The translations under genes and the position numbers were made by a program. The notes below the pieces were generated by a model. The model did no database searches, was not told where the DNA came from, and saw nothing but the letters and a program-made list of their open reading frames with translations. Shown here piece after piece: positions 1-56,184 of a stretch of 56,184 nucleotides of DNA (its first letter is position 1; each line of letters begins with the position of its first letter). This DNA comes from an uncultured bacterium (GTDB lineage Bacteria; Zhuqueibacterota; QNDG01; CAYUAG01), in assembly GCA_964515295.1 (NCBI GenBank), contig CAZETW010000006.1, forward strand, positions 1 through 56,184, in the 5' to 3' direction.

Positions 1-110
1 CTGCATGCCCTTTTTGTCTTTTAACGCTGGAAGATGCAGTTAAAACAACTGGAAATGAGGACAAAATTGAAGTTAAGGATATTGCTGAGTTAATAGCTGA
101 GATGATGTGA
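1..110 (+). CDS. 3' end of a CCG-domain Fe-S oxidoreductase (HdrD/FadF/GlpC-like), partial
   Basis: Frame from base 3 reads ACPFCLLTLEDAVKTTGNEDKIEVKDIAELIAEMM*, the typical ACPxC...V.DI.EL end of a CCG domain. It lies directly upstream of etfB. Confidence 0.8.
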   Translation, partial: ACPFCLLTLEDAVKTTGNEDKIEVKDIAELIAEMM

Positions 111-165
111 ATGAATTGACAGTAAAAATAAATGATCAATTAATAAAATAAGAGGAGCATGATTT

Positions 166-954
166 ATGGATATTGTTGTATGTATAAAAAGAGTTCCTGA
201 TACTGCTGAGTCAGAAGTTAAGATTGACTCGACAGGTAAAGATATTGTAAAAGAGGGACTTGCTTTCAATATTAATGAAGCTGATAATTATGCCCTGGAA
301 GAAGCCCTTCTAATCAAAGAGGAAATGGGAGGTACAGTTACTCTGGTAACAATGGGTACTGAAAAAGCAGAAGAAACTATTAAGATGGGATTAGCTAAAG
401 GAGCGGATAAAGCAGTAAGGCTTGATGATCCTGCTTTTGCTGAATCGGATGGAGAAGTCACGGCCAGGATACTAGCATCAGCTATAAAGGATATGGAGTA
501 TGATCTGGTTTTGACCGGCTGTATTGCCACAGATAACTGGTATTCCCAGGTGGGACCTGCACTGGCAGAAATGTTAGGAATTCCTCATGCCAATATGGTA
601 ACCAAAGAGGAAATAAAGGATAAGAAAGTCCATGCTTTCCGTGAACTGGAGGGTGGTCTTTTAGAAAAACTGGAAATCGAACTTCCTGCAGTGCTCAGTA
701 TTCAGACTGGAATCAATGAACCACGGTATGCTTCTATAATGGGTATAGCTAAAGCCTCTAAGAAAGAAATTGAATTGAAAGGATTGAATGATCTTGGTTT
801 GCAGGAGGATAAAGTTGGGGTAAAAGGATCAAAAACATCAATTGAAAAACTTGAGCTTCCGGTACAGGAAAAGATGGCAGAATTGATCTCAGGGGCACCT
901 GAAGAAGCGGCAGAAAAATTATCCGGCATCCTGAAGGAAAGGGGGGTTGTATGA
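166..954 (+). CDS. etfB: Electron transfer flavoprotein beta subunit
   Basis: MDIVVCIKRVPDT start, NEADNYALEEAL, RELEGG and NEPRYAS motifs; GAGGAG RBS. Confidence 0.96.
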   Translation: MDIVVCIKRVPDTAESEVKIDSTGKDIVKEGLAFNINEADNYALEEALLIKEEMGGTVTLVTMGTEKAEETIKMGLAKGADKAVRLDDPAFAESDGEVTARILASAIKDMEYDLVLTGCIATDNWYSQVGPALAEMLGIPHANMVTKEEIKDKKVHAFRELEGGLLEKLEIELPAVLSIQTGINEPRYASIMGIAKASKKEIELKGLNDLGLQEDKVGVKGSKTSIEKLELPVQEKMAELISGAPEEAAEKLSGILKERGVV

Positions 955-1928
955 AAGAGATATTTGTACTGACAGAACACAGACAGGGGAAAATCCAGGA
1001 TGTTACGTTTGAGCTTTTATCCGGAGCAGCCGGATTTGCTGAAGAAAATGACGGAAGTGTTACTGCTGTTCTTTTAGGTTCCGGTGTAGATGCTTTTATA
1101 GATGAATTAAAAGGATGGACTCATAAAATTCTGGTTGTCGAAGATGATAAGTTAAAGGATTTCAATGCTGATGCTTACCAGAAAGTTCTATCATCTCTAA
1201 TTAAAGAATATAAACCTTACACAACCTTTATAGCTCAATCAGGTTTTGGTGTGGATGTAGCACCCAGCCTGGCAGTGGAATTAGATTATCCGCTTACAAC
1301 CGATTGTTATGATATTAGCATAGAGAATGGACAGCTTATAGGTTATCGTCAGATGTACGGGGGCAAAGTTAATGCAATGATCAGGATTGCAGATTCACCG
1401 GGAACCATTATAACTATACGTCCTGCATCCTTCAAACCGGAAAAAGGTGATTTTAAAACAGAGGTGGTAAAAGCTGACTCCCCGTTAAAGGAAGAAATTA
1501 CCTATCGTAAATTTTTAGAATATGTTGAAGCAGCGGTTGGTGAAGTTGATATTACCCAGGCAGATATTGTCATTGGAGTAGGAAGAGGGATAAAAGAAGA
1601 AGATAATATCCCTGTAGTTCAGGACCTTGCTGATACTCTGGGTGGCGTCCTTGCCTGTTCCCGTCCTATTGTGGATGCCGGATGGCTTCCCAAGGATCGT
1701 CAGGTGGGATCTTCAGGTAAAACAATAAAACCCAAACTCTATATTGCTTTGGGGATAAGCGGAGCATTTCAGCACGTCTCAGGCATAAAGAGTGCTGATA
1801 CAGTAGTAGCTGTTAACAAAGACTGCAACGCTCCTATTTTTGGGGTTGCAGATTACGGCATTGTTGATGATTTACTGAAAGTAGTTCCTGCATTAACTAA
1901 TAGATTCAAGGAATCAAAGGCAGATTAA
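951..1928 (+). CDS. etfA: Electron transfer flavoprotein alpha subunit
   Basis: SRPIVDAGW, QVGSSGKTIKPKLYIALGISGAFQH FAD-binding signature; ATGA overlap with etfB. Confidence 0.96.
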   Translation: MKEIFVLTEHRQGKIQDVTFELLSGAAGFAEENDGSVTAVLLGSGVDAFIDELKGWTHKILVVEDDKLKDFNADAYQKVLSSLIKEYKPYTTFIAQSGFGVDVAPSLAVELDYPLTTDCYDISIENGQLIGYRQMYGGKVNAMIRIADSPGTIITIRPASFKPEKGDFKTEVVKADSPLKEEITYRKFLEYVEAAVGEVDITQADIVIGVGRGIKEEDNIPVVQDLADTLGGVLACSRPIVDAGWLPKDRQVGSSGKTIKPKLYIALGISGAFQHVSGIKSADTVVAVNKDCNAPIFGVADYGIVDDLLKVVPALTNRFKESKAD

Positions 1929-1929
1929 T

Positions 1930-3885
1930 ATGGCAAAAATAGGTGTATATGTATGTCACTGCGGGATTAATATCGCTTCTACAGTGGATATTGAAAGAGT
2001 TGTAACAGCGGCTGAAAAGTATCATTCTGTAGCTGTAGCAAGAGATTATCCTTATATGTGTTCGGATCCTGGTCAGGAATTAATTAAAAAAGATATAAAA
2101 GAATATAAACTGGATCATGTTGTTATCGCAGCCTGTTCACCTCAAATGCATGAGTCCACTTTTAGAAAAACCTGTGAATCAGCCGGAGTGAATGCGTATT
2201 GTCTGGAAATTGCGAATATCAGAGAACAGTGTTCCTGGGTACATGATTCCAGAGAAGAGGCAACTGCTAAAGCTATTGACCTGGTGTTGAGTTCATTGTC
2301 CCGAGCGCAGCTTTTAAAACCTCTTGAAATTCAGGAAGTCCCGGTAACGAGATCTACTTTGGTAATAGGAGGCGGAATTGCCGGTATTCAGGCAGCACTG
2401 GATATTGCAGATGCAGGATTTAAAGTATATCTGGTGGAAAAGACTCCTTCTGTAGGCGGTCATATGGCACAGTTGGATAAAACTTTTCCCACTCTGGATT
2501 GTTCGGCTTGTATACTTACTCCTAAGATGGTGGATGTAGCAAATCATCCCAACATAGAGCTTCTGACCTATTCAGAAGTTGAAAAAGTAGAAGGATTTAT
2601 TGGAAACTACCAGGCAACAATAAAGAAGAAACCCAGATATGTCGATGTTGATAAATGTACCGGATGTGGTCTATGTGCAGAAAATTGTCGTTTGAAAGAT
2701 CGTATAGACAGTGAATTTGATGTGAATATGGGTAAACGTTCAGCAATTTATGTCCCATTTCCCCAGGCAGTTCCCTTAAAGTATACTGTTGATCCGGAAA
2801 ACTGTCTTTTTGTCACCAGAGGGAAATGCGGTAAATATCCTCCCTGTAAAGATATATGTGAAGCAGGTGCTATCGATTTTGACCAGAAGGAAGAATACAT
2901 TGATATTGACATTGGAACCATCATTGTGGCTACCGGATATGAAGTGTTTAATGCAGAGCGTAAACCAGAACTTGCCTATAAATACTATGAGAATGTTATT
3001 ACCGGATTAGAATTTGAAAGACTGGTATCTTCTTCCGGCCCAACTGAAGGAAATATTATCATTGGCGAAAAAGTACCAAAGAAAGTAGTGTTTATACAGT
3101 GTGTAGGTTCAAGGGATAAAAATCTGGGAAATGAATACTGTTCCAGAGTGTGCTGTATGTATGCTATTAAACAGGCGCATCTGATTAAAGAAAAGATTCC
3201 GGATGCTCAGGTAACAATTCTATATATGGATATCAGATGTTTTGGAAAAGGATATGAGGAATTTTATGATCGTGTTCGATCCGAAGGAGTTATTTTCCGG
3301 CGGGCGATTGGATCTGAAATTTATAAAAAAGGGGATGGATTAGCAGTTCGTACTGAGGATACATTTTTGGGAAAAACAGTTGAAGTGGAGGCAGATCTGG
3401 TGGTGCTGTCAGTTGGTATGGAGATTGGTGAAGGTTCTAAGCAAATTGCTGATTTACTAAAGCTTTCTATGTCAACAGACGACTTTCTTATGGAGGCCCA
3501 TCCGAAGTTAAGACCAGTAGATACTGCTACGGAAGGAATATTTCTGGCCGGCTGCTGTCAGGGTCCAAAAGATATTCCGGATACAGTTGCTCAGGCAAAA
3601 GCAGCAGCTGCTTCTGCAGTTATTCCCCTCAGTAAAGGAAAAGTTTTTATTGAACCTATTATAGCTACAACAAATCCGGATCTCTGTTCCGGCTGCCGAA
3701 TATGCGAATCAGTGTGTGAATATAAAGCACCGGAATATGATGAGGAGAATGAAGTTATACAAATAAATGCAGCTTTGTGTAAAGGATGCGGTTCTTGTGC
3801 AAGTGCTTGTCCCAGCAGTGCTATCACCATTCAGCATTTTACAGATGCACAGATTTTAGCTCAACTGCATTCACTTTCTGGATGA
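1930..3885 (+). CDS. hdrA: Heterodisulfide reductase subunit A-like flavo-iron-sulfur protein
   Basis: VYVCHCGINI, NIREQCSWVH, GGGIAG, DKTFPTLDCSAC, CVGSRD...CSRVCC, inserted and C-terminal ferredoxin motifs. Confidence 0.96.
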   Translation: MAKIGVYVCHCGINIASTVDIERVVTAAEKYHSVAVARDYPYMCSDPGQELIKKDIKEYKLDHVVIAACSPQMHESTFRKTCESAGVNAYCLEIANIREQCSWVHDSREEATAKAIDLVLSSLSRAQLLKPLEIQEVPVTRSTLVIGGGIAGIQAALDIADAGFKVYLVEKTPSVGGHMAQLDKTFPTLDCSACILTPKMVDVANHPNIELLTYSEVEKVEGFIGNYQATIKKKPRYVDVDKCTGCGLCAENCRLKDRIDSEFDVNMGKRSAIYVPFPQAVPLKYTVDPENCLFVTRGKCGKYPPCKDICEAGAIDFDQKEEYIDIDIGTIIVATGYEVFNAERKPELAYKYYENVITGLEFERLVSSSGPTEGNIIIGEKVPKKVVFIQCVGSRDKNLGNEYCSRVCCMYAIKQAHLIKEKIPDAQVTILYMDIRCFGKGYEEFYDRVRSEGVIFRRAIGSEIYKKGDGLAVRTEDTFLGKTVEVEADLVVLSVGMEIGEGSKQIADLLKLSMSTDDFLMEAHPKLRPVDTATEGIFLAGCCQGPKDIPDTVAQAKAAAASAVIPLSKGKVFIEPIIATTNPDLCSGCRICESVCEYKAPEYDEENEVIQINAALCKGCGSCASACPSSAITIQHFTDAQILAQLHSLSG

Positions 3886-3925
3886 ATATGATAAATTTTA
3901 TAAAATTTGATAAGATAAGAATTAA

Positions 3926-4387
3926 ATGGATAAAATTTTGAATAAGTCAATAAGTAATGATAATTGGAAACCGAAAATAATTGGCTTTGCATGCAACTGG
4001 TGTTGCTATGCAGGAGCTGATCTAGCAGGCACTTCCCGGATAAAATATCCTGCAAACATAAGAATAATACGATTGATGTGTACTGGCAGGATTGATCCCA
4101 CATTTATTCTTCAGGCATTTTTGGAAGGGATAGATGGTATATTTATCGGAGGATGCCATCCCGGTGATTGTCATTATCAGTCAGGTAACTATAAAGCCCT
4201 GAGGTGTATACAGCTAACCAGAAAAATGATACATCAATTAGGTGTTGATCCAGAACGTCTTCATCTGGAATGGATATCAGCTTCTGAAGGGAAGCTGTTT
4301 GCTGATGCAGTGTCAGTGTTCACGGATAAGGTTAAATCTTTAGGACCAAGTCCATTAAAAAAGAATAAGATGAATTATGTCAAATAA
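3926..4387 (+). CDS. mvhD: MvhD/FlpD [2Fe-2S] subunit
   Basis: CNWCCYAGADLAG, MCTGRID, GCHPGDCHY, WISASEG. Confidence 0.93.
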   Translation: MDKILNKSISNDNWKPKIIGFACNWCCYAGADLAGTSRIKYPANIRIIRLMCTGRIDPTFILQAFLEGIDGIFIGGCHPGDCHYQSGNYKALRCIQLTRKMIHQLGVDPERLHLEWISASEGKLFADAVSVFTDKVKSLGPSPLKKNKMNYVK

Positions 4388-4916
4388 ATCAGCAATAAAT
4401 AGAGGACAGGTTCAGGTATATACCGGAAAAGGCAAAGGAAAGACAACTGCTGCTTTAGGATTGGCTCTGCGGGCTTGCGGTCATAACTGGAAGGTACTGA
4501 TGATTTGTTTTATGAAAGGAGATCCTAATTATGGTGAGGTTATATTAGCAAGAAAAATCCCCAATTTCACCATAGTACAATCAGGATTACCTACTTTTGT
4601 TAAAAAAGGAGCCCCTTCAGAAGAAGATCTTCGGCTGGCCCGTGAAGGATTTCAGATGGCAGAAAAAGCGATCCAACAGAAAAAATATGACATGATCATT
4701 CTGGATGAAATTAATGTAGCTGTAGATTACGATTTACTGACATTAAAGGAATTACTTGAGTTGATAGACAAAAAACCTGCGGATGTGGAGCTTGTATTAA
4801 CCGGACGCTCTGCCCATCCTGAAATAGTAAAAAGAGCTAATCTTGTCAGTGAAGTACTGGAAATAAAACATTATTATACAAAAGGGATTGATGGCAGAGA
4901 AGGCATTGAATATTAA
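4377..4916 (+). CDS. cobO: Cob(I)alamin adenosyltransferase (CobO/BtuR type)
   Basis: YTGKGKGKTTAALG P-loop, ILDEINVA, VLTGR, HYY..G...REGIEY. Confidence 0.93.
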   Translation: MSNKSAINRGQVQVYTGKGKGKTTAALGLALRACGHNWKVLMICFMKGDPNYGEVILARKIPNFTIVQSGLPTFVKKGAPSEEDLRLAREGFQMAEKAIQQKKYDMIILDEINVAVDYDLLTLKELLELIDKKPADVELVLTGRSAHPEIVKRANLVSEVLEIKHYYTKGIDGREGIEY

Positions 4917-5862
4917 TAACTTATTAAAAAAATTCAATTCCGGAGACCGTTCGGCATGTGCGCGAATAATTTCAAAAATGGAAAATGAATCTTCTGATTC
5001 ATCTGATCTTTTTAATGCAGTGTATCATAAAGTAGGGAATGCCCACCGAATAGGTATTACTGGTCCTCCCGGAGCCGGAAAAAGTACATTAGTTGAGAAA
5101 CTCACACTTCAAATAAGAAAAAATGGGAATACTGTAGCAATAGTTGCGGTGGATCCTTCTTCCCCTTTCAGCGGTGGAGCAATTCTGGGAGACAGAATTC
5201 GGATGTCAAAGTTGTTTTTAGATCCGGGAGTATTTATTCGAAGTATGGCTACCAGGGGAAGTTTGGGGGGGATTTCTTCCAAAACCAGGGCAGTATGTGA
5301 TCTTCTGGATGCATTTGGAAAAGATATAATTATAATTGAGACTGTAGGAGTAGGGCAGGCGGAATTAGATATAGTGAAAGCCGCTCATACAACGATTGTC
5401 TGCTTGGTTCCGGAATCAGGTGATGGTATCCAGGCCATGAAAGCCGGTCTGATGGAAATAGGTGATCTGTTTGTGGTTAACAAAGCTGACCGTGATGGTG
5501 CAGATCAGTTATATACAGAAATTGAGACGATACTTGATATGCTTCTGGATACTAATAAATGGCGTCCCCAAGTTTTTCAAACTATAGCAAAAGATGATAA
5601 GGGAATAGACAGTCTGATTAACGGAGTGAATGAACATTTTCAATATATAAAAGATCATGATCTGTTGATCAGTTATAAAGAGGAAAACATAAGATCCGGT
5701 GTTATTCAGGAATTACAGGGCAGATTTTCAGATTCGTTATATACTAATTCAAATATTAAAGCTTTATTTCGTAAAAATATCAAACAGGTCTGTGAGGGAA
5801 AAATGACTCCTGGAGAAGTAGTGGATAAGATGTGGCATATTTTATATAAAAAAGAATTGTAA
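4891..5862 (+). CDS. meaB: Acyl-CoA mutase-associated GTPase MeaB/ArgK
   Basis: GPPGAGKST, DPSSPFSGGAILGDRIRM, ETVGVGQ, NKAD. Confidence 0.95.
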   Translation: MAEKALNINNLLKKFNSGDRSACARIISKMENESSDSSDLFNAVYHKVGNAHRIGITGPPGAGKSTLVEKLTLQIRKNGNTVAIVAVDPSSPFSGGAILGDRIRMSKLFLDPGVFIRSMATRGSLGGISSKTRAVCDLLDAFGKDIIIIETVGVGQAELDIVKAAHTTIVCLVPESGDGIQAMKAGLMEIGDLFVVNKADRDGADQLYTEIETILDMLLDTNKWRPQVFQTIAKDDKGIDSLINGVNEHFQYIKDHDLLISYKEENIRSGVIQELQGRFSDSLYTNSNIKALFRKNIKQVCEGKMTPGEVVDKMWHILYKKEL

Positions 5863-5887
5863 AATTTGCAATAAAAGGTAATGAGAC

Positions 5888-7543
5888 ATGTCAAAAAACA
5901 TAAAATCGGAAAAAAATAAATGGCAAAAAAAGTTTGAATCCTGTCAAAAAAGGGATATTAGTTTTAATACCGTATCAGGTGAACAGATCGAACCATTGTA
6001 TACACCTGAAGATTTACAGGATTTTGATTATACCGAGGATCTTGGTTTTCCAGGTGAATACCCATTTACCCGGGGAGTATATGACTCCATGTACCGGGGA
6101 AGACTCTGGACTATGCGGATGTTCTCCGGTTTCGGCAGTGCTGAAGACACTAATAAACGCTACCATTATCTTTTAGAACACGGACAGACCGGTCTTTCCG
6201 TTGCTTTTGATTTTCCTACATTATATGGAAGAGATTCAGATGATCCCTTTTCCTGCGGGGAAGTAGGTAAATGCGGAGTAGCCATTTCATCTCTGGCTGA
6301 TATGGAACGGCTGTTTTCCGGTATTCCCTTGGATAAAGTATCCACCTCGATGACCATAAATGGTCCGGCTGCAATTCTCTGGGCATTTTATATTGCAACA
6401 GCTGAAAAACAGGGAGTAGCATCAGAAAAATTACGGGGAACTATTCAGAATGATGTTCTCAAAGAATATATTGCTCAGAAATCCTGGTTAATACCTCCTG
6501 AACCATCAATGCGTCTTACAGTGGATACTATGGAATACGGTTCCAGACATGTACCAAAATGGAATACTATATCAATCTCCGGATATCATATCAGAGAAGC
6601 AGGTTCTACTGCAGTTCAGGAACTGGCATTTACTCTGGCAGATGGATTTGCTTATGTTGATGCTGGCATACAGTCAGGACTGGATGTAGACAGTTTTGCT
6701 CCCCGTTTATCTTTTTTCTTTAACTCCCATATTGATTTTTTTGAAGAGATAGCTAAATACCGGGCAGCCCGGCGTATCTGGGCCAGAGAAATGAAAAATA
6801 AATATGGTGCAAAGAATAAGCGATCTCTGCTCATGAGGTTCCATACTCAGACTGCGGGATGTACATTAACTGCCCAGCAGCCTGAGAATAACATAGTACG
6901 GGTAGCCTGGCAGGCTCTGGCTGCAGTGTTGGGTGGAACTCAGAGTCTGCATACTAATTCCATGGATGAAACATTGGCTCTTCCTTCGGAAAAAGCAGTT
7001 CTCATAGCACTCAGAACCCAGCAGCTTATAGCTCATGAATCCGGTGCGGTAAATACCATAGATCCTCTGGCAGGATCATATTTTGTAGAATCACTGACGA
7101 ACAAGATGGAAGAAAAAGCATATGAATATTTTGATAAAATTAAGAATTTAGGAGGAATCATTAAAGCAGTTGAAATAGGATATCCTCAAAAAGAAATTGC
7201 TAAAGCTGCCTATCAATATCAGAAAGAAATCGAAGAAAAAAAGCGCATTATTGTGGGGTTAAATGAATATAAAATGAAGAATGAAAAAATTGAGATACCT
7301 ATACTTGAAATTGACCCCCAGGTAGAAAATAATCAACATAAACGATTGGAGAAATTACGTAAAAAACGTGATAATCAAAAAGTAAAGCAAACACTGAATG
7401 ATCTCAGAGATGCCTGTAATGGAACAGATAATCTCATGTATCCCATAATGGAAGCAACCAGAGCGTACGCTACACTGGGAGAGATAGCAGGAGTATTAAA
7501 AGAAGAATTTGGAGAATACAGAGAACCTCCCACATATTGGTAG
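5888..7543 (+). CDS. B12-dependent acyl-CoA mutase large subunit, isobutyryl-CoA mutase-type active site
   Basis: MCM family motifs ([38 protein letters not shown]). It has Phe79 and Gln197 where methylmalonyl-CoA mutases have Tyr and Arg. Confidence 0.9.
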
Positions 7544-7563
7544 AATTTATTTAGAGGTGTTTA

Positions 7564-7965
7564 ATGGAAAGAAAAATTAAAATTTTATTAGGTAAACCAG
7601 GCCTGGATGGTCATGACCGAGGAGTAAAGGTTATTGCTCGTGCTTTACGGGATGCTGGTATGGAGGTTATATATACAGGTCTTCATCAGTCACCGGAAAT
7701 GATTGTTGAAGCTGCTGTTCAGGAAGATGTTGATGCTGTCGGACTTTCGATACTTTCCGGTGCTCATATGACCTTATTTCAAAAAGTTAAAGAATTGATG
7801 AAAAAAAACGGAATTGAAGATACGTTGCTCTTTGGTGGTGGTATTATCCCGGATAATGACATTAAAAAACTCAATAAGATCGGGGTTGGACGGATCTTTA
7901 CCCCCGGAGTTTTGACTGAAGAAATTATTACCTATATCAAAGACAATATAAAAACAGATGATTAA
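7564..7965 (+). CDS. Acyl-CoA mutase cobalamin-binding small subunit
   Basis: GLDGHDRG (DxHxxG), SILSGAH, GGGIIP. Confidence 0.95.
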
Positions 7966-9115
7966 AAGAAAGAAAATTTACAATATATCAGATATTCAGA
8001 CTCACGTTCGGGAAACAGCCAGAGATTTTGGTGAAAAAGAAATTTTACCTTATCTGCAAATGTATAATGGTTATTCTCCTGAATTTCCTCTTGACTTATA
8101 TAAAAAGATGGTAGAGCAAGGTTTTATCGGATATACTACTCCTGAAAGTTTAGGAGGCAATGCAAAAACCTGGATTGAATATGCCACTCTCATAGAAGAA
8201 ATTTCTTATTTTGATGCTTCAATCGGATTTATTATTTCCATAGGAAATCTGGCTTTATTGCCTATTGAATTCTTTGGAAATGAGGATCAGAAAAAGCTTT
8301 TTATAAAGAAAATGATACAGGGAAAAATGATCGGTGCTTTTGCTCTTACTGAACCTCAGGCTGGTTCTGATGCTGCTAATATTCAGACTAAGGCGGTATT
8401 TAAAAGCGATAAATATATTCTTAACGGAGAGAAACTTTTTATTTCCAGCGGTGATGTAGCTGATATAATTGTGTTGATTTGTCAGATCAAAAAAGGTTCG
8501 GAAAAAGGCTTGGGAGTTCTTCTGGTAGAAACTGAATCTCTTAAAGGATTAAACAGAGAAAAATTAAAAGATAAAATGGGATTACGAGGTTCTACTACAG
8601 CCAGACTGCATTTTAAAAACTGTCAGATACCGGAAGAATCATTATTGGGCACAATAGGTAACGGTTTTAAGATTGCTATGAAATCACTTGATTATTCCCG
8701 GGTAGCCGTTGCAGCTCAGGCAGTGGGACTGGCACAGGCATGCTTTGACAGATCAGTGCATTATGCAAAAAAAAGGGAGGTTTTCGGAAAACCTCTTTCC
8801 AGGCTTCCGGCAATTCAAAATATGATTGCAGACATGTCCTGCAGACTTGAAGCAGCCAGATTAATGACCTATAAAGCTGCTTTATTAATGGATGAAAATC
8901 TCTCTTTTACAGAAGAATCAGCTCAGGCCAAGTTATATAGTTCAGAATGTGTGAATTACATAGCTGATAAGGCAGTTCAGATCCAGGGAGGATACGGATA
9001 TGTAGGTGAGTTATCAGATATTGAAAAACTATACAGAGATGCCCGGGTTATTCCAATCTATGAGGGCACTTCAGAGATTCAAAAAATGATCATTGCCAGA
9101 AATGAATTAAAATAG
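7958..9115 (+). CDS. Short/branched-chain acyl-CoA dehydrogenase
   Basis: [44 protein letters not shown] with the catalytic Glu. Confidence 0.93.
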
Positions 9116-9125
9116 GAGGTATAAG

Positions 9126-10190
9126 GTGGGAAAAGAAAATATCAAAGTAGGGATTGTGACATACGGTGCATATGTTCCGAAACACAGAATAAAAGTGGAA
9201 GAGATAGCCAAAGTCTGGGGTGCAGATGCAGAAAGTTATAAAAAAGGGTTAGAGTTAAGGGAAAAATCAGTCCCAGCTCCTGATGAAGATACTATAACAA
9301 TGTCTGTGGAAGCAACCAGAAATGCTTTGATGCGAAGTCCTGTAAATCCGTTGGATATTGGTGCTGTCTATATTGGTTCGGAATCACATCCCTATGCAGT
9401 TAAGCCGTCCGGTACCACTGTTGCAGAAGCGATCGGCGCTACTCCTGATATTCACTGTGCAGATTATGAATTTGCCTGTAAGGCAGGATCTGAAGCTATG
9501 TATGTAGCTCTGTCACTGGTAAAAGCAGGGGAGATGAAATATGCCCTGGCTATTGGGGGTGATACTTCCCAGGGAGCACCTGGAGATGCTTTAGAGTATT
9601 CTACTGCAGCAGGTGCCGCAGCTTTTATTATGGGATCAGACAATCTTATTGCGGAATGCGAATATACCCATTCTTTTATGACAGATACACCTGATTTCTG
9701 GAGAAGAGAATATCAGTATTATCCTCAGCATGCAGGACGTTTTACCGGCAAACCTGCTTATTTCAAGCATGTCCTCGGTTCTGCTGAAGCTATATTGAAA
9801 AAAAGCGGGATGAAACCGGATGATTTTACCTATGTGGTATTTCATCAGCCCAATGGAAAATTTCCTCAAAGAGCAGGGAAAATACTGGGATTCAGCAAAG
9901 AACAGATTGCTCCGGGATGGCTTGCACCTACTCTCGGGAATACATATTCCGGTTCTTCTCCTATGGGTTTAACGGCTGCCCTGGATGTATCAAAACCCGG
10001 TGATAAAATTCTTATGGTTTCTTACGGATCAGGTGCAGGGAGTGATTCTTTTATATGGGAAGTAACCGATAAGATCGATGAAGTACGGGATAAAACAGCA
10101 AAAACCAGGGAACAGTTAGAAAAGAATATACGCTATATTGATTATGGAATGTATGCAAAATTCAGGAAAAAGATCAGGAAGAATGTGTGA
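9126..10190 (+). CDS. Hydroxymethylglutaryl-CoA synthase, archaeal type
   Basis: GSESHPYAVKP, EFACKAG (catalytic Cys), FHQPNGKFP, GNTYSG, SYGSGAGSD; 354 aa; GTG start with AGGAGG RBS. Confidence 0.92.
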   Translation: MGKENIKVGIVTYGAYVPKHRIKVEEIAKVWGADAESYKKGLELREKSVPAPDEDTITMSVEATRNALMRSPVNPLDIGAVYIGSESHPYAVKPSGTTVAEAIGATPDIHCADYEFACKAGSEAMYVALSLVKAGEMKYALAIGGDTSQGAPGDALEYSTAAGAAAFIMGSDNLIAECEYTHSFMTDTPDFWRREYQYYPQHAGRFTGKPAYFKHVLGSAEAILKKSGMKPDDFTYVVFHQPNGKFPQRAGKILGFSKEQIAPGWLAPTLGNTYSGSSPMGLTAALDVSKPGDKILMVSYGSGAGSDSFIWEVTDKIDEVRDKTAKTREQLEKNIRYIDYGMYAKFRKKIRKNV

Positions 10191-10246
10191 TATATGTGTA
10201 TGAGAACGTAAGAACTTGGGAATTTTGACGTGTAGAAATTATAAAT

Positions 10247-10286
10247 GACCGCAGACGGCGGACAGCGGACCGCGCGGTCAGCGGTC
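10247..10286. repeat. Degenerate GACNGCR heptamer array with inverted arm
   Basis: gaccgca-gacggcg-gacagcg-gaccgc followed immediately by the inverted gcggtca-gcggtc. Confidence 0.75.
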
Positions 10287-10354
10287 TCTTTAATAAATGT
10301 AATTATGCTATATGAATATGAACAAATTTTTGATTGTCAAACTAATAAGGGGAG

Positions 10355-10693
10355 ATGCTCATGGACTTTCCGGATTTAATAACTGGATTACCGCAAGCAG
10401 ATATTCCTTTTAAAGGGGTGAGGGGATGGATTCTGCAGGGTGATGATCAGCAGATAGTTTTTATGGATATTGCCCCTATTGGTAAAGTTGATGAACATAC
10501 TCACAGTGCTCAATTTGGAGTATTGCTGGATGGAGAAATGTCATTGACAGTAAATGGAAAAACCACTAGACATAAAAAAGGAGACAGTTATTTTATTCCG
10601 GAGCACGTACCGCATTCTGCAGTTTTTCATACTCAGGTGAAAGTTATGGATATGTTTAATGAAAAAGAAAGATATAAGGTAAAGCTGACATAA
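10355..10693 (+). CDS. Cupin domain protein
   Basis: EHTHSAQFGVLLDGEM and GDSYFIPEHVPH cupin motifs. Confidence 0.85.
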   Translation: MLMDFPDLITGLPQADIPFKGVRGWILQGDDQQIVFMDIAPIGKVDEHTHSAQFGVLLDGEMSLTVNGKTTRHKKGDSYFIPEHVPHSAVFHTQVKVMDMFNEKERYKVKLT

Positions 10694-10718
10694 AGTAAGA
10701 ATGTGATAGCTTTAGAAG

Positions 10719-10770
10719 TCACCATAGACCGCAGACCGCGGACGGCAGACAGCTAATTGGTTTTCGGTCT
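10719..10770. repeat. Second GACNGCR heptamer array
   Basis: gaccgca-gaccgcg-gacggca-gacagct ... cggtct, the same unit as at 10247. Confidence 0.7.
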
Positions 10771-10813
10771 GGAATAAATATTTTATTAGTGATTTGATAA
10801 ACAAAAGGAAAAA

Positions 10814-13273
10814 ATGAAAAGAAAACAGTTACTCTTTAGTTTATTATTATTAATTATCGTCAGTAATATAGTTTATTCACAGAATGATGGATTTAAACTG
10901 ACTCCACTGACTGTTCAGAAAATCATGCGTAATCCGGATGAGTGGATAGGAGTTTCACCGTCGCGGATTCATTTCTCCGAGGACGGGTCAAAAGTTTATT
11001 TTTACTGGAATCCAGAAAAAGCAGAAAGTGATTCCCTGTACTATGTTCCCAGTAGCGGTGGAACTCCACAAAAAGTATCGTATTCCCAAAGAAGGTCTCT
11101 TCCTTCACAGAACGGTGATTATAATCAGGAACGTATCAAAAAAGTATATTCACGGAACGGTGATTTATTTGTTTTAAATATTAAAAATGGTAAAGAAGAG
11201 CAGCTCACCAATACACTTGAAACTGAACACAATCCAAAATTTACTGGAGATGGGAAAAAAATTGTATTTCAAAAAGATAATGATCTCTATATACTGTATC
11301 TGTCTACCGGAAAATTAGAACAGCTTACGAATTTTCAAAAGCAATCCGGCAGAGATGTTTCAGATGAATTCAAACACGTTCAGTCTGAACAGGATACCTG
11401 GCGCAGCAGGGAAGCATTAAACCTCAGCAGAATCCTGAGTAAGCGAAAAAGAAAACAGGAGGTATCTAAAAAAAATCAAAAAGCAGAAATACCGGAACGG
11501 CCTCAGAGAATCATCATTGGTAACAAGAGAGGCATCGGACTTCAGCTTACTCCTGATGAACGGTTTGTTATATTCAGTTTGATGAATCTTCCGAATAATA
11601 TAAAGCGGACCAAAGTTCCTCAATACGTTACTGAATCTGGATATATCGAAGAGCTGACATCCCGTTCAAAAGTCGGCACTCCTTATGGCTGGGTAGAACT
11701 TGGGATATATGATTGTGAACAGGATAGTGTTTATTATGTTTCTGATGAACAAATCCCGGGAATATATGATCAGCCACCTTATTTAGAAGAGTATACAAAT
11801 AAGAAAAAAGATCAAAACAAAAATAAAAGGTCCGAAGAACCTGAGAAAAAGAGAAAAATTGTTTCAGAGAATGATAAGAAAAGTGCCCGGAAAGTATCAT
11901 ATTCCTTACCTGTTTGGTCTGAGGATGGGAAATATGCTGCTGTAGAGATCCATGCTTCAGATAATAAAGATCGATGGATTATGCAGCTGATCACTGAGAC
12001 AGGTGAACTTAGGCTTCTTGACCGGCAGCACGATGAGGCCTGGATCGGTGGACCCGGGATTCGTAGCTGGTATGGCAGAAATCAAATTGGCTGGATGCCA
12101 AATAACCGGCATCTCTGGTTTCACTCAGAAGAATCGGGATATTGCCATCTTTATACTGTGGATGTGATCACCGGGGAGAAAAAGGCATTGACCAGTGGTG
12201 AATTTGAAATTTATTCTCCTCAGATGTCACACAATGAAAAATACTGGTATTTTACTGCAAATAAAGAACATCCAGGTGTACGTCATTTTTATAGAATGCC
12301 GATTAAGGGCGGAGAAATGGTCAGAATAACCAGTATGACCGGTAATAATGATGTAACACTGTCTCCGGATGAAGAAATATTGGCTGTCCGTTATTCCCGC
12401 TCGAATCGTCCCTGGGAACTGTATATTATGGAAAATAAACCAGGAGCAGAAGCTGAAAAAATTACTTCATCTCTCAGTCAGGAGTTTTTATCCTATTCCT
12501 GGCATAAACCTGATATTATTACGTTTTTTGCCAGAGACGGGTCAGATGTATATGCAAGGTTATATCGCCCTGAAAGTCCAGAACCTTATGGACCTGCAGT
12601 GATATTTGTACACGGAGCTGGTTATATGCAGAATGCACATAAATGGTGGTCAAGTTATTTCAGAGAGTATATGTTTCATAATCTACTGACAGAGCACGGA
12701 TATACTGTTCTGGACATCGATTATCGGGGCAGCGCAGGTTATGGAAGGGATTGGCGTACTGCCATTTACCGGCATATGGGAGGTAAAGATCTTACTGATC
12801 AGGTTGACGGAGTAAAATTTTTGATCAAAAACTATGATATGGATCCAGAACGCATCGGAATATACGGCGGTTCATACGGAGGGTTCATTACTCTGATGGC
12901 AATGTTCACTGTTCCGGATATATTTAAGGCAGGAGCAGCCTTGCGTGCAGTTACTGACTGGGCGCACTATAATCATTCCTATACCAGTAATATTCTTAAT
13001 ACTCCTGTACCGGACAGCCTTGCCTATAAACGCAGCTCTCCGATTTATTTTGTAGAAGGACTAAAAGGATCACTGCTCATGGGTCACGGAATGCTCGACA
13101 GGAATGTTCAGTTTCAGGATATTGTTCGGCTCACTCAGCGGCTGATTGAACTGGGCAAGGAAAACTGGGAACTGGCCGTATATCCATTGGAAGGGCATTC
13201 GTTTCAAGAGCCTTCCAGTTGGACCGATGAATACAGACGTATTTTTAAACTGTTTGAAGATAATTTAAAATAG
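10814..13273 (+). CDS. Secreted S9 family (DPP IV/prolyl oligopeptidase-like) peptidase
   Basis: Signal peptide, beta-propeller region, GGSYGG nucleophile, LDRNV Asp and EGHSF His. Confidence 0.92.
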   Translation: MKRKQLLFSLLLLIIVSNIVYSQNDGFKLTPLTVQKIMRNPDEWIGVSPSRIHFSEDGSKVYFYWNPEKAESDSLYYVPSSGGTPQKVSYSQRRSLPSQNGDYNQERIKKVYSRNGDLFVLNIKNGKEEQLTNTLETEHNPKFTGDGKKIVFQKDNDLYILYLSTGKLEQLTNFQKQSGRDVSDEFKHVQSEQDTWRSREALNLSRILSKRKRKQEVSKKNQKAEIPERPQRIIIGNKRGIGLQLTPDERFVIFSLMNLPNNIKRTKVPQYVTESGYIEELTSRSKVGTPYGWVELGIYDCEQDSVYYVSDEQIPGIYDQPPYLEEYTNKKKDQNKNKRSEEPEKKRKIVSENDKKSARKVSYSLPVWSEDGKYAAVEIHASDNKDRWIMQLITETGELRLLDRQHDEAWIGGPGIRSWYGRNQIGWMPNNRHLWFHSEESGYCHLYTVDVITGEKKALTSGEFEIYSPQMSHNEKYWYFTANKEHPGVRHFYRMPIKGGEMVRITSMTGNNDVTLSPDEEILAVRYSRSNRPWELYIMENKPGAEAEKITSSLSQEFLSYSWHKPDIITFFARDGSDVYARLYRPESPEPYGPAVIFVHGAGYMQNAHKWWSSYFREYMFHNLLTEHGYTVLDIDYRGSAGYGRDWRTAIYRHMGGKDLTDQVDGVKFLIKNYDMDPERIGIYGGSYGGFITLMAMFTVPDIFKAGAALRAVTDWAHYNHSYTSNILNTPVPDSLAYKRSSPIYFVEGLKGSLLMGHGMLDRNVQFQDIVRLTQRLIELGKENWELAVYPLEGHSFQEPSSWTDEYRRIFKLFEDNLK

Positions 13274-13299
13274 ATTATTAATAAAAATTTTGAGGAGGT

Positions 13300-14457
13300 A
13301 TGATGAGAGAAGTTGCTGTTGTAGGTGTAGGGATGCAGAAATGGGGTGAAGTATGGGAAAAATCCTTGCATGAATTATTTGTAGAAGCTGCCCTTACAGC
13401 GATTAAAGATGCAGGAGTGGATCATATTGATTCTATGTATGTTGGCTGTATGTCCAGCGGGCTGTTCAACGGTCAGGAACATATTGGATCTTTGCTGGCA
13501 GATTTTCTTGGAGCAGCTCCCATTCCTTCAACCCGGATAGAATCAGCCTGTGCTTCAGGCGGTGTAGCATTTCGCACCGGGTTTATCGAAGTTGCATCCG
13601 GAATGAGCGATATTGTTCTGGCCGGCGGAGTTGAAAAAATGACTGATGTAGGTGGAGATGAAGCCACCTATGCTCTGGGAACTGCTGCTTTTCAGGATTA
13701 TGAAGGATTTAACGGCACTACGTTTCCTGGTATTTATGCTATGATAGCACACAGACATATGCACCAGTTCGGAACTACTCCGGAACAGCTGGCCCAGGTT
13801 GCTGTTAAAAATCATAGAAATGGTTCCATGAATCCTTTAGCACAGTACCCCATGAAAATTACAGTAGATCAGGTGTTGAATTCAGTAATGATTGCTGATC
13901 CACTCCATATACTGGACTGTTCTCCCATAACTGACGGAGCTGCTGCTGTAATTTTATGTCCGGTAGAAATGGCAAAAAAACTGGGAAAACCAATTATCAA
14001 AATAATAGGATCCGGACAAGCTACAGATACTATAGCTCTGCATGACAGAGAGGACATTACTTTTTTAAATTCTACTGCAAAAGCTGCTGAAATTGCTTAT
14101 AAAATGGCTGATAAAACTCCGGAAGATATTGATATTGCCGAAGTACATGACTGCTTCACAATAGCAGAAATCTGCATAACAGAGGCATTAGGATTCTGTG
14201 AGAGAGGTAAAGGTGGTGAATTTGTTGAAAGCGGTAAAACTGACATAGGAGGTCAAATACCCATAAATACCAGTGGAGGTCTGAAATCTAAGGGTCATCC
14301 GGTAGGAGCCAGCGGTATAGCGCAGGTTATAGAAATAGTTCATCAGTTGAGGCAAGAAGTTGATAAACGTCAGGTAGATGGCGCAAAAATCGGATTAACT
14401 CAGAATATGGGCGGCAGCGGAGGCAGTGCAGTTGTACATATTTTGGAGGGAGAATAA
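13300..14457 (+). CDS. Acetyl-CoA acetyltransferase (archaeal/SCP2-type thiolase)
   Basis: [36 protein letters not shown]. Confidence 0.92.
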
Positions 14458-14458
14458 A

Positions 14459-14848
14459 ATGATAGCACCAAGAATTCATCGGGCAATGCCCCAGCGATAC
14501 AGATATCAGGCAAATAAGTGTATGAAATGTGATAAAATATTTTTTCCGCCGCGTCAAGTCTGTCCGGGGTGTAAATCCGAAGATCTTGAGCCTGTAACTT
14601 TGAACAGACAAGGGAAACTATTATCCTATACCATAATCAGAGTACCCCCAAGTCAGTTTAAAGATGAGGCCCCCTATGCTGTGGGAATCGTAGAATTAGA
14701 AGGAGGGGGTCGTATAACAGCTCAGATCGCTGACTGTGATTTCGATGATTTAGAAATTGATATGCCGGTGAGAATGGAATTCAGACGAATTCAGGAAGAA
14801 GGAGAAGCAGGGGTCATATGTTACGGATATAAGTGTGTACCGGTTTGA
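14459..14848 (+). CDS. DUF35 Zn-ribbon/OB-fold protein
   Basis: CMKC...PPRQVCPGC plus OB-fold (PYAVGIVEL). ATG at 14459 follows the thiolase stop with a GGAG RBS. Confidence 0.92.
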   Translation: MIAPRIHRAMPQRYRYQANKCMKCDKIFFPPRQVCPGCKSEDLEPVTLNRQGKLLSYTIIRVPPSQFKDEAPYAVGIVELEGGGRITAQIADCDFDDLEIDMPVRMEFRRIQEEGEAGVICYGYKCVPV

Positions 14849-14956
14849 GAGATTATTATACTATTTTAAGTCCGTGATAACTTTTTTTAATATTCATTGA
14901 GTGTAACAAGATAAGAAAGTACCCACGAAAGACACGAAACACACTAAATATTTTTA

Positions 14957-15271
14957 TTGAATTTTATCGGAGAAAAAGGGTATTTATTTCTCTCAGAATA
15001 TGAATTCCATCTGGATTCCGGTGTATGGACGCATATACATCAAAAGAAAGTTGGAGATGAATTTTCTCTGGATAATGCTTTGAATACCTATCAGGAAGAT
15101 TTAAGTAATGCTCTTTTGGAAGCAATACGAAAACGTCTGTACAAGACTTACGTCGATGAGGCCTACAGGTTAACAGATATACTTGAGAAAGAAAAAACTC
15201 CTCAAGTAAAAAAATTAAACCGGGAATTAAGTGAATTGCAGTATTTTTCAGTTGTTAATGTTAAAGAGTGA
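14957..15271 (+). pseudogene. Probable C-terminal remnant of a class V aminotransferase-like protein
   Basis: FIGEKGYLFLSEYEFHLDSGVWTH resembles, from memory, the C-terminal tail of long class-V PLP enzymes. TTG start, no RBS. Confidence 0.5.
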
Positions 15272-15281
15272 AATATCAGTA

Positions 15282-17225
15282 TTATTTTTTGTCTACCTGA
15301 TCTCTGAACAAAATTAGTTTCTGCTCACTTAAAGCTATATTAGTTAAAAATTTTTTGAATTTAAGATATTTCTCTACCGGAATATGGGTTGTATTCAAAT
15401 CAAATTCTCTGGAAAAAGAAGCACTGCCTGATTTATTAATAATAAAATCCCATTCATAGGTTCCGAATTCAGATCCAACAGAATCCTGTAGAACGCTGCT
15501 TATACATTTCCATGATTCAGGATAAGTAAAATTTACTTTATCAATAATCTTCAAAGGATGCTTTAATACAATATCTGAACTTCGGTAAATACTGGGAAAC
15601 ATTTTATACAAATTAAAAGTACTCAAAGCATCAAGAAAAATTGTATACAAATGGTCACTTTTTAATACCATAAGAGAAGAGGAATAATTTCCCGTTACCT
15701 TTAAAGGCTGATTGAGCTCATTAAGATTTTCAATATCAATTAACTGATTCATATTGACTGAATAACTACCAAAAATATTTTTAGTAAGCCATGTATAGTA
15801 ATTAGATGGATGTAGATCATTCAGCTGATGACGGATTTCCAGTGCCTGGGATCCATGAATCCTATGGGCTATTGTCCCCGAACAGGTACCATTATTAAAA
15901 ATTTTCATGTCCCATACTCTTTCAGATAAATTATAGTCAGATGGATAAGAAGGTGTTACGGTTATTTTAGATTCTTTTTCTTTAACAACCAGTACATTTC
16001 TGTTTTGATCATACCAGGGTATTTTGCCAAAAGGGATGTATTTTTCAGTTGGATCCATCCAGATTTCCTGTCCGTTTTCTAATTCCGACTTAACCATTAC
16101 ATGATTAAAGAAGGAATTGGATACCAGATGAGTATCTATTTTACCATTATACCAGGTAGAAATCAGAACAGGAAAGGTTTTGATTCCTAATGAATTTGCC
16201 ATAGCAATAATCAGAGTTGCCATATCTTTACAGTCGCCATAACTGTTTCTTAAGATTGTAGAGGCGAAGTGAGGCTGATATCCTCCCTTACCAATTTCAA
16301 TGGCTATATAGCGTAAGTTACTATGAACATAATTGAATATGTGCTTTAATTTGGAATACTGTGACTTTGTATTATTAACTAATTGCTCAGTAAATTCTTT
16401 AATTTCCTTATTTGGCCTCATTCTATCTTTGGCGAGATCTAAATACCAGTCACCAATATCATTCCAAGTGTGTATCCCAATAGGCGAGAATATAATTTTT
16501 CTTAAATCCATTGTACCGGGTGCAGAAGCAAATTCCTTTATATAAGGCGGGATATTATTGCTTTGCCAGATTCTGGTTATGTTTTCAAAACTGACAGACT
16601 CTTCAAAATGGATGTATTTTTCATCTCCGTATATTTTCCATTTCAGATTTATTGATTCCGGACTGATGATTTTGTATCTGGAAACAAGGGTGGGAATGTC
16701 CCGCTGAAAAGGCCATTCTGACATTATGAACAGATCATTGACGACTATATCCCAGCTGTATTCTACAATACAGCCATTTTTGATCCCGGGCATAGTAAAT
16801 CTTTTGGATCTGGCATCAGAATAGTACACATATTCAGTATATAAATTTGTATCATATATCTGGTTTTGCAAAACCTTAATCTCTGATCCATCTGGCAGTA
16901 TAGTCTTTGCTTGTATGTTTTTAATCCGCATATGAGATTCATACGGTATGATTACATTGGCAAAATTATTACCTCTTTTATTGAGTATTTTAATAGCGGT
17001 CTTTCGGTGGATAATGGATTTTCTTTCTGTGTTTCTGTCATAGATTTCAGTTACTGCTTCATCCAGCAGGACAACTGCTCCTGCATCAGGATATTGCCTT
17101 TGTAAAGCTGTAAAATCAGCATCACTGTACTGGGGGAAAAAAATCCCCGAAAATTTTGTTGTTGGATTACATCCCAGCAAGAAAATAAAGAAGATAATAT
17201 ATTTAAAATAATTATAATGTTTCAT
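15282..17225 (-). CDS. DUF3857 and transglutaminase-like domain lipoprotein
   Basis: LLGC lipobox, AGAVVLLDE, LRYIAIEIG.GG.QP, GDCKD / FNH / MDPT triad. Confidence 0.88.
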   Translation of the reverse strand: MKHYNYFKYIIFFIFLLGCNPTTKFSGIFFPQYSDADFTALQRQYPDAGAVVLLDEAVTEIYDRNTERKSIIHRKTAIKILNKRGNNFANVIIPYESHMRIKNIQAKTILPDGSEIKVLQNQIYDTNLYTEYVYYSDARSKRFTMPGIKNGCIVEYSWDIVVNDLFIMSEWPFQRDIPTLVSRYKIISPESINLKWKIYGDEKYIHFEESVSFENITRIWQSNNIPPYIKEFASAPGTMDLRKIIFSPIGIHTWNDIGDWYLDLAKDRMRPNKEIKEFTEQLVNNTKSQYSKLKHIFNYVHSNLRYIAIEIGKGGYQPHFASTILRNSYGDCKDMATLIIAMANSLGIKTFPVLISTWYNGKIDTHLVSNSFFNHVMVKSELENGQEIWMDPTEKYIPFGKIPWYDQNRNVLVVKEKESKITVTPSYPSDYNLSERVWDMKIFNNGTCSGTIAHRIHGSQALEIRHQLNDLHPSNYYTWLTKNIFGSYSVNMNQLIDIENLNELNQPLKVTGNYSSSLMVLKSDHLYTIFLDALSTFNLYKMFPSIYRSSDIVLKHPLKIIDKVNFTYPESWKCISSVLQDSVGSEFGTYEWDFIINKSGSASFSREFDLNTTHIPVEKYLKFKKFLTNIALSEQKLILFRDQVDKK

Positions 17226-17380
17226 TGACTTGTTGTTATATTTAAATTCTCTTTTTTATAATCATAAGAATTAATATATAAAAAAAGACTTAGATTAACA
17301 AGAATTGATTAATATGATGATTCCAGGTGCCATTTATTGTTAATTTTCAACAATTTTTTTTAATCAATTTCTAATATTAA

Positions 17381-17737
17381 TATAATATAAGAGAAATATT
17401 AAAGATAAGCCTTAAACGAAAAAGATCCTGTAATCATATTGTCGGAATATATAATCTTGTAAAGCTGCCAGATGAGTTTAGTTTTCCCTCAGGTCATACT
17501 GCAGGTGCATGTATGGTTACAATAATTTTAAGTTACTTTTATCCCTTGGTACTTATTCCTGGTTTACTTTTTTGTGTGATTGTGGGGTTATCGCGTATTT
17601 ACAATGGAGTACACTATTCCAGTGATGTTTTGTGCGGTGCAGGTTTGGGTATCATATTTGCCATTTTTTCTTTACACGGATTACAGAGTTACTTTACCAT
17701 ATATAAACAGACTTTATCCGGAATTGGACAGTTATAA
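17381..17737 (+). pseudogene. 5'-truncated PAP2 family phosphatase
   Basis: In-frame LKISLKRKRS (degenerate KxxxxxxRP), FSFPSGHT, GLSRIYNGVHYSSDV; no plausible start for the N-terminal half. Confidence 0.75.
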
Positions 17738-18206
17738 TCCAAATTTAATTCATGTTGTCAGTCCGACACTTCATGGTATTTATGGATTGAGATATGCACG
17801 GCGCCGTGGTATACATGCAGTGACCTGTTATCACACAAATTTTATTGATTATTTATCCAGTACGGAATTATCAGTATGGTATGCCTCTTCTGATTTATTT
17901 GTATTTCCTTCTACAACCGAGACTTTTGGAAATGTGATTTTGGAAGCATTTGCTTCCGGATTACCTGCGGTTGTGGTCAATAAAGGAGGATGTGCTGATC
18001 TTGTAACCCCTAGAGTGAATGGATACATAGCAAAGCCCCATGATTCCCTTGATTTTGCCACTAAAATATCCTTTTTTCTGAATAGCAAAAGCTCCATAGA
18101 TCATTTCAGTCTTGCTGCGATTGAAACTGCACAGAACTATAACTGGAATGTAATTAATAAGAATTTAATAGATAGTTATAGAAAGTTAGTTTTTTGTCAA
18201 AATTGA
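17658..18206 (+). pseudogene. Internally deleted GT4 glycosyltransferase
   Basis: N-domain piece (YRVTLP...IHVVSP...YHTNF) is joined directly to the C-domain piece (YASSDLFVFPSTTETFGNVILEAFASGLP). The N-terminus and middle are missing. Confidence 0.8.
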
Positions 18207-18338
18207 TTCTATAAAATTTAGTATTTTGATAAAAGCAATGTTTCTACTCGTTTCAAGATTCCTGTTTTGGAACGTTTTTTTTTAAAGAAACTCTGTTTCT
18301 TGTGACATTTTTGTATTTGTATTCTGTCATAATTCATT

Positions 18339-18521
18339 GTCAGAATCACAGATAACGCAGATAAAAGGATGGCGCAGATAAAAACTGCCGAAGACATCAT
18401 TAATCTGTGTTATCTGTTACAATCGGTAATTGAGACCTCCTTCACATCAAATTATTCATTATACATTATTCATTAAAAATCTGTGTCATTTACGGCATCT
18501 GTGGCTATCTGCGATTCAGAC
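18339..18521. repeat. Imperfect inverted-repeat element
   Basis: gtcagaatcacagataacgcagat pairs imperfectly with atctgtggctatctgcgattcagac. Confidence 0.65.
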
Positions 18522-18526
18522 TTTAT

Positions 18527-18597
18527 TGTTTTGAATTGGCATGATAGAGACCAAGAGCATCATTAAACGTTCCTACGGAGACCGTAAGAACGAGATG
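18527..18597. repeat. About 70-bp repeat with palindrome GTTCCTACGG-AGA-CCGTAAGAAC (intact copy)
   Basis: A second diverged copy lies at 18857-19053, interrupted by an insertion. Confidence 0.8.
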
Positions 18598-18754
18598 GTA
18601 AATTATTCAGCCACAGAATGACACGAATTATCACGGATTTATGTTATTTAGTTGGTTTTTAATCTGTGTGTATCCATGATAAAATTCGATACCGATTACG
18701 ATTCCGATACCGATACCGAGGTGTAATTCAGACTCGCAGCACCTCCTTTTTTCC

Positions 18755-18830
18755 TGTCATTCCCGGATGTTTTAGTCGGGAATCCATCCTGCAACCACAC
18801 CCCTGGATTCCTGCCTTCGCAGGAATGACA
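18755..18830. repeat. REP/RPE-like palindromic element
   Basis: tgtcattcccg...cgggaatcc...ggattcctgc-cttc-gcaggaatgaca: nested hairpins closed by GTCATTCC/GGAATGAC. Confidence 0.8.
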
Positions 18831-18913
18831 AAAACAAAAAACTTCAAAACGCCGGATGTTTTGAATTGGTTTGATAAAGACACAGAGTATCATACTAAAC
18901 ATTCCTATGGAGA

Positions 18914-19033
18914 AAGGTTGTGTGAAAACTCTGATTATCGTTTACAAGTAGAATTTGGTGTTATAAAATTTACTGTTTTTATTGATCTTAAAACATGCCA
19001 AACACCCGGGGTTTGGTCGTTTTCACACAATCT
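18914..19033. mobile_element. 120-bp MITE with terminal inverted repeats and GAGA target duplication
   Basis: aggttgtgtgaaaa / ttttcacacaatct (13 of 14 complementary); gaga on both sides; the empty site is visible at 18571-18590. Confidence 0.8.
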
Positions 19034-19317
19034 GAGACCGTAGGAACGAGATGAATTGAATAAATAATGTATCATTGCGTTCGTCATTCGTAATTGCTTC
19101 CCTTTACGGGAATTCCAGCTTTCACGGGTATTACATGATTGCTGAAGTTGTAAGACCCCGGGTGTTTAAATTACGAATTAAGCTATACATAAAATAGACT
19201 ATTAAGCTGTTCAGGCCACAGGTCCAATTTTTTTCCATAATCTCAACCTTACTTGAATCTTGTTTGATTATTTACTACATTACACGAGATTTTAATTATA
19301 GTAAACAGGAGTATTGT

Positions 19318-19986
19318 ATGAAATATCGTTTACAAAGAGAAATTGAAAAACTGAAGAAGTCAATACTTACTCTGGGCGCATTGGTTGAGGAACGGTTATA
19401 TATGGCAATCCGGTCCATAAATCAGAGAGAAAAAAACATTGCTTTAAATGTGATAGACGGAGATCGGGAAATTGATGATATGGAGGTTGAACTGGAAGAG
19501 GAATGTTTAAAGCTACTGGCATTGCATCAGCCGGTAGCTATAGATCTGCGTTTTATTATTGCTGTTTTAAAAATCAACAATGATCTGGAAAGGATCGGGG
19601 ATCTGGTGGTTAATATATGTGAACGTGCATCGTATATGGTAGAACAGGAAGAAGTTCCTGTTCCTTTCGATTTTAATGCTATGTCTGAAAAAGTCAAAAC
19701 TATGCTTAAAACAAGTCTTGATTCACTGGTTAATATGGATACTGATCTTGCTCATAAAGTACGTAATATGGATGATGAAGTAGATGATATTAACAGACAG
19801 ATGTTTAATCAGGTATATAAGGGGATACCGGAATCGCCTGAACATATTGGTGTATACTTGAATCATTTAAGTGTATCCCGTCATCTTGAGAGGATAGGGG
19901 ATCTGGCTACAAATATTGCTGAAGATGTTATTTATATGGTAGAAGGAAAGATCGTCAGACATGCACCGGATACGAATAATCAATAA
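19318..19986 (+). CDS. phoU: Phosphate signalling protein PhoU
   Basis: HQPVAIDLR, NDLERIGD, RHLERIGDLATNIAEDVIY; AGGAG RBS before ATG 19318. Confidence 0.95.
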   Translation: MKYRLQREIEKLKKSILTLGALVEERLYMAIRSINQREKNIALNVIDGDREIDDMEVELEEECLKLLALHQPVAIDLRFIIAVLKINNDLERIGDLVVNICERASYMVEQEEVPVPFDFNAMSEKVKTMLKTSLDSLVNMDTDLAHKVRNMDDEVDDINRQMFNQVYKGIPESPEHIGVYLNHLSVSRHLERIGDLATNIAEDVIYMVEGKIVRHAPDTNNQ

Positions 19987-19989
19987 AAA

Positions 19990-20032
19990 AAACGCGGGTT
20001 ATTCACATGTAAGATCCTGAAAACCCGCGTTT
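19990..20032. terminator. Hairpin between convergent genes
   Basis: aaacgcgggtt ... aacccgcgttt, preceded by an A-run (U-tract on the minus strand). Confidence 0.6.
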
Positions 20033-20129
20033 CACCATTAAGGGGGGGATGGTGGTAATCTATTATTTCAATTTAATTGTTTATATATACCCATCACAAA
20101 TAATCCCTTATGGATATACTTTCTATTAA

Positions 20130-23084
20130 TTATTTAAGTAACATTAATTTTCTGGTTACTACCTGAGAAGCTGTAGATAAACGATAGAAGTAAATTCCTG
20201 ATTCAAAACGTGTTGCATTCCACATAACATTATGTTCACCTTTAGCCTCAAATTTATTTACCAACGTAGCTACTTTTTGTCCCAGAACATTAAAGACCTC
20301 AAGTGTTACCATACCAGCCTGAGGAATAGAATATCGTATCTTTGTTTCCGGATTAAAAGGATTAGGATAGTTCTGTTCAAGAACAACATTCGTAGGAATA
20401 TTATTAAGATTGTTAATCCCACCTTCTGCAATTCCGGTGTACATTGCCAGGTTATCATAGGCAGCGCCGCCCTGAACCGGTCTGGGATCAAGGGTGCTGT
20501 CCTGAGTTCTGCTGATAACTCTGAGAGGAGAGGTGGTTACGATTTCATTATAAGTAGCTGCATTGGAAAAATAATTTGCTTCCCAGGTGTTATCACCTAT
20601 TTCTGTCCAGGTATTGCCGGAAGCAAAATTAAACCAGAGGTTGTTTTCAAACACGATCTGTCCGTCATCAAGACGTTTTTTACTGTCCTGAATGTAAGAA
20701 TCAGTTTGTTCTATACTGACTGCAATACCGCTTCTGTCCCCGAAAATGGAGTTTTTGTATTCTCCGCCCCAGTTATCCCGCAGTTTCAAGCCTTCATCAT
20801 CCTGGCTGGAGGTCATTCCCGGTCCCAGATAGGTGGCATTGTATATCACCGGATAGGCAAAGGGAGTTCCGTCTTCCGGATCATGACCGCCGTCATGTTC
20901 ACCGCAGCGTCCGGCTGCAGCTGTATCCTGAATGGCAAACAAAAACTGCATTTTGCTGCGTATTCCCATATCATGATCAAAGGCATCATCGCCGCAGAAC
21001 GCTGCCACCAGATGTTTACAGTTTACGGTGCCGCCAAACCATTCAAATCCATCATCACTGTTGCTGAACACTTCGATGTACTCAATGGTGGTGCCGTCCC
21101 CGACTGCACCCATGGTCAATCCGTTGATCTCATCACCGGGAGCCAGCTCTGTCCCCCCGTGACGAATGGAAACATAGCGCAATATACCGGAACAGTCATG
21201 ATCATTATTTCCGCCGAACCTGGTTCTGTCTGACTGCTCGGATATTCCTTCGATATAGCTGTAGCCGCCGGTTTCATTGATCACTGCATTTCCTAACAGT
21301 ATCAGTCCGGCCCACTGACCTCTGGTATCAAAACTGACATCATAGGGGGTAGAGATATCATCACTATAGGTAGTAAAAATAATGGGATTCTCTGCGGTTC
21401 CTTCTGCATAAATTTCTGCATCCTGACAGATAATCAGACCGCTGGCATTTTCACCAGTACCAGCCTTGCCTTTGATAACCGTACCTTCTTCAATGTTGAG
21501 CACCGTACCAGCTTCAACATAGACCAGACCCTCCAGCACATAAATATTGTCTGCAGTCCAGAAGACCTGATCGCCTGCCTGAATATCATTATCTGTAACA
21601 GTGACTTCAGCAGCAGGAGTTGCAGCATCAGCTAAGAAACCGTATTCATCCAGCGCTGTCCAGCCCCGCATCCAGTTGCTGGAACCAAACGCTCCTTTGT
21701 AGTTCACCTGCTCGAAAAATCCATCATTAGGTACAGTAGCTAAATTATCATAGGCAGCGCCGCCCTGAACCGGTCTGGGATCAAGGGTGCTGTCCTGAGT
21801 TCTGCTGATAACTCTGAGAGGAGAGGTGGTTACGATTTCATTATAAGTAGCTGCATTGGAAAAATAATTTGCTTCCCAGGTGTTATCACCTATTTCTGTC
21901 CAGGTATTGCCGGAAGCAAAATTAAACCAGAGGTTGTTTTCAAACACGATCTGTCCGTCATCAAGACGTTTTTTACTGTCCTGAATGTAAGAATCAGTTT
22001 GTTCTATACTGACTGCAATACCGCTTCTGTCCCCGAAAATGGAGTTTTTGTATTCTCCGCCCCAGTTATCCCGCAGTTTCAAGCCTTCATCATCCTGGCT
22101 GGAGGTCATTCCCGGTCCCAGATAGGTGGCATTGTATATCACCGGATAGGCAAAGGGAGTTCCGTCTTCCGGATCATGACCGCCGTCATGTTCACCGCAG
22201 CGTCCGGCTGCAGCTGTATCCTGAATGGCAAACAAAAACTGCATTTTGCTGCGTATTCCCATATCATGATCAAAGGCATCATCGCCGCAGAACGCTGCCA
22301 CCAGATGTTTACAGTTTACGGTGCCGCCAAACCATTCAAATCCATCATCACTGTTGCTGAACACTTCGATGTACTCAATGGTGGTGCCGTCCCCGACTGC
22401 ACCCATGGTCAATCCGTTGATCTCATCACCGGGAGCCAGCTCTGTCCCCCCGTGACGAATGGAAACATAGCGCAATATACCGGAACAGTCATGATCATTA
22501 TTTCCGCCGAACCTGGTTCTGTCTGACTGCTCGGATATTCCTTCGATATAGCTGTAGCCGCCGGTTTCATTGATCACTGCATTTCCTAACAGTATCAGTC
22601 CGGCCCACTGACCTCTGGTATCAAAACTGACATCATAGGGGGTAGAGATATCATCACTATAGGTAGTAAAAATAATGGGATTCTCTGCGGTTCCTTCTGC
22701 ATAAATTTCTGCATCCTGACAGATAATCAGACCGCTGGCATTTTCACCAGTACCAGCCTTGCCTTTGATAACCGTACCTTCTTCAATGTTGAGCACCGTA
22801 CCAGCTTCAACATAGACCAGACCCTCCAGCACATAAATATTGTCTGCAGTCCAGAAGACCTGATCGCCTGCCTGAATATCATTATCTGTAACAGTGACTT
22901 CAGCAGCAGGAGTTGCAGCATCAGCTAAGAAACCGTATTCATCCAGCGCTGTCCAGCCCCGCATCCAGTTGCTGGAACCAAACGCTCCTTTGTAGTTCAC
23001 CTGCTCGAAAAAATGGTTTTGTCCAATACCCAGATTAAATGATATCAAGGTTAATAGTAACGTTATTATCCATCGTTTTTTCAT
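20130..23084 (-). CDS. Secreted acidic (predicted beta-helix) protein with two identical 431-aa-period units and a T9SS type-A-like C-terminal domain
   Basis: Signal peptide from MKKRW (GGAGG RBS); repeated GQWAGLILLGNA/DDGFEWFGGTVN/DDAFD unit; C-terminal LEQNYPNPFNP...SGIYFYRL...KLMLLK. Confidence 0.88.
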   Translation of the reverse strand: MKKRWIITLLLTLISFNLGIGQNHFFEQVNYKGAFGSSNWMRGWTALDEYGFLADAATPAAEVTVTDNDIQAGDQVFWTADNIYVLEGLVYVEAGTVLNIEEGTVIKGKAGTGENASGLIICQDAEIYAEGTAENPIIFTTYSDDISTPYDVSFDTRGQWAGLILLGNAVINETGGYSYIEGISEQSDRTRFGGNNDHDCSGILRYVSIRHGGTELAPGDEINGLTMGAVGDGTTIEYIEVFSNSDDGFEWFGGTVNCKHLVAAFCGDDAFDHDMGIRSKMQFLFAIQDTAAAGRCGEHDGGHDPEDGTPFAYPVIYNATYLGPGMTSSQDDEGLKLRDNWGGEYKNSIFGDRSGIAVSIEQTDSYIQDSKKRLDDGQIVFENNLWFNFASGNTWTEIGDNTWEANYFSNAATYNEIVTTSPLRVISRTQDSTLDPRPVQGGAAYDNLATVPNDGFFEQVNYKGAFGSSNWMRGWTALDEYGFLADAATPAAEVTVTDNDIQAGDQVFWTADNIYVLEGLVYVEAGTVLNIEEGTVIKGKAGTGENASGLIICQDAEIYAEGTAENPIIFTTYSDDISTPYDVSFDTRGQWAGLILLGNAVINETGGYSYIEGISEQSDRTRFGGNNDHDCSGILRYVSIRHGGTELAPGDEINGLTMGAVGDGTTIEYIEVFSNSDDGFEWFGGTVNCKHLVAAFCGDDAFDHDMGIRSKMQFLFAIQDTAAAGRCGEHDGGHDPEDGTPFAYPVIYNATYLGPGMTSSQDDEGLKLRDNWGGEYKNSIFGDRSGIAVSIEQTDSYIQDSKKRLDDGQIVFENNLWFNFASGNTWTEIGDNTWEANYFSNAATYNEIVTTSPLRVISRTQDSTLDPRPVQGGAAYDNLAMYTGIAEGGINNLNNIPTNVVLEQNYPNPFNPETKIRYSIPQAGMVTLEVFNVLGQKVATLVNKFEAKGEHNVMWNATRFESGIYFYRLSTASQVVTRKLMLLK
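20452..23012. repeat. Direct repeat, 2 x 1268 bp (20452-21719 and 21745-23012)
   Basis: Period 1293 bp with a 25-bp unique spacer. No mismatch was seen by eye, and the translated units are identical. Confidence 0.93.
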
Positions 23085-23244
23085 ATTTACCTCCATTATT
23101 AGTAAAGTTTCATGAGTTTAAAATCATTATAAAAATCATACTGTCTCTTACTAAACCTTTTCCTCCTTTCATTTCTTATTTTTCAAAAATATATTAACAA
23201 ATATAAACTACTATTTAATTGTTATAGTTTTATATGTAAAATAT

Positions 23245-26133
23245 TTAATTTATGTTATAATTTATACCCAGTGAAAACGTTCTTCCTTTTCTATAAAGCT
23301 GGGAAATAAAAATTTTATTTTTAAACTCATGCAACTTTTTTTCTTCGCTGTTTAGTAAATTTTTTGCAGAAAATTTAAGCGATATATGGGAGGATATATT
23401 CTTAGACAAAGTAAAATTTAAGGTTTCTGCCGGTTGTTGATATACATCCGGAGTGCTGCCTTTACCGATTGCCGCAAGTCTTTCTCCGAATATATTAAAA
23501 TAAACACTTGAAGATAACCCCATTTCATAATTATCATATCCCAAAATTACATTTAACAAATAGGGGGACTGCCCCTGAAAAGGTCTGGTAGATGCAGCTT
23601 CCGGATTGGTTTCTCTGCTCAAAGCCAGTTCTTGAGGATTGATATCGACCTGTGAATGAATGAGAGTTACATTTGAACCAAAACTGAAATTTTTTAATTT
23701 TGATGATATCATTTCCAGATTTTTCCTCACTTCAAATTCCAGACCATAGGAAAGAGCTACATCAACATTTTCCCAGGTCAGCCAGTAATTATTATTTTTA
23801 ATCACTATTTCAATTGGATTAAAGAATTTTTTATAAAAAACACTCAATGCCAGTAATTCACCCGGTTGAGTAAACCACTCCCATCTGAAATCAACATTAT
23901 CAATTAAGGTTCTTTTTAAGTCCTGATTACCCTGATATTTATCACCTTCTTTGAAATCATAGGATACAAAACTTGAAATTTCACGGAAACTGGGCCGGGC
24001 CAGCGTTTTACTGTACGCAAGCCGTACATTCATATTGTCAGTAAGACCGTATATAAAATTTAAAGAAGGTAGATAATCTTCTGTTTTGATAATTCCTTTT
24101 GGCTCATCCGGATCTTTACTCACTACTTTCATATCAGTTGTTTCGTATCGTAACCCTCCTATAAAGCGTATTCGGGTTAATAGTTTTAAATCAGCCATTA
24201 CATACCCGGCATTAATATGCTGATCACCACTGTAATTACTTGCCAGTTGTTCAGTTTCCTGAATATATATACCAAATAAATTATATATATTGCCATCCGG
24301 AGCTGTCCAGGTGCCTGTCTGACCAAGATGTGAATTATCAAATAACTCGTATATATCACCATCTGCTTGCCGCAGAGTTGTTCCAATTTTAGACCCTGAT
24401 TCATATTTAAATCTTCTTTCAGTGAAAATTCTTGTTTTGACCGCACTGGATATACCGAATTTTATTTTTCCCGTTCTGCTGTTTTCGAATAATGTGATAT
24501 CGAACTTTCCTTCATATCTGTCTTCATCCAGATAACGAAAATATCGTTCCTGAGGTATATTGGTTTTTACTCCATAATTGCCCGATGCTGTCTGGTAGTA
24601 AGTGAAAAACCTGTGATCAGGTTCGTCCTGAATGGAATTCGCAAAAGAAATTTTCCAATCTACTCTGGTGCCTTGCAAAGATTTCAATAAATGTTCACCA
24701 TGCAGCTGATAAGAAGAAAGTCTCCTTTCATTATACTGTTGAGAATAGACTTTATATATATCATCGTCTTTTAAATCATAAGGGAAAGCACCATCAAAGA
24801 GTCTTGCTTTACTTAATCCATTTTGATTATGCATAACCGTAAAGCTCATAATAGTAACCGGTGACAGTTTAAGAGATGTTTTTACATTGGCTCCCCATAA
24901 CACCTCATCAACAGTTTGATGATCATTTAAATTGAATATATTTTCCAGGCCGGTAGCCTGATCAGAATATGCTTTAAGCACCCAGCGTGCATATGTTCCT
25001 GAGTCATAATTATTATAACTTCTGTTATAGGTTAAACTCCCGATATATCCCAAAGTTTTTCCTAAAATTTTTGTTTGATTCCCAATAGAAAATGAGTATC
25101 TCTGATTTAAAGGGATTTGCATTTTTTTAGGTGACATACTGTTATTGAAAGCCTTTGTTGTCTGATCAACATACTGAGCCATATTATTGTCTGTACGTGC
25201 TTTGACAATATCGATCTCTCTGAGAGTGTCCGGAACAATTCCAGGTATATCCATTGATCCATCTGACATTCCCAGCCACAATAAATCACCTGCATTTCGT
25301 ATACTCAAACCATTGTCCTTAAAGCTGGTTTGAGTATTATATGATGTTGAGGCAGAAAAAGACAGATTAAAATTATTGGGAAAGTCCTTGGTATGGATGT
25401 CAATTGTTCCGCCTGAGAAATTACCAGGCTTGTCTGGAGTAAAACTTTTAGTAGTAACTATATTATCAAGCAGGGCAGAGGAGATAATATCTACATTAGC
25501 TGAACGTTTGTAAGGGTCAGTACCCGGCAGTTCTATACCGTTTAACTGAGTACTGGTATATCTGTCACCAAGACCTCTGATAAAGATGTATCTACCATCA
25601 ACTACAGAAGCCCCTGTAACCTGATTCATGGCTTCAGCTGCATTTCCACTTCCGGTACGACTCATCGTTTTGATACTGACTGCATCACTGACTGCTGCTG
25701 ATTTCTGGCGATCCTTTAAAAGAATTGCTTCTGTATTTCTTATAGCCTTGGCAGAGACAATAACTTTTTCTCCCTGAATTGCCTCAGGAACCATTGATAT
25801 ATTAATTTCTGTAACCTCTTTTGGTTTTACTGTAACATCTGTTATTTCCGAAGGTTTAAAACCCATATAAGTTATTTTCAAAGTGTAGGTTCCGGCTGGA
25901 ATAGTACCTATACGATAATCACCTTTCATATCTGATGCAGTACCGATACTTGTTCCCACAAGATAAATATTTGCACCGAATAAAGGATTTCCACTTTCTT
26001 TTTCTACCACTGTACCGGTAATTATTCCAGTAGCTGAAGATCGAGGAAAAACACTGGGTGTTATAAAACAGATGAAAATTAAAAATGTGATAAATTTTAA
26101 AAATTTCTTTTGAATCTTTTGATTTACGGTCAT
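23245..26133 (-). CDS. TonB-dependent receptor with N-terminal carboxypeptidase-regulatory-like domain
   Basis: GIITGTVVEKESGNPLFGANI, plug FIRGLGDRY, YSKTLARPSFRE, C-terminal GRTFSLGINYNIN. Confidence 0.93.
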   Translation of the reverse strand: MTVNQKIQKKFLKFITFLIFICFITPSVFPRSSATGIITGTVVEKESGNPLFGANIYLVGTSIGTASDMKGDYRIGTIPAGTYTLKITYMGFKPSEITDVTVKPKEVTEINISMVPEAIQGEKVIVSAKAIRNTEAILLKDRQKSAAVSDAVSIKTMSRTGSGNAAEAMNQVTGASVVDGRYIFIRGLGDRYTSTQLNGIELPGTDPYKRSANVDIISSALLDNIVTTKSFTPDKPGNFSGGTIDIHTKDFPNNFNLSFSASTSYNTQTSFKDNGLSIRNAGDLLWLGMSDGSMDIPGIVPDTLREIDIVKARTDNNMAQYVDQTTKAFNNSMSPKKMQIPLNQRYSFSIGNQTKILGKTLGYIGSLTYNRSYNNYDSGTYARWVLKAYSDQATGLENIFNLNDHQTVDEVLWGANVKTSLKLSPVTIMSFTVMHNQNGLSKARLFDGAFPYDLKDDDIYKVYSQQYNERRLSSYQLHGEHLLKSLQGTRVDWKISFANSIQDEPDHRFFTYYQTASGNYGVKTNIPQERYFRYLDEDRYEGKFDITLFENSRTGKIKFGISSAVKTRIFTERRFKYESGSKIGTTLRQADGDIYELFDNSHLGQTGTWTAPDGNIYNLFGIYIQETEQLASNYSGDQHINAGYVMADLKLLTRIRFIGGLRYETTDMKVVSKDPDEPKGIIKTEDYLPSLNFIYGLTDNMNVRLAYSKTLARPSFREISSFVSYDFKEGDKYQGNQDLKRTLIDNVDFRWEWFTQPGELLALSVFYKKFFNPIEIVIKNNNYWLTWENVDVALSYGLEFEVRKNLEMISSKLKNFSFGSNVTLIHSQVDINPQELALSRETNPEAASTRPFQGQSPYLLNVILGYDNYEMGLSSSVYFNIFGERLAAIGKGSTPDVYQQPAETLNFTLSKNISSHISLKFSAKNLLNSEEKKLHEFKNKIFISQLYRKGRTFSLGINYNIN

Positions 26134-26197
26134 TTTTCCCTCCCTTAAAGGTTTTTAACTGTTTTCAATTAATCGTTCATTAAAAAAATAAGAAATT

Positions 26198-26226
26198 ATG
26201 TTAACTGTTGATTAAGGTGATATTAA
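26198..26226 (-). promoter_or_regulatory. Three 11-bp-spaced direct repeats (OmpR/PhoB-type box candidate)
   Basis: Minus strand reads TTAATAT-cacc-TTAATCA-acag-TTAACAT upstream of the receptor gene. Confidence 0.5.
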
Positions 26227-26366
26227 ATATTCATTTGAAATTCTTTAGAGAAGTGTTAGGAAAAATCAGGTATGTTTCTTGGTAGTTTTATATGTAAATG
26301 TAGAGTATATATTATATAATTATTTAGGAAAAGAATATAGTATGAAATTTTAATCGATAGAGTTCA

Positions 26367-26382
26367 TGGCATAATTTTGGCA
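26367..26382 (+). promoter_or_regulatory. Putative sigma-54 -24/-12 promoter
   Basis: TGGCATAATTTTGGCA has GG-N10-GC spacing, about 50 bp before ATG 26431. Confidence 0.55.
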
Positions 26383-26430
26383 ATGAATTTTACTGAAAAA
26401 AAAGATTATCATTATAAAAGGAGGGAATAA

Positions 26431-26802
26431 ATGACCGAATCTTATGCTAAATACGATAATGAAAAAAATCGCATTTATTTAGTATTGGAAGGATCGCACG
26501 ATTTAGCAGAGGCGCAAAGAATGAAAAATGAATATGCCAAAGCTATTGAAATGGCACGTCCGGGATTTACTGTATTAGCTGATCTGAGAGATTATACTCC
26601 TGGATTTGAAGAAGTCCAGAAAGTTCATGCCAGTGCAGTGCATTTGGCTGAAGAAGCAGGGGTTTCTAAAGTTGCACGGGTTACAGGTCAAACACCACTG
26701 GGAGAAATGCAGGTTTCCAGAATTGCCAAAAAAGAGGTTCACTATCCTTCAAAAAGTTTTGTTACAGTGGAAGAAGCAGAGAAATTCCTTGATAAAAAAT
26801 AA
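26431..26802 (+). CDS. Small hypothetical protein, possibly STAS/SEC14-like fold
   Basis: AGGAGG RBS; pattern RIYLVLEG...GFTVLADLRDY...KVARV...F.TVEEAEKFLD. Confidence 0.7.
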   Translation: MTESYAKYDNEKNRIYLVLEGSHDLAEAQRMKNEYAKAIEMARPGFTVLADLRDYTPGFEEVQKVHASAVHLAEEAGVSKVARVTGQTPLGEMQVSRIAKKEVHYPSKSFVTVEEAEKFLDKK

Positions 26803-26810
26803 ATTTTTTT

Positions 26811-27731
26811 TTAATCTTTAAAGGATTTTCGGTTTAAATCGTATTTCTTCATTTTATATCTAAGAGTACCTTCAGAAATATTTAAAGCTTTGGCAGCACT
26901 GGTCTGATTACCAGCATATCGTTTCATAGTCTTAGTAATAAGATATTTTTCTACTTCATCAACTGCTTCAGGAAGATTATAGCCAATCATGTATTCCAGG
27001 GGGTGCTTTTTAACTTCGAAGGGTAAATAACTGGTATCAAGTTCATTGTTTTTTGACATGAGTACGATATTTTGTACAGATTTTTTCAATTCAGTGACAT
27101 TACCGGGCCAGTTATAGTCAATAATTGATTCGTATAAATTTTCCGGAATATCAGGGATTTCTTTATTGTTCTCTTCACATGTATGTTCAAGAAAATAATT
27201 AAATAAAGAAGGAATATCCTGTTTTCTCTCCTTGAGCGGTGGGACGATCATTGTATGATTGTCTAGAAGAGAAAGAAGATCTTTTCGGATATTGTTTTCA
27301 GATTTTATTGCATAATTTGTTGTAATTGCAGAGATTCTGAAAGTAACATCATGTTTTTTTTGGGAATATGGGTTTACATATTTTTCTTCTTTAAGAACAT
27401 TAAAAAATAATTTCTGGTATTTTGCAGGAATTTCATCTAAATTCTCAAGACAAAGTGTTCCTTTATACACTTGTCCAAAAATATCAGTATCTTTATCATT
27501 TTGGTTGGTATTACTGTAAAGATCAGAATCATTTATAGTATTTCCCAAAGTAGAACAATTCAGAAATACAAGCTGATGGTTTTTATGTCTGCTTTTATTG
27601 TGGATTTCTCTCACTATGGCTTTTTTTCCAGTACCAGATTCTCCGATAATCAGAAAAGAATCTTCAATTTTTGCAAGCTGATTGCTATATTTTTTAATTT
27701 TTTTTATCTGGGGGCTGTTTCCTATAATCAT
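26811..27731 (-). CDS. Degenerate NtrC/Fis-family AAA+ transcriptional regulator lacking GAFTGA and input domain
   Basis: IIGESGTGK, VPPLKERKQDI, YNWPGNVTEL, Fis HTH GNQTSAAKALNISEGTLRYKMKKY; AGGAG RBS before ATG 27731. Confidence 0.85.
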   Translation of the reverse strand: MIIGNSPQIKKIKKYSNQLAKIEDSFLIIGESGTGKKAIVREIHNKSRHKNHQLVFLNCSTLGNTINDSDLYSNTNQNDKDTDIFGQVYKGTLCLENLDEIPAKYQKLFFNVLKEEKYVNPYSQKKHDVTFRISAITTNYAIKSENNIRKDLLSLLDNHTMIVPPLKERKQDIPSLFNYFLEHTCEENNKEIPDIPENLYESIIDYNWPGNVTELKKSVQNIVLMSKNNELDTSYLPFEVKKHPLEYMIGYNLPEAVDEVEKYLITKTMKRYAGNQTSAAKALNISEGTLRYKMKKYDLNRKSFKD

Positions 27732-27866
27732 TAGATTTCTCCTGTTTTCAGTTATACGATATTGCAATTTACCGGATAAAATCATATACTATATTAAACT
27801 ATTTTATTATAATTAAATTTATTTTTAAAAGCAAATTTTTAATAAGAAATTATAAAGTTAGTTATA

Positions 27867-28268
27867 ATGAATTCTAAAGATAACATTTTTGAAAAAAATA
27901 GTTATAAAATCAAAAAATTCATCAGTTCTGACGGCTGTGAAATACTTGCGGGCAGAGATGAAGTGAGTAATGATTATCTTACCTTTAATATTGGTCAGCC
28001 AAATGATTTATGGTTTCATGTTAAGGGAGAATCGGGAAGTCATGTTATTTTGAAATGCCCGGATTCAAAACAAATTCCACCTAAAAAAAGTCAGCAGGAG
28101 GCTGCTTCGGTTGCAGCCTGGTATTCAAAAATGCAGAAAGGGGGCAGGGTATCGGTCACAGTATGCAAAGTAAAAGATATTTCAAAACCCAAGAAAGCGG
28201 CTCCTGGATTGGTCAGAGTTCGTAAAGTAAAAACATTGATGGTAACTCCAGAATTACCAGACAATTAA
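27867..28268 (+). CDS. Stand-alone NFACT-R (DUF814) RNA-binding domain protein
   Basis: ILAGRD...NDYLT, DLWFHV...GSHVIL, AA..AAWYSK, KPKKAAPGLV. Confidence 0.88.
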   Translation: MNSKDNIFEKNSYKIKKFISSDGCEILAGRDEVSNDYLTFNIGQPNDLWFHVKGESGSHVILKCPDSKQIPPKKSQQEAASVAAWYSKMQKGGRVSVTVCKVKDISKPKKAAPGLVRVRKVKTLMVTPELPDN

Positions 28269-28393
28269 AAAATATTAAGAGGTTCACAGATTTTGAAATT
28301 AAAAAACATAACTGGAATAAATTAATTTTTTTATATATTTAAAAGGTCAAATAAAAATGCATAGTATTACTGTAGAATTGTTAAAGGCAAATT

Positions 28394-28999
28394 TTAAGTT
28401 TTATTTTTCTTTTTATTGTTATAATATTCCGGATAAAGTTTTTTCTGACATTCCGGACAGATTCCGTGGCTGAAGTGTGCTTCTGAATGGTCGCTTATAT
28501 AGGATTCAACTTGTTGCCAATAGCCATCATCGTTACGGATTTTTTTACATGAAGAGCAAATAGGTAGAAGTCCTTTCAGGGTTTTTATTTTTGCCAAAGC
28601 ATCTTGAAGCTCATTGATAAGTTTTTCTCTTTCTTTTTCAACATTTATCCGTTCGGTGGGATCTCGCAATGTAGCTAATATAACTTCTTGCTTATTCCAG
28701 GGAATCATGGTGAAAGTTAAGTCCAGGGTTCGGGAAGAACCGTCAGCTCGACGGAATTCATCAACAAAAACAGATCCATATACCTTTATATTTTCAATTC
28801 TTTTTTTATGTGATGATTTTGTTCTCTGGGGGAAAAGAACAGAAAATTTCATACCTATCAGTTCTTGCTTTTGATACCCGAGTATGGGCTGAATTGCTTG
28901 ATTTACTTCTAAGATTTTCCTGGTCTTCGCGTCAACAATTAAAAGAGCATCAATGGATTTCTGAAATATTGAATAATATTTACCTTTTGTTAATTTCAT
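28394..28999 (-). CDS. PAS domain protein with C-terminal Cys/His (Zn-binding-like) domain
   Basis: PAS (ILEVNQA...LGYQKQELIG), coiled coil, LLPICSSCKKIR...GYW...SHGICPEC. Confidence 0.85.
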   Translation of the reverse strand: MKLTKGKYYSIFQKSIDALLIVDAKTRKILEVNQAIQPILGYQKQELIGMKFSVLFPQRTKSSHKKRIENIKVYGSVFVDEFRRADGSSRTLDLTFTMIPWNKQEVILATLRDPTERINVEKEREKLINELQDALAKIKTLKGLLPICSSCKKIRNDDGYWQQVESYISDHSEAHFSHGICPECQKKLYPEYYNNKKKNKT

Positions 29000-29023
29000 A
29001 TATGCTGAATAAAGTTCACATTC

Positions 29024-30856
29024 TTATTGATAATAAAGATATCTGTAATCTTTAATTTTTGCTTTTTCTTTAAGATTAGTGTACCAGGAACGATATATTT
29101 GCTGCATTTTCTGTTGCAGATAGGTATTTTCATAGCTGTCTTTTACTGATTCAAAATTTTCTTTGCTGATCCGTTTACGGTTGATTACTTTTAATAAATA
29201 ATATGCTCTGGTACCTTCTATTGGTTTTGAAATTTCACCTTCTTCAAGTTTAAATGCTGTGGCTGAGAAATTTATATTTTTACCAATTCTGGGTATAGAA
29301 GCTTCTCTTTTAAAAAAACCGGTTGTATGAACGTCAAGTGAGTGTTCTTCAGCTATTTTTTTTAGATTATCATCTGGTGTAATTTGTTCATATAATTCTC
29401 TGCATAACTGTTCTGCTTTTTTCTTCTTTTTTTCATTAATTATAGTTGAATGAATAGATTCTTTAACCTCCTCAATTGGTTTAACATGGGGTTTTTGTAT
29501 TTCAATAAGCTGAAAGATATATAGATTATCTCTAATAGTAATGGGACGGCTGAACCAATTTTTATTATTTTCAAATACAATTTTATTAATATTTTCAGCT
29601 AGTCCAATACCTGGAATAAATTGACCCTCCTGAAATAGAGGTGTTTCCTGAGGTTCTAAACCGACTTCATTAACTATTTTAATAAAATCTTTACCTTTGG
29701 TATCTTTTAATTCTTCATATACATAATTTGCATCTTCTCTGATGTTTTCTTCTGTTTCAATGCTTGCATTATATTTTAAAAGAATATGTTGGGCGTGTAC
29801 CTGATATTCACCATCCTTATATCGTTTATCCAGTACTTTTATTATATGCAACCCAAAATTTGTTTTCACCGGACCCACGATTTCACCAATTTCTGCATTA
29901 AATGCAGCTTCTTCAAAAGGTGTTGCCATTGAGCCTCTGGAAAGATACCCCAGATCACCACCTCTGGATGCTGTTCCCTGATCTTCTGAGTAGATTTCCG
30001 CCAGTTCAGAAAAATCTTCTCCTTCTTTTAATTGTTCAAGAATTTCTGTAATATCTGCATGTGTTGCCAGTGTATCATTTCGTGATGGTGTAAATTCAAA
30101 GCGGACATATCTCAGTTTCCGTTTTTCCGGTTCAGTATATGAATCTTTATGAGATTTATAATAATCAATGATCACTTCATCTGAAACCTCTATATTTTCA
30201 GAACTCACAGTATTCTGATTAAACTCTAAATATCTAACATTCACCTCTTCATTTTTCCACATATAATCCTGATATAATTCAGTATCTGTAACTTTTATAG
30301 TGGAAATAATTCTTTGCCGCAATTTTTGAAGAGGAAGCTGATTCTTGATCATATTCTCAAAAGGGATCCACTGCTGATAATTTGCCGGATCACTTAAAGC
30401 CTGGCGGTATTTATTAATGTCAAATTCACCATCAGTCTGAAAAGTTTCCACAGATTTAATATATTCTACATATTCTGGTGGTATATTCTGTAAGGTTTGC
30501 AGGTTGTATACAACCTCTTCAGGTGAAACTTTGATATTCAGACGTTCAACTTCTTCCTGGAAAAGTACAGACTGAATCATTTGTTCCCATACCTGCTCTC
30601 TGATTCTTTGTAGCTGAAATTCTGATATTTCCTGTTCAGGAGATTGTTCTCTTATTTGTGTTATTTGAAAACTCACCATTTCCTGGAATTTTTTATACTG
30701 AATTTCTTGCCCGTTAATTTTACCGATTATTCCTTTTTCAATTGTTGATGTATTTCTAAATCCGCCCATACCCCAACTAAAAATCAACATTATAACAAAC
30801 GCTACTGCTACAATACCCAGGATATATTTCATATTTTCTCTTAGTGCCTGCATCAT
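29024..30856 (-). CDS. PpiD/SurA-like peptidyl-prolyl isomerase
   Basis: N-terminal membrane anchor MMQALRE, parvulin motif FSELAEIYSED...GGDLG...FEEAAF...PVKTNFGLHII. Confidence 0.88.
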   Translation of the reverse strand: MMQALRENMKYILGIVAVAFVIMLIFSWGMGGFRNTSTIEKGIIGKINGQEIQYKKFQEMVSFQITQIREQSPEQEISEFQLQRIREQVWEQMIQSVLFQEEVERLNIKVSPEEVVYNLQTLQNIPPEYVEYIKSVETFQTDGEFDINKYRQALSDPANYQQWIPFENMIKNQLPLQKLRQRIISTIKVTDTELYQDYMWKNEEVNVRYLEFNQNTVSSENIEVSDEVIIDYYKSHKDSYTEPEKRKLRYVRFEFTPSRNDTLATHADITEILEQLKEGEDFSELAEIYSEDQGTASRGGDLGYLSRGSMATPFEEAAFNAEIGEIVGPVKTNFGLHIIKVLDKRYKDGEYQVHAQHILLKYNASIETEENIREDANYVYEELKDTKGKDFIKIVNEVGLEPQETPLFQEGQFIPGIGLAENINKIVFENNKNWFSRPITIRDNLYIFQLIEIQKPHVKPIEEVKESIHSTIINEKKKKKAEQLCRELYEQITPDDNLKKIAEEHSLDVHTTGFFKREASIPRIGKNINFSATAFKLEEGEISKPIEGTRAYYLLKVINRKRISKENFESVKDSYENTYLQQKMQQIYRSWYTNLKEKAKIKDYRYLYYQ

Positions 30857-31056
30857 AAGCTAAAATTCTCCTTTGAATAAATTAACAATCATCGTTACTT
30901 CGATAAACTTTTAAAATATAATATCAATTGAGGATTAATGCAAGAAATTTGTATGATCTGATTTTAACAAATAAATTTAAATTACTTTTCCTGTAAGCTT
31001 GATTATTATCCTGGTCACCTTTATATTAATCTGACAGAAGATTGGAGCAATATTTT

Positions 31057-31266
31057 ATGTTTGGAAAAGGACTGAGAAAAAACAGAAAGTTTTCTTTTAA
31101 AACATATTATTATGATCCCGAAAAGGATACAACGAATAATCGAAGAATAGAATTTAAAAGAAAAGTCAGGAGAAAAGCTGCAAAACAAAAATCCATGATA
31201 TCTTTAATTATTCTTTTGGCTGTTGTCTTGTATTTAATTTATATGTTAAATAATGCAGTTAAGTAA
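31057..31266 (+). CDS. Small basic membrane-anchored hypothetical protein
   Basis: GGAG RBS; RKF...YYDPEKD...RIEF then a C-terminal hydrophobic helix. Confidence 0.65.
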   Translation: MFGKGLRKNRKFSFKTYYYDPEKDTTNNRRIEFKRKVRRKAAKQKSMISLIILLAVVLYLIYMLNNAVK

Positions 31267-31290
31267 ATAAAGTATACTTATTTCGATTTA

Positions 31291-32997
31291 ATGAAAACTA
31301 AAATTCATATTTTATCAGAACATTTAATGAAGAGGATTGCTGCAGGTGAAGTCATTGAACGACCTGCATCCGTGGTAAAAGAATTGTTGGAAAACAGTCT
31401 TGATGCTCAAGCCTCTAAAATATCGTTATTAATTAAAGATGGCGGTATTGAAAAGATACAGGTAATTGATAATGGATCTGGAATGTCGGAGGAAGATGTT
31501 TTGGTCTGCTGTGAACGCCATGCAACCAGCAAAATATCTTCTCAGCGAGATCTTGAAGATATTCATACTTTTGGGTTCAGGGGAGAAGCACTGGCCAGTA
31601 TCAGTTCAGTATCAAGGATGGAAATAATCAGTATGACAGAGGAGGACAGTGAAGCAACTCATGCTTATCTGGAAAATGGTAAAATTAAGGAAGTGATTAA
31701 ATGTGCTCCGAGGAAGGGAACGACAGTCACAGTAAAAGATATTTTTAGTCATGTTCCGGCCCGCAGAAAGTTTTTAAAACGACCTTCTACAGAACTCCGA
31801 CATATTATTGCTGCTTTTCGAAAGGTTTGTCTTGCTCATCCGGATATTGAATTTATTCTCTATATTGATGGGAAGAAAACCTACGATTTGCGACCGGGAA
31901 AACTGGAAAAGCGCATCAGGGATCTTTTAGGCAAAGAAAAGTCCTCAAAGCTTATACCAGTTGAAAAGAAGAATAATCTTTATTCACTTTTTGGATTTAT
32001 AAGTAAACCAACAGATCCGGTAAAAACCAGAGAAAATCAATTTTTTTTCCTGAATAAAAGAAATGTTGTTAATAAATCTGTAATACATGCAGTGCTTTCT
32101 GCTTATGAGTCCAGATCAACAAGAAATACGTTCCCTGTATTTATGCTATTTTTGGATACTGATCCACAGCGTTTTGACGTTAATGTTCATCCAGCTAAGA
32201 TTGAAGTGCGTTTTCGGGATGAGAGGATTATTCATGATTTTATTCGTAGTGCAGTAAAAGAAGCATTAAACAAACCCTCTGTCATTCCTGAACTTAATGT
32301 AATCCATAATAGAAAGAGATTAGGAAAAGCGCAAAAAATAATTGATGCTGCTGATCTGGGACAATTAACCTTAGATGCTCAGGGAACGCCTGAAGAAAAT
32401 ATTCAAAAATACTATCATGTGAAAGGATTTCAGAGCACTCCTAAACTATGGCAGATCCATAAACGTTATATAATCTCTCAGATAAAAAGCGGTCTTACTA
32501 TCATTGATCAACATGTTGCTCATGAAAGAGTATTATATGAAAAAGCATTGAATTCTCTGAAAGGAACCGAGGGCGTTTCTCAACAATTGTTATTTCCTCA
32601 GACTGTTCAATTATCACCAGATGATTATATACTATTAACAGAAATACTTCCATTTTTAGAGAAAATCGGATTTTCAATTAAGGAATTTGGGAGGAATACT
32701 ATTATTATTGAAGCTATTCCGGCAGATATCAGAACAGGTTTTGAGAGAGATATTTTAATTGATATCATTGATCATTATAATGAGACCAAGGATGAAACTT
32801 CGGATGCAAAAGATGCAGTTGCCAAGTCATATGCCTGCAAGTCAGCTATAAAATCCGGTAAAGAGATGACTGACGAAGAGATGGTTTCATTGATTGATCA
32901 GCTTTTTGCTACTGAGAATCCGTATTTCTGTCCTCACGGAAGACCAGTTGTGGTTAATCTTAGTATCGAAGAAATTGATAAGCGATTCGGGAGATAA
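31291..32997 (+). CDS. mutL: DNA mismatch repair endonuclease MutL
   Basis: IAAGEVIERPASVVKEL, GFRGEAL, DQHVAHERVLYE, CPHGRP. Confidence 0.97.
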   Translation: MKTKIHILSEHLMKRIAAGEVIERPASVVKELLENSLDAQASKISLLIKDGGIEKIQVIDNGSGMSEEDVLVCCERHATSKISSQRDLEDIHTFGFRGEALASISSVSRMEIISMTEEDSEATHAYLENGKIKEVIKCAPRKGTTVTVKDIFSHVPARRKFLKRPSTELRHIIAAFRKVCLAHPDIEFILYIDGKKTYDLRPGKLEKRIRDLLGKEKSSKLIPVEKKNNLYSLFGFISKPTDPVKTRENQFFFLNKRNVVNKSVIHAVLSAYESRSTRNTFPVFMLFLDTDPQRFDVNVHPAKIEVRFRDERIIHDFIRSAVKEALNKPSVIPELNVIHNRKRLGKAQKIIDAADLGQLTLDAQGTPEENIQKYYHVKGFQSTPKLWQIHKRYIISQIKSGLTIIDQHVAHERVLYEKALNSLKGTEGVSQQLLFPQTVQLSPDDYILLTEILPFLEKIGFSIKEFGRNTIIIEAIPADIRTGFERDILIDIIDHYNETKDETSDAKDAVAKSYACKSAIKSGKEMTDEEMVSLIDQLFATENPYFCPHGRPVVVNLSIEEIDKRFGR

Positions 32998-32999
32998 TA

Positions 33000-33938
33000 T
33001 TGGTGCAGGATAACGTTATTGTAATAACAGGACCAACAGCTTCTGGAAAAACAGAGATATCAATTAAACTTGCCTTAAAAAAGGATGCTGAAATAGTATC
33101 AGCAGATTCCAGACAAATATATAAATATATGGATATTGGTACAGCCAAACCCACTCAGGAAGAATTGCAAACGGTAAAACATCATTGCATAAATATTAAA
33201 GAACCAGATGAGTTTTTTAATGCCGGTATGTATGGAAAACTATCGCGGAAGATAGTAAATGATATTTTTGAAAGAAAAATACTACCAGTTGTTGTGGGCG
33301 GATCCGGACTTTATGTACGTGCATTGACAGATGGGATCTTTGAGGGAGAATACAGAAATGCAACAATTCGGAAGAAATTAAAAAATCAATTGAATGAAAA
33401 GGGTCACCATGAACTTTTTTCTCGCTTGGTTGAGGTTGATCCGGAATCGGCAGACAGAATCCATCCGCATGATTCAAAAAGAATAATAAGAGCACTTGAA
33501 GTATATGAACTCTCTGGTGAACCAATTTCCTCTTTACAAATCCGGTCAACCAGAAAAGCAGATTTTATTCCTCTGTTTTTTGGATTACACTGGCCCAGGA
33601 AAATTCTTTATAAAAGAATTGAACAAAGAGTTGATGCTATGATGGATGCAGGGTTTGTTGCTGAAGTAGAAAATTTACTGGATAGGGGATATAGTCCGGA
33701 ACTCAATAGTCTTGATTCTTTGGGATATAGAGAAATTATTACTTATCTGAAAGGAAAGTATGATTACAGTACAATGGTAGAAGAAATAAAAAAGAATACC
33801 CGGCGGTTTGCTAAAAAACAATTAACCTGGTTCAGAAAAGACAGCAGAATAACCTGGATTGATATGTATGAATGCAGTGATACTCAAGAAGTTATTGATA
33901 TGATACTGGACTGTTCATCTCGTAGAAAAGAAATATAA
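33000..33938 (+). CDS. miaA: tRNA dimethylallyltransferase
   Basis: GPTASGKT, SADSRQIY, DIGTAKP, TRRFAKKQLTWF. Confidence 0.96.
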   Translation: MVQDNVIVITGPTASGKTEISIKLALKKDAEIVSADSRQIYKYMDIGTAKPTQEELQTVKHHCINIKEPDEFFNAGMYGKLSRKIVNDIFERKILPVVVGGSGLYVRALTDGIFEGEYRNATIRKKLKNQLNEKGHHELFSRLVEVDPESADRIHPHDSKRIIRALEVYELSGEPISSLQIRSTRKADFIPLFFGLHWPRKILYKRIEQRVDAMMDAGFVAEVENLLDRGYSPELNSLDSLGYREIITYLKGKYDYSTMVEEIKKNTRRFAKKQLTWFRKDSRITWIDMYECSDTQEVIDMILDCSSRRKEI

Positions 33939-34029
33939 ATGGAAACAGCATTATTGATAATAAATTTGAGAATACTGTAGTTATTAGGGAATTGATAAAA
34001 AATTAAAAATATATAATATGAAATCTAAA

Positions 34030-34156
34030 GAGACTGTCGAAAAAGTCAATTCATGTCTTTGCGAGGAGCAATCTCCTTCAGTTTGGTTAAAAATGTAGGG
34101 GATTGCTTCGTAAAAAATACTCGCAATGACATATTTAGGACTTTTTTGACAGTCTC
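34030..34156. mobile_element. 127-bp MITE enclosing a REP-like palindrome
   Basis: TIRs gagactgtcgaaaaagtc / gacttttttgacagtctc (17 of 18); inner gtctttgcgag...gcaatc...gattgcttcg...ctcgcaatgac. Confidence 0.8.
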
Positions 34157-34217
34157 AAAGACTAATGGCTAAATAGCTAATTGCTAACTAGCCAATGAGC
34201 TAATTTCCAAGGAGGTT

Positions 34218-35009
34218 TTGATGAGAAGTCATGAAATAGATTACAAAATTATTGGGGATGATATGCAGATAGTGGAAATAGAGCTGGATAGAAATGAATC
34301 TGTTATTGCAGAAGCTGGTGCAATGAATTATATGGAAGACGGTATAACCTATGAGGCTAAAATGGGGGATGGTTCTAACCCTTCTGAAAGGTTTATAAGT
34401 AAATTGGTCAGTGCAGGCAAGCGGGTTATTTCCGGCGAATCTATTATGATGACTCATTTTAAAAATCTGGCTGCTGATAAAAGATGTGTAAGTTTTGCAG
34501 CTCCTTATCCTGGGAAAATTATTCCGGTAGATCTGTCGAAAATCGGAGGAAAACTTTATTGTCAGAAGGATGCTTTTCTTTGTGCAGTATTTGGCACTAA
34601 ACTTGATATTGCTTTTGCTAAAAGATTCGGAGCCGGAATGTTTGGTGGGGAAGGATTTATTTTGCAAAAACTGGAAGGTGATGGAAAGGCTTTTCTTCAC
34701 GCAGGTGGAACAGTTGTAAAGAAAACCTTAAATAATGAAGTGATCAAAGTTGATACAGGATGTGTGGTTTGTTTTACTCAGAATATTGATTATAACATTG
34801 AAATGGTAAGAGGATTAAAATCTATGTTTTTTGGAGGTGAAGGTATGTTTCTCTGTACATTTCAGGGGACTGGTATTGTCATGCTTCAATCTCTTCCTTT
34901 ATCCCGTCTGGCTGACAGAATACTGCGCTATGCTCCCTCTGTCGGTGGAAGAAGAAAGGGAGAAGGATCCATTCTGGGCGGATTAGGTGATTTTCTTAAT
35001 GGGGATTGA
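34218..35009 (+). CDS. TIGR00266/AIM24 family protein
   Basis: [46 protein letters not shown]. Confidence 0.92.
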
Positions 35010-35139
35010 TATTATCTGATAAAGTATAATCGGGATTCGGAATCGCAATCGATCAGTGAATTGTGTCCCCTGGATTTGGATAACTACATGTATATCGAAA
35101 GTTTTTAAAACGACTATCAATAACATAAGGAGAAAGAGT

Positions 35140-36738
35140 ATGAAAAAGATTGTATTATTGGTTTTGTTTTTGGTTTTGGTTACATCAAATCTTAATGCCT
35201 GTACTAGCATCATTGTAACCAAAGGAGCTACCCAGGATAAATCTGTTATGATTACCTATTCCTGTGACGGAGAATTTCTCTATCAACTCAGCATCATTCC
35301 TGCTCAGGATCACGCTCCGGATACGTACTATGAAATCAGAAACAGAGAAGGTAAAATAACTGCAAAGATTCCTCAACCCTCACATACATATAAAGTAGTG
35401 GGATTGATGAACGAACATCAGCTTGCTATTGGGGAGACCACTACCACAGGAAGAAGAGAATTGCAAAATCCTGATGGTGCCCTTCATTACTGGACTTTAA
35501 TGCAGCTTGCTTTGCAGAGAGCAAAAACTGCCAGGCAAGCAATAAAAGTCATGACTTCTCTGGTAGAAGAGTATGGATATGCAAGTACAGCAGAAGCTTT
35601 TTCTATAGCCGATCCTGAAGAAGCCTGGATAATGGAAATGGTGGGTACCGGGCCTGGCGGTAAGGGAGCGGTTTGGGTTGCAAGAAAAGTACCGGACGGA
35701 TATGTTTGTTGCCATGCAAATCTTTCCAGAATAGGTGAATTCCCCCTGAATGATAAGGAAAATTGTCTTTATTCAGATAATGTTATTTCATTTGCTGTAG
35801 AAAAAGGATATTATGATCCTGATTCAGGTGAACCCTTTAAATTTAATATGGCATATTGTCCTCCCGATCCAGTCAGTTTACGGTCATGTGCAACCCGGGT
35901 ATGGAGTATATTGCGCAGAACTGCACCTTCCAAAAATTTCAGTCCAGACTATCATCGCGGTGTTAAAGGAGCAGATTCATATCCTCTCTGGATTAAACCT
36001 GATGAAAAATTATCCGCAAAGGATGTGATGAATCTTATGAGAGACCACTACGAAGGTACTGATTTTGATATGACTGAAGGTATTACTGCCGGTCCTTTCG
36101 GTAATCCTTACCGGTGGAGGGGATTAACCTGGGAGATAGATAGTGTTGAATACTGCTGGGAACGTCCGATTTCAACCCAGCAAACTTCCTTTTCTTTTGT
36201 GTCCCAATCACGTTCATATTTACCAGATAATATCGGTGGTGTTTTCTGGTTTGGCTTCAATGATACCTATTTTACCTGTTATACTCCTTTGTATTGCTGT
36301 ATAGATAAGGTACCGGAATCGTTTACCAGCGGTAGTTTGCAGAATTTTTCTTTTGATTCAGCCTGGTGGGTTTTTAATTTTGTTTCAAATATTGCCTATA
36401 TAAAGTATTCATATATGATAGAAGATATTCAGACCGTACAGTCAGAACTTGAAGATTATGCATTGAAAATGCAGTCTCATATTGAACAAACCTGTCTGCA
36501 GTTATCCAAGAAAGATAAAGGAGAAATGATACAGAAATTTCTGACAGATTATTCTTTCAGTCGAGCTGAGGAGGTGGTAAAAAAATGGCAGACTCTGGGA
36601 GAAGACCTGCTCACAAAATATAATGACGGGTATGTTAAGGATGAAAACGGCAGACCACAATCCAAAGGGTATCCTCAGGAGTGGCTGAAGAGGGTGGTCG
36701 AAAACAATCCGGAAAAATATAAACTTCCTGTCTGGTAG
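35140..36738 (+). CDS. Secreted C69 family dipeptidase
   Basis: Signal peptide ending LNA followed by the Ntn nucleophile CTSIIV; MNEHQLAIGETT, MRDHYEGT, ERPIS. Confidence 0.92.
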   Translation: MKKIVLLVLFLVLVTSNLNACTSIIVTKGATQDKSVMITYSCDGEFLYQLSIIPAQDHAPDTYYEIRNREGKITAKIPQPSHTYKVVGLMNEHQLAIGETTTTGRRELQNPDGALHYWTLMQLALQRAKTARQAIKVMTSLVEEYGYASTAEAFSIADPEEAWIMEMVGTGPGGKGAVWVARKVPDGYVCCHANLSRIGEFPLNDKENCLYSDNVISFAVEKGYYDPDSGEPFKFNMAYCPPDPVSLRSCATRVWSILRRTAPSKNFSPDYHRGVKGADSYPLWIKPDEKLSAKDVMNLMRDHYEGTDFDMTEGITAGPFGNPYRWRGLTWEIDSVEYCWERPISTQQTSFSFVSQSRSYLPDNIGGVFWFGFNDTYFTCYTPLYCCIDKVPESFTSGSLQNFSFDSAWWVFNFVSNIAYIKYSYMIEDIQTVQSELEDYALKMQSHIEQTCLQLSKKDKGEMIQKFLTDYSFSRAEEVVKKWQTLGEDLLTKYNDGYVKDENGRPQSKGYPQEWLKRVVENNPEKYKLPVW

Positions 36739-36821
36739 TAAATTAAACCTGGAATATCAATCCATGAATTGAATCTTAAAGATTATATTTTAGGTTTTTC
36801 ATTTAAAAAAAAGGATGTGTT

Positions 36822-37835
36822 TTGAATTCTAAAAAGATAAAAAATAAAATCCCGGATAAATCAAAAGATGTAGTAAGATTTATGCACATATCTGATACCC
36901 ATCTTTGGTCAGAAAAATGGGGTCAGCCCTTTGGCACTGTTGGTCATGATCCCATGATCTGGAACAGCATCTGGAAAATGTTACCTGCTGTACAGCCTGA
37001 TGCTGTATTATGGTCAGGTGATATTGCAGCAGGTCAGGATTGGAATGCCTATCAGGTGGCAAACAGTCCGGAAGGTCCCTTAAAACATGAAATTGCAGAT
37101 ATCAGATATATAAAAAATTATAATATACCTGTTTATTCAGTTCCTGGCAATCATGATCATTATATTAGTTTTTGGAAAATATTTTTTTATGTAAGAAATA
37201 AATTTATTTTTAATAAATTTTTTCAGAAAAGTAATTGTCCCAGTCTCAATGTGTTTAAGAAAAAGAATATTCGGTTTAATATTTTCCGCATAGACTCCTC
37301 AAGCGGTATAAATACTTTTGATAAAATGACTTTCTCAGCAGGCTGTATCCATAAAAGAGATTTAAAAGTACTTAAACACTGGAGAGAGATTGCCAGGAAT
37401 GGGGGGATGATTAAAACAAATAAAATTAATCCTGAAATTTTATCTGATTCCTGGAATATTCTGGTAATTCATCATGAATTAACCAAGGATCGTTTTTATA
37501 GTGATATTAGTAAAAAATCAAAAATTGAATTAATGAAACTGATTGCTCAGATTCCAATTCATGTAATTGCATGCGGTCATCTTCATAAGCAAAAGATTTC
37601 TTATTTTCCATTATTTGGCGCCGGAAGGCTGAACACGAAAAAAAATTTGCCATATATGAAAAATAATAATATGATACGAGCTGAACATGTAAGAATCTCA
37701 AGAGCAGGTTCAACCTGTGAAAAATTTGAAAAACAAAATACGATGAATCTTATTGATTTTAACAAAACCAGTTTCAGTATAAAAACTTTAATTTATGATA
37801 ATAAAACAAAAGCTTTCATTCTGAACCGTATGTGA
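36822..37835 (+). CDS. Calcineurin-like metallophosphoesterase
   Basis: HISDTH, SGDI, PGNHD, IHH, CGHLH motifs; TTG start with AAGGA RBS. Confidence 0.82.
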   Translation: MNSKKIKNKIPDKSKDVVRFMHISDTHLWSEKWGQPFGTVGHDPMIWNSIWKMLPAVQPDAVLWSGDIAAGQDWNAYQVANSPEGPLKHEIADIRYIKNYNIPVYSVPGNHDHYISFWKIFFYVRNKFIFNKFFQKSNCPSLNVFKKKNIRFNIFRIDSSSGINTFDKMTFSAGCIHKRDLKVLKHWREIARNGGMIKTNKINPEILSDSWNILVIHHELTKDRFYSDISKKSKIELMKLIAQIPIHVIACGHLHKQKISYFPLFGAGRLNTKKNLPYMKNNNMIRAEHVRISRAGSTCEKFEKQNTMNLIDFNKTSFSIKTLIYDNKTKAFILNRM

Positions 37836-38034
37836 TTTCTGACTACTGTAAAGAGATCTTATGCTTCAACAGTTCAGAGTTCTTTGTTCAAAGAGTGAAT
37901 ATTTTTTTAAAGAATTTTGAATTTGTCTTTATAAATATAAATTAGTGATTCAGAGCCTTTAAACTCTGAAACTGGAATCCAGCACTTTGTACCTTAAAAC
38001 TTAGAGCCTGGACTGATTTTCAAAAGGAATATAC

Positions 38035-39402
38035 ATGTCGGAGAATGTAAATATAACTAAAGGAGTAGCAACTCTTCTTGGTAATCCCAAAAAAGCAATT
38101 TTGAAGTTATCGACTCCAATGATGTTGGCAATGCTGTGCCAGGCATTATACAATATTGCTGATGGAATCTGGGTTGCAGGTTTGGGAGCTGATCAATTAG
38201 CAGCAGTTGGGTTATTTTTCCCATTTTTTATTATCATCATTGCTCTTGGAGCTGGAATTGGTGTAGGAGGAAGTTCGGCTGTTTCCCGTAGAATTGGAGA
38301 GAATAAAAAGGTTGAAGCTGATAATACTGCATTGCATACTATTATTTTGGGGATAGTAATTGCATTAATCGTCAGTATTCCTTCATTACCATTTCTGGAA
38401 AACATATTCCGTTCTTTTAGTGGAAGTGAAAATGTTGGATCAATGGCCAGTGATTATGCAGAAATACTTTTTGGCGGTACAGTTATAATTATGTTTTCCC
38501 ATATTGCTAATGCTATACTCAGAGGAGAAGGTGATGCGAATAGGGCTATGTATGGTATGCTGGTTGGCTCTTTACTGAATATTGTTCTTGATCCGATCTT
38601 TATTTATGTTCTGGATCTTGGGGTTATAGGAGCTGCATGGGCAACCTTGATCTCCTTGACAGTTTCTGCAGGTTTGCTTTTTTATTGGCTTTTGTTTAAG
38701 AAAAATACTTATTTGACTATTGTATTGAGAGATTTTCGTTTTGATAAAAAAATTGTAAAAGAAATTCTGAAAGTAGGAATCCCATCTTCACTGTCTCAGC
38801 TTTCGATGTCCATCACTATGATAGTCATAAACAAAATCGTAATTCAAGCTGCGGGAACTGATGGAGTAGCTGTATTTACCAGTGGCTGGAGGATAGTTAT
38901 GTTTGGTACTATACCGTTAATTGGGATGTCTATGGGGGTAGTTTCCGTAACAGGAGCTGCATTTGGTGCCAGAGATAAGGAAAAATTAAAGACAGCCTAT
39001 TTATATTCACTGAAACTGGGGATAATTATTGAATTGTTCGTTGCTGTTATTGTGTTTGTTTTTTCAAAACAAATTGCCTATATGTTTACTTATTCTGAAG
39101 ATGCGGCCAGAATTATGGATGAAATTATTATTTTTTTAAGAATAATGGTTTTAATTTATCCAACTGTACCTTTGGGTATGCTGACATCTGCCATGTTTAG
39201 GGGTGTGGGTAAAGGTAAGAATTCATTGATAGCTACTCTTTTCAGAACCATAATCTTGCAGGTCCCGTTTGCATATTTATTAGGTATCTATTTTAATATG
39301 GGATTAATAGGTGTCTGGATCGGCATAATTGCCGGTAATATTATTGCTGTTAGTGTAACCTTTCTGTGGGGTAAGTATACTGTTAATCATATAATCGGAT
39401 AA
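38035..39402 (+). CDS. MATE family efflux transporter
   Basis: YNIADGIWV, LRGEGDA, LNIVLDPIFIY...GAAWAT; many TM segments. Confidence 0.93.
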   Translation: MSENVNITKGVATLLGNPKKAILKLSTPMMLAMLCQALYNIADGIWVAGLGADQLAAVGLFFPFFIIIIALGAGIGVGGSSAVSRRIGENKKVEADNTALHTIILGIVIALIVSIPSLPFLENIFRSFSGSENVGSMASDYAEILFGGTVIIMFSHIANAILRGEGDANRAMYGMLVGSLLNIVLDPIFIYVLDLGVIGAAWATLISLTVSAGLLFYWLLFKKNTYLTIVLRDFRFDKKIVKEILKVGIPSSLSQLSMSITMIVINKIVIQAAGTDGVAVFTSGWRIVMFGTIPLIGMSMGVVSVTGAAFGARDKEKLKTAYLYSLKLGIIIELFVAVIVFVFSKQIAYMFTYSEDAARIMDEIIIFLRIMVLIYPTVPLGMLTSAMFRGVGKGKNSLIATLFRTIILQVPFAYLLGIYFNMGLIGVWIGIIAGNIIAVSVTFLWGKYTVNHIIG

Positions 39403-39406
39403 AGAT

Positions 39407-40306
39407 ATGATAAAAAAGTATTTTGCAGTGTTTGTTTTTTTATTAAGTTTGCAGACTTCCTGTTCAAAAAGTCAGGTTCCTGAATTTGATCAGGAGAGGG
39501 CATTTTATTATTTAATGCAGCAATGTAATATTGGTTACAGATATCCGGGAAGTGAGGGACATAAGGAATGTCTTGATTATCTGTATACAGAACTGAAGAA
39601 ATATACCAATGCTGTTGTTAAACAGCCATTCCCTTTTACTGATCCCAGAACGGGAGAATCGTATCAGTTGCATAATATAATTTCCTCTTTTGGAAAACAG
39701 TCTCAGCGAATTCTTCTTTGTGCACATTGGGATACACGGCCCATAGCTGATCAGGATCCTGATCCAGAAAAAAGAGATGAACCGGTTTTAGGAGCTAATG
39801 ACGGTGCTTCCGGTGTAGCAGTTTTATTGGAAATTGCCAGAATCTTGAAATTATACCCTCCGCCAGTGGGGATTGATATAGTTTTGTTTGACGGAGAAGA
39901 TTCCGGTATTGAGGGCAGAAATGACACCTGGTGTTATGGATCGCGTTTCTTTGCCCAGCATAAACGTTTAGATTATTTACCACAGTATGGTATCCTTCTT
40001 GATATGATCGGAGATAAAGATCTACATATACCGGTAGAAGGCTATTCTCAACAATATGTACCTGAAATTGTTGATAAAGTATGGAGTAAAGCAGAGAGTC
40101 TGGGCCTGACTGTGTTTGACAGAAGTTCAGAATATTATATGATAGATGATCACCTTGAGTTGATCAAGGTTGGTATTCCCTGTGTTAATGTTATTGATTT
40201 TAACTATCCTTACTGGCATACGGTTGAAGATACACCAGATAAATGCAGTCCGGAAAGTCTTGGTATTATAGGAAAATTAGTGTTACATCTAATTTATGAA
40301 CAATAA
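39407..40306 (+). CDS. M28 family peptidase / glutaminyl cyclase-like lipoprotein
   Basis: QTSC lipobox, AHWDTRP, GANDGASGV, FDGED, LDMIGD, DDH, YWHT. Confidence 0.88.
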   Translation: MIKKYFAVFVFLLSLQTSCSKSQVPEFDQERAFYYLMQQCNIGYRYPGSEGHKECLDYLYTELKKYTNAVVKQPFPFTDPRTGESYQLHNIISSFGKQSQRILLCAHWDTRPIADQDPDPEKRDEPVLGANDGASGVAVLLEIARILKLYPPPVGIDIVLFDGEDSGIEGRNDTWCYGSRFFAQHKRLDYLPQYGILLDMIGDKDLHIPVEGYSQQYVPEIVDKVWSKAESLGLTVFDRSSEYYMIDDHLELIKVGIPCVNVIDFNYPYWHTVEDTPDKCSPESLGIIGKLVLHLIYEQ

Positions 40307-40324
40307 TTAATATAATTGAGAAAA

Positions 40325-41014
40325 ATGACAAAATATATAACTGTCAAAAATATTGCGGGTTATATAGATCATACATATCTTAAACCAGATGCAAGAAAAA
40401 GTGATATTAGAAAATTGTGTCTGGAAGCAAAAAAGCATCACTTTCGTTCAGTATGTGTCAGTCCTTTATATATTGAGTATGCTTATGAGTTAATACAAGA
40501 TTCAGACATAACTATCTGTTCAGTAATTGGATTTCCCGCTGGACACCACAGAACAGAGGTAAAAGTATGTGAAGCTGAAAAAGCGCTTGATGCAGGTGCT
40601 ATGGAACTCGATATGGTTATTCAGGTAGGTTGTTTGATTGACGGCAATTATAAAACTGTTATTCATGATATTGAGTCTGTAACCAGAGTTTGTCATCAAC
40701 GATCAGCACTTATTAAAGTGATCATAGAAACAGCTTATTTATCCAGAAGAAAGAAAATAAAAGCTACAGATCTGGTAGTAAAATCGGGTGCAGATTATAT
40801 TAAAACTTCAACTGGTTTCGCTCATTCAGGTGCAACACTCAGTGATATAAAATTGTTACGAAAAATATTAAAAGGAACACATGTTAAAATAAAAGCTGCA
40901 GGTGGTATACGTACGTATGAAATGGCTGTGAATATGATCCAGGCAGGAACGGATCGTATAGGTACCAGTTCAGGAGTTTCCATTGTAAATGAAGAAAATA
41001 AAATTTGGAAGTAA
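40325..41014 (+). CDS. deoC: Deoxyribose-phosphate aldolase
   Basis: IDHTYLKP, ELDMV, KVIIET, IKTSTGF, IKAAGGIR, RIGTSSG. Confidence 0.95.
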   Translation: MTKYITVKNIAGYIDHTYLKPDARKSDIRKLCLEAKKHHFRSVCVSPLYIEYAYELIQDSDITICSVIGFPAGHHRTEVKVCEAEKALDAGAMELDMVIQVGCLIDGNYKTVIHDIESVTRVCHQRSALIKVIIETAYLSRRKKIKATDLVVKSGADYIKTSTGFAHSGATLSDIKLLRKILKGTHVKIKAAGGIRTYEMAVNMIQAGTDRIGTSSGVSIVNEENKIWK

Positions 41015-41119
41015 TTCATGGAATATGTTTTATCGATAATAATGAAGATAGTGTATATTAATGATTTATTTTATATGTGGAAATAATACAAATAAAAATC
41101 AATAAATACTGAGTTATAT

Positions 41120-42442
41120 ATGCAAAATGAATATTATAACATGGTTGATTTGATATGCCGTAAAAGAGATGGTAAGCTTTTATCTAAAAATGAAATTCAA
41201 TGGATGATTGCAGATTATATAAAAGGAGACATTCCAGACTATCAGATGAGTGCTCTTTTAATGGCAATAGTATTTAGAGGTATGAATAAAGAGGAAACAA
41301 CATTTTTAACTGAGAGTATGATAGCTTCCGGAGACAGTATTGATCTTTCAGATATTCCGGGTATTAAAGTAGATAAGCATTCTACCGGTGGAGTTGGAGA
41401 CAAGATTTCTTTAGTTCTTGCTCCTGTTGCTGCTGCTGCAGGTATAGTTGTACCGATGATGTCAGGACGGGGTTTAGGTCATACAGGGGGCACCCTGGAT
41501 AAACTTGAAGCTATTCCGGGATTCAATACCGATCTTTCTGTATCTGAGTTTAAAAAAATACTTAAAAAAATCGGTTTTGCTATGATGGGCCAGACAGATG
41601 CAATTGTTCCTGCGGATCGTAAATTATACAGTCTAAGGGATGTAAGCGGAACTGTTCCCAGTATACCTTTGATCTGCAGCAGTATTATCAGTAAAAAGAA
41701 AGCTGAGGGAACTGAGGCATTGGTAATGGATGTAAAAGTTGGAAGCGGTGCTTTTATACAGGACAGGAAAAAAGCTGCAACCTTAGCTCATACATTAGTT
41801 GAATTAGGTAATGAGCTTAATATAAAAACTGCAGCCTTGTTAACAAATATGGATGAACCTTTGGGCTATACAGTTGGAAACTGGCTTGAAACCAAAGAAG
41901 CAATAAATGTATTAAAGGGTGAAGGACCTGAGGATATTGTGGAACTCGTTGCTGCTCTGGGCGGTGCTATGCTAATGCTGGGAGGAATGACTGATGAGAC
42001 ATCAAAAGGAAAAAGAATGATCAAGAAACTGATAGACTCTGGAAAAGGATATGATAAGTTTCTTCAGATGGTAGATGTTCAGGGAGGTGATACATCAGTA
42101 GTTGAAAAACCTGAAAATTTTCCGTTTACCGGTGAAATGATTACTGTAAAAAGTCCTCTTTCCGGATATATTAAATCTGTTAATGCGTTGAAAACAGGGT
42201 TTCTTTCAGTCGAACTTGGTGCCGGCAGAAAAAAGAGAGAAGACAAGGTTGACCCTGGAGCGGGAATTGAGTTTTTAAAAAAACGAGGTGAAAAGATCAG
42301 CAGGAATGAACCTGTTGCAGTTCTATATACAAAAAAGAAAGCTGATGATTTCTTTAAACACCGACTGCTTGACTGTATATCATTTTCAGATTCAGCAGTT
42401 ACTGACCGGGAATTGATTTATGGATTTATTGATGAAAAATAA
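41120..42442 (+). CDS. pdp: Pyrimidine-nucleoside/thymidine phosphorylase
   Basis: KRDG, DKHSTGGVGDK, SGRGLGHTGGTLDKLE, LRDV.GTV. Confidence 0.93.
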   Translation: MQNEYYNMVDLICRKRDGKLLSKNEIQWMIADYIKGDIPDYQMSALLMAIVFRGMNKEETTFLTESMIASGDSIDLSDIPGIKVDKHSTGGVGDKISLVLAPVAAAAGIVVPMMSGRGLGHTGGTLDKLEAIPGFNTDLSVSEFKKILKKIGFAMMGQTDAIVPADRKLYSLRDVSGTVPSIPLICSSIISKKKAEGTEALVMDVKVGSGAFIQDRKKAATLAHTLVELGNELNIKTAALLTNMDEPLGYTVGNWLETKEAINVLKGEGPEDIVELVAALGGAMLMLGGMTDETSKGKRMIKKLIDSGKGYDKFLQMVDVQGGDTSVVEKPENFPFTGEMITVKSPLSGYIKSVNALKTGFLSVELGAGRKKREDKVDPGAGIEFLKKRGEKISRNEPVAVLYTKKKADDFFKHRLLDCISFSDSAVTDRELIYGFIDEK

Positions 42443-42603
42443 AAATTAAGCGTAAATTTAATAAAATATTATTTCTGGATAATCTATAATCTGAATATAA
42501 TTTATTTGTGTCATTTATTATATAAAAAACTTAACCGTTTAATTATATAATAACTAGTAATTATAATGTAATCAATTATAAATGTATAATTAAAAAAATT
42601 TCC

Positions 42604-42760
42604 AGGAGCTGACTAAAAAGTAGAAAATAACCACAGAATTCACAGAGTAATAAATGAGAGCACAGAGGATAATATATTATTTTTATTTATTTTGTGAATT
42701 CAGTGTGTTTCTCTGTCTACTCTGTGGTTTTATCATTTTAGGGCTTTTTAAACAACCCCT
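42604..42760. mobile_element. Degenerate MITE-like nested inverted repeat
   Basis: Outer aggagctgactaaaaag / ctttttaaacaacccct (13 of 17), inner aaccacaga...tctgtggtt. Confidence 0.55.
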
Positions 42761-42781
42761 CGTTCATTAATAACTTTCTTC

Positions 42782-42982
42782 TTATAATTTTGTTACATTA
42801 GAAGCCTGAGGGCCTTTATCACCCTGAGTTACTTCAAATTCTACAGCGTCACCTTCATTCAGACTTTTGTAACCGTCAGTATTAATGGCGCTGTAATGAA
42901 CAAATACATCCTCTCCCTCTTCACGTTCGATAAATCCATAACCTTTGTTGTTGTTAAACCACTTAACTGTACCTTTTTCCAT
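42782..42982 (-). CDS. Cold-shock protein
   Basis: GTVKWFN, KGYGFI (RNP1), DVFVHYSAI (RNP2), KGPQA. Confidence 0.97.
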
Positions 42983-43472
42983 CTTACTTCCTTCTTACTT
43001 AATTAAAATTATACTTCAGTACATAATTTTTACGGTCTTTGCAAATTTCACTAAAAATGTAATAACCCTTTGATAAAATCTTAAAGGCAGGATAAAACTT
43101 TTTTTGTAAATAAAATTCTTTAAACACGTCTAAACCATGTACTATTATTAGGAACATAAATATACAACAATAATATTCTAAAATCAAGTATAATTTACAT
43201 TTTTCTATATTAATTTAAAAAAATAATAGTTATATATAAAAATAATCATTATTCAGATTAATATATTATTTTTATGTATAAAATCATGAATAAATCATCA
43301 GAAATTATATAAAATTTTGTTTTGTAATAGAATTAATTGATATTTTTTGTTATTTTGTTATATTGTGTTTAATTGGATTTATAAATTTTTTGAAAAAAAA
43401 TCTATGATTATTATTTTAAATACTCATATTTTTTCTTATTATTTTAATATAATATAAATGGAGGATTTTGTT

Positions 43473-44003
43473 ATGAAATCAAAAAAAATATCTCGAAGAG
43501 ATTTTGTTAAAAATGCTGCAGTTGGTACAGCAGCGTTAGGTGCTGGTTCTGTATTAGGATCAACTGATAAGGAGCAGAGAGAATTTAAAGGAGAAATGAA
43601 ATCTGAAAAAGTAGTAGAACTGCTGAATCAGGATATTACCGGTGAAATTGATGCAATCATGACCTATATGCGTAACGCTTTTGTTTCAGAACTGTGTGAA
43701 GCTGCTCATGAATTAGAAGAAGTCGGTATAGATGAGATGCGGCATGTTGACTGGCTTGCTGATCTTGTGACTGAATTTGGCGGGATTCCAACCATGGAAC
43801 ATCATGAACTTTCTTTTGGTGGAAATACACATGAAGATTTCCTCAGACGTTCTATAGAACTCGAAAAAAAGGCCATCAAACAGTATAATGAACATATTAA
43901 GATGATTGATCATAAGGAAGTAGTGGAAGTATTAAAAGTTATTGCATGGGAAGAGAATAAGCATTTAAAGGCATTTAATGAAATACTGGAAAAATTAAGT
44001 TAA
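43473..44003 (+). CDS. Tat-signal ferritin-like (di-metal carboxylate) protein
   Basis: SRRDFVK twin-arginine leader; GEIDAI, DEMRH, LEKKAI, EENKH ligand pattern; GGAGG RBS. Confidence 0.85.
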   Translation: MKSKKISRRDFVKNAAVGTAALGAGSVLGSTDKEQREFKGEMKSEKVVELLNQDITGEIDAIMTYMRNAFVSELCEAAHELEEVGIDEMRHVDWLADLVTEFGGIPTMEHHELSFGGNTHEDFLRRSIELEKKAIKQYNEHIKMIDHKEVVEVLKVIAWEENKHLKAFNEILEKLS

Positions 44004-44024
44004 TAATAACGGAGGCAAATCATT

Positions 44025-44789
44025 ATGCGACATTATAAGATATGGATTTGTTTAGTAATTTTGATTTTATTTGCTAACAATTTAATGGGAGCCGGTTTTA
44101 AGATTTACGGGTATAAAACTCTGGAAAAGGGAGAGTTTGAAATTGTATATTTCAACAATTATTTTGCAAAAAGTGATCTTTTCCAGGGTTACTTTGGGAA
44201 AATGGTTGACAGAGAAGGTCTTATGTTTCATTCTCTGGAACTGGAATATGGTTTAACAGATCGGTGGACTATTGCTGCGTATCTTGATTTTGAACAACCA
44301 GATGGTGAAGATTTTAAATATACACGGTTTCGGGGCGTTTTTTTCAGATATCGATTTTTTCGAAGAAATAGGTGTTTTATGGATCCGGCACTCTATATTG
44401 AATATTACTTACCCAGGAAAGATTATAAAAATGAACAAGAGATTGAAATAAAATTTATATTGGAAAAACAAATTGGTAAAACCAGTATAAAGCTTAATCC
44501 TAGTATTGAGAAAGTAGTAAAAGGACCTGAAGTTGATGAAGGATTGAAATTTAATTATGCTGCAGGTCTGTATTATCAGTTCCATGAAAAGATAAGAGGT
44601 GGGTTGGAATTTTTCGGTAAAATGGGTGAGATAAGTGAAATGAATTCTTCAGATAAGCGTCATTGGATATTTCCTGCTTTGAAAATTAAACTACCGTATC
44701 ATATCGGATGGGAGATTGGCGGCGGTTTTGGCTTAACAGATAACAGTGATGATTTTATAGTGAAAAATATATTATCAATAGAGTTTTGA
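44025..44789 (+). CDS. Putative outer-membrane beta-barrel protein
   Basis: Sec signal peptide, alternating aromatic/polar strands (LELEYGLTDRWTIAAYL), C-terminal Phe. Confidence 0.7.
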   Translation: MRHYKIWICLVILILFANNLMGAGFKIYGYKTLEKGEFEIVYFNNYFAKSDLFQGYFGKMVDREGLMFHSLELEYGLTDRWTIAAYLDFEQPDGEDFKYTRFRGVFFRYRFFRRNRCFMDPALYIEYYLPRKDYKNEQEIEIKFILEKQIGKTSIKLNPSIEKVVKGPEVDEGLKFNYAAGLYYQFHEKIRGGLEFFGKMGEISEMNSSDKRHWIFPALKIKLPYHIGWEIGGGFGLTDNSDDFIVKNILSIEF

Positions 44790-44945
44790 TTATCAATGCT
44801 GATTAAAATATTATTTCTTTGTAGCATTACAACATATTAAAAATTACAGTACTCCTCTTTTTTAGCTCATCCAGAAGTAATGTAAGGAAGATTGTATGTT
44901 AGTCTGTTTTACTGTGCTAAATTAAAAAATGGGAGATAAATAAAT

Positions 44946-46535
44946 ATGTTTAAAAAATATTATATATTTTTCTTACTAATTTTTTTGTTGCTGTCATGTG
45001 GATTACAGCCACAATATGATCTTTGTATCATTAATGGAAAAATTGTAGCAGGTGATGGGAATCCCTGGTATACAGCTGATATAGGGATCAAAAATGAAAA
45101 AATCATTTGTATAGGTGATATCGGTACGTCCCATGCAAAAAAAGTCATTGATGCTACCGGTTTATATGTATGCCCCGGGTTTATTGATATTCATAATCAT
45201 TCAGACAGATCTATTGCCAAAATACCCACAGCTGATAATTACCTTTTACAGGGAGTTACAACTGTTTTGGGTGGAAATTGCGGAGGGCATTATTATCCTG
45301 TGTCCGAACAGTTCCAGAAACTGGAGAAAAAGGGAATAGCTATAAATTTCTGTACATTAATTGGACACAATACTATAAGAGAAGAAACAATGGGGTTGAA
45401 GATGTCTGCACCCAGTGATGCAGAAATAGAAAAGATGAAGCAGTTGGTAGATCAGGAAATGAAAAGCGGAGCTGTGGGACTTTCTACAGGACTTGCTTAT
45501 ATGCCAGGCAGATATGCTGCAACAGAAGAAATCATCGAATTAGCCAGTATTGTTGGTAAGTATGGTGGGATGTATGCGTCTCATATCCGAAATCAGGGCA
45601 AAAAAATCACTGAATCAATCCAGGAAGCTATAGAAATTGGAGAAAAAAATAATATCCGGGTGGAAATTTCTCATATAAAGTTATGTATTGAACCAAACTG
45701 GGGAAAACCTGAATTGATTACCTTACCGGTAGAACAGGCCCGTGAGCGGGGAGTTGAAGTTTTTACAGATCAGTATCCCTATAATGCTACAAGTTCAGGA
45801 TTTTCCAGCAGTTTTCCTGCCTGGTCTCTGGAAGGAGGCAATGATAAACTAAAAGAGCGTTTAAAGAATGAGCAGTCCTATAAAAAAATAAAACAATATA
45901 TTATTGAAAAACGGTTAACATCACAGAAAGGGATAGATAAACTTTCCACTATATATATAGGAAATTATAAAGAGCAGCCGGACTGGGAAGGGAAAAATCT
46001 TCGGGAAATATTGATTTTTCTGCATAAAAAACCCACGATCAGTAATGGAGCTGATCTAATAATTGATATTCAGAAAAGCGGTGGTGCTTCCTGTGTATTT
46101 TTTCAAATGAAAGAGGAAGATACAGAATATCTTCTTAATCTTGACTATAATATGATCGCTTCAGATGGAGCTGTGACTGAATATGGTAAAGGTGTGCCTC
46201 ACTGCAGAAATTACGGTTCTTTTCCCCGATTTATAAGTAAGTATGTAAAAGAACGAAATGTACTCAGTTTGCCAGCAGCCGTGAGAAAGATGACTTCTCT
46301 CCCTGCTCAGGTTATACGATTAAATAAAAGAGGAATTATTAAAGAAGATATGTTTGCAGATTTGGTTATATTTGATCTCGATAAAATCAAGGATACTGCA
46401 ACGTACAGTAAGCCTCATAACTATCCTGAAGGTATAAACTGTGTAATTGTCAATGGTATTGTGGCAGCAGAAAACGGAGTTCCAACCGGATTATTACCAG
46501 GAAAAGTTTTATACGGTCCGGGCAGAAACAAGTAA
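44946..46535 (+). CDS. N-acyl-D-amino-acid deacylase family amidohydrolase (lipoprotein)
   Basis: LLSC lipobox, PGFIDIHNHSD, QGVTT..GNCG, SHIR, SHIK, ASDG, ADLVIFD. Confidence 0.92.
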   Translation: MFKKYYIFFLLIFLLLSCGLQPQYDLCIINGKIVAGDGNPWYTADIGIKNEKIICIGDIGTSHAKKVIDATGLYVCPGFIDIHNHSDRSIAKIPTADNYLLQGVTTVLGGNCGGHYYPVSEQFQKLEKKGIAINFCTLIGHNTIREETMGLKMSAPSDAEIEKMKQLVDQEMKSGAVGLSTGLAYMPGRYAATEEIIELASIVGKYGGMYASHIRNQGKKITESIQEAIEIGEKNNIRVEISHIKLCIEPNWGKPELITLPVEQARERGVEVFTDQYPYNATSSGFSSSFPAWSLEGGNDKLKERLKNEQSYKKIKQYIIEKRLTSQKGIDKLSTIYIGNYKEQPDWEGKNLREILIFLHKKPTISNGADLIIDIQKSGGASCVFFQMKEEDTEYLLNLDYNMIASDGAVTEYGKGVPHCRNYGSFPRFISKYVKERNVLSLPAAVRKMTSLPAQVIRLNKRGIIKEDMFADLVIFDLDKIKDTATYSKPHNYPEGINCVIVNGIVAAENGVPTGLLPGKVLYGPGRNK

Positions 46536-46657
46536 TCATTAATAGCTTTTAATCAATATAGTATGAATATTACAGGTAAAGAAATTGTAAAACACAAATA
46601 ATTATACTATATTATTGGTGTTGCAATTTTTAAAGCAGAAAGGATGATTTAATAAGG

Positions 46658-48487
46658 ATGGAAAGAAAAATTTCCGCTTTTGATATTTTCTGTATTGCAT
46701 CAGGTGTAATGATTAGCTCGGGAATTTTTATACTGCCGGGAATTGCATTTGGAAAAGTAGGCCCTGCAGTATTTCTTTCTTATGGTGTGGCCGGAATAGC
46801 TGCATTACTGGGAGTGCTGAGTATTATTGAACTCAGTACAGCCATGCCTAAGGCAGGTGGTGATTATTTTTTCATAACCAGAAGTCTTGGTCCATTTTTA
46901 GGACTTATTGTTGGTTTTTTCAGCTGGTTTTCCTTATCCCTAAAGACTGCTTTTGCTATTTATGGTATTTCGGAAATCCTATACTCAATAACCGGTTACA
47001 GTCAGATTATCTTTGCAATACTTGTAGCTCTGTTTTTTATTGTTCTTAATATAAAAGCTGTTGATTTGGCTGTAAAATTTGAGGCTATTATTGTTGTTTT
47101 ATTAATAATTATTATACTTACTTATATTCTTACTGGTTTGACAAATATAGATATTGAAAAATTTACCAATTTTGCACCCAGGGGAATAAATTCAATCTTT
47201 TTAACCGCTGGTTTTGTTTTTGTATCCTTTGGAGGTTTACTCAAAGTCGCAAGTTTAAGTGGGGAAGTGAAAAATCCTAAAAGATCGATCCCCATAGGGG
47301 TTATTTCCTCCATCCTGATTGTAACAATACTGTATGCAATGCTACTGATAGTTTTGGTAGGTACGTCGGATGCAAATCAGTTAACTCTATCTCTGACTCC
47401 TGTTGCAGACTCAGCGGAAAATTTTCTTGGTAGTGTTGGTTTTTTCCTTATCTCTATTGCAGCAATGCTGGCCTTTGTGTCTACTGCTAATGCCGGGATT
47501 TTATCATCATCACGATATCCTGTTGCTTTGAGCGAAGACCATCTGCTACCAAAAGCATTATGCAGAACACATAAGCGATATAAGACACCTGTACTGGCAA
47601 TTGTAATTACCGGATTACTTATTATCGGATCTCTTTTTTTAAAACTTGAGGCATTGGTGAAAGTTGCTTCTTCAACGGTTCTCTTTTCCTATATTCTCAC
47701 CAATATAGCTGTTATTGTACTGCATGAAAGCAAGATTCAAAATTACAGGCCTACATTTAAAGTACCTTTCTATCCTTTTATTCAAATTTTTTCAATAATT
47801 CTCTTTTTTATTCTCCTGATTGATGTAGGAATTGCGGCATTTGAAATAGTAGTTATAATAATCATATTAAGTCTGCTTATCTATATATTTTTTGGCAGGA
47901 AAAAATATGATAAGGAATATGCTTTACTTTATTTGATTGAAAGAATAATCGATAAAAAGTTATCTTCAGATAGTCTGGAAGGTGAATTAAAAGATATACT
48001 GCAAAAAAGAGACAATATTATTACTGACAGATTTCATTATTTAGTTGAAGAGAGTATTTTTTTGGATCTGGATGAAAGAATGACCAAAAACCAACTGTTT
48101 GAAAAGATAGCAAAGTGCTGCTGCAATGATTTAGATGTAACTCCGTCTGAATTATATCAAAGGCTGATAGAGCGGGAAAAAGAGTCGAGTACAGCTCTTA
48201 CTCCTTTTTTGGCAATCCCTCATATTATTATCAAAGGTAAAAATATATTTAAGATGTTTGTAATAAGAGTAAAAAAAGGAGTTGTATTCTCAGACAAGTT
48301 TGATTCGGTAAAAGCTGTTTTTGTTTTAATCGGCTCGAGTGATGAACGCCAGTTCCATCTTCAGGCGCTTTCATCCATTGCTCAGATTACTCATAATGAA
48401 TATTTTGAGAAACAGTGGATGGAAGCGAAAAGTATACGTAACCTGAAGGATGTCTGCCTACTCAGTGAAAGGAACAGACACTTATAA
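46658..48487 (+). CDS. APC family amino acid permease fused to PTS EIIA(Ntr/Fru)-like domain
   Basis: [28 protein letters not shown]; C-terminal EREKESST...LAIPH. Confidence 0.9.
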
Positions 48488-48705
48488 ATTATTTCTGTGC
48501 CGGTTATATAATATTTTATGAATATGCTGACAGTTTCATGAAACAGCTTGCTGACAAATTTCTCAGCAATCAACGTGTTTACAACAGACCTGCTGCAACA
48601 GTAAAACAGTCTGATCAGAAAAAATCCGGCAAAAAAATCGGAAGAAATGATCCCTGTCCCTGCGGAAGCGGGAAAAAGTATAAAAACTGCTGCAGAAAAA
48701 ACTAA
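48487..48705 (+). pseudogene. C-terminal remnant of an anaerobic sulfatase maturase-like protein with SEC-C motif
   Basis: Not in the ORF track. Reads [21 protein letters not shown]...[23 protein letters not shown]. Confidence 0.7.
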
Positions 48706-48814
48706 CATATATATACATACATTCCACTGTAACTTGCAAACCTTTTCATCGTATAAAAAGTCATACCAGTAAGAGATGTTATTCTCAAATAACTAATCAA
48801 GAAAGGAGCATAGT

Positions 48815-49759
48815 ATGAAATGCAATAAGAGAGTTATGATAGTGATCAGTACCATTGGTTTGTTGATGTTCGGCTCATTTCTTATGGCTGCTGTAGAAGG
48901 TGATATTCATAAAACTTTTGATGTGCAAAAAAATGGATTATTGACCATTGAAGCTGATATTGGGTCCATAGAAATAAAAACGGTCGGAGGTAATAAGGTT
49001 GATGTTAACATTGATTTTGATAGAAGAAGGGGGAGCAGTTCACGAATTCGTGAAATTATGAGAAATATTGATGTACATTTTGAACACAGTGGTAAAGATG
49101 TAAGAGTTGTTTTAGACTATAACAGAGGTCTCAGTAACTTCTGGAATTCAGTAGGGAAATATCTGAAAGTAAAATTTATGGTAACTGTTCCCAGAGAGTA
49201 TAATGTTGATCTCCAAACTTCCGGGGGTAGTATTTCAGTTGATGATCTTAACGGGGAAGTGAAATCGTATACATCAGGAGGGAGTCTTTACTTTGGCAGT
49301 ATTGCTGGTCCGGTGTACGGCAAAACTTCCGGTGGGAGTATCACTCTGCGGGACTGTAAAGAACAGGTTAAAGTCACAACTTCAGGGGGCGGTATTGATA
49401 TCGGGGAAGTGTCTGGAAATGTTACTGCTCATACTTCAGGTGGAAGTATAAAGATCGATAAAGTAATGGGGATTATTGATGCCAGAACTTCAGGAGGAAG
49501 TGTCACTGCCTATATTTCAAAACAACCCCAAGGAAATTGCAGTTTAAAAACTTCTGGTGGTACGGTTACTGCTTATTTAGCAAGAGATGTTAAAGTGACA
49601 GTTAATGCGAGCACAAGCGGGGGAAAGGTGCAGACTGATTTTCCGGTTATGGTACAGGGAATCCTTAATAAACGTTCATTAAATGCAGAAATAAACGGTG
49701 GAGGGCCTGAATTATTTTTACGGACCTCTGGTGGTAATATTTATATTAAGGAGCGTTAA
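48815..49759 (+). CDS. DUF4097 beta-strand repeat (adhesin-like) secreted protein
   Basis: Signal peptide and repeated TSGGSI motifs. Confidence 0.9.
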   Translation: MKCNKRVMIVISTIGLLMFGSFLMAAVEGDIHKTFDVQKNGLLTIEADIGSIEIKTVGGNKVDVNIDFDRRRGSSSRIREIMRNIDVHFEHSGKDVRVVLDYNRGLSNFWNSVGKYLKVKFMVTVPREYNVDLQTSGGSISVDDLNGEVKSYTSGGSLYFGSIAGPVYGKTSGGSITLRDCKEQVKVTTSGGGIDIGEVSGNVTAHTSGGSIKIDKVMGIIDARTSGGSVTAYISKQPQGNCSLKTSGGTVTAYLARDVKVTVNASTSGGKVQTDFPVMVQGILNKRSLNAEINGGGPELFLRTSGGNIYIKER

Positions 49760-49776
49760 AAAAAGTTTTTTAGTTT

Positions 49777-49811
49777 AAGGTGGTCTCCATCTCACAGATG
49801 GAGACCACCTT
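49777..49811 (+). terminator. Strong hairpin, likely intrinsic terminator
   Basis: aaggtggtctccatct-cac-agatggagaccacctt, a perfect 16-bp stem. Confidence 0.75.
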
Positions 49812-49814
49812 ATT

Positions 49815-50032
49815 TCCCTGCTTGCCTGTTCCGCAGGGGCTCCGGCCCCTGCGGTAATAAAAGCTTTGCTATGTCTTTAACCTCCCGAAGGGTTCCAAAC
49901 CTTCGGGGGGTTTTCTTACTCAAGACCATCGTGAGTATTATCCCCTGACAGAGCGACAAGGCCCTTGAATTAATACGGCAGCGTATAAAACCCACCCTCA
50001 TACATCCATGACCTTTGATCTCAGAACAGGGA
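49815..50032. other. GC-rich multi-hairpin non-coding element (REP cluster or structured RNA)
   Basis: ccgcaggggc/gcccctgcgg, aacctcccgaagg/ccttcgggggtt and tactca/tgagta hairpins; the ends tccctg/caggga are complementary. Confidence 0.5.
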
Positions 50033-50197
50033 TTAACGATTTTTGATTTTTGATTTTTCATGGGGTTTACTTTATATTAAAATTTTATTGATTCCTGTAT
50101 TTTTTTTTATCAGAAAGTAGAAGAGAATCTTGACATTACAACAGTGATTTAGTAAACTGTTTTTAACACGTCATTATAAAAAAACAGGGGATGGATA

Positions 50198-51292
50198 ATG
50201 AAATTTGATTCTCGGTCTTTAACTGTATTAGAACAGGCTCTTAAAAATCTTGAATCCGGTTTTTCCCATCTGGAAGATTTCACTATAACTGCAGACAATA
50301 CTGATATTGAGAAAATTCTGCTCCATGTATCCCAACGGTTACACAACAATTATCCTTACTTTCACCCGCTCTATGCCGGTCAGATGCTGAAACCACCCCA
50401 TCCGGTTGCCCGTCTCGCCTATATGCTCTCCATGTGGATTAATCCCAATAATCATGCTCTGGACGGCGGAAAAGAAAGTTCTGTCATGGAAAAGGAAGCG
50501 GTTAGAGACATTGCCGCTATGTTCGGCTGGGAAGAATTCCTGGGTCACCTGACCGGTGGAGGAACAATGGCCAATATGGAAGCTCTCTGGGTATCTTCCC
50601 TGGAAAAACCCGGAAAGACTATTCTGTTTTCAGAACAGGCTCATTATACTCATCAGAGAATATCAGAAGTACTGGGATTACCATATGATTTGATCTCCTG
50701 TGACAGCTCTGCTCGAATGGATAGTGAACAGTTAAAGAAACGACTAACTGGGGGAGATGTCGGAACTGTAGTGGCAACAATCGGCACCACTGGTACAGGA
50801 TCAGTAGATCCACTGACGGAAATTATTGAACTTAAAGAAAAATATGATTTCAGACTTCATGCTGATGCTGCTTACGGCGGGTATTTTATTTTAACCGAAG
50901 ATCTAGGAAGTGAAACTCAAAAAGTTTTCAACACCCTTTCTCAGGCGGATTCAATTGTGGTTGATCCTCATAAGCATGGTCTGCAGCCATATGGTTGTGG
51001 CTGTATTTTATATAAAAATCCGGGCGTAGGAAAATATTACCAGCATAGTTCTCCCTATACGTATTTTACATCTGGTGATCTGCATCTAGGGGAGATAAGT
51101 CTGGAATGTTCTCGTGCCGGCGCTGCGGCTGTTGCTCTGTGGGCAACTCAACAACTTTTTCCCTTGCAAAAAGGAGAAATATTTGCAGGTAAATTAAAGA
51201 AATCACTAAAAGCTGCACGAGAACTATACAAGCGATTGGATGAAGACCATAGATTCAGAACTATTATGGCACCGGATCTGGAAAATAATTGA
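50198..51292 (+). CDS. Group II PLP-dependent decarboxylase, probably C-terminally truncated
   Basis: GGGTMANMEAL, HADAAYGG, DPHKHG (PLP Lys), LECSR. It ends at APDLENN, early in the small domain. Confidence 0.8.
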   Translation: MKFDSRSLTVLEQALKNLESGFSHLEDFTITADNTDIEKILLHVSQRLHNNYPYFHPLYAGQMLKPPHPVARLAYMLSMWINPNNHALDGGKESSVMEKEAVRDIAAMFGWEEFLGHLTGGGTMANMEALWVSSLEKPGKTILFSEQAHYTHQRISEVLGLPYDLISCDSSARMDSEQLKKRLTGGDVGTVVATIGTTGTGSVDPLTEIIELKEKYDFRLHADAAYGGYFILTEDLGSETQKVFNTLSQADSIVVDPHKHGLQPYGCGCILYKNPGVGKYYQHSSPYTYFTSGDLHLGEISLECSRAGAAAVALWATQQLFPLQKGEIFAGKLKKSLKAARELYKRLDEDHRFRTIMAPDLENN

Positions 51293-51397
51293 TACAGTTG
51301 CCTGAAAACAATTCAGTTACATGTAAATGTTTATTAACAGATAATTTACTATTTAACGTTTGATTATTTTGTAAAATTTATTTATTATATAGCTAAC

Positions 51398-55774
<4,377 letters not shown>

Positions 55775-55979
55775 TGTATATAAAAGAAAGGTTCGCCAGT
55801 AAAATGTATATTTTATTTTTTCCTTTTTTTAAATCATAAAATTATGTATATTATTTATGAATTTTAAAAATTTTTATAAATAAAAAATCTGTTCTAAGAA
55901 ATTATCTGATATGAGATATAGGTGAATGATAATTAGGATGTTTCCCTGCCATTTAACCAGTGGAGACAAGGAGGATATA

Positions 55980-56184
55980 ATAAAAAAATTTTATTATTTG
56001 ATGATATTGCTTCTGGTTTCTATATCGATCAATGGCATTTGTTATTCTCAGGATTCAGGGGGTATTTTCCCTCTCTGGAAATCTCTTGCAAAGGGAAAAG
56101 AACTGCCTTCTCCTTTTGGATTTGGATTAAATTTTTATAATCAGAATCAGAGTTTCAGTTTCTCAGAATCAAATTTTTATATAA
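55980..56184 (+). CDS. 5' part of an exported/outer-membrane protein (runs off window)
   Basis: Open frame (I)KKFYYLMILLLVSISINGICYSQD...KELPSPFGFGLNFY: signal-peptide-like leader after AAGGAGGA. Confidence 0.6.
   Translation, partial: MKKFYYLMILLLVSISINGICYSQDSGGIFPLWKSLAKGKELPSPFGFGLNFYNQNQSFSFSESNFYI

Follow-up and report, generated by a model that had tools for sequence, protein, structure and literature searches.

Organization of the locus

The window analysed here, a stretch of 56,184 nucleotides, belongs to the genome (G000; 93.85% complete) of an uncultured T9SS/TonB-type bacterium, not an archaeon, and its positions 1-14848 encode on the + strand all of the genes named in the original prediction, as recovered by ORF, Pfam and NCBIfam analyses. 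From the tail of a gene for a CCG-domain protein through that for HMG-CoA synthase (HMGCS), spacing ranges from -29 to +55 bp, in agreement with the earlier description of co-oriented genes that overlap or lie within about 60 bp of one another. The thiolase and DUF35 genes said to follow do so on the same strand, but two intervening + strand genes had been passed over: that of a 112-aa cupin (10355..10693; PF07883), which lies 164 bp after the HMGCS gene and has GC-rich heptamer repeats on both sides, and, across a gap of 120 bp, that of an 819-aa S9 prolyl-oligopeptidase-family peptidase (10814..13273; Pfam). The peptidase gene is an insertion seen in G000 only, none lying between cupin and thiolase in the congeners G002 and G003. 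The cupin occurs in some relatives only (G001, G002, G003, G024 and G026).

The extent of the cluster had also been drawn too small. Contig C70, in reverse complement, matches window bases 1-55 exactly (a 55-nt overlap), and contigs from two runs span window positions 1-100 and reach ~7.76 kb further upstream, which places the start of the cluster beyond window position 1. C70 carries ptb and the genes for a biotin carboxylase, BCCP, a crotonase, a 3-hydroxyacyl-CoA dehydrogenase, a second (SCP2-type) thiolase, two acyl-CoA dehydrogenases (ACADs) and an HdrD-like CCG protein, in an order that is also found in G002, G003, G008 and G009. Positions 1-14848 are the downstream portion of a ~26 kb, 23-gene, single-strand supercluster, in which these genes are followed by etfB, etfA, hdrA, mvhD, cobA, meaB, icmA, icmB, a third ACAD gene, HMGCS, the cupin and S9 peptidase genes, ACAT and DUF35.

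Mutase, dehydrogenase and HMG-CoA synthase genes

The mutase block consists of cobA, encoding a CobA/CobO-type ATP:cob(I)alamin adenosyltransferase (4377..4916; PF02572, 206 bits; 166.4 bits against TIGR00708, whose cut-off is 167.75), meaB, for the G-protein chaperone of B12 mutases (4888..5862; TIGR00750, 328 bits, over cut-off), icmA, for the acyl-CoA mutase large subunit (5888..7543; PF01642, 759 bits), and icmB, for the B12-binding small subunit (7564..7965; TIGR00640, 160 bits, over cut-off). In alignments to 1REQ, 5REQ and 4R3U, Phe79 and Gln197 of IcmA occupy the positions of Tyr89 and Arg207 of methylmalonyl-CoA mutase; this Phe/Gln pair is that of isobutyryl-CoA mutase (ICM) and bears out the prediction of a branched-chain acyl-CoA mutase. 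Mutase loci split cleanly by paralogue into F/Q (17/34) and Y/R (17/34), all 17 loci of the icmA paralogue group being F/Q.

The third ACAD gene (7958..9115; Pfam) overlaps icmB by 8 nt and is absent from its place between icmB and HMGCS in three of the ten HMGCS carriers. Its product is closest, among solved structures, to the SCAD 1JQI (303 bits) and the Bcd 5OL2_C (288 bits), compared with 217-234 bits for isovaleryl-CoA and 200 bits for isobutyryl-CoA dehydrogenase, and for the two ACADs encoded upstream the closest match is the Bcd of bifurcating complexes (5OL2_C, 422 and 445 bits). All three look like butyryl-CoA or short-chain enzymes, and isovaleryl-CoA or isobutyryl-CoA dehydrogenase is not the nearest relative of any of them.

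The archaeal-type HMGCS (9126..10190; TIGR00748, 533 bits, over cut-off) aligns to 6ESQ_I with 449 bits and an intact Glu-Cys-His-Asn tetrad. The archaeal-type acetoacetyl-CoA thiolase (ACAT; 13300..14457), which scores 568 bits against NF053570 (cut-off 600) and 557 bits, over cut-off, against PRK06064, matches 6ESQ_A with 399.5 bits, the CxS, GHx and HDxF motifs being visible in the alignment. The DUF35 scaffold protein, a zinc ribbon plus OB fold (14426..14848; PF01796 and PF12172), matches 6ESQ_E with 121 bits. By these alignments the catalytic motifs of the trio, as defined in the accessible text of PMC12960953, are intact. The HMGCS gene of G009 is interrupted by an in-frame TAG.

The ETF-Hdr redox module

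The window opens with the C-terminal 35 residues of the HdrD-like protein (3..110, an open-ended ORF), the end of C70 coding for its first 357 aa. A full 375-aa homologue of this soluble protein comprises a Fer4 dicluster and two CCG domains (PF02754, two stretches, 96-98 bits); for the HdrD-like protein the top NCBIfam match is TfrB (162 bits, under cut-off). Downstream lie etfB (166..954; PF01012, 140 bits), etfA (951..1928; 325 aa; PF00766 and PF01012, lacking an N-terminal ferredoxin domain), hdrA, for an FAD/Fe-S flavoprotein (1930..3885; Fer4, Pyr_redox_2), and mvhD, for an MvhD/FlpD-type [2Fe-2S] adaptor (3926..4387; PF02662, 178 bits). HdrA covers positions 1-640 of the fused HdrA2-like profile NF040770 (881 bits, below the cut-off of 1100) and MvhD positions 641-774. 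The ACAD, ETF, HdrA and MvhD proteins originally predicted are thus real.

The type of this ETF, the only copy in G000, is split between its subunits. EtfB has as its closest solved relative the non-bifurcating ETF beta of M. methylotrophus (161 bits, against 115-142 for bifurcating types), whereas EtfA appears equally near to the bifurcating CarE (218.2 bits) and to M. methylotrophus alpha (217.9 bits). In alignments EtfB reads DNWY where FixA and CarD have DGDT, a difference that may mark the type of ETF.

Direction of carbon flow

Our best reading, to which we give about an even chance, is that the supercluster serves to oxidise short acyl-CoAs derived from valine and leucine anaerobically and completely to acetyl-CoA, with ETF-Hdr electron disposal and HMGCS as a lyase substitute. 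For valine, the route would begin with ICM, to which a dedicated adenosyltransferase and MeaB would supply the cofactor; it would turn isobutyryl-CoA into butyryl-CoA, which ACAD, crotonase, 3-hydroxyacyl-CoA dehydrogenase and thiolase would convert to two acetyl-CoA. Ptb and a kinase could harvest ATP. The originally proposed isobutyryl-CoA/butyryl-CoA pathway with electrons passing through ETF-HdrA is partly supported by the genes and their linkage; the larger cluster and the link to leucine had been overlooked. In the leucine or isovalerate branch, to which methylcrotonyl-CoA carboxylase and LiuC-like hydratase genes point, an ACAD would yield 3-methylcrotonyl-CoA, whose carboxylation would involve the biotin carboxylase, BCCP and a carboxyltransferase (CT) encoded elsewhere in G000 (contig C2), and a LiuC-like hydratase, as present in relatives, would then give HMG-CoA. 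Such a hydratase occurs in 10/31 genomes of the order, namely nine of the ten HMGCS carriers and G030; it was not found in G000, whose sole crotonase is of a generic short-chain type, and the leucine branch may therefore be incomplete in this genome. G030 also contains ICM fragments. In G027 the locus reads ACAD-HMGCS-biotin ligase-ThiE-ACAT-DUF35-x-CT-LiuC-like-biotin carboxylase-BCCP. Of the HMGCS loci from other phyla, 50 continue for 5 kb or more beyond DUF35; a CT or a LiuC-like gene lies within 6 kb in 34 of these, and in 29 the two occur together on the same strand.

The trio probably serves the HMG-CoA/methylglutaconyl-CoA node rather than mevalonate. A search for HMG-CoA lyase-family genes (PF00682) found none in G000, G009, G024 or G026, and the channelled HMGCS/ACAT/DUF35 complex could replace the lyase (HMG-CoA + 2 CoA -> 3 acetyl-CoA). 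Cleavage by this complex is a tentative proposal, the HMGCS step being generally regarded as synthetic and exergonic in the accessible text of PMC12960953.

Alternatively, the block may run outward from acetyl-CoA, ACAT and HMGCS making HMG-CoA for LiuC-like dehydration, decarboxylation by the biotin enzyme and reduction of 3-methylcrotonyl-CoA to isovaleryl-CoA by ACAD, ETF and the Hdr module, with a parallel arm from crotonyl-CoA through butyryl-CoA and ICM to isobutyryl-CoA; the products would be iso-fatty-acid primers, or leucine and valine by reductive carboxylation. HMGCS and ACAT do retain every synthetic-direction motif, and the available part of PMC5389471 describes such a route from HMG-CoA to isovaleryl-CoA in M. 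xanthus by MvaS, LiuC, AibA/B and AibC, yet G000 gave no match to PF01144, the CoA-transferase family of AibA/B. ETF-directed bifurcation by HdrA, as the accessible text on class II benzoyl-CoA reductase reports (10.64898/2026.04.10.717634), would suit enoyl-CoA reduction. No HMGL-like (LeuA) or KARI (IlvC) match was found in G000, and KARI was not found in 6/10 cluster carriers against 5/21 other genomes of the order, but IlvC and LeuA-type genes are both present in 4/10 carriers, so complementarity does not hold. Moreover, 34/80 HMGCS loci retain an ATP-grasp biotin carboxylase, which carboxylation requires, next to CT and the LiuC-like gene; primer supply would call for less than three ACADs, ptb and a complete set of beta-oxidation genes; and G000 encodes many peptidases as well as an amino-acid permease. 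We consider this anabolic direction unlikely and moderately favour a catabolic flux. If true, valine and leucine carbon would reach acetyl-CoA without oxygen from one conserved gene block.

Proposed electron disposal

For the catabolic reading we propose that the single ETF takes up electrons from the ACADs and docks on the soluble HdrD-like protein, and that HdrA, in a putative confurcating role, merges these high-potential electrons with low-potential ones of ferredoxin reduced by 2-oxoacid:ferredoxin oxidoreductases, of which G000 has several sets. MvhD would then pass the electrons on to a mid-potential acceptor, for instance an Mvh-like [NiFe] hydrogenase; G000 has a [NiFe] hydrogenase next to a different HdrCBA-MvhD locus. 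The same carbon pathway could instead use ETF and ACAD alone as a Bcd/EtfAB-type NADH-dependent bifurcating complex, HdrD-like/HdrA/MvhD being a separate enzyme that shares the operon, e.g. a thiol/disulfide or ferredoxin:NAD(P) module. The Bcd-like upstream ACADs, the parity of EtfA with CarE and the other Hdr/MvhD loci of G000, which carry no ETF, are in keeping with this. Against it stand the nearness of EtfB to the AMP-type ETF of M. methylotrophus, its DNWY in place of DGDT, and the contiguity of CCG-etfB-etfA-hdrA-mvhD in all six loci spanning CCG to mvhD (G000 by the C70 join, G001, stripped down as it is, G002, G008, G009 and G026). G008 has one extra gene between CCG and etfB, and hdrA is interrupted in G026. 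With ETF docking on BamD of a homologous module reported from experiment in the accessible text of 10.64898/2026.04.10.717634, a separate Hdr enzyme appears improbable, and coupling of ETF to HdrD-like/HdrA is somewhat favoured.

Conservation of the supercluster

The gene content, specificity residues, catalytic motifs, synteny, co-occurrence and co-loss are established from the sequence. The block is syntenic in nine other genomes from three families of one order, an arrangement beyond chance. HMGCS, an accessory gene in this order (10/31 genomes), is accompanied by an F/Q ICM in 10/10 cases and occurs in 0/20 genomes without ICM; ICM, HMGCS and the LiuC-like hydratase have nearly identical distributions (10-11/31). 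The congener G001 lacks both meaB-icmAB-ACAD-HMGCS and ACAT-DUF35 but retains the flanking cobA and cupin, and icmB directly adjoins HMGCS in G009, G025 and G026. The claimed linkage of the mutase, redox and HMGCS blocks therefore holds in relatives. Independent operons standing in a row and sharing no function would agree with the situation in most other phyla, where neither ICM nor ETF accompanies the trio (an F/Q-type ICM lies near it in 3/80 loci, L046, L047, counted by icmB only, and L065, the first two from this same order, and a cluster-type ETF in 1/80), with meaB-icmAB standing alone in same-phylum genomes, with the retention of ETF-Hdr in G001, and with promoter and terminator scans compatible with internal starts. 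Given the order, strand and tight spacing common to three families, the confinement of HMGCS to ICM carriers, the two G001 deletions on either side of the cupin and the three icmB-HMGCS junctions, such a coincidence is highly improbable, and the supercluster very probably forms one functional unit. That the trio starts isoprenoid synthesis as in archaea is scarcely credible: despite the match to 6ESQ, the intact motifs and the presence of HMG-CoA reductase in 2/3 same-phylum genomes with HMGCS (59-60% identical) and in 2/5 tested genomes of other phyla with the seven-gene operon (1/5 having a lyase-sized HMGL-like ORF), a search of the order's 31 genomes, G000 among them, found no HMG-CoA reductase in any, HMGCS is accessory rather than housekeeping there, and G000 has dxr (DXP reductoisomerase).

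Comparison with known systems

The combination had been put forward as undescribed, which holds in part. The cobA-meaB-icmAB arrangement is the same as that described in the syntrophic isobutyrate degrader S. lipocalidus (PMC5017805). HdrD-like/HdrA/MvhD resembles the BamDEF module of class II benzoyl-CoA reductase, in which, according to the accessible text of a 2026 preprint (10.64898/2026.04.10.717634), ETF sits at the non-cubane clusters of HdrD-like BamD, which adjoins HdrA-type BamE and MvhD-like BamF; measurements of electron transfer are also reported there. The trio finds its best structural matches in the archaeal 6ESQ complex, although the host is bacterial. What is specific here is the fusion of the HMGCS operon and a soluble ETF-Hdr module with ICM.

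Gene content and extent of the block

Every gene named in the original prediction is present, and all lie on the forward strand, as judged by ORF listing and profile searches. The ORF listing opens with the last 35 residues of a CCG-domain protein (3-110), all that the window encodes of it, followed by etfB (166-954), etfA (951-1928), hdrA (1930-3885), mvhD (3926-4387), a gene for a CobA-type adenosyltransferase (4377-4916), meaB (4888-5862), the two genes of a split mutase (5888-7543 and 7564-7965), an acyl-CoA dehydrogenase (ACAD) gene (7958-9115) and the gene of an archaeal-type HMG-CoA synthase (HMGCS; 9126-10190), with intergenic gaps of -29 to +55 bp throughout. A thiolase (ACAT; 13300-14457) and a DUF35 protein (14426-14848) are encoded further on, past a 112-aa cupin and an 819-aa S9 peptidase (10814-13273). 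The peptidase lies within the operon in this genome only and, because none is found at that spot in the congeners G002 and G003, represents an insertion; at least nine more S9 paralogues are encoded elsewhere in the genome. Elsewhere in the window there are genes for a TonB-dependent receptor, a T9SS-tailed protein, a sigma-54 activator, SurA, MutL and MiaA, which marks the host as a bacterium.

The window spans all of contig C6 of a 3.15-Mb metagenome-assembled genome (93.85% complete). The rest of the CCG protein, 357 residues, is encoded by the first 1073 bases (read in reverse) of another contig of this genome, C70; their overlap with window bases 1-55 is exact, and a 7.86-kb contig found in two runs spans window positions 1-100 and runs on upstream. 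On the same strand C70 carries genes for phosphate butyryltransferase (ptb), biotin carboxylase (BC), biotin carrier protein (BCCP), a short-chain enoyl-CoA hydratase, a 3-hydroxyacyl-CoA dehydrogenase, an SCP2-type thiolase and two Bcd-like ACADs. The upstream gene order of C70 is identical in G002, G003 and two other genomes, G008 and G009, which together with the contig join defines a unit of about 26 kb and 23 genes. Consensus scans of positions 1-15400 were uninformative as to transcription units, yielding 42 promoter-like sites (45.6 +/- 6.5 in shuffled sequences) and 14 terminator-like sites (10.7 +/- 3.2).

A GC-rich heptamer-type repeat (GCGGTCT/GCGGTCA units) is scattered through this AT-rich genome, one of its 10-mers occurring 77 times. 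Copies lie on both sides of the cupin gene (10240-10285 and 10720-10770) and in the gap between ptb and the BC gene (C70, 9616-9947), a gap occupied in G002 and G003 by a gene for a crotonase resembling the methylglutaconyl-CoA hydratase LiuC. The repeat may mark sites of deletion or insertion.

A predicted isobutyryl-CoA mutase

Profile searches identified the mutase as an MM_CoA_mutase large subunit (5888-7543; PF01642, 759 bits; TIGR00641, 791 bits) with a separate B12-binding small subunit (7564-7965; TIGR00640, 160 bits). In methylmalonyl-CoA mutase (MCM), Tyr89 and Arg207 bind the substrate carboxylate. Alignments to solved structures place Phe79 and Gln197 of the large subunit (IcmA) at these two positions, the Tyr89 column being fixed by the Y89F mutant entry 5REQ. 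We take this pair of replacements (F/Q) to be the signature of isobutyryl-CoA mutase (ICM). IcmA also has Ala where 2-hydroxyisobutyryl-CoA mutase (4R3U) has Asp. Of 34 mutase loci, taken from relatives and from other phyla, 17 are F/Q and all of these are at least 60% identical to the window protein (16 of them at least 66%); the remaining 17 all retain Tyr and Arg (Y/R) and are 47-62% identical to it. On the strength of this clean split the window mutase is a predicted ICM paralogue, as compared with MCM and 2-hydroxyisobutyryl-CoA mutase. A genome search found no MCM in the source genome. The mutase genes are clustered with those of a MeaB-type chaperone and an adenosyltransferase, and a cobA-meaB-icm cluster is known from the isobutyrate-degrading syntroph Syntrophothermus lipocalidus (Slip_0757-0760; PMC5017805).

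In G008, the upstream part of the block (contig C4; locus L133, 9086-12649) includes a Y/R, methylmalonyl-CoA-type mutase and a second BC/BCCP pair, suggestive of a propionyl-CoA branch in that genome.

Conservation of the linkage

The gene-neighbourhood survey proposed with the original prediction bore out conserved co-occurrence: the genes keep their window order in nine other genomes, as far as the contigs reach. Within the order (31 species genomes), the F/Q mutase occurs in 11 genomes, in one of them (G030) as fragments only, and HMGCS in 10, every one of which is an ICM carrier. ETF of the cluster type (at least 57% identity) is present in 11 of the 31, and the LiuC-like crotonase in 10, namely nine of the ten HMGCS carriers and G030. 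In G009, G025 and G026, icmB directly abuts the HMGCS gene, with no ACAD gene between them.

Contig C44 of the congener G001 (locus L144, 1-12200) keeps ptb-ACAD-CCG-etfBA-hdrA-mvhD-cobA-cupin, a natural minimal block from which meaB-icmAB-ACAD-HMGCS, ACAT-DUF35 and the beta-oxidation genes are missing, the two gaps flanking the kept cupin gene; its cobA is an orphan, no mutase being left. In G027 the genes run ACAD-HMGCS-biotin ligase-ThiE-ACAT-DUF35-(T9SS protein)-carboxyltransferase-LiuC-like-BC-BCCP. The biotin-protein ligase and thiamine-phosphate synthase genes lying there between HMGCS and ACAT (contig C7; locus L147, 10835-12376) make up, with cobA and meaB, cofactor-maturation genes for all three cofactor-dependent steps. 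HMGCS of G009 (contig C54, 556-1595) contains an in-frame TAG, and hdrA of G026 (contig C35; locus L146, 1506-6485) is in two pieces 2.7 kb apart, which may reflect decay of, or insertions in, the block.

Bacterial relatives of HMGCS number more than 585. Neighbourhoods were counted for the best 80 of these loci (65-84% identical), which come from records titled Zixibacteria, Ignavibacteria, Aminicenantes/Acidobacteriota, Eisenbacteria, Planctomycetota, Calditrichota and others. The window HMGCS shares 73-77% identity with the Zixibacteria and Ignavibacteria copies, but just 59-60% with copies from its own phylum. The thiolase gene is next in 74 of the 80 and DUF35 in 72, while a carboxyltransferase (CT) gene lies nearby in 43, a LiuC-like gene in 41, BC in 34 and BCCP in 21. 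Fifty of the 80 extend at least 5 kb past DUF35; a CT or LiuC-like gene lies no further than 6 kb away in 34 of these, both being present on the same strand in 29, and 16 carry neither. No member of the lyase or reductase families was found among 31 flanking ORFs of six CT/LiuC-like loci. Of five whole genomes with the operon, two have HMG-CoA reductase and three some HMGL-like match, one of lyase size; one, from a record titled chromosome, has neither family. Among the best 80 loci, ICM and ETF-Hdr genes beside the HMGCS-thiolase-DUF35 trio are nearly confined to this order. A second, independent trio-Hdr adjacency occurs in another phylum: in locus L057, from a record titled Calditrichota, hdrA and mvhD (3523-5900; 48% and 44% identical) directly follow the trio.

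A putative soluble ETF-Hdr module

The full CCG protein (375 aa) carries two ferredoxin-type Cys motifs (Fer4 dicluster) and the CCG domain PF02754 in two stretches, and its Cys motifs are invariant in five orthologues. These domains cover all 375 aa and leave no room for a membrane domain; a hydropathy scan returned a single 19-residue window above 1.6, located within the second CCG domain. After this HdrD-like protein come etfBA, single-copy in the genome, then hdrA and mvhD. HdrA matches positions 1-640 of the HdrA2 profile NF040770 with 881 bits, below the cut-off of 1100, and the MvhD-type adaptor matches PF02662 with 178 bits. In five genomes searched outside the order, the ETF-linked HdrA had a single 62%-identical match, on a short contig, the other matches being paralogues of at most 51% identity. 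Several HdrA paralogues of other phyla (G041-G045) contain one in-frame TGA, which would be expected of an HdrA with selenocysteine.

The source genome further encodes several 2-oxoacid:ferredoxin oxidoreductase sets and an [NiFe] hydrogenase beside a second HdrCBA-MvhD locus. One strand of contig C17 (15.7-41 kb; loci L129, L130 and L139) carries genes for the hydrogenase large subunit, an acetate-kinase-family protein, a HEAT-repeat protein, hdrC-hdrB-hdrA-mvhD, an FAD/Fe-S pair, two 2-oxoacid:ferredoxin oxidoreductase sets, succinyl-CoA synthetase, a thioesterase, an FAD-linked oxidase and more MvhD- and HdrA-like proteins.

The HMG-CoA synthase trio and a proposed leucine branch

All three trio proteins have chains of 6ESQ as their best solved relatives (HMGCS, 449 bits; thiolase, 399.5; DUF35, 121), and HMGCS scores 533 bits against TIGR00748, above the cut-off. 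We take PDB entries 6ESQ and 6ET9 to be the thiolase/HMG-CoA synthase/DUF35 channelling complex of Methanothermococcus thermolithotrophicus, reportedly described by Voegeli et al. in 2018. Alignment to 6ESQ_I shows that HMGCS keeps the Glu-Cys-His-Asn tetrad (GSESHPY, EFACKAG, FHQPNGKF, GNTYSG), and alignment to 6ESQ_A that the thiolase keeps the CxS, GHx and HDxF motifs (ACASG, KGHP, VHDCF); according to PMC12960953, from which tetrad and motifs are taken, these distinguish true HMG-CoA-forming complexes from repurposed bacterial acylases. The DUF35 protein (zinc ribbon and OB fold) adjoins the thiolase, with HMGCS encoded 3.1 kb upstream here and directly adjacent in G018. The trio is single-copy in the source genome.

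The original prediction linked the block to HMG-CoA and called for a search of the rest of the genome for HMG-CoA reductase versus lyase. Neither family was found in the source genome. The HMGL-like family PF00682 (HMG-CoA lyase/LeuA) is likewise not found in G009, G024 and G026.

Parts of a putative methylcrotonyl-CoA carboxylase are present: BC and BCCP in the cluster (C70), and CT on contig C2, where it is 86% identical to the CT encoded beside the LiuC-like gene in G027. The LiuC-like gene was not found in the source genome, at its 93.85% completeness, nor in G001. Where present, its product has as best NCBIfam match gamma-carboxygeranoyl-CoA hydratase (263 bits, below the cut-off of 426), a sister of methylglutaconyl-CoA hydratase. 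Typed by nearest structure, all three ACADs are Bcd/SCAD-like.

The source genome has no ketol-acid reductoisomerase (KARI, IlvC) and no HMGL-like (LeuA) match, which suggests branched-chain amino-acid auxotrophy; its many peptidases and an amino-acid permease (46658-48487) are consistent with this. KARI is missing from 6 of the 10 cluster carriers and from 5 of the 21 other genomes of the order, kin that are not independent, and the complementarity of the block with canonical Ile/Leu/Val biosynthesis is suggestive and not clean.

Proposed function and alternatives

We favour anaerobic oxidation of valine- and leucine-derived acyl-CoAs to acetyl-CoA. The 2-oxoacid:ferredoxin oxidoreductases would make these acyl-CoAs, to be oxidised onward rather than excreted as isobutyrate and isovalerate. 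Isobutyryl-CoA would enter beta-oxidation via ICM, and isovaleryl-CoA would be carboxylated and hydrated to HMG-CoA. The HMGCS complex would then act in the cleavage direction, since without a lyase it is the sole HMG-CoA-handling enzyme in these genomes, and exergonic thiolysis would pull the endergonic retro-condensation through the shared CoA site. ACAD electrons, too high in potential for H2 or NADH, would pass from ETF to the HdrD-like protein, and HdrA would merge them with electrons from ferredoxin. The stoichiometry would fit, each 2-oxoacid yielding one reduced ferredoxin pair and each ACAD step one ETF pair. By our own bookkeeping, a lyase route would bring no ATP gain over excreting isovalerate, and a thioester-conserving split one more ATP. 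Flux direction, cleavage by the trio and Hdr confurcation go beyond what sequence gives, and we infer them. A bolder joint reading, which we consider less likely than not, would have the trio running backwards as a lyase-free, thioester-conserving splitter (HMG-CoA + 2 CoA -> 3 acetyl-CoA) together with a minimal soluble ETF:HdrD-like/HdrA/MvhD assembly confurcating acyl-CoA- and ferredoxin-derived electrons without quinone or membrane.

The block might instead be anabolic, in the manner of the alternative isovaleryl-CoA biosynthesis (AIB) of Myxococcus xanthus. As described in PMC5389471, AIB likewise connects acetyl-CoA with a branched C5 acyl-CoA through an HMG-CoA synthase and a LiuC-type dehydratase. 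The catabolic reading has its weaknesses: the LiuC-like gene is not found in the source genome and CT is unlinked there, none of the ACADs is isovaleryl-CoA-dehydrogenase-like, and the literature searched contained no biochemical precedent for HMGCS reversal. Unlike AIB, the source genome has no detectable AibA/AibB family (family-I CoA-transferase, PF01144) and a biotin carboxylase set instead, and its HMGCS is of the archaeal three-protein type where AIB uses MvaS. The direction is probably opposite to that of AIB, and we consider an anabolic role unlikely.

We are equally doubtful of an ordinary bifurcating Bcd/EtfAB lying next to an unrelated Hdr enzyme. The two ETF subunits point different ways: the nearest solved relative of EtfB is the AMP-type ETF of M. 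methylotrophus (1O94_C, 161 bits; others 115-142), and EtfA is a tie between the bifurcating CarE and 1O94_D; the redox genes stay together in the minimal block of G001. Chance juxtaposition of operons, set beside a gene order kept in nine other genomes, appears very improbable. Mevalonate synthesis is hardly credible, since HMG-CoA reductase (PF00368) is found in none of the 31 genomes of the order, the source genome included, and DXP reductoisomerase (dxr) is present in the latter, a gene content indicating that the trio does not serve mevalonate in this order.

Were the joint reading of trio and Hdr module correct, a fermenting or syntrophic FCB-type bacterium with ICM would obtain from valine and leucine about double the substrate-level ATP that excretion of isobutyrate and isovalerate would leave it. 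Anaerobic carbon flow has a bottleneck in the branched-chain fatty acids that arise when protein decays. A digester metatranscriptome survey credited their oxidation to three bacterial phyla only, assuming 'mutase + beta-oxidation' for isobutyrate and 'carboxylation + lyase + beta-oxidation' for isovalerate (PMC7382037). The block places predicted capacity for this oxidation in another, uncultured lineage, with two proposed shortcuts where the energetics are hardest: acyl-CoA electrons would travel by a quinone-free route, and HMG-CoA cleavage would keep a thioester. Should the HMGCS complex prove reversible in vivo, a large number of bacterial 'mevalonate' annotations would be wrong and the complex would offer a tool for engineering C5/C6 acyl-CoA chemistry. 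Natural variants provide ready comparisons: the redox module only (G001), the carboxylase fused downstream (G027) and the absence of the hydratase (the source genome).

Comparison with known systems

Among the closest known systems are the syntrophic isobutyrate degraders S. lipocalidus and 'Ca. Caldisyntrophus' (PMC5017805), which share the split mutase subunits, an adenosyltransferase for cob(I)alamin and a protein resembling MeaB within one cluster, isomerisation to butyryl-CoA followed by beta-oxidation, and ETF-dependent disposal of acyl-CoA electrons. Unlike in these organisms, the mutase is here on one strand with ETF, soluble HdrD-like/HdrA/MvhD, beta-oxidation genes and the HMGCS trio. 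The syntrophs are members of the Syntrophomonadaceae or Desulfobacterota and rely on a membrane ETF-linked Fe-S reductase, FixABCX and Flox-Hdr (PMC5017805), whereas the block is found in an uncultured bacterium of the T9SS/TonB type.

Short-chain ACADs beside etfBA, with a CCG-domain Fe-S protein as ETF partner, also characterise the bifurcating Bcd-EtfAB and the membrane, quinone-linked Bcd-EtfAB-EMO clusters of fermenters and syntrophic butyrate oxidisers (10.1101/2024.08.04.606487). Unlike EMO, the CCG protein here has no membrane (cytochrome b-like) domain of its own, and hdrA-mvhD follows in place of a quinone link. A further related system is the BamDEF-ETF branch of class II benzoyl-CoA reductase from Geobacter metallireducens, in which, according to a preprint (10.64898/2026.04.10.717634), a non-bifurcating ETF docks beside the non-cubane clusters of HdrD-like BamD, receiving the high-potential electrons of HdrA-type BamE, with MvhD-like BamF as adaptor. 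The block shares this four-part set: the HdrD-like CCG protein, a predicted HdrA-type flavoprotein, the MvhD-like adaptor and an ETF as putative high-potential partner. From the Bam system described there, the block differs in lacking tungsten BamBC and NuoEFG-like BamGHI, in its single rather than fused double HdrA unit, in having ACADs as partner enzymes and, on the oxidative reading, in an opposite electron flow, from ETF to HdrA.

With the liu route of the anaerobe scheme in PMC7382037 the block shares an ACAD, BC and BCCP, CT and (in relatives) a methylglutaconyl-CoA-hydratase-like crotonase, ending at HMG-CoA; it departs from that route in having no HMG-CoA lyase family gene in the source genome, G009, G024 or G026, with the trio at the point where a lyase would be expected. 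Compared with the M. thermolithotrophicus complex, the trio here has a bacterial host with an MEP-pathway gene and without HMG-CoA reductase, and in the source genome its HMGCS is separated from the thiolase by the cupin and peptidase. It is an accessory gene set tied to ICM and ACADs and, in relatives and many phyla, to methylcrotonyl-CoA carboxylase and the LiuC-like hydratase.

All parts of the block come from known families. The icm cassette and an overall scheme for branched-chain fatty acid oxidation are already published (PMC5017805, PMC7382037), and the ETF-BamD contact is reported in the preprint. The full texts searched, mostly from outside subscription journals, described neither ICM, ETF-HdrA-MvhD and HMGCS in one cluster, in keeping with the original prediction, nor the replacement of HMG-CoA lyase by an HMGCS trio. 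The distinctive feature of this block is that a lyase-free HMGCS trio and a soluble ETF-Hdr module are both fused with ICM and beta-oxidation genes into a single co-inherited unit, of which natural deletion variants exist.

Follow-up and report, generated by a model that had tools for sequence, protein, structure and literature searches.

The window analysed here, a stretch of 56,184 nucleotides, is contig C6 of a draft genome of 3.15 Mb (G000; 36% GC, 94% complete). Its plus strand carries a gene for a ferritin-like protein with a twin-arginine (Tat) type leader, followed by a gene for a predicted outer-membrane beta-barrel (Table 1). The automatic gene call for the ferritin-like protein is longer, starting at 43458 and overlapping the GGAGG; we preferred the ATG at 43473. 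The cold-shock protein gene on the left holds the same position in loci L015, L051 and L052, and an amidohydrolase gene lies 156 bp downstream of the barrel gene. No close second copy of either the ferritin-like or the barrel gene was found in G000. Promoter-like sites numbered 30 vs. 16.2 in shuffled sequences, a count that is uninformative in such an AT-rich region, and a terminator scan, likewise uninformative, found none between or after the two genes. Further along the window, at 46658-48487, is a gene for an amino-acid permease with a fused PTS EIIA-like domain.

Table 1. Features of the ferritin-barrel locus (positions counted from the first nucleotide of the window)
Feature	Position	Strand	Basis and remarks
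Cold-shock protein gene, divergent	42782..42982	-	PF00313; left boundary, outside the unit
Fur-consensus match, 15/19	43235..43253	.	Not conserved, likely chance
Shine-Dalgarno GGAGG of ferritin gene	43460..43464	+	Sequence; invariant in 5/5 aligned upstream regions
Ferritin-like gene ORF	43473-44003	+	176 aa; GGAGG 8 nt before ATG at 43473
Tat-type leader and linker, residues 1-41	43473..43595	+	TIGR01409; codon changes; low pLDDT at 15-34
Single four-helix bacterioferritin-like domain, DFLP-related clade	43596..44003	+	Begins at Met42; sequence and model
Shine-Dalgarno GGAGG of barrel gene	44011..44015	+	Within the 21-bp spacer; sequence
Barrel ORF	44025-44789	+	Start 21 bp past ferritin stop; own GGAGG
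Predicted 12-stranded outer-membrane beta-barrel	44025..44789	+	Sec-type N-terminus, C-terminal Phe, COG4313/FapF-like fold

The domain behind the leader matched PF00210 (E = 6.7e-12). Its model contains helices at residues 44-71, 76-101, 120-144 and 148-175; the protein ends with helix D and helix E is absent. The diiron ligands E58, E88-x-x-H91, E131 and E161-x-x-H164 are present in all 17 non-redundant leader-bearing proteins (Tat forms), which bears out the prediction of one four-helix domain with a full E/ExxH/E/ExxH set. Y65 and Met89, the latter at the position of the bacterioferritin heme ligand (Met52), are also found in 17/17 Tat forms. The extra histidines noticed in the MEHHE motif are there as described: H110 is invariant in the 17 Tat forms and in 30/30 leaderless relatives, and H111 occurs in 16/17 Tat forms vs. 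1/30 leaderless relatives. H111 and W159 are nearly specific to Tat forms.

By sequence, the best solved relative is 9VIW (TmDFLP), with E-values of 1.1e-21 for the single sequence and 6.5e-33 for the profile. In the fold search, the Dps-like 8W1E and the mini-bacterioferritin 9QQ4 led a close field and 9VIW was absent among the matches listed; the domain fits 9QQ4 with an rmsd of 1.8 Å over 134 columns at 27% identity. Several assignments were tried and rejected. A classical bacterioferritin is ruled out by a TIGR00754 score of 31.6 bits against a cut-off of 125.55 and by the missing helix E. A mini-bacterioferritin is ruled out by the replacement of His29 and Gly34 with A69 and L74 (none of the 17 Tat forms has His at position 69) and by the 41-residue leader. 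The score for Mn catalase (PF05067, 23.3 bits) is below the cut-off of 27. Encapsulin cargo is ruled out, as the protein has no C-terminal tail and the encapsulin family PF04454 was not found in the 94% complete G000. A DFLP proper is ruled out as well, the protein being one domain of 176 aa and not two tandem domains. A search of 7999 candidates of 320-2000 aa for fused longer forms had no hit at E 1e-10, which is weak evidence. Because of the DFLP/bacterioferritin ancestry, the metal is more likely to be iron, with heme, than Mn or Cu.

The clear SRRDFVK leader of the original prediction holds up. The motif occupies residues 7-13 (43491-43511) and is followed by 18 uncharged residues, N14-T31; across 15 genes this uncharged h-region measures 12-19 residues. 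The leader scored 28.1 bits against TIGR01409 (cut-off 16.7) and 18.4 against Pfam TAT_signal, below the 22.7 cut-off of that model. By eye, small residues can be picked out at -3/-1, and cleavage after V27-L28-G29 is possible; a uniform AxA is absent across the aligned homologues. The doubt that homologues might lack the leader did not materialize: 18 of 22 aligned homologues have it and match TIGR01409, two others (P0062, P0063) were called in truncated form, and P0226 and P0248, which cluster with them, are leader-bearing, and the last two (P0064, P0065) are members of a leaderless archaeal group outside the Tat clade. Nor did that of a start at the internal Met, since a Shine-Dalgarno sequence precedes the upstream start in 14/14 genes with enough upstream DNA (15 compared) and none stands at constant spacing before Met42 in the 15 genes. 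Met42 is retained in all leader-bearing forms and corresponds to the start position of leaderless relatives, so that a second start there is conceivable. The motif codons vary synonymously across the 15 genes and S/T-R-R-x-F is retained; between lineages, leader identity is 37-62% and domain identity 67-79%. Judged from these substitutions, the leader is kept at the amino-acid level, under selection, in a rare clade. In two Aminicenantia genomes (L017, L019), a charged residue breaks the h-region after 12 uncharged residues.

TatC was found in G000 and in 5/5 other carrier genomes tested, and TatA/B in both genomes tested (G000 and G169). Seven Omp85 matches in G000 indicate that an outer membrane is present. 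Proteins leave by the Tat pathway already folded and with their cofactors in place, up to a certain size, and from its sequence the ferritin-like protein is likely to be exported in this way. A pattern search of G000 gave 10 Tat-like leaders, one of them that of the ferritin-like gene, and a Pfam search with six of the leader proteins assigned two to the aldo/keto reductase-4Fe-4S type and one to radical SAM and left three without a family. The twin-arginine motif alone is no proof of periplasmic work, because G000 puts such leaders on aldo/keto reductase-4Fe-4S and radical SAM enzymes, which normally require cytoplasmic cofactors. The leaders of these enzymes lie on contig C22 at L159:527-1756, L159:3355-4578 and L159:5881-6915; further twin-arginine leaders on contigs C31, C86 and C150 are known from the leader sequence alone.

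When 185,579 species genomes were scanned in six frames for the pattern, 37 loci emerged, 6 of them leader-bearing, and a metagenome scan yielded 46 loci (13 leader-bearing). In a HMMER search of 1.84 billion representatives, the best 150 included one leader-bearing cluster and the rest were mostly two-domain proteins. The Tat clade is rare and uncultured: the scanned species representatives included 7 genomes that carry it. Trees were built with FastTree from 239 domains and with IQ-TREE from 86 rows chosen therefrom; TmDFLP was not a row, and two-domain homologues stood in for it. All 19 Tat-group rows form one clade (100/99), which is nested among single-domain proteins (99/93) next to the DFLP-type domains, the deep forks being soft because the IQ-TREE alignment has 135 columns. 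The nearest sisters of the Tat clade are leaderless archaeal proteins (97/81), followed by Nitrospirota and methanogen-lineage proteins. With the root placed on bacterioferritin-like rows, the sequence tree reads as a single gain of the leader. Three leaderless members with a C-terminal tail (L026, L066, L069) have an encapsulin gene (Linocin_M18) directly downstream and belong to the earliest-branching subclade of the single-domain clade. One leaderless relative (L088:7001-7422) has a stop after 86 codons, with the remainder in the following frame. G000 also holds a short EncFtn-like ferritin gene (L162:3039-3341, contig C110), though encapsulin was not found in this genome.

The second gene likewise fits its description as a predicted beta-barrel gene, and its model reaches a pLDDT of 91.4. 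Its protein sequence gave no match to Pfam, NCBIfam or PDB. PF13557 was found in 3 of its 43 homologues and, with homologue P0022 as query, in 11-16% of the members of the two nearest named Atlas clusters. The model resembles FapF (5O65; Z 21.9, rmsd 3.0, 216 aligned), the COG4313 channel 4RL8 (Z 21.2, rmsd 3.1, 218 aligned) and KdgM (Z 19.6). Identity to the COG4313/FapF channels is 9-14%, and the model from residue 24 onward aligns with 4RL8 from residue 2. Seven acidic residues (E39, E72, E74, D88, E126, E141 and E195) are invariant in 42 barrel sequences and sit on the more polar strand faces, as judged by alternation and not by coordinates. These faces carry a mean of 15.3 acidic vs. 10.4 basic residues, with conserved Glu and Tyr. 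The model predicts a narrow channel, which probably lets a metal cation across the outer membrane; acid-rich polar faces would suit such a cargo. However, an electronegative cavity is reported for Pput2725 too, for which hydrophobic cargo is favoured (PMC4493636).

Conservation of the pair is only half of what had been expected. An intact barrel gene is present in 4/7 genomes with the Tat form. It is adjacent to the Tat form in two (G000, G002), one gene away in G169 (L018), and on another contig, among Fur-family and rubrerythrin genes, in G024. In the congener G003 the barrel gene breaks off in a deletion some 40 codons from its start, next to an intact ferritin gene (L014:1218-1345, contig C25); the deletion joins at a short word, GATTGTAT, found at both ends, and may be an assembly error. 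The barrel was not found in the draft genomes G167 and G168, which carry the Tat form. Metagenomic Tat-form loci have a barrel in 3/13 cases (L051, L052, L060), several of the others being short or near-copies. Barrel ranges rest on sampled genome sets: within the window's phylum the Tat form and the barrel each occur in 4/167 genomes, three genomes having the two together and the remaining barrel being a distant one; within the class of G167 the Tat form occurs in 2/151 genomes and barrels in 8/151 (3 of them close), never in one genome; and within Nitrospirota barrels occur in 33/251 genomes and the leaderless form in 9/251, again never in one genome. Related barrels without any such ferritin were seen in 3 Aminicenantia genomes and in these 33 Nitrospirota genomes.

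In a tree of 61 barrels, a single subclade of 24 rows (SH-aLRT 99) contains all 7 barrels that come from Tat-form loci or genomes and none of the 6 from genomes that tested negative for the Tat form; the other 48 rows have no known Tat-form status. By this tree and these distributions, one barrel subclade tracks the Tat form, and the ferritin can do without the barrel. The tree pattern may partly reflect kinship or one shared transfer, because the 7 paired barrels represent only some 4 lineages. An obligatory two-gene system is ruled out by the deletion or absence of the barrel in some carriers and by the ferritin-free barrels elsewhere, and for the same reasons the proposal of a dedicated channel was too strong.

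The Fur-like site does match the Fur consensus at 15 of 19 positions, but the match is likely due to chance. Sites that agree at 15 or more of the 19 positions number 110 in G000, and among 2000 simulated versions of the 16% GC spacer 52 reached 15/19. The segment with the site is missing in the two closest relatives, L051 and L052 (98% and 93% protein identity). Regulation of the pair by Fur is thus unsupported. There are three Fur-family genes in G000, and a 16/19 palindrome just upstream of a Fur-family gene (G000:C93:8909-8927; L156) is, from its sequence, a better candidate for the real Fur operator of the host than the site in the window.

Gene neighbourhoods in distant genomes, with families assigned by scanning 69 chosen neighbours, are rich in stress genes. 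In L018 the order is catalase, ferritin, desulfoferrodoxin, ZIP, barrel, peroxiredoxin, Tat form, and then four rubrerythrin-domain genes, a flavodiiron protein and a rubredoxin; a multiheme cytochrome gene lies upstream. L060 carries SOD, an endonuclease-IV-like gene, three rubrerythrin-domain genes, NifS/NifU-like genes, TusA, DsrE and a nitroreductase, followed by the Tat form and the barrel. In G000 the ferritin-barrel pair is far from the stress clusters of contigs C58 and C78 (catalase, ZIP, rubrerythrins, rubredoxin and flavodiiron protein), the ZIP gene being on C58. Ferritin-free barrels adjoin Fur (L123, L124), ZIP (L120) or multiheme cytochromes (L119, L120), one (L118) is near SodC and cytochrome P460, and some (L126-L131) have unrelated neighbours. 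At L119:6558-8772 and L120:964-4130 a multiheme cytochrome c with a signal comes directly after the barrel, and in L120 ZIP lies upstream, an arrangement that recalls porin-cytochrome pairs. The barrel gene of L122 is apparently broken.

Ferritins and bacterioferritins are treated as cytoplasmic, and defence of the envelope against iron and peroxide is credited to other families. The explanation that we favour, tentatively and at somewhat below an even chance, is that the protein is a Tat-exported, non-cage heme/diiron ferroxidase of the periplasm with an optional metal-passing barrel. We infer its export, cofactors, oligomer size, activity and protective role and the cargo of the barrel as follows. 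The protein would fold in the cytoplasm and be loaded there with heme and iron, its subunits pairing through a heme bound by Met89. It would be exported by Tat as a small non-cage oligomer, a dimer or tetramer. Upon exposure to oxygen it would oxidise periplasmic Fe(II) with O2 or H2O2, and the envelope would suffer less Fenton damage as Fe(II) and oxidant are removed. The barrel would pass metal through the outer membrane; as a member of the same pathway or regulon, it would be an optional partner and not an obligatory subunit. No partner releasing Fe(III) was found. The original prediction of a two-gene periplasmic metal or peroxide system is partly supported: its leader and active site hold, the dedicated channel is too strong and Fur control is unsupported. 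A broader proposal, that one heme/diiron ferroxidase module serves in three compartments (the cytoplasm, the encapsulin shell and, through gain of a Tat leader, the periplasm) and in its periplasmic version works with its own acid-lined barrel subclade, appears rather doubtful.

The protein might instead act as a rubrerythrin-like periplasmic peroxide reductase, with H2O2 reduced at the diiron site by electrons that a periplasmic donor supplies through the inter-subunit heme. In L018 and L060 the Tat form has genes for rubrerythrin-domain proteins, peroxiredoxin, catalase and SOD as neighbours; a multiheme cytochrome gene is found upstream in L018, and others adjoin the barrels of L119 and L120; and the Met at the heme position is invariant. 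However, G000 (94% complete) has no ORF of at least 150 aa bearing at least two CxxCH motifs, single-heme proteins being uncounted, and no match to the cytochromes of L018, L119 and L120. The characterised relative was assayed as a ferroxidase (10.1101/2025.09.13.676036). We consider a peroxide reductase unlikely. It would be quite unlikely, in our judgement, that the leader is unused and that the barrel is a bystander to an ordinary ferroxidase which is cytoplasmic, tethered to the inner membrane or started at Met42. The persistence of Met42 in every leader-bearing form, the want of a uniform AxA site, the degenerate h-regions in L017 and L019 and the Tat-like leaders on typically cytoplasmic enzyme families in G000 would agree with such a protein, but synonymous changes leave S/T-R-R-x-F intact in leaders that are 37-62% identical between lineages, the good Shine-Dalgarno sequence is at the upstream start with none at constant spacing before Met42, and Tat genes occur in every carrier tested.

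Two further readings give the barrel a larger part. By analogy with EfeUOB and Fet3-Ftr1, which serve here as the iron-uptake comparison, the barrel would admit Fe(II), the exported protein would oxidise or hold it and an inner-membrane permease would import it. The occurrence of FTR1 in 0/5 carrier genomes (control positive in 4/14), the lack of conservation of the Fur site and the predominance of stress-defence genes among the neighbours make iron acquisition distinctly improbable, in spite of the acid-rich polar faces of the barrel, the ZIP gene directly upstream of it in L018 and L120 (that of G000 being on C58) and the Fur gene directly upstream of the distant barrels in L123 and L124. 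The exported dimers could also assemble into a 12-mer cage like that of mini-bacterioferritin and mineralise barrel-admitted iron as a periplasmic store. The mature part is indeed a bare four-helix bundle that fits 9QQ4, but the loss of the His29 and Gly34 signature and the grouping with DFLP domains, which form no shells, leave such a store a very poor chance.

The main text of the DFLP preprint describes DFLPs as proteins that bind heme, oxidise Fe(II) and form dimers and not cages, models their small single-domain sister cluster as heme-bound dimers of dimers and lists three members of that cluster as encapsulin cargo; the words Tat, periplasm and export are absent from this main text (10.1101/2025.09.13.676036). 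The protein of the window shares with TmDFLP and the single-domain relatives the EEHEEH diiron set, the heme Met, the lack of helix E and membership of the same wider clade. It differs from TmDFLP in having one domain and an N-terminal Tat leader, and from the encapsulin-linked single-domain relatives in carrying this leader instead of their C-terminal encapsulin peptide, with no encapsulin found in G000. The mini-bacterioferritin of Ca. Methanoperedens (9QQ4) is also a bare four-helix bundle with a canonical diiron site and a Met52 equivalent. The available text of its report gives His29 and Gly34 as the signature and electron transfer as the function of bacterioferritin heme (PMC13168243). 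Our protein lacks both signature residues, has the 41-residue leader and is 27% identical. Classical bacterioferritin (TIGR00754) has the same ferroxidase ligands, the Tyr25 equivalent (Y65) and the Met52 equivalent; our protein scores below the cut-off for that family, has no helix E (which forms the four-fold axis of the 24-mer) and has an export leader.

A precedent for a ferritin fold carried by Tat is DUF4439 (Rv2843), as given in the available text of 10.64898/2026.07.15.738315. That is a different family for which a cell-wall role is proposed, and the ferritin-like protein has no DUF4439 match. Archaeal double ferritins form cages, according to the accessible part of 10.64898/2026.08.25.747088, which leaves our reading unchanged. 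In its model, the barrel shares with the COG4313/PF13557 channels (Pput2725, 4RL8; SphA) and FapF (5O65) the twelve strands and a short segment before strand 1. Unlike them, it has no Pfam match and is accompanied by genes for metals and oxidative stress rather than for hydrocarbons or amyloid. In a full-text search judged by title and the start of the abstract, with most subscription papers outside its scope, no description of a Tat-exported or periplasmic bacterioferritin-type protein was found.

If true, a Tat-exported bacterioferritin-type heme/diiron enzyme would extend such chemistry to the periplasm, within the limits of a clade that is rare, uncultured and only loosely paired with its barrel. 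The lost cage would account for the passage of a ferritin-like protein through Tat. The protein is small and directly testable, and its leaderless and encapsulin-targeted sisters offer natural controls. The barrel family recurs beside Fur, ZIP, rubrerythrin and cytochrome genes and is thus, independently of the ferritin, a candidate metal porin; the acid-lined 12-stranded subclade would, if true, represent an undescribed family of outer-membrane iron channels.

Two other arrangements were seen among the loci surveyed. In Nitrospirota (L132-L155), the genes of a distant barrel clade have a YCF48-like lipoprotein gene behind them (Pfam on two loci), often with a convergent Fur gene after it (Pfam on one locus), and the barrel and propeller genes form a conserved pair. 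In G024, a rubrerythrin-like domain is fused to a SpoIIE-type phosphatase (L103:9486-10514), and an ORF with a similar start is found in G000 (C78:1114-2091). These fusions lie within iron and oxidative-stress clusters and are possible sensors of iron or peroxide.
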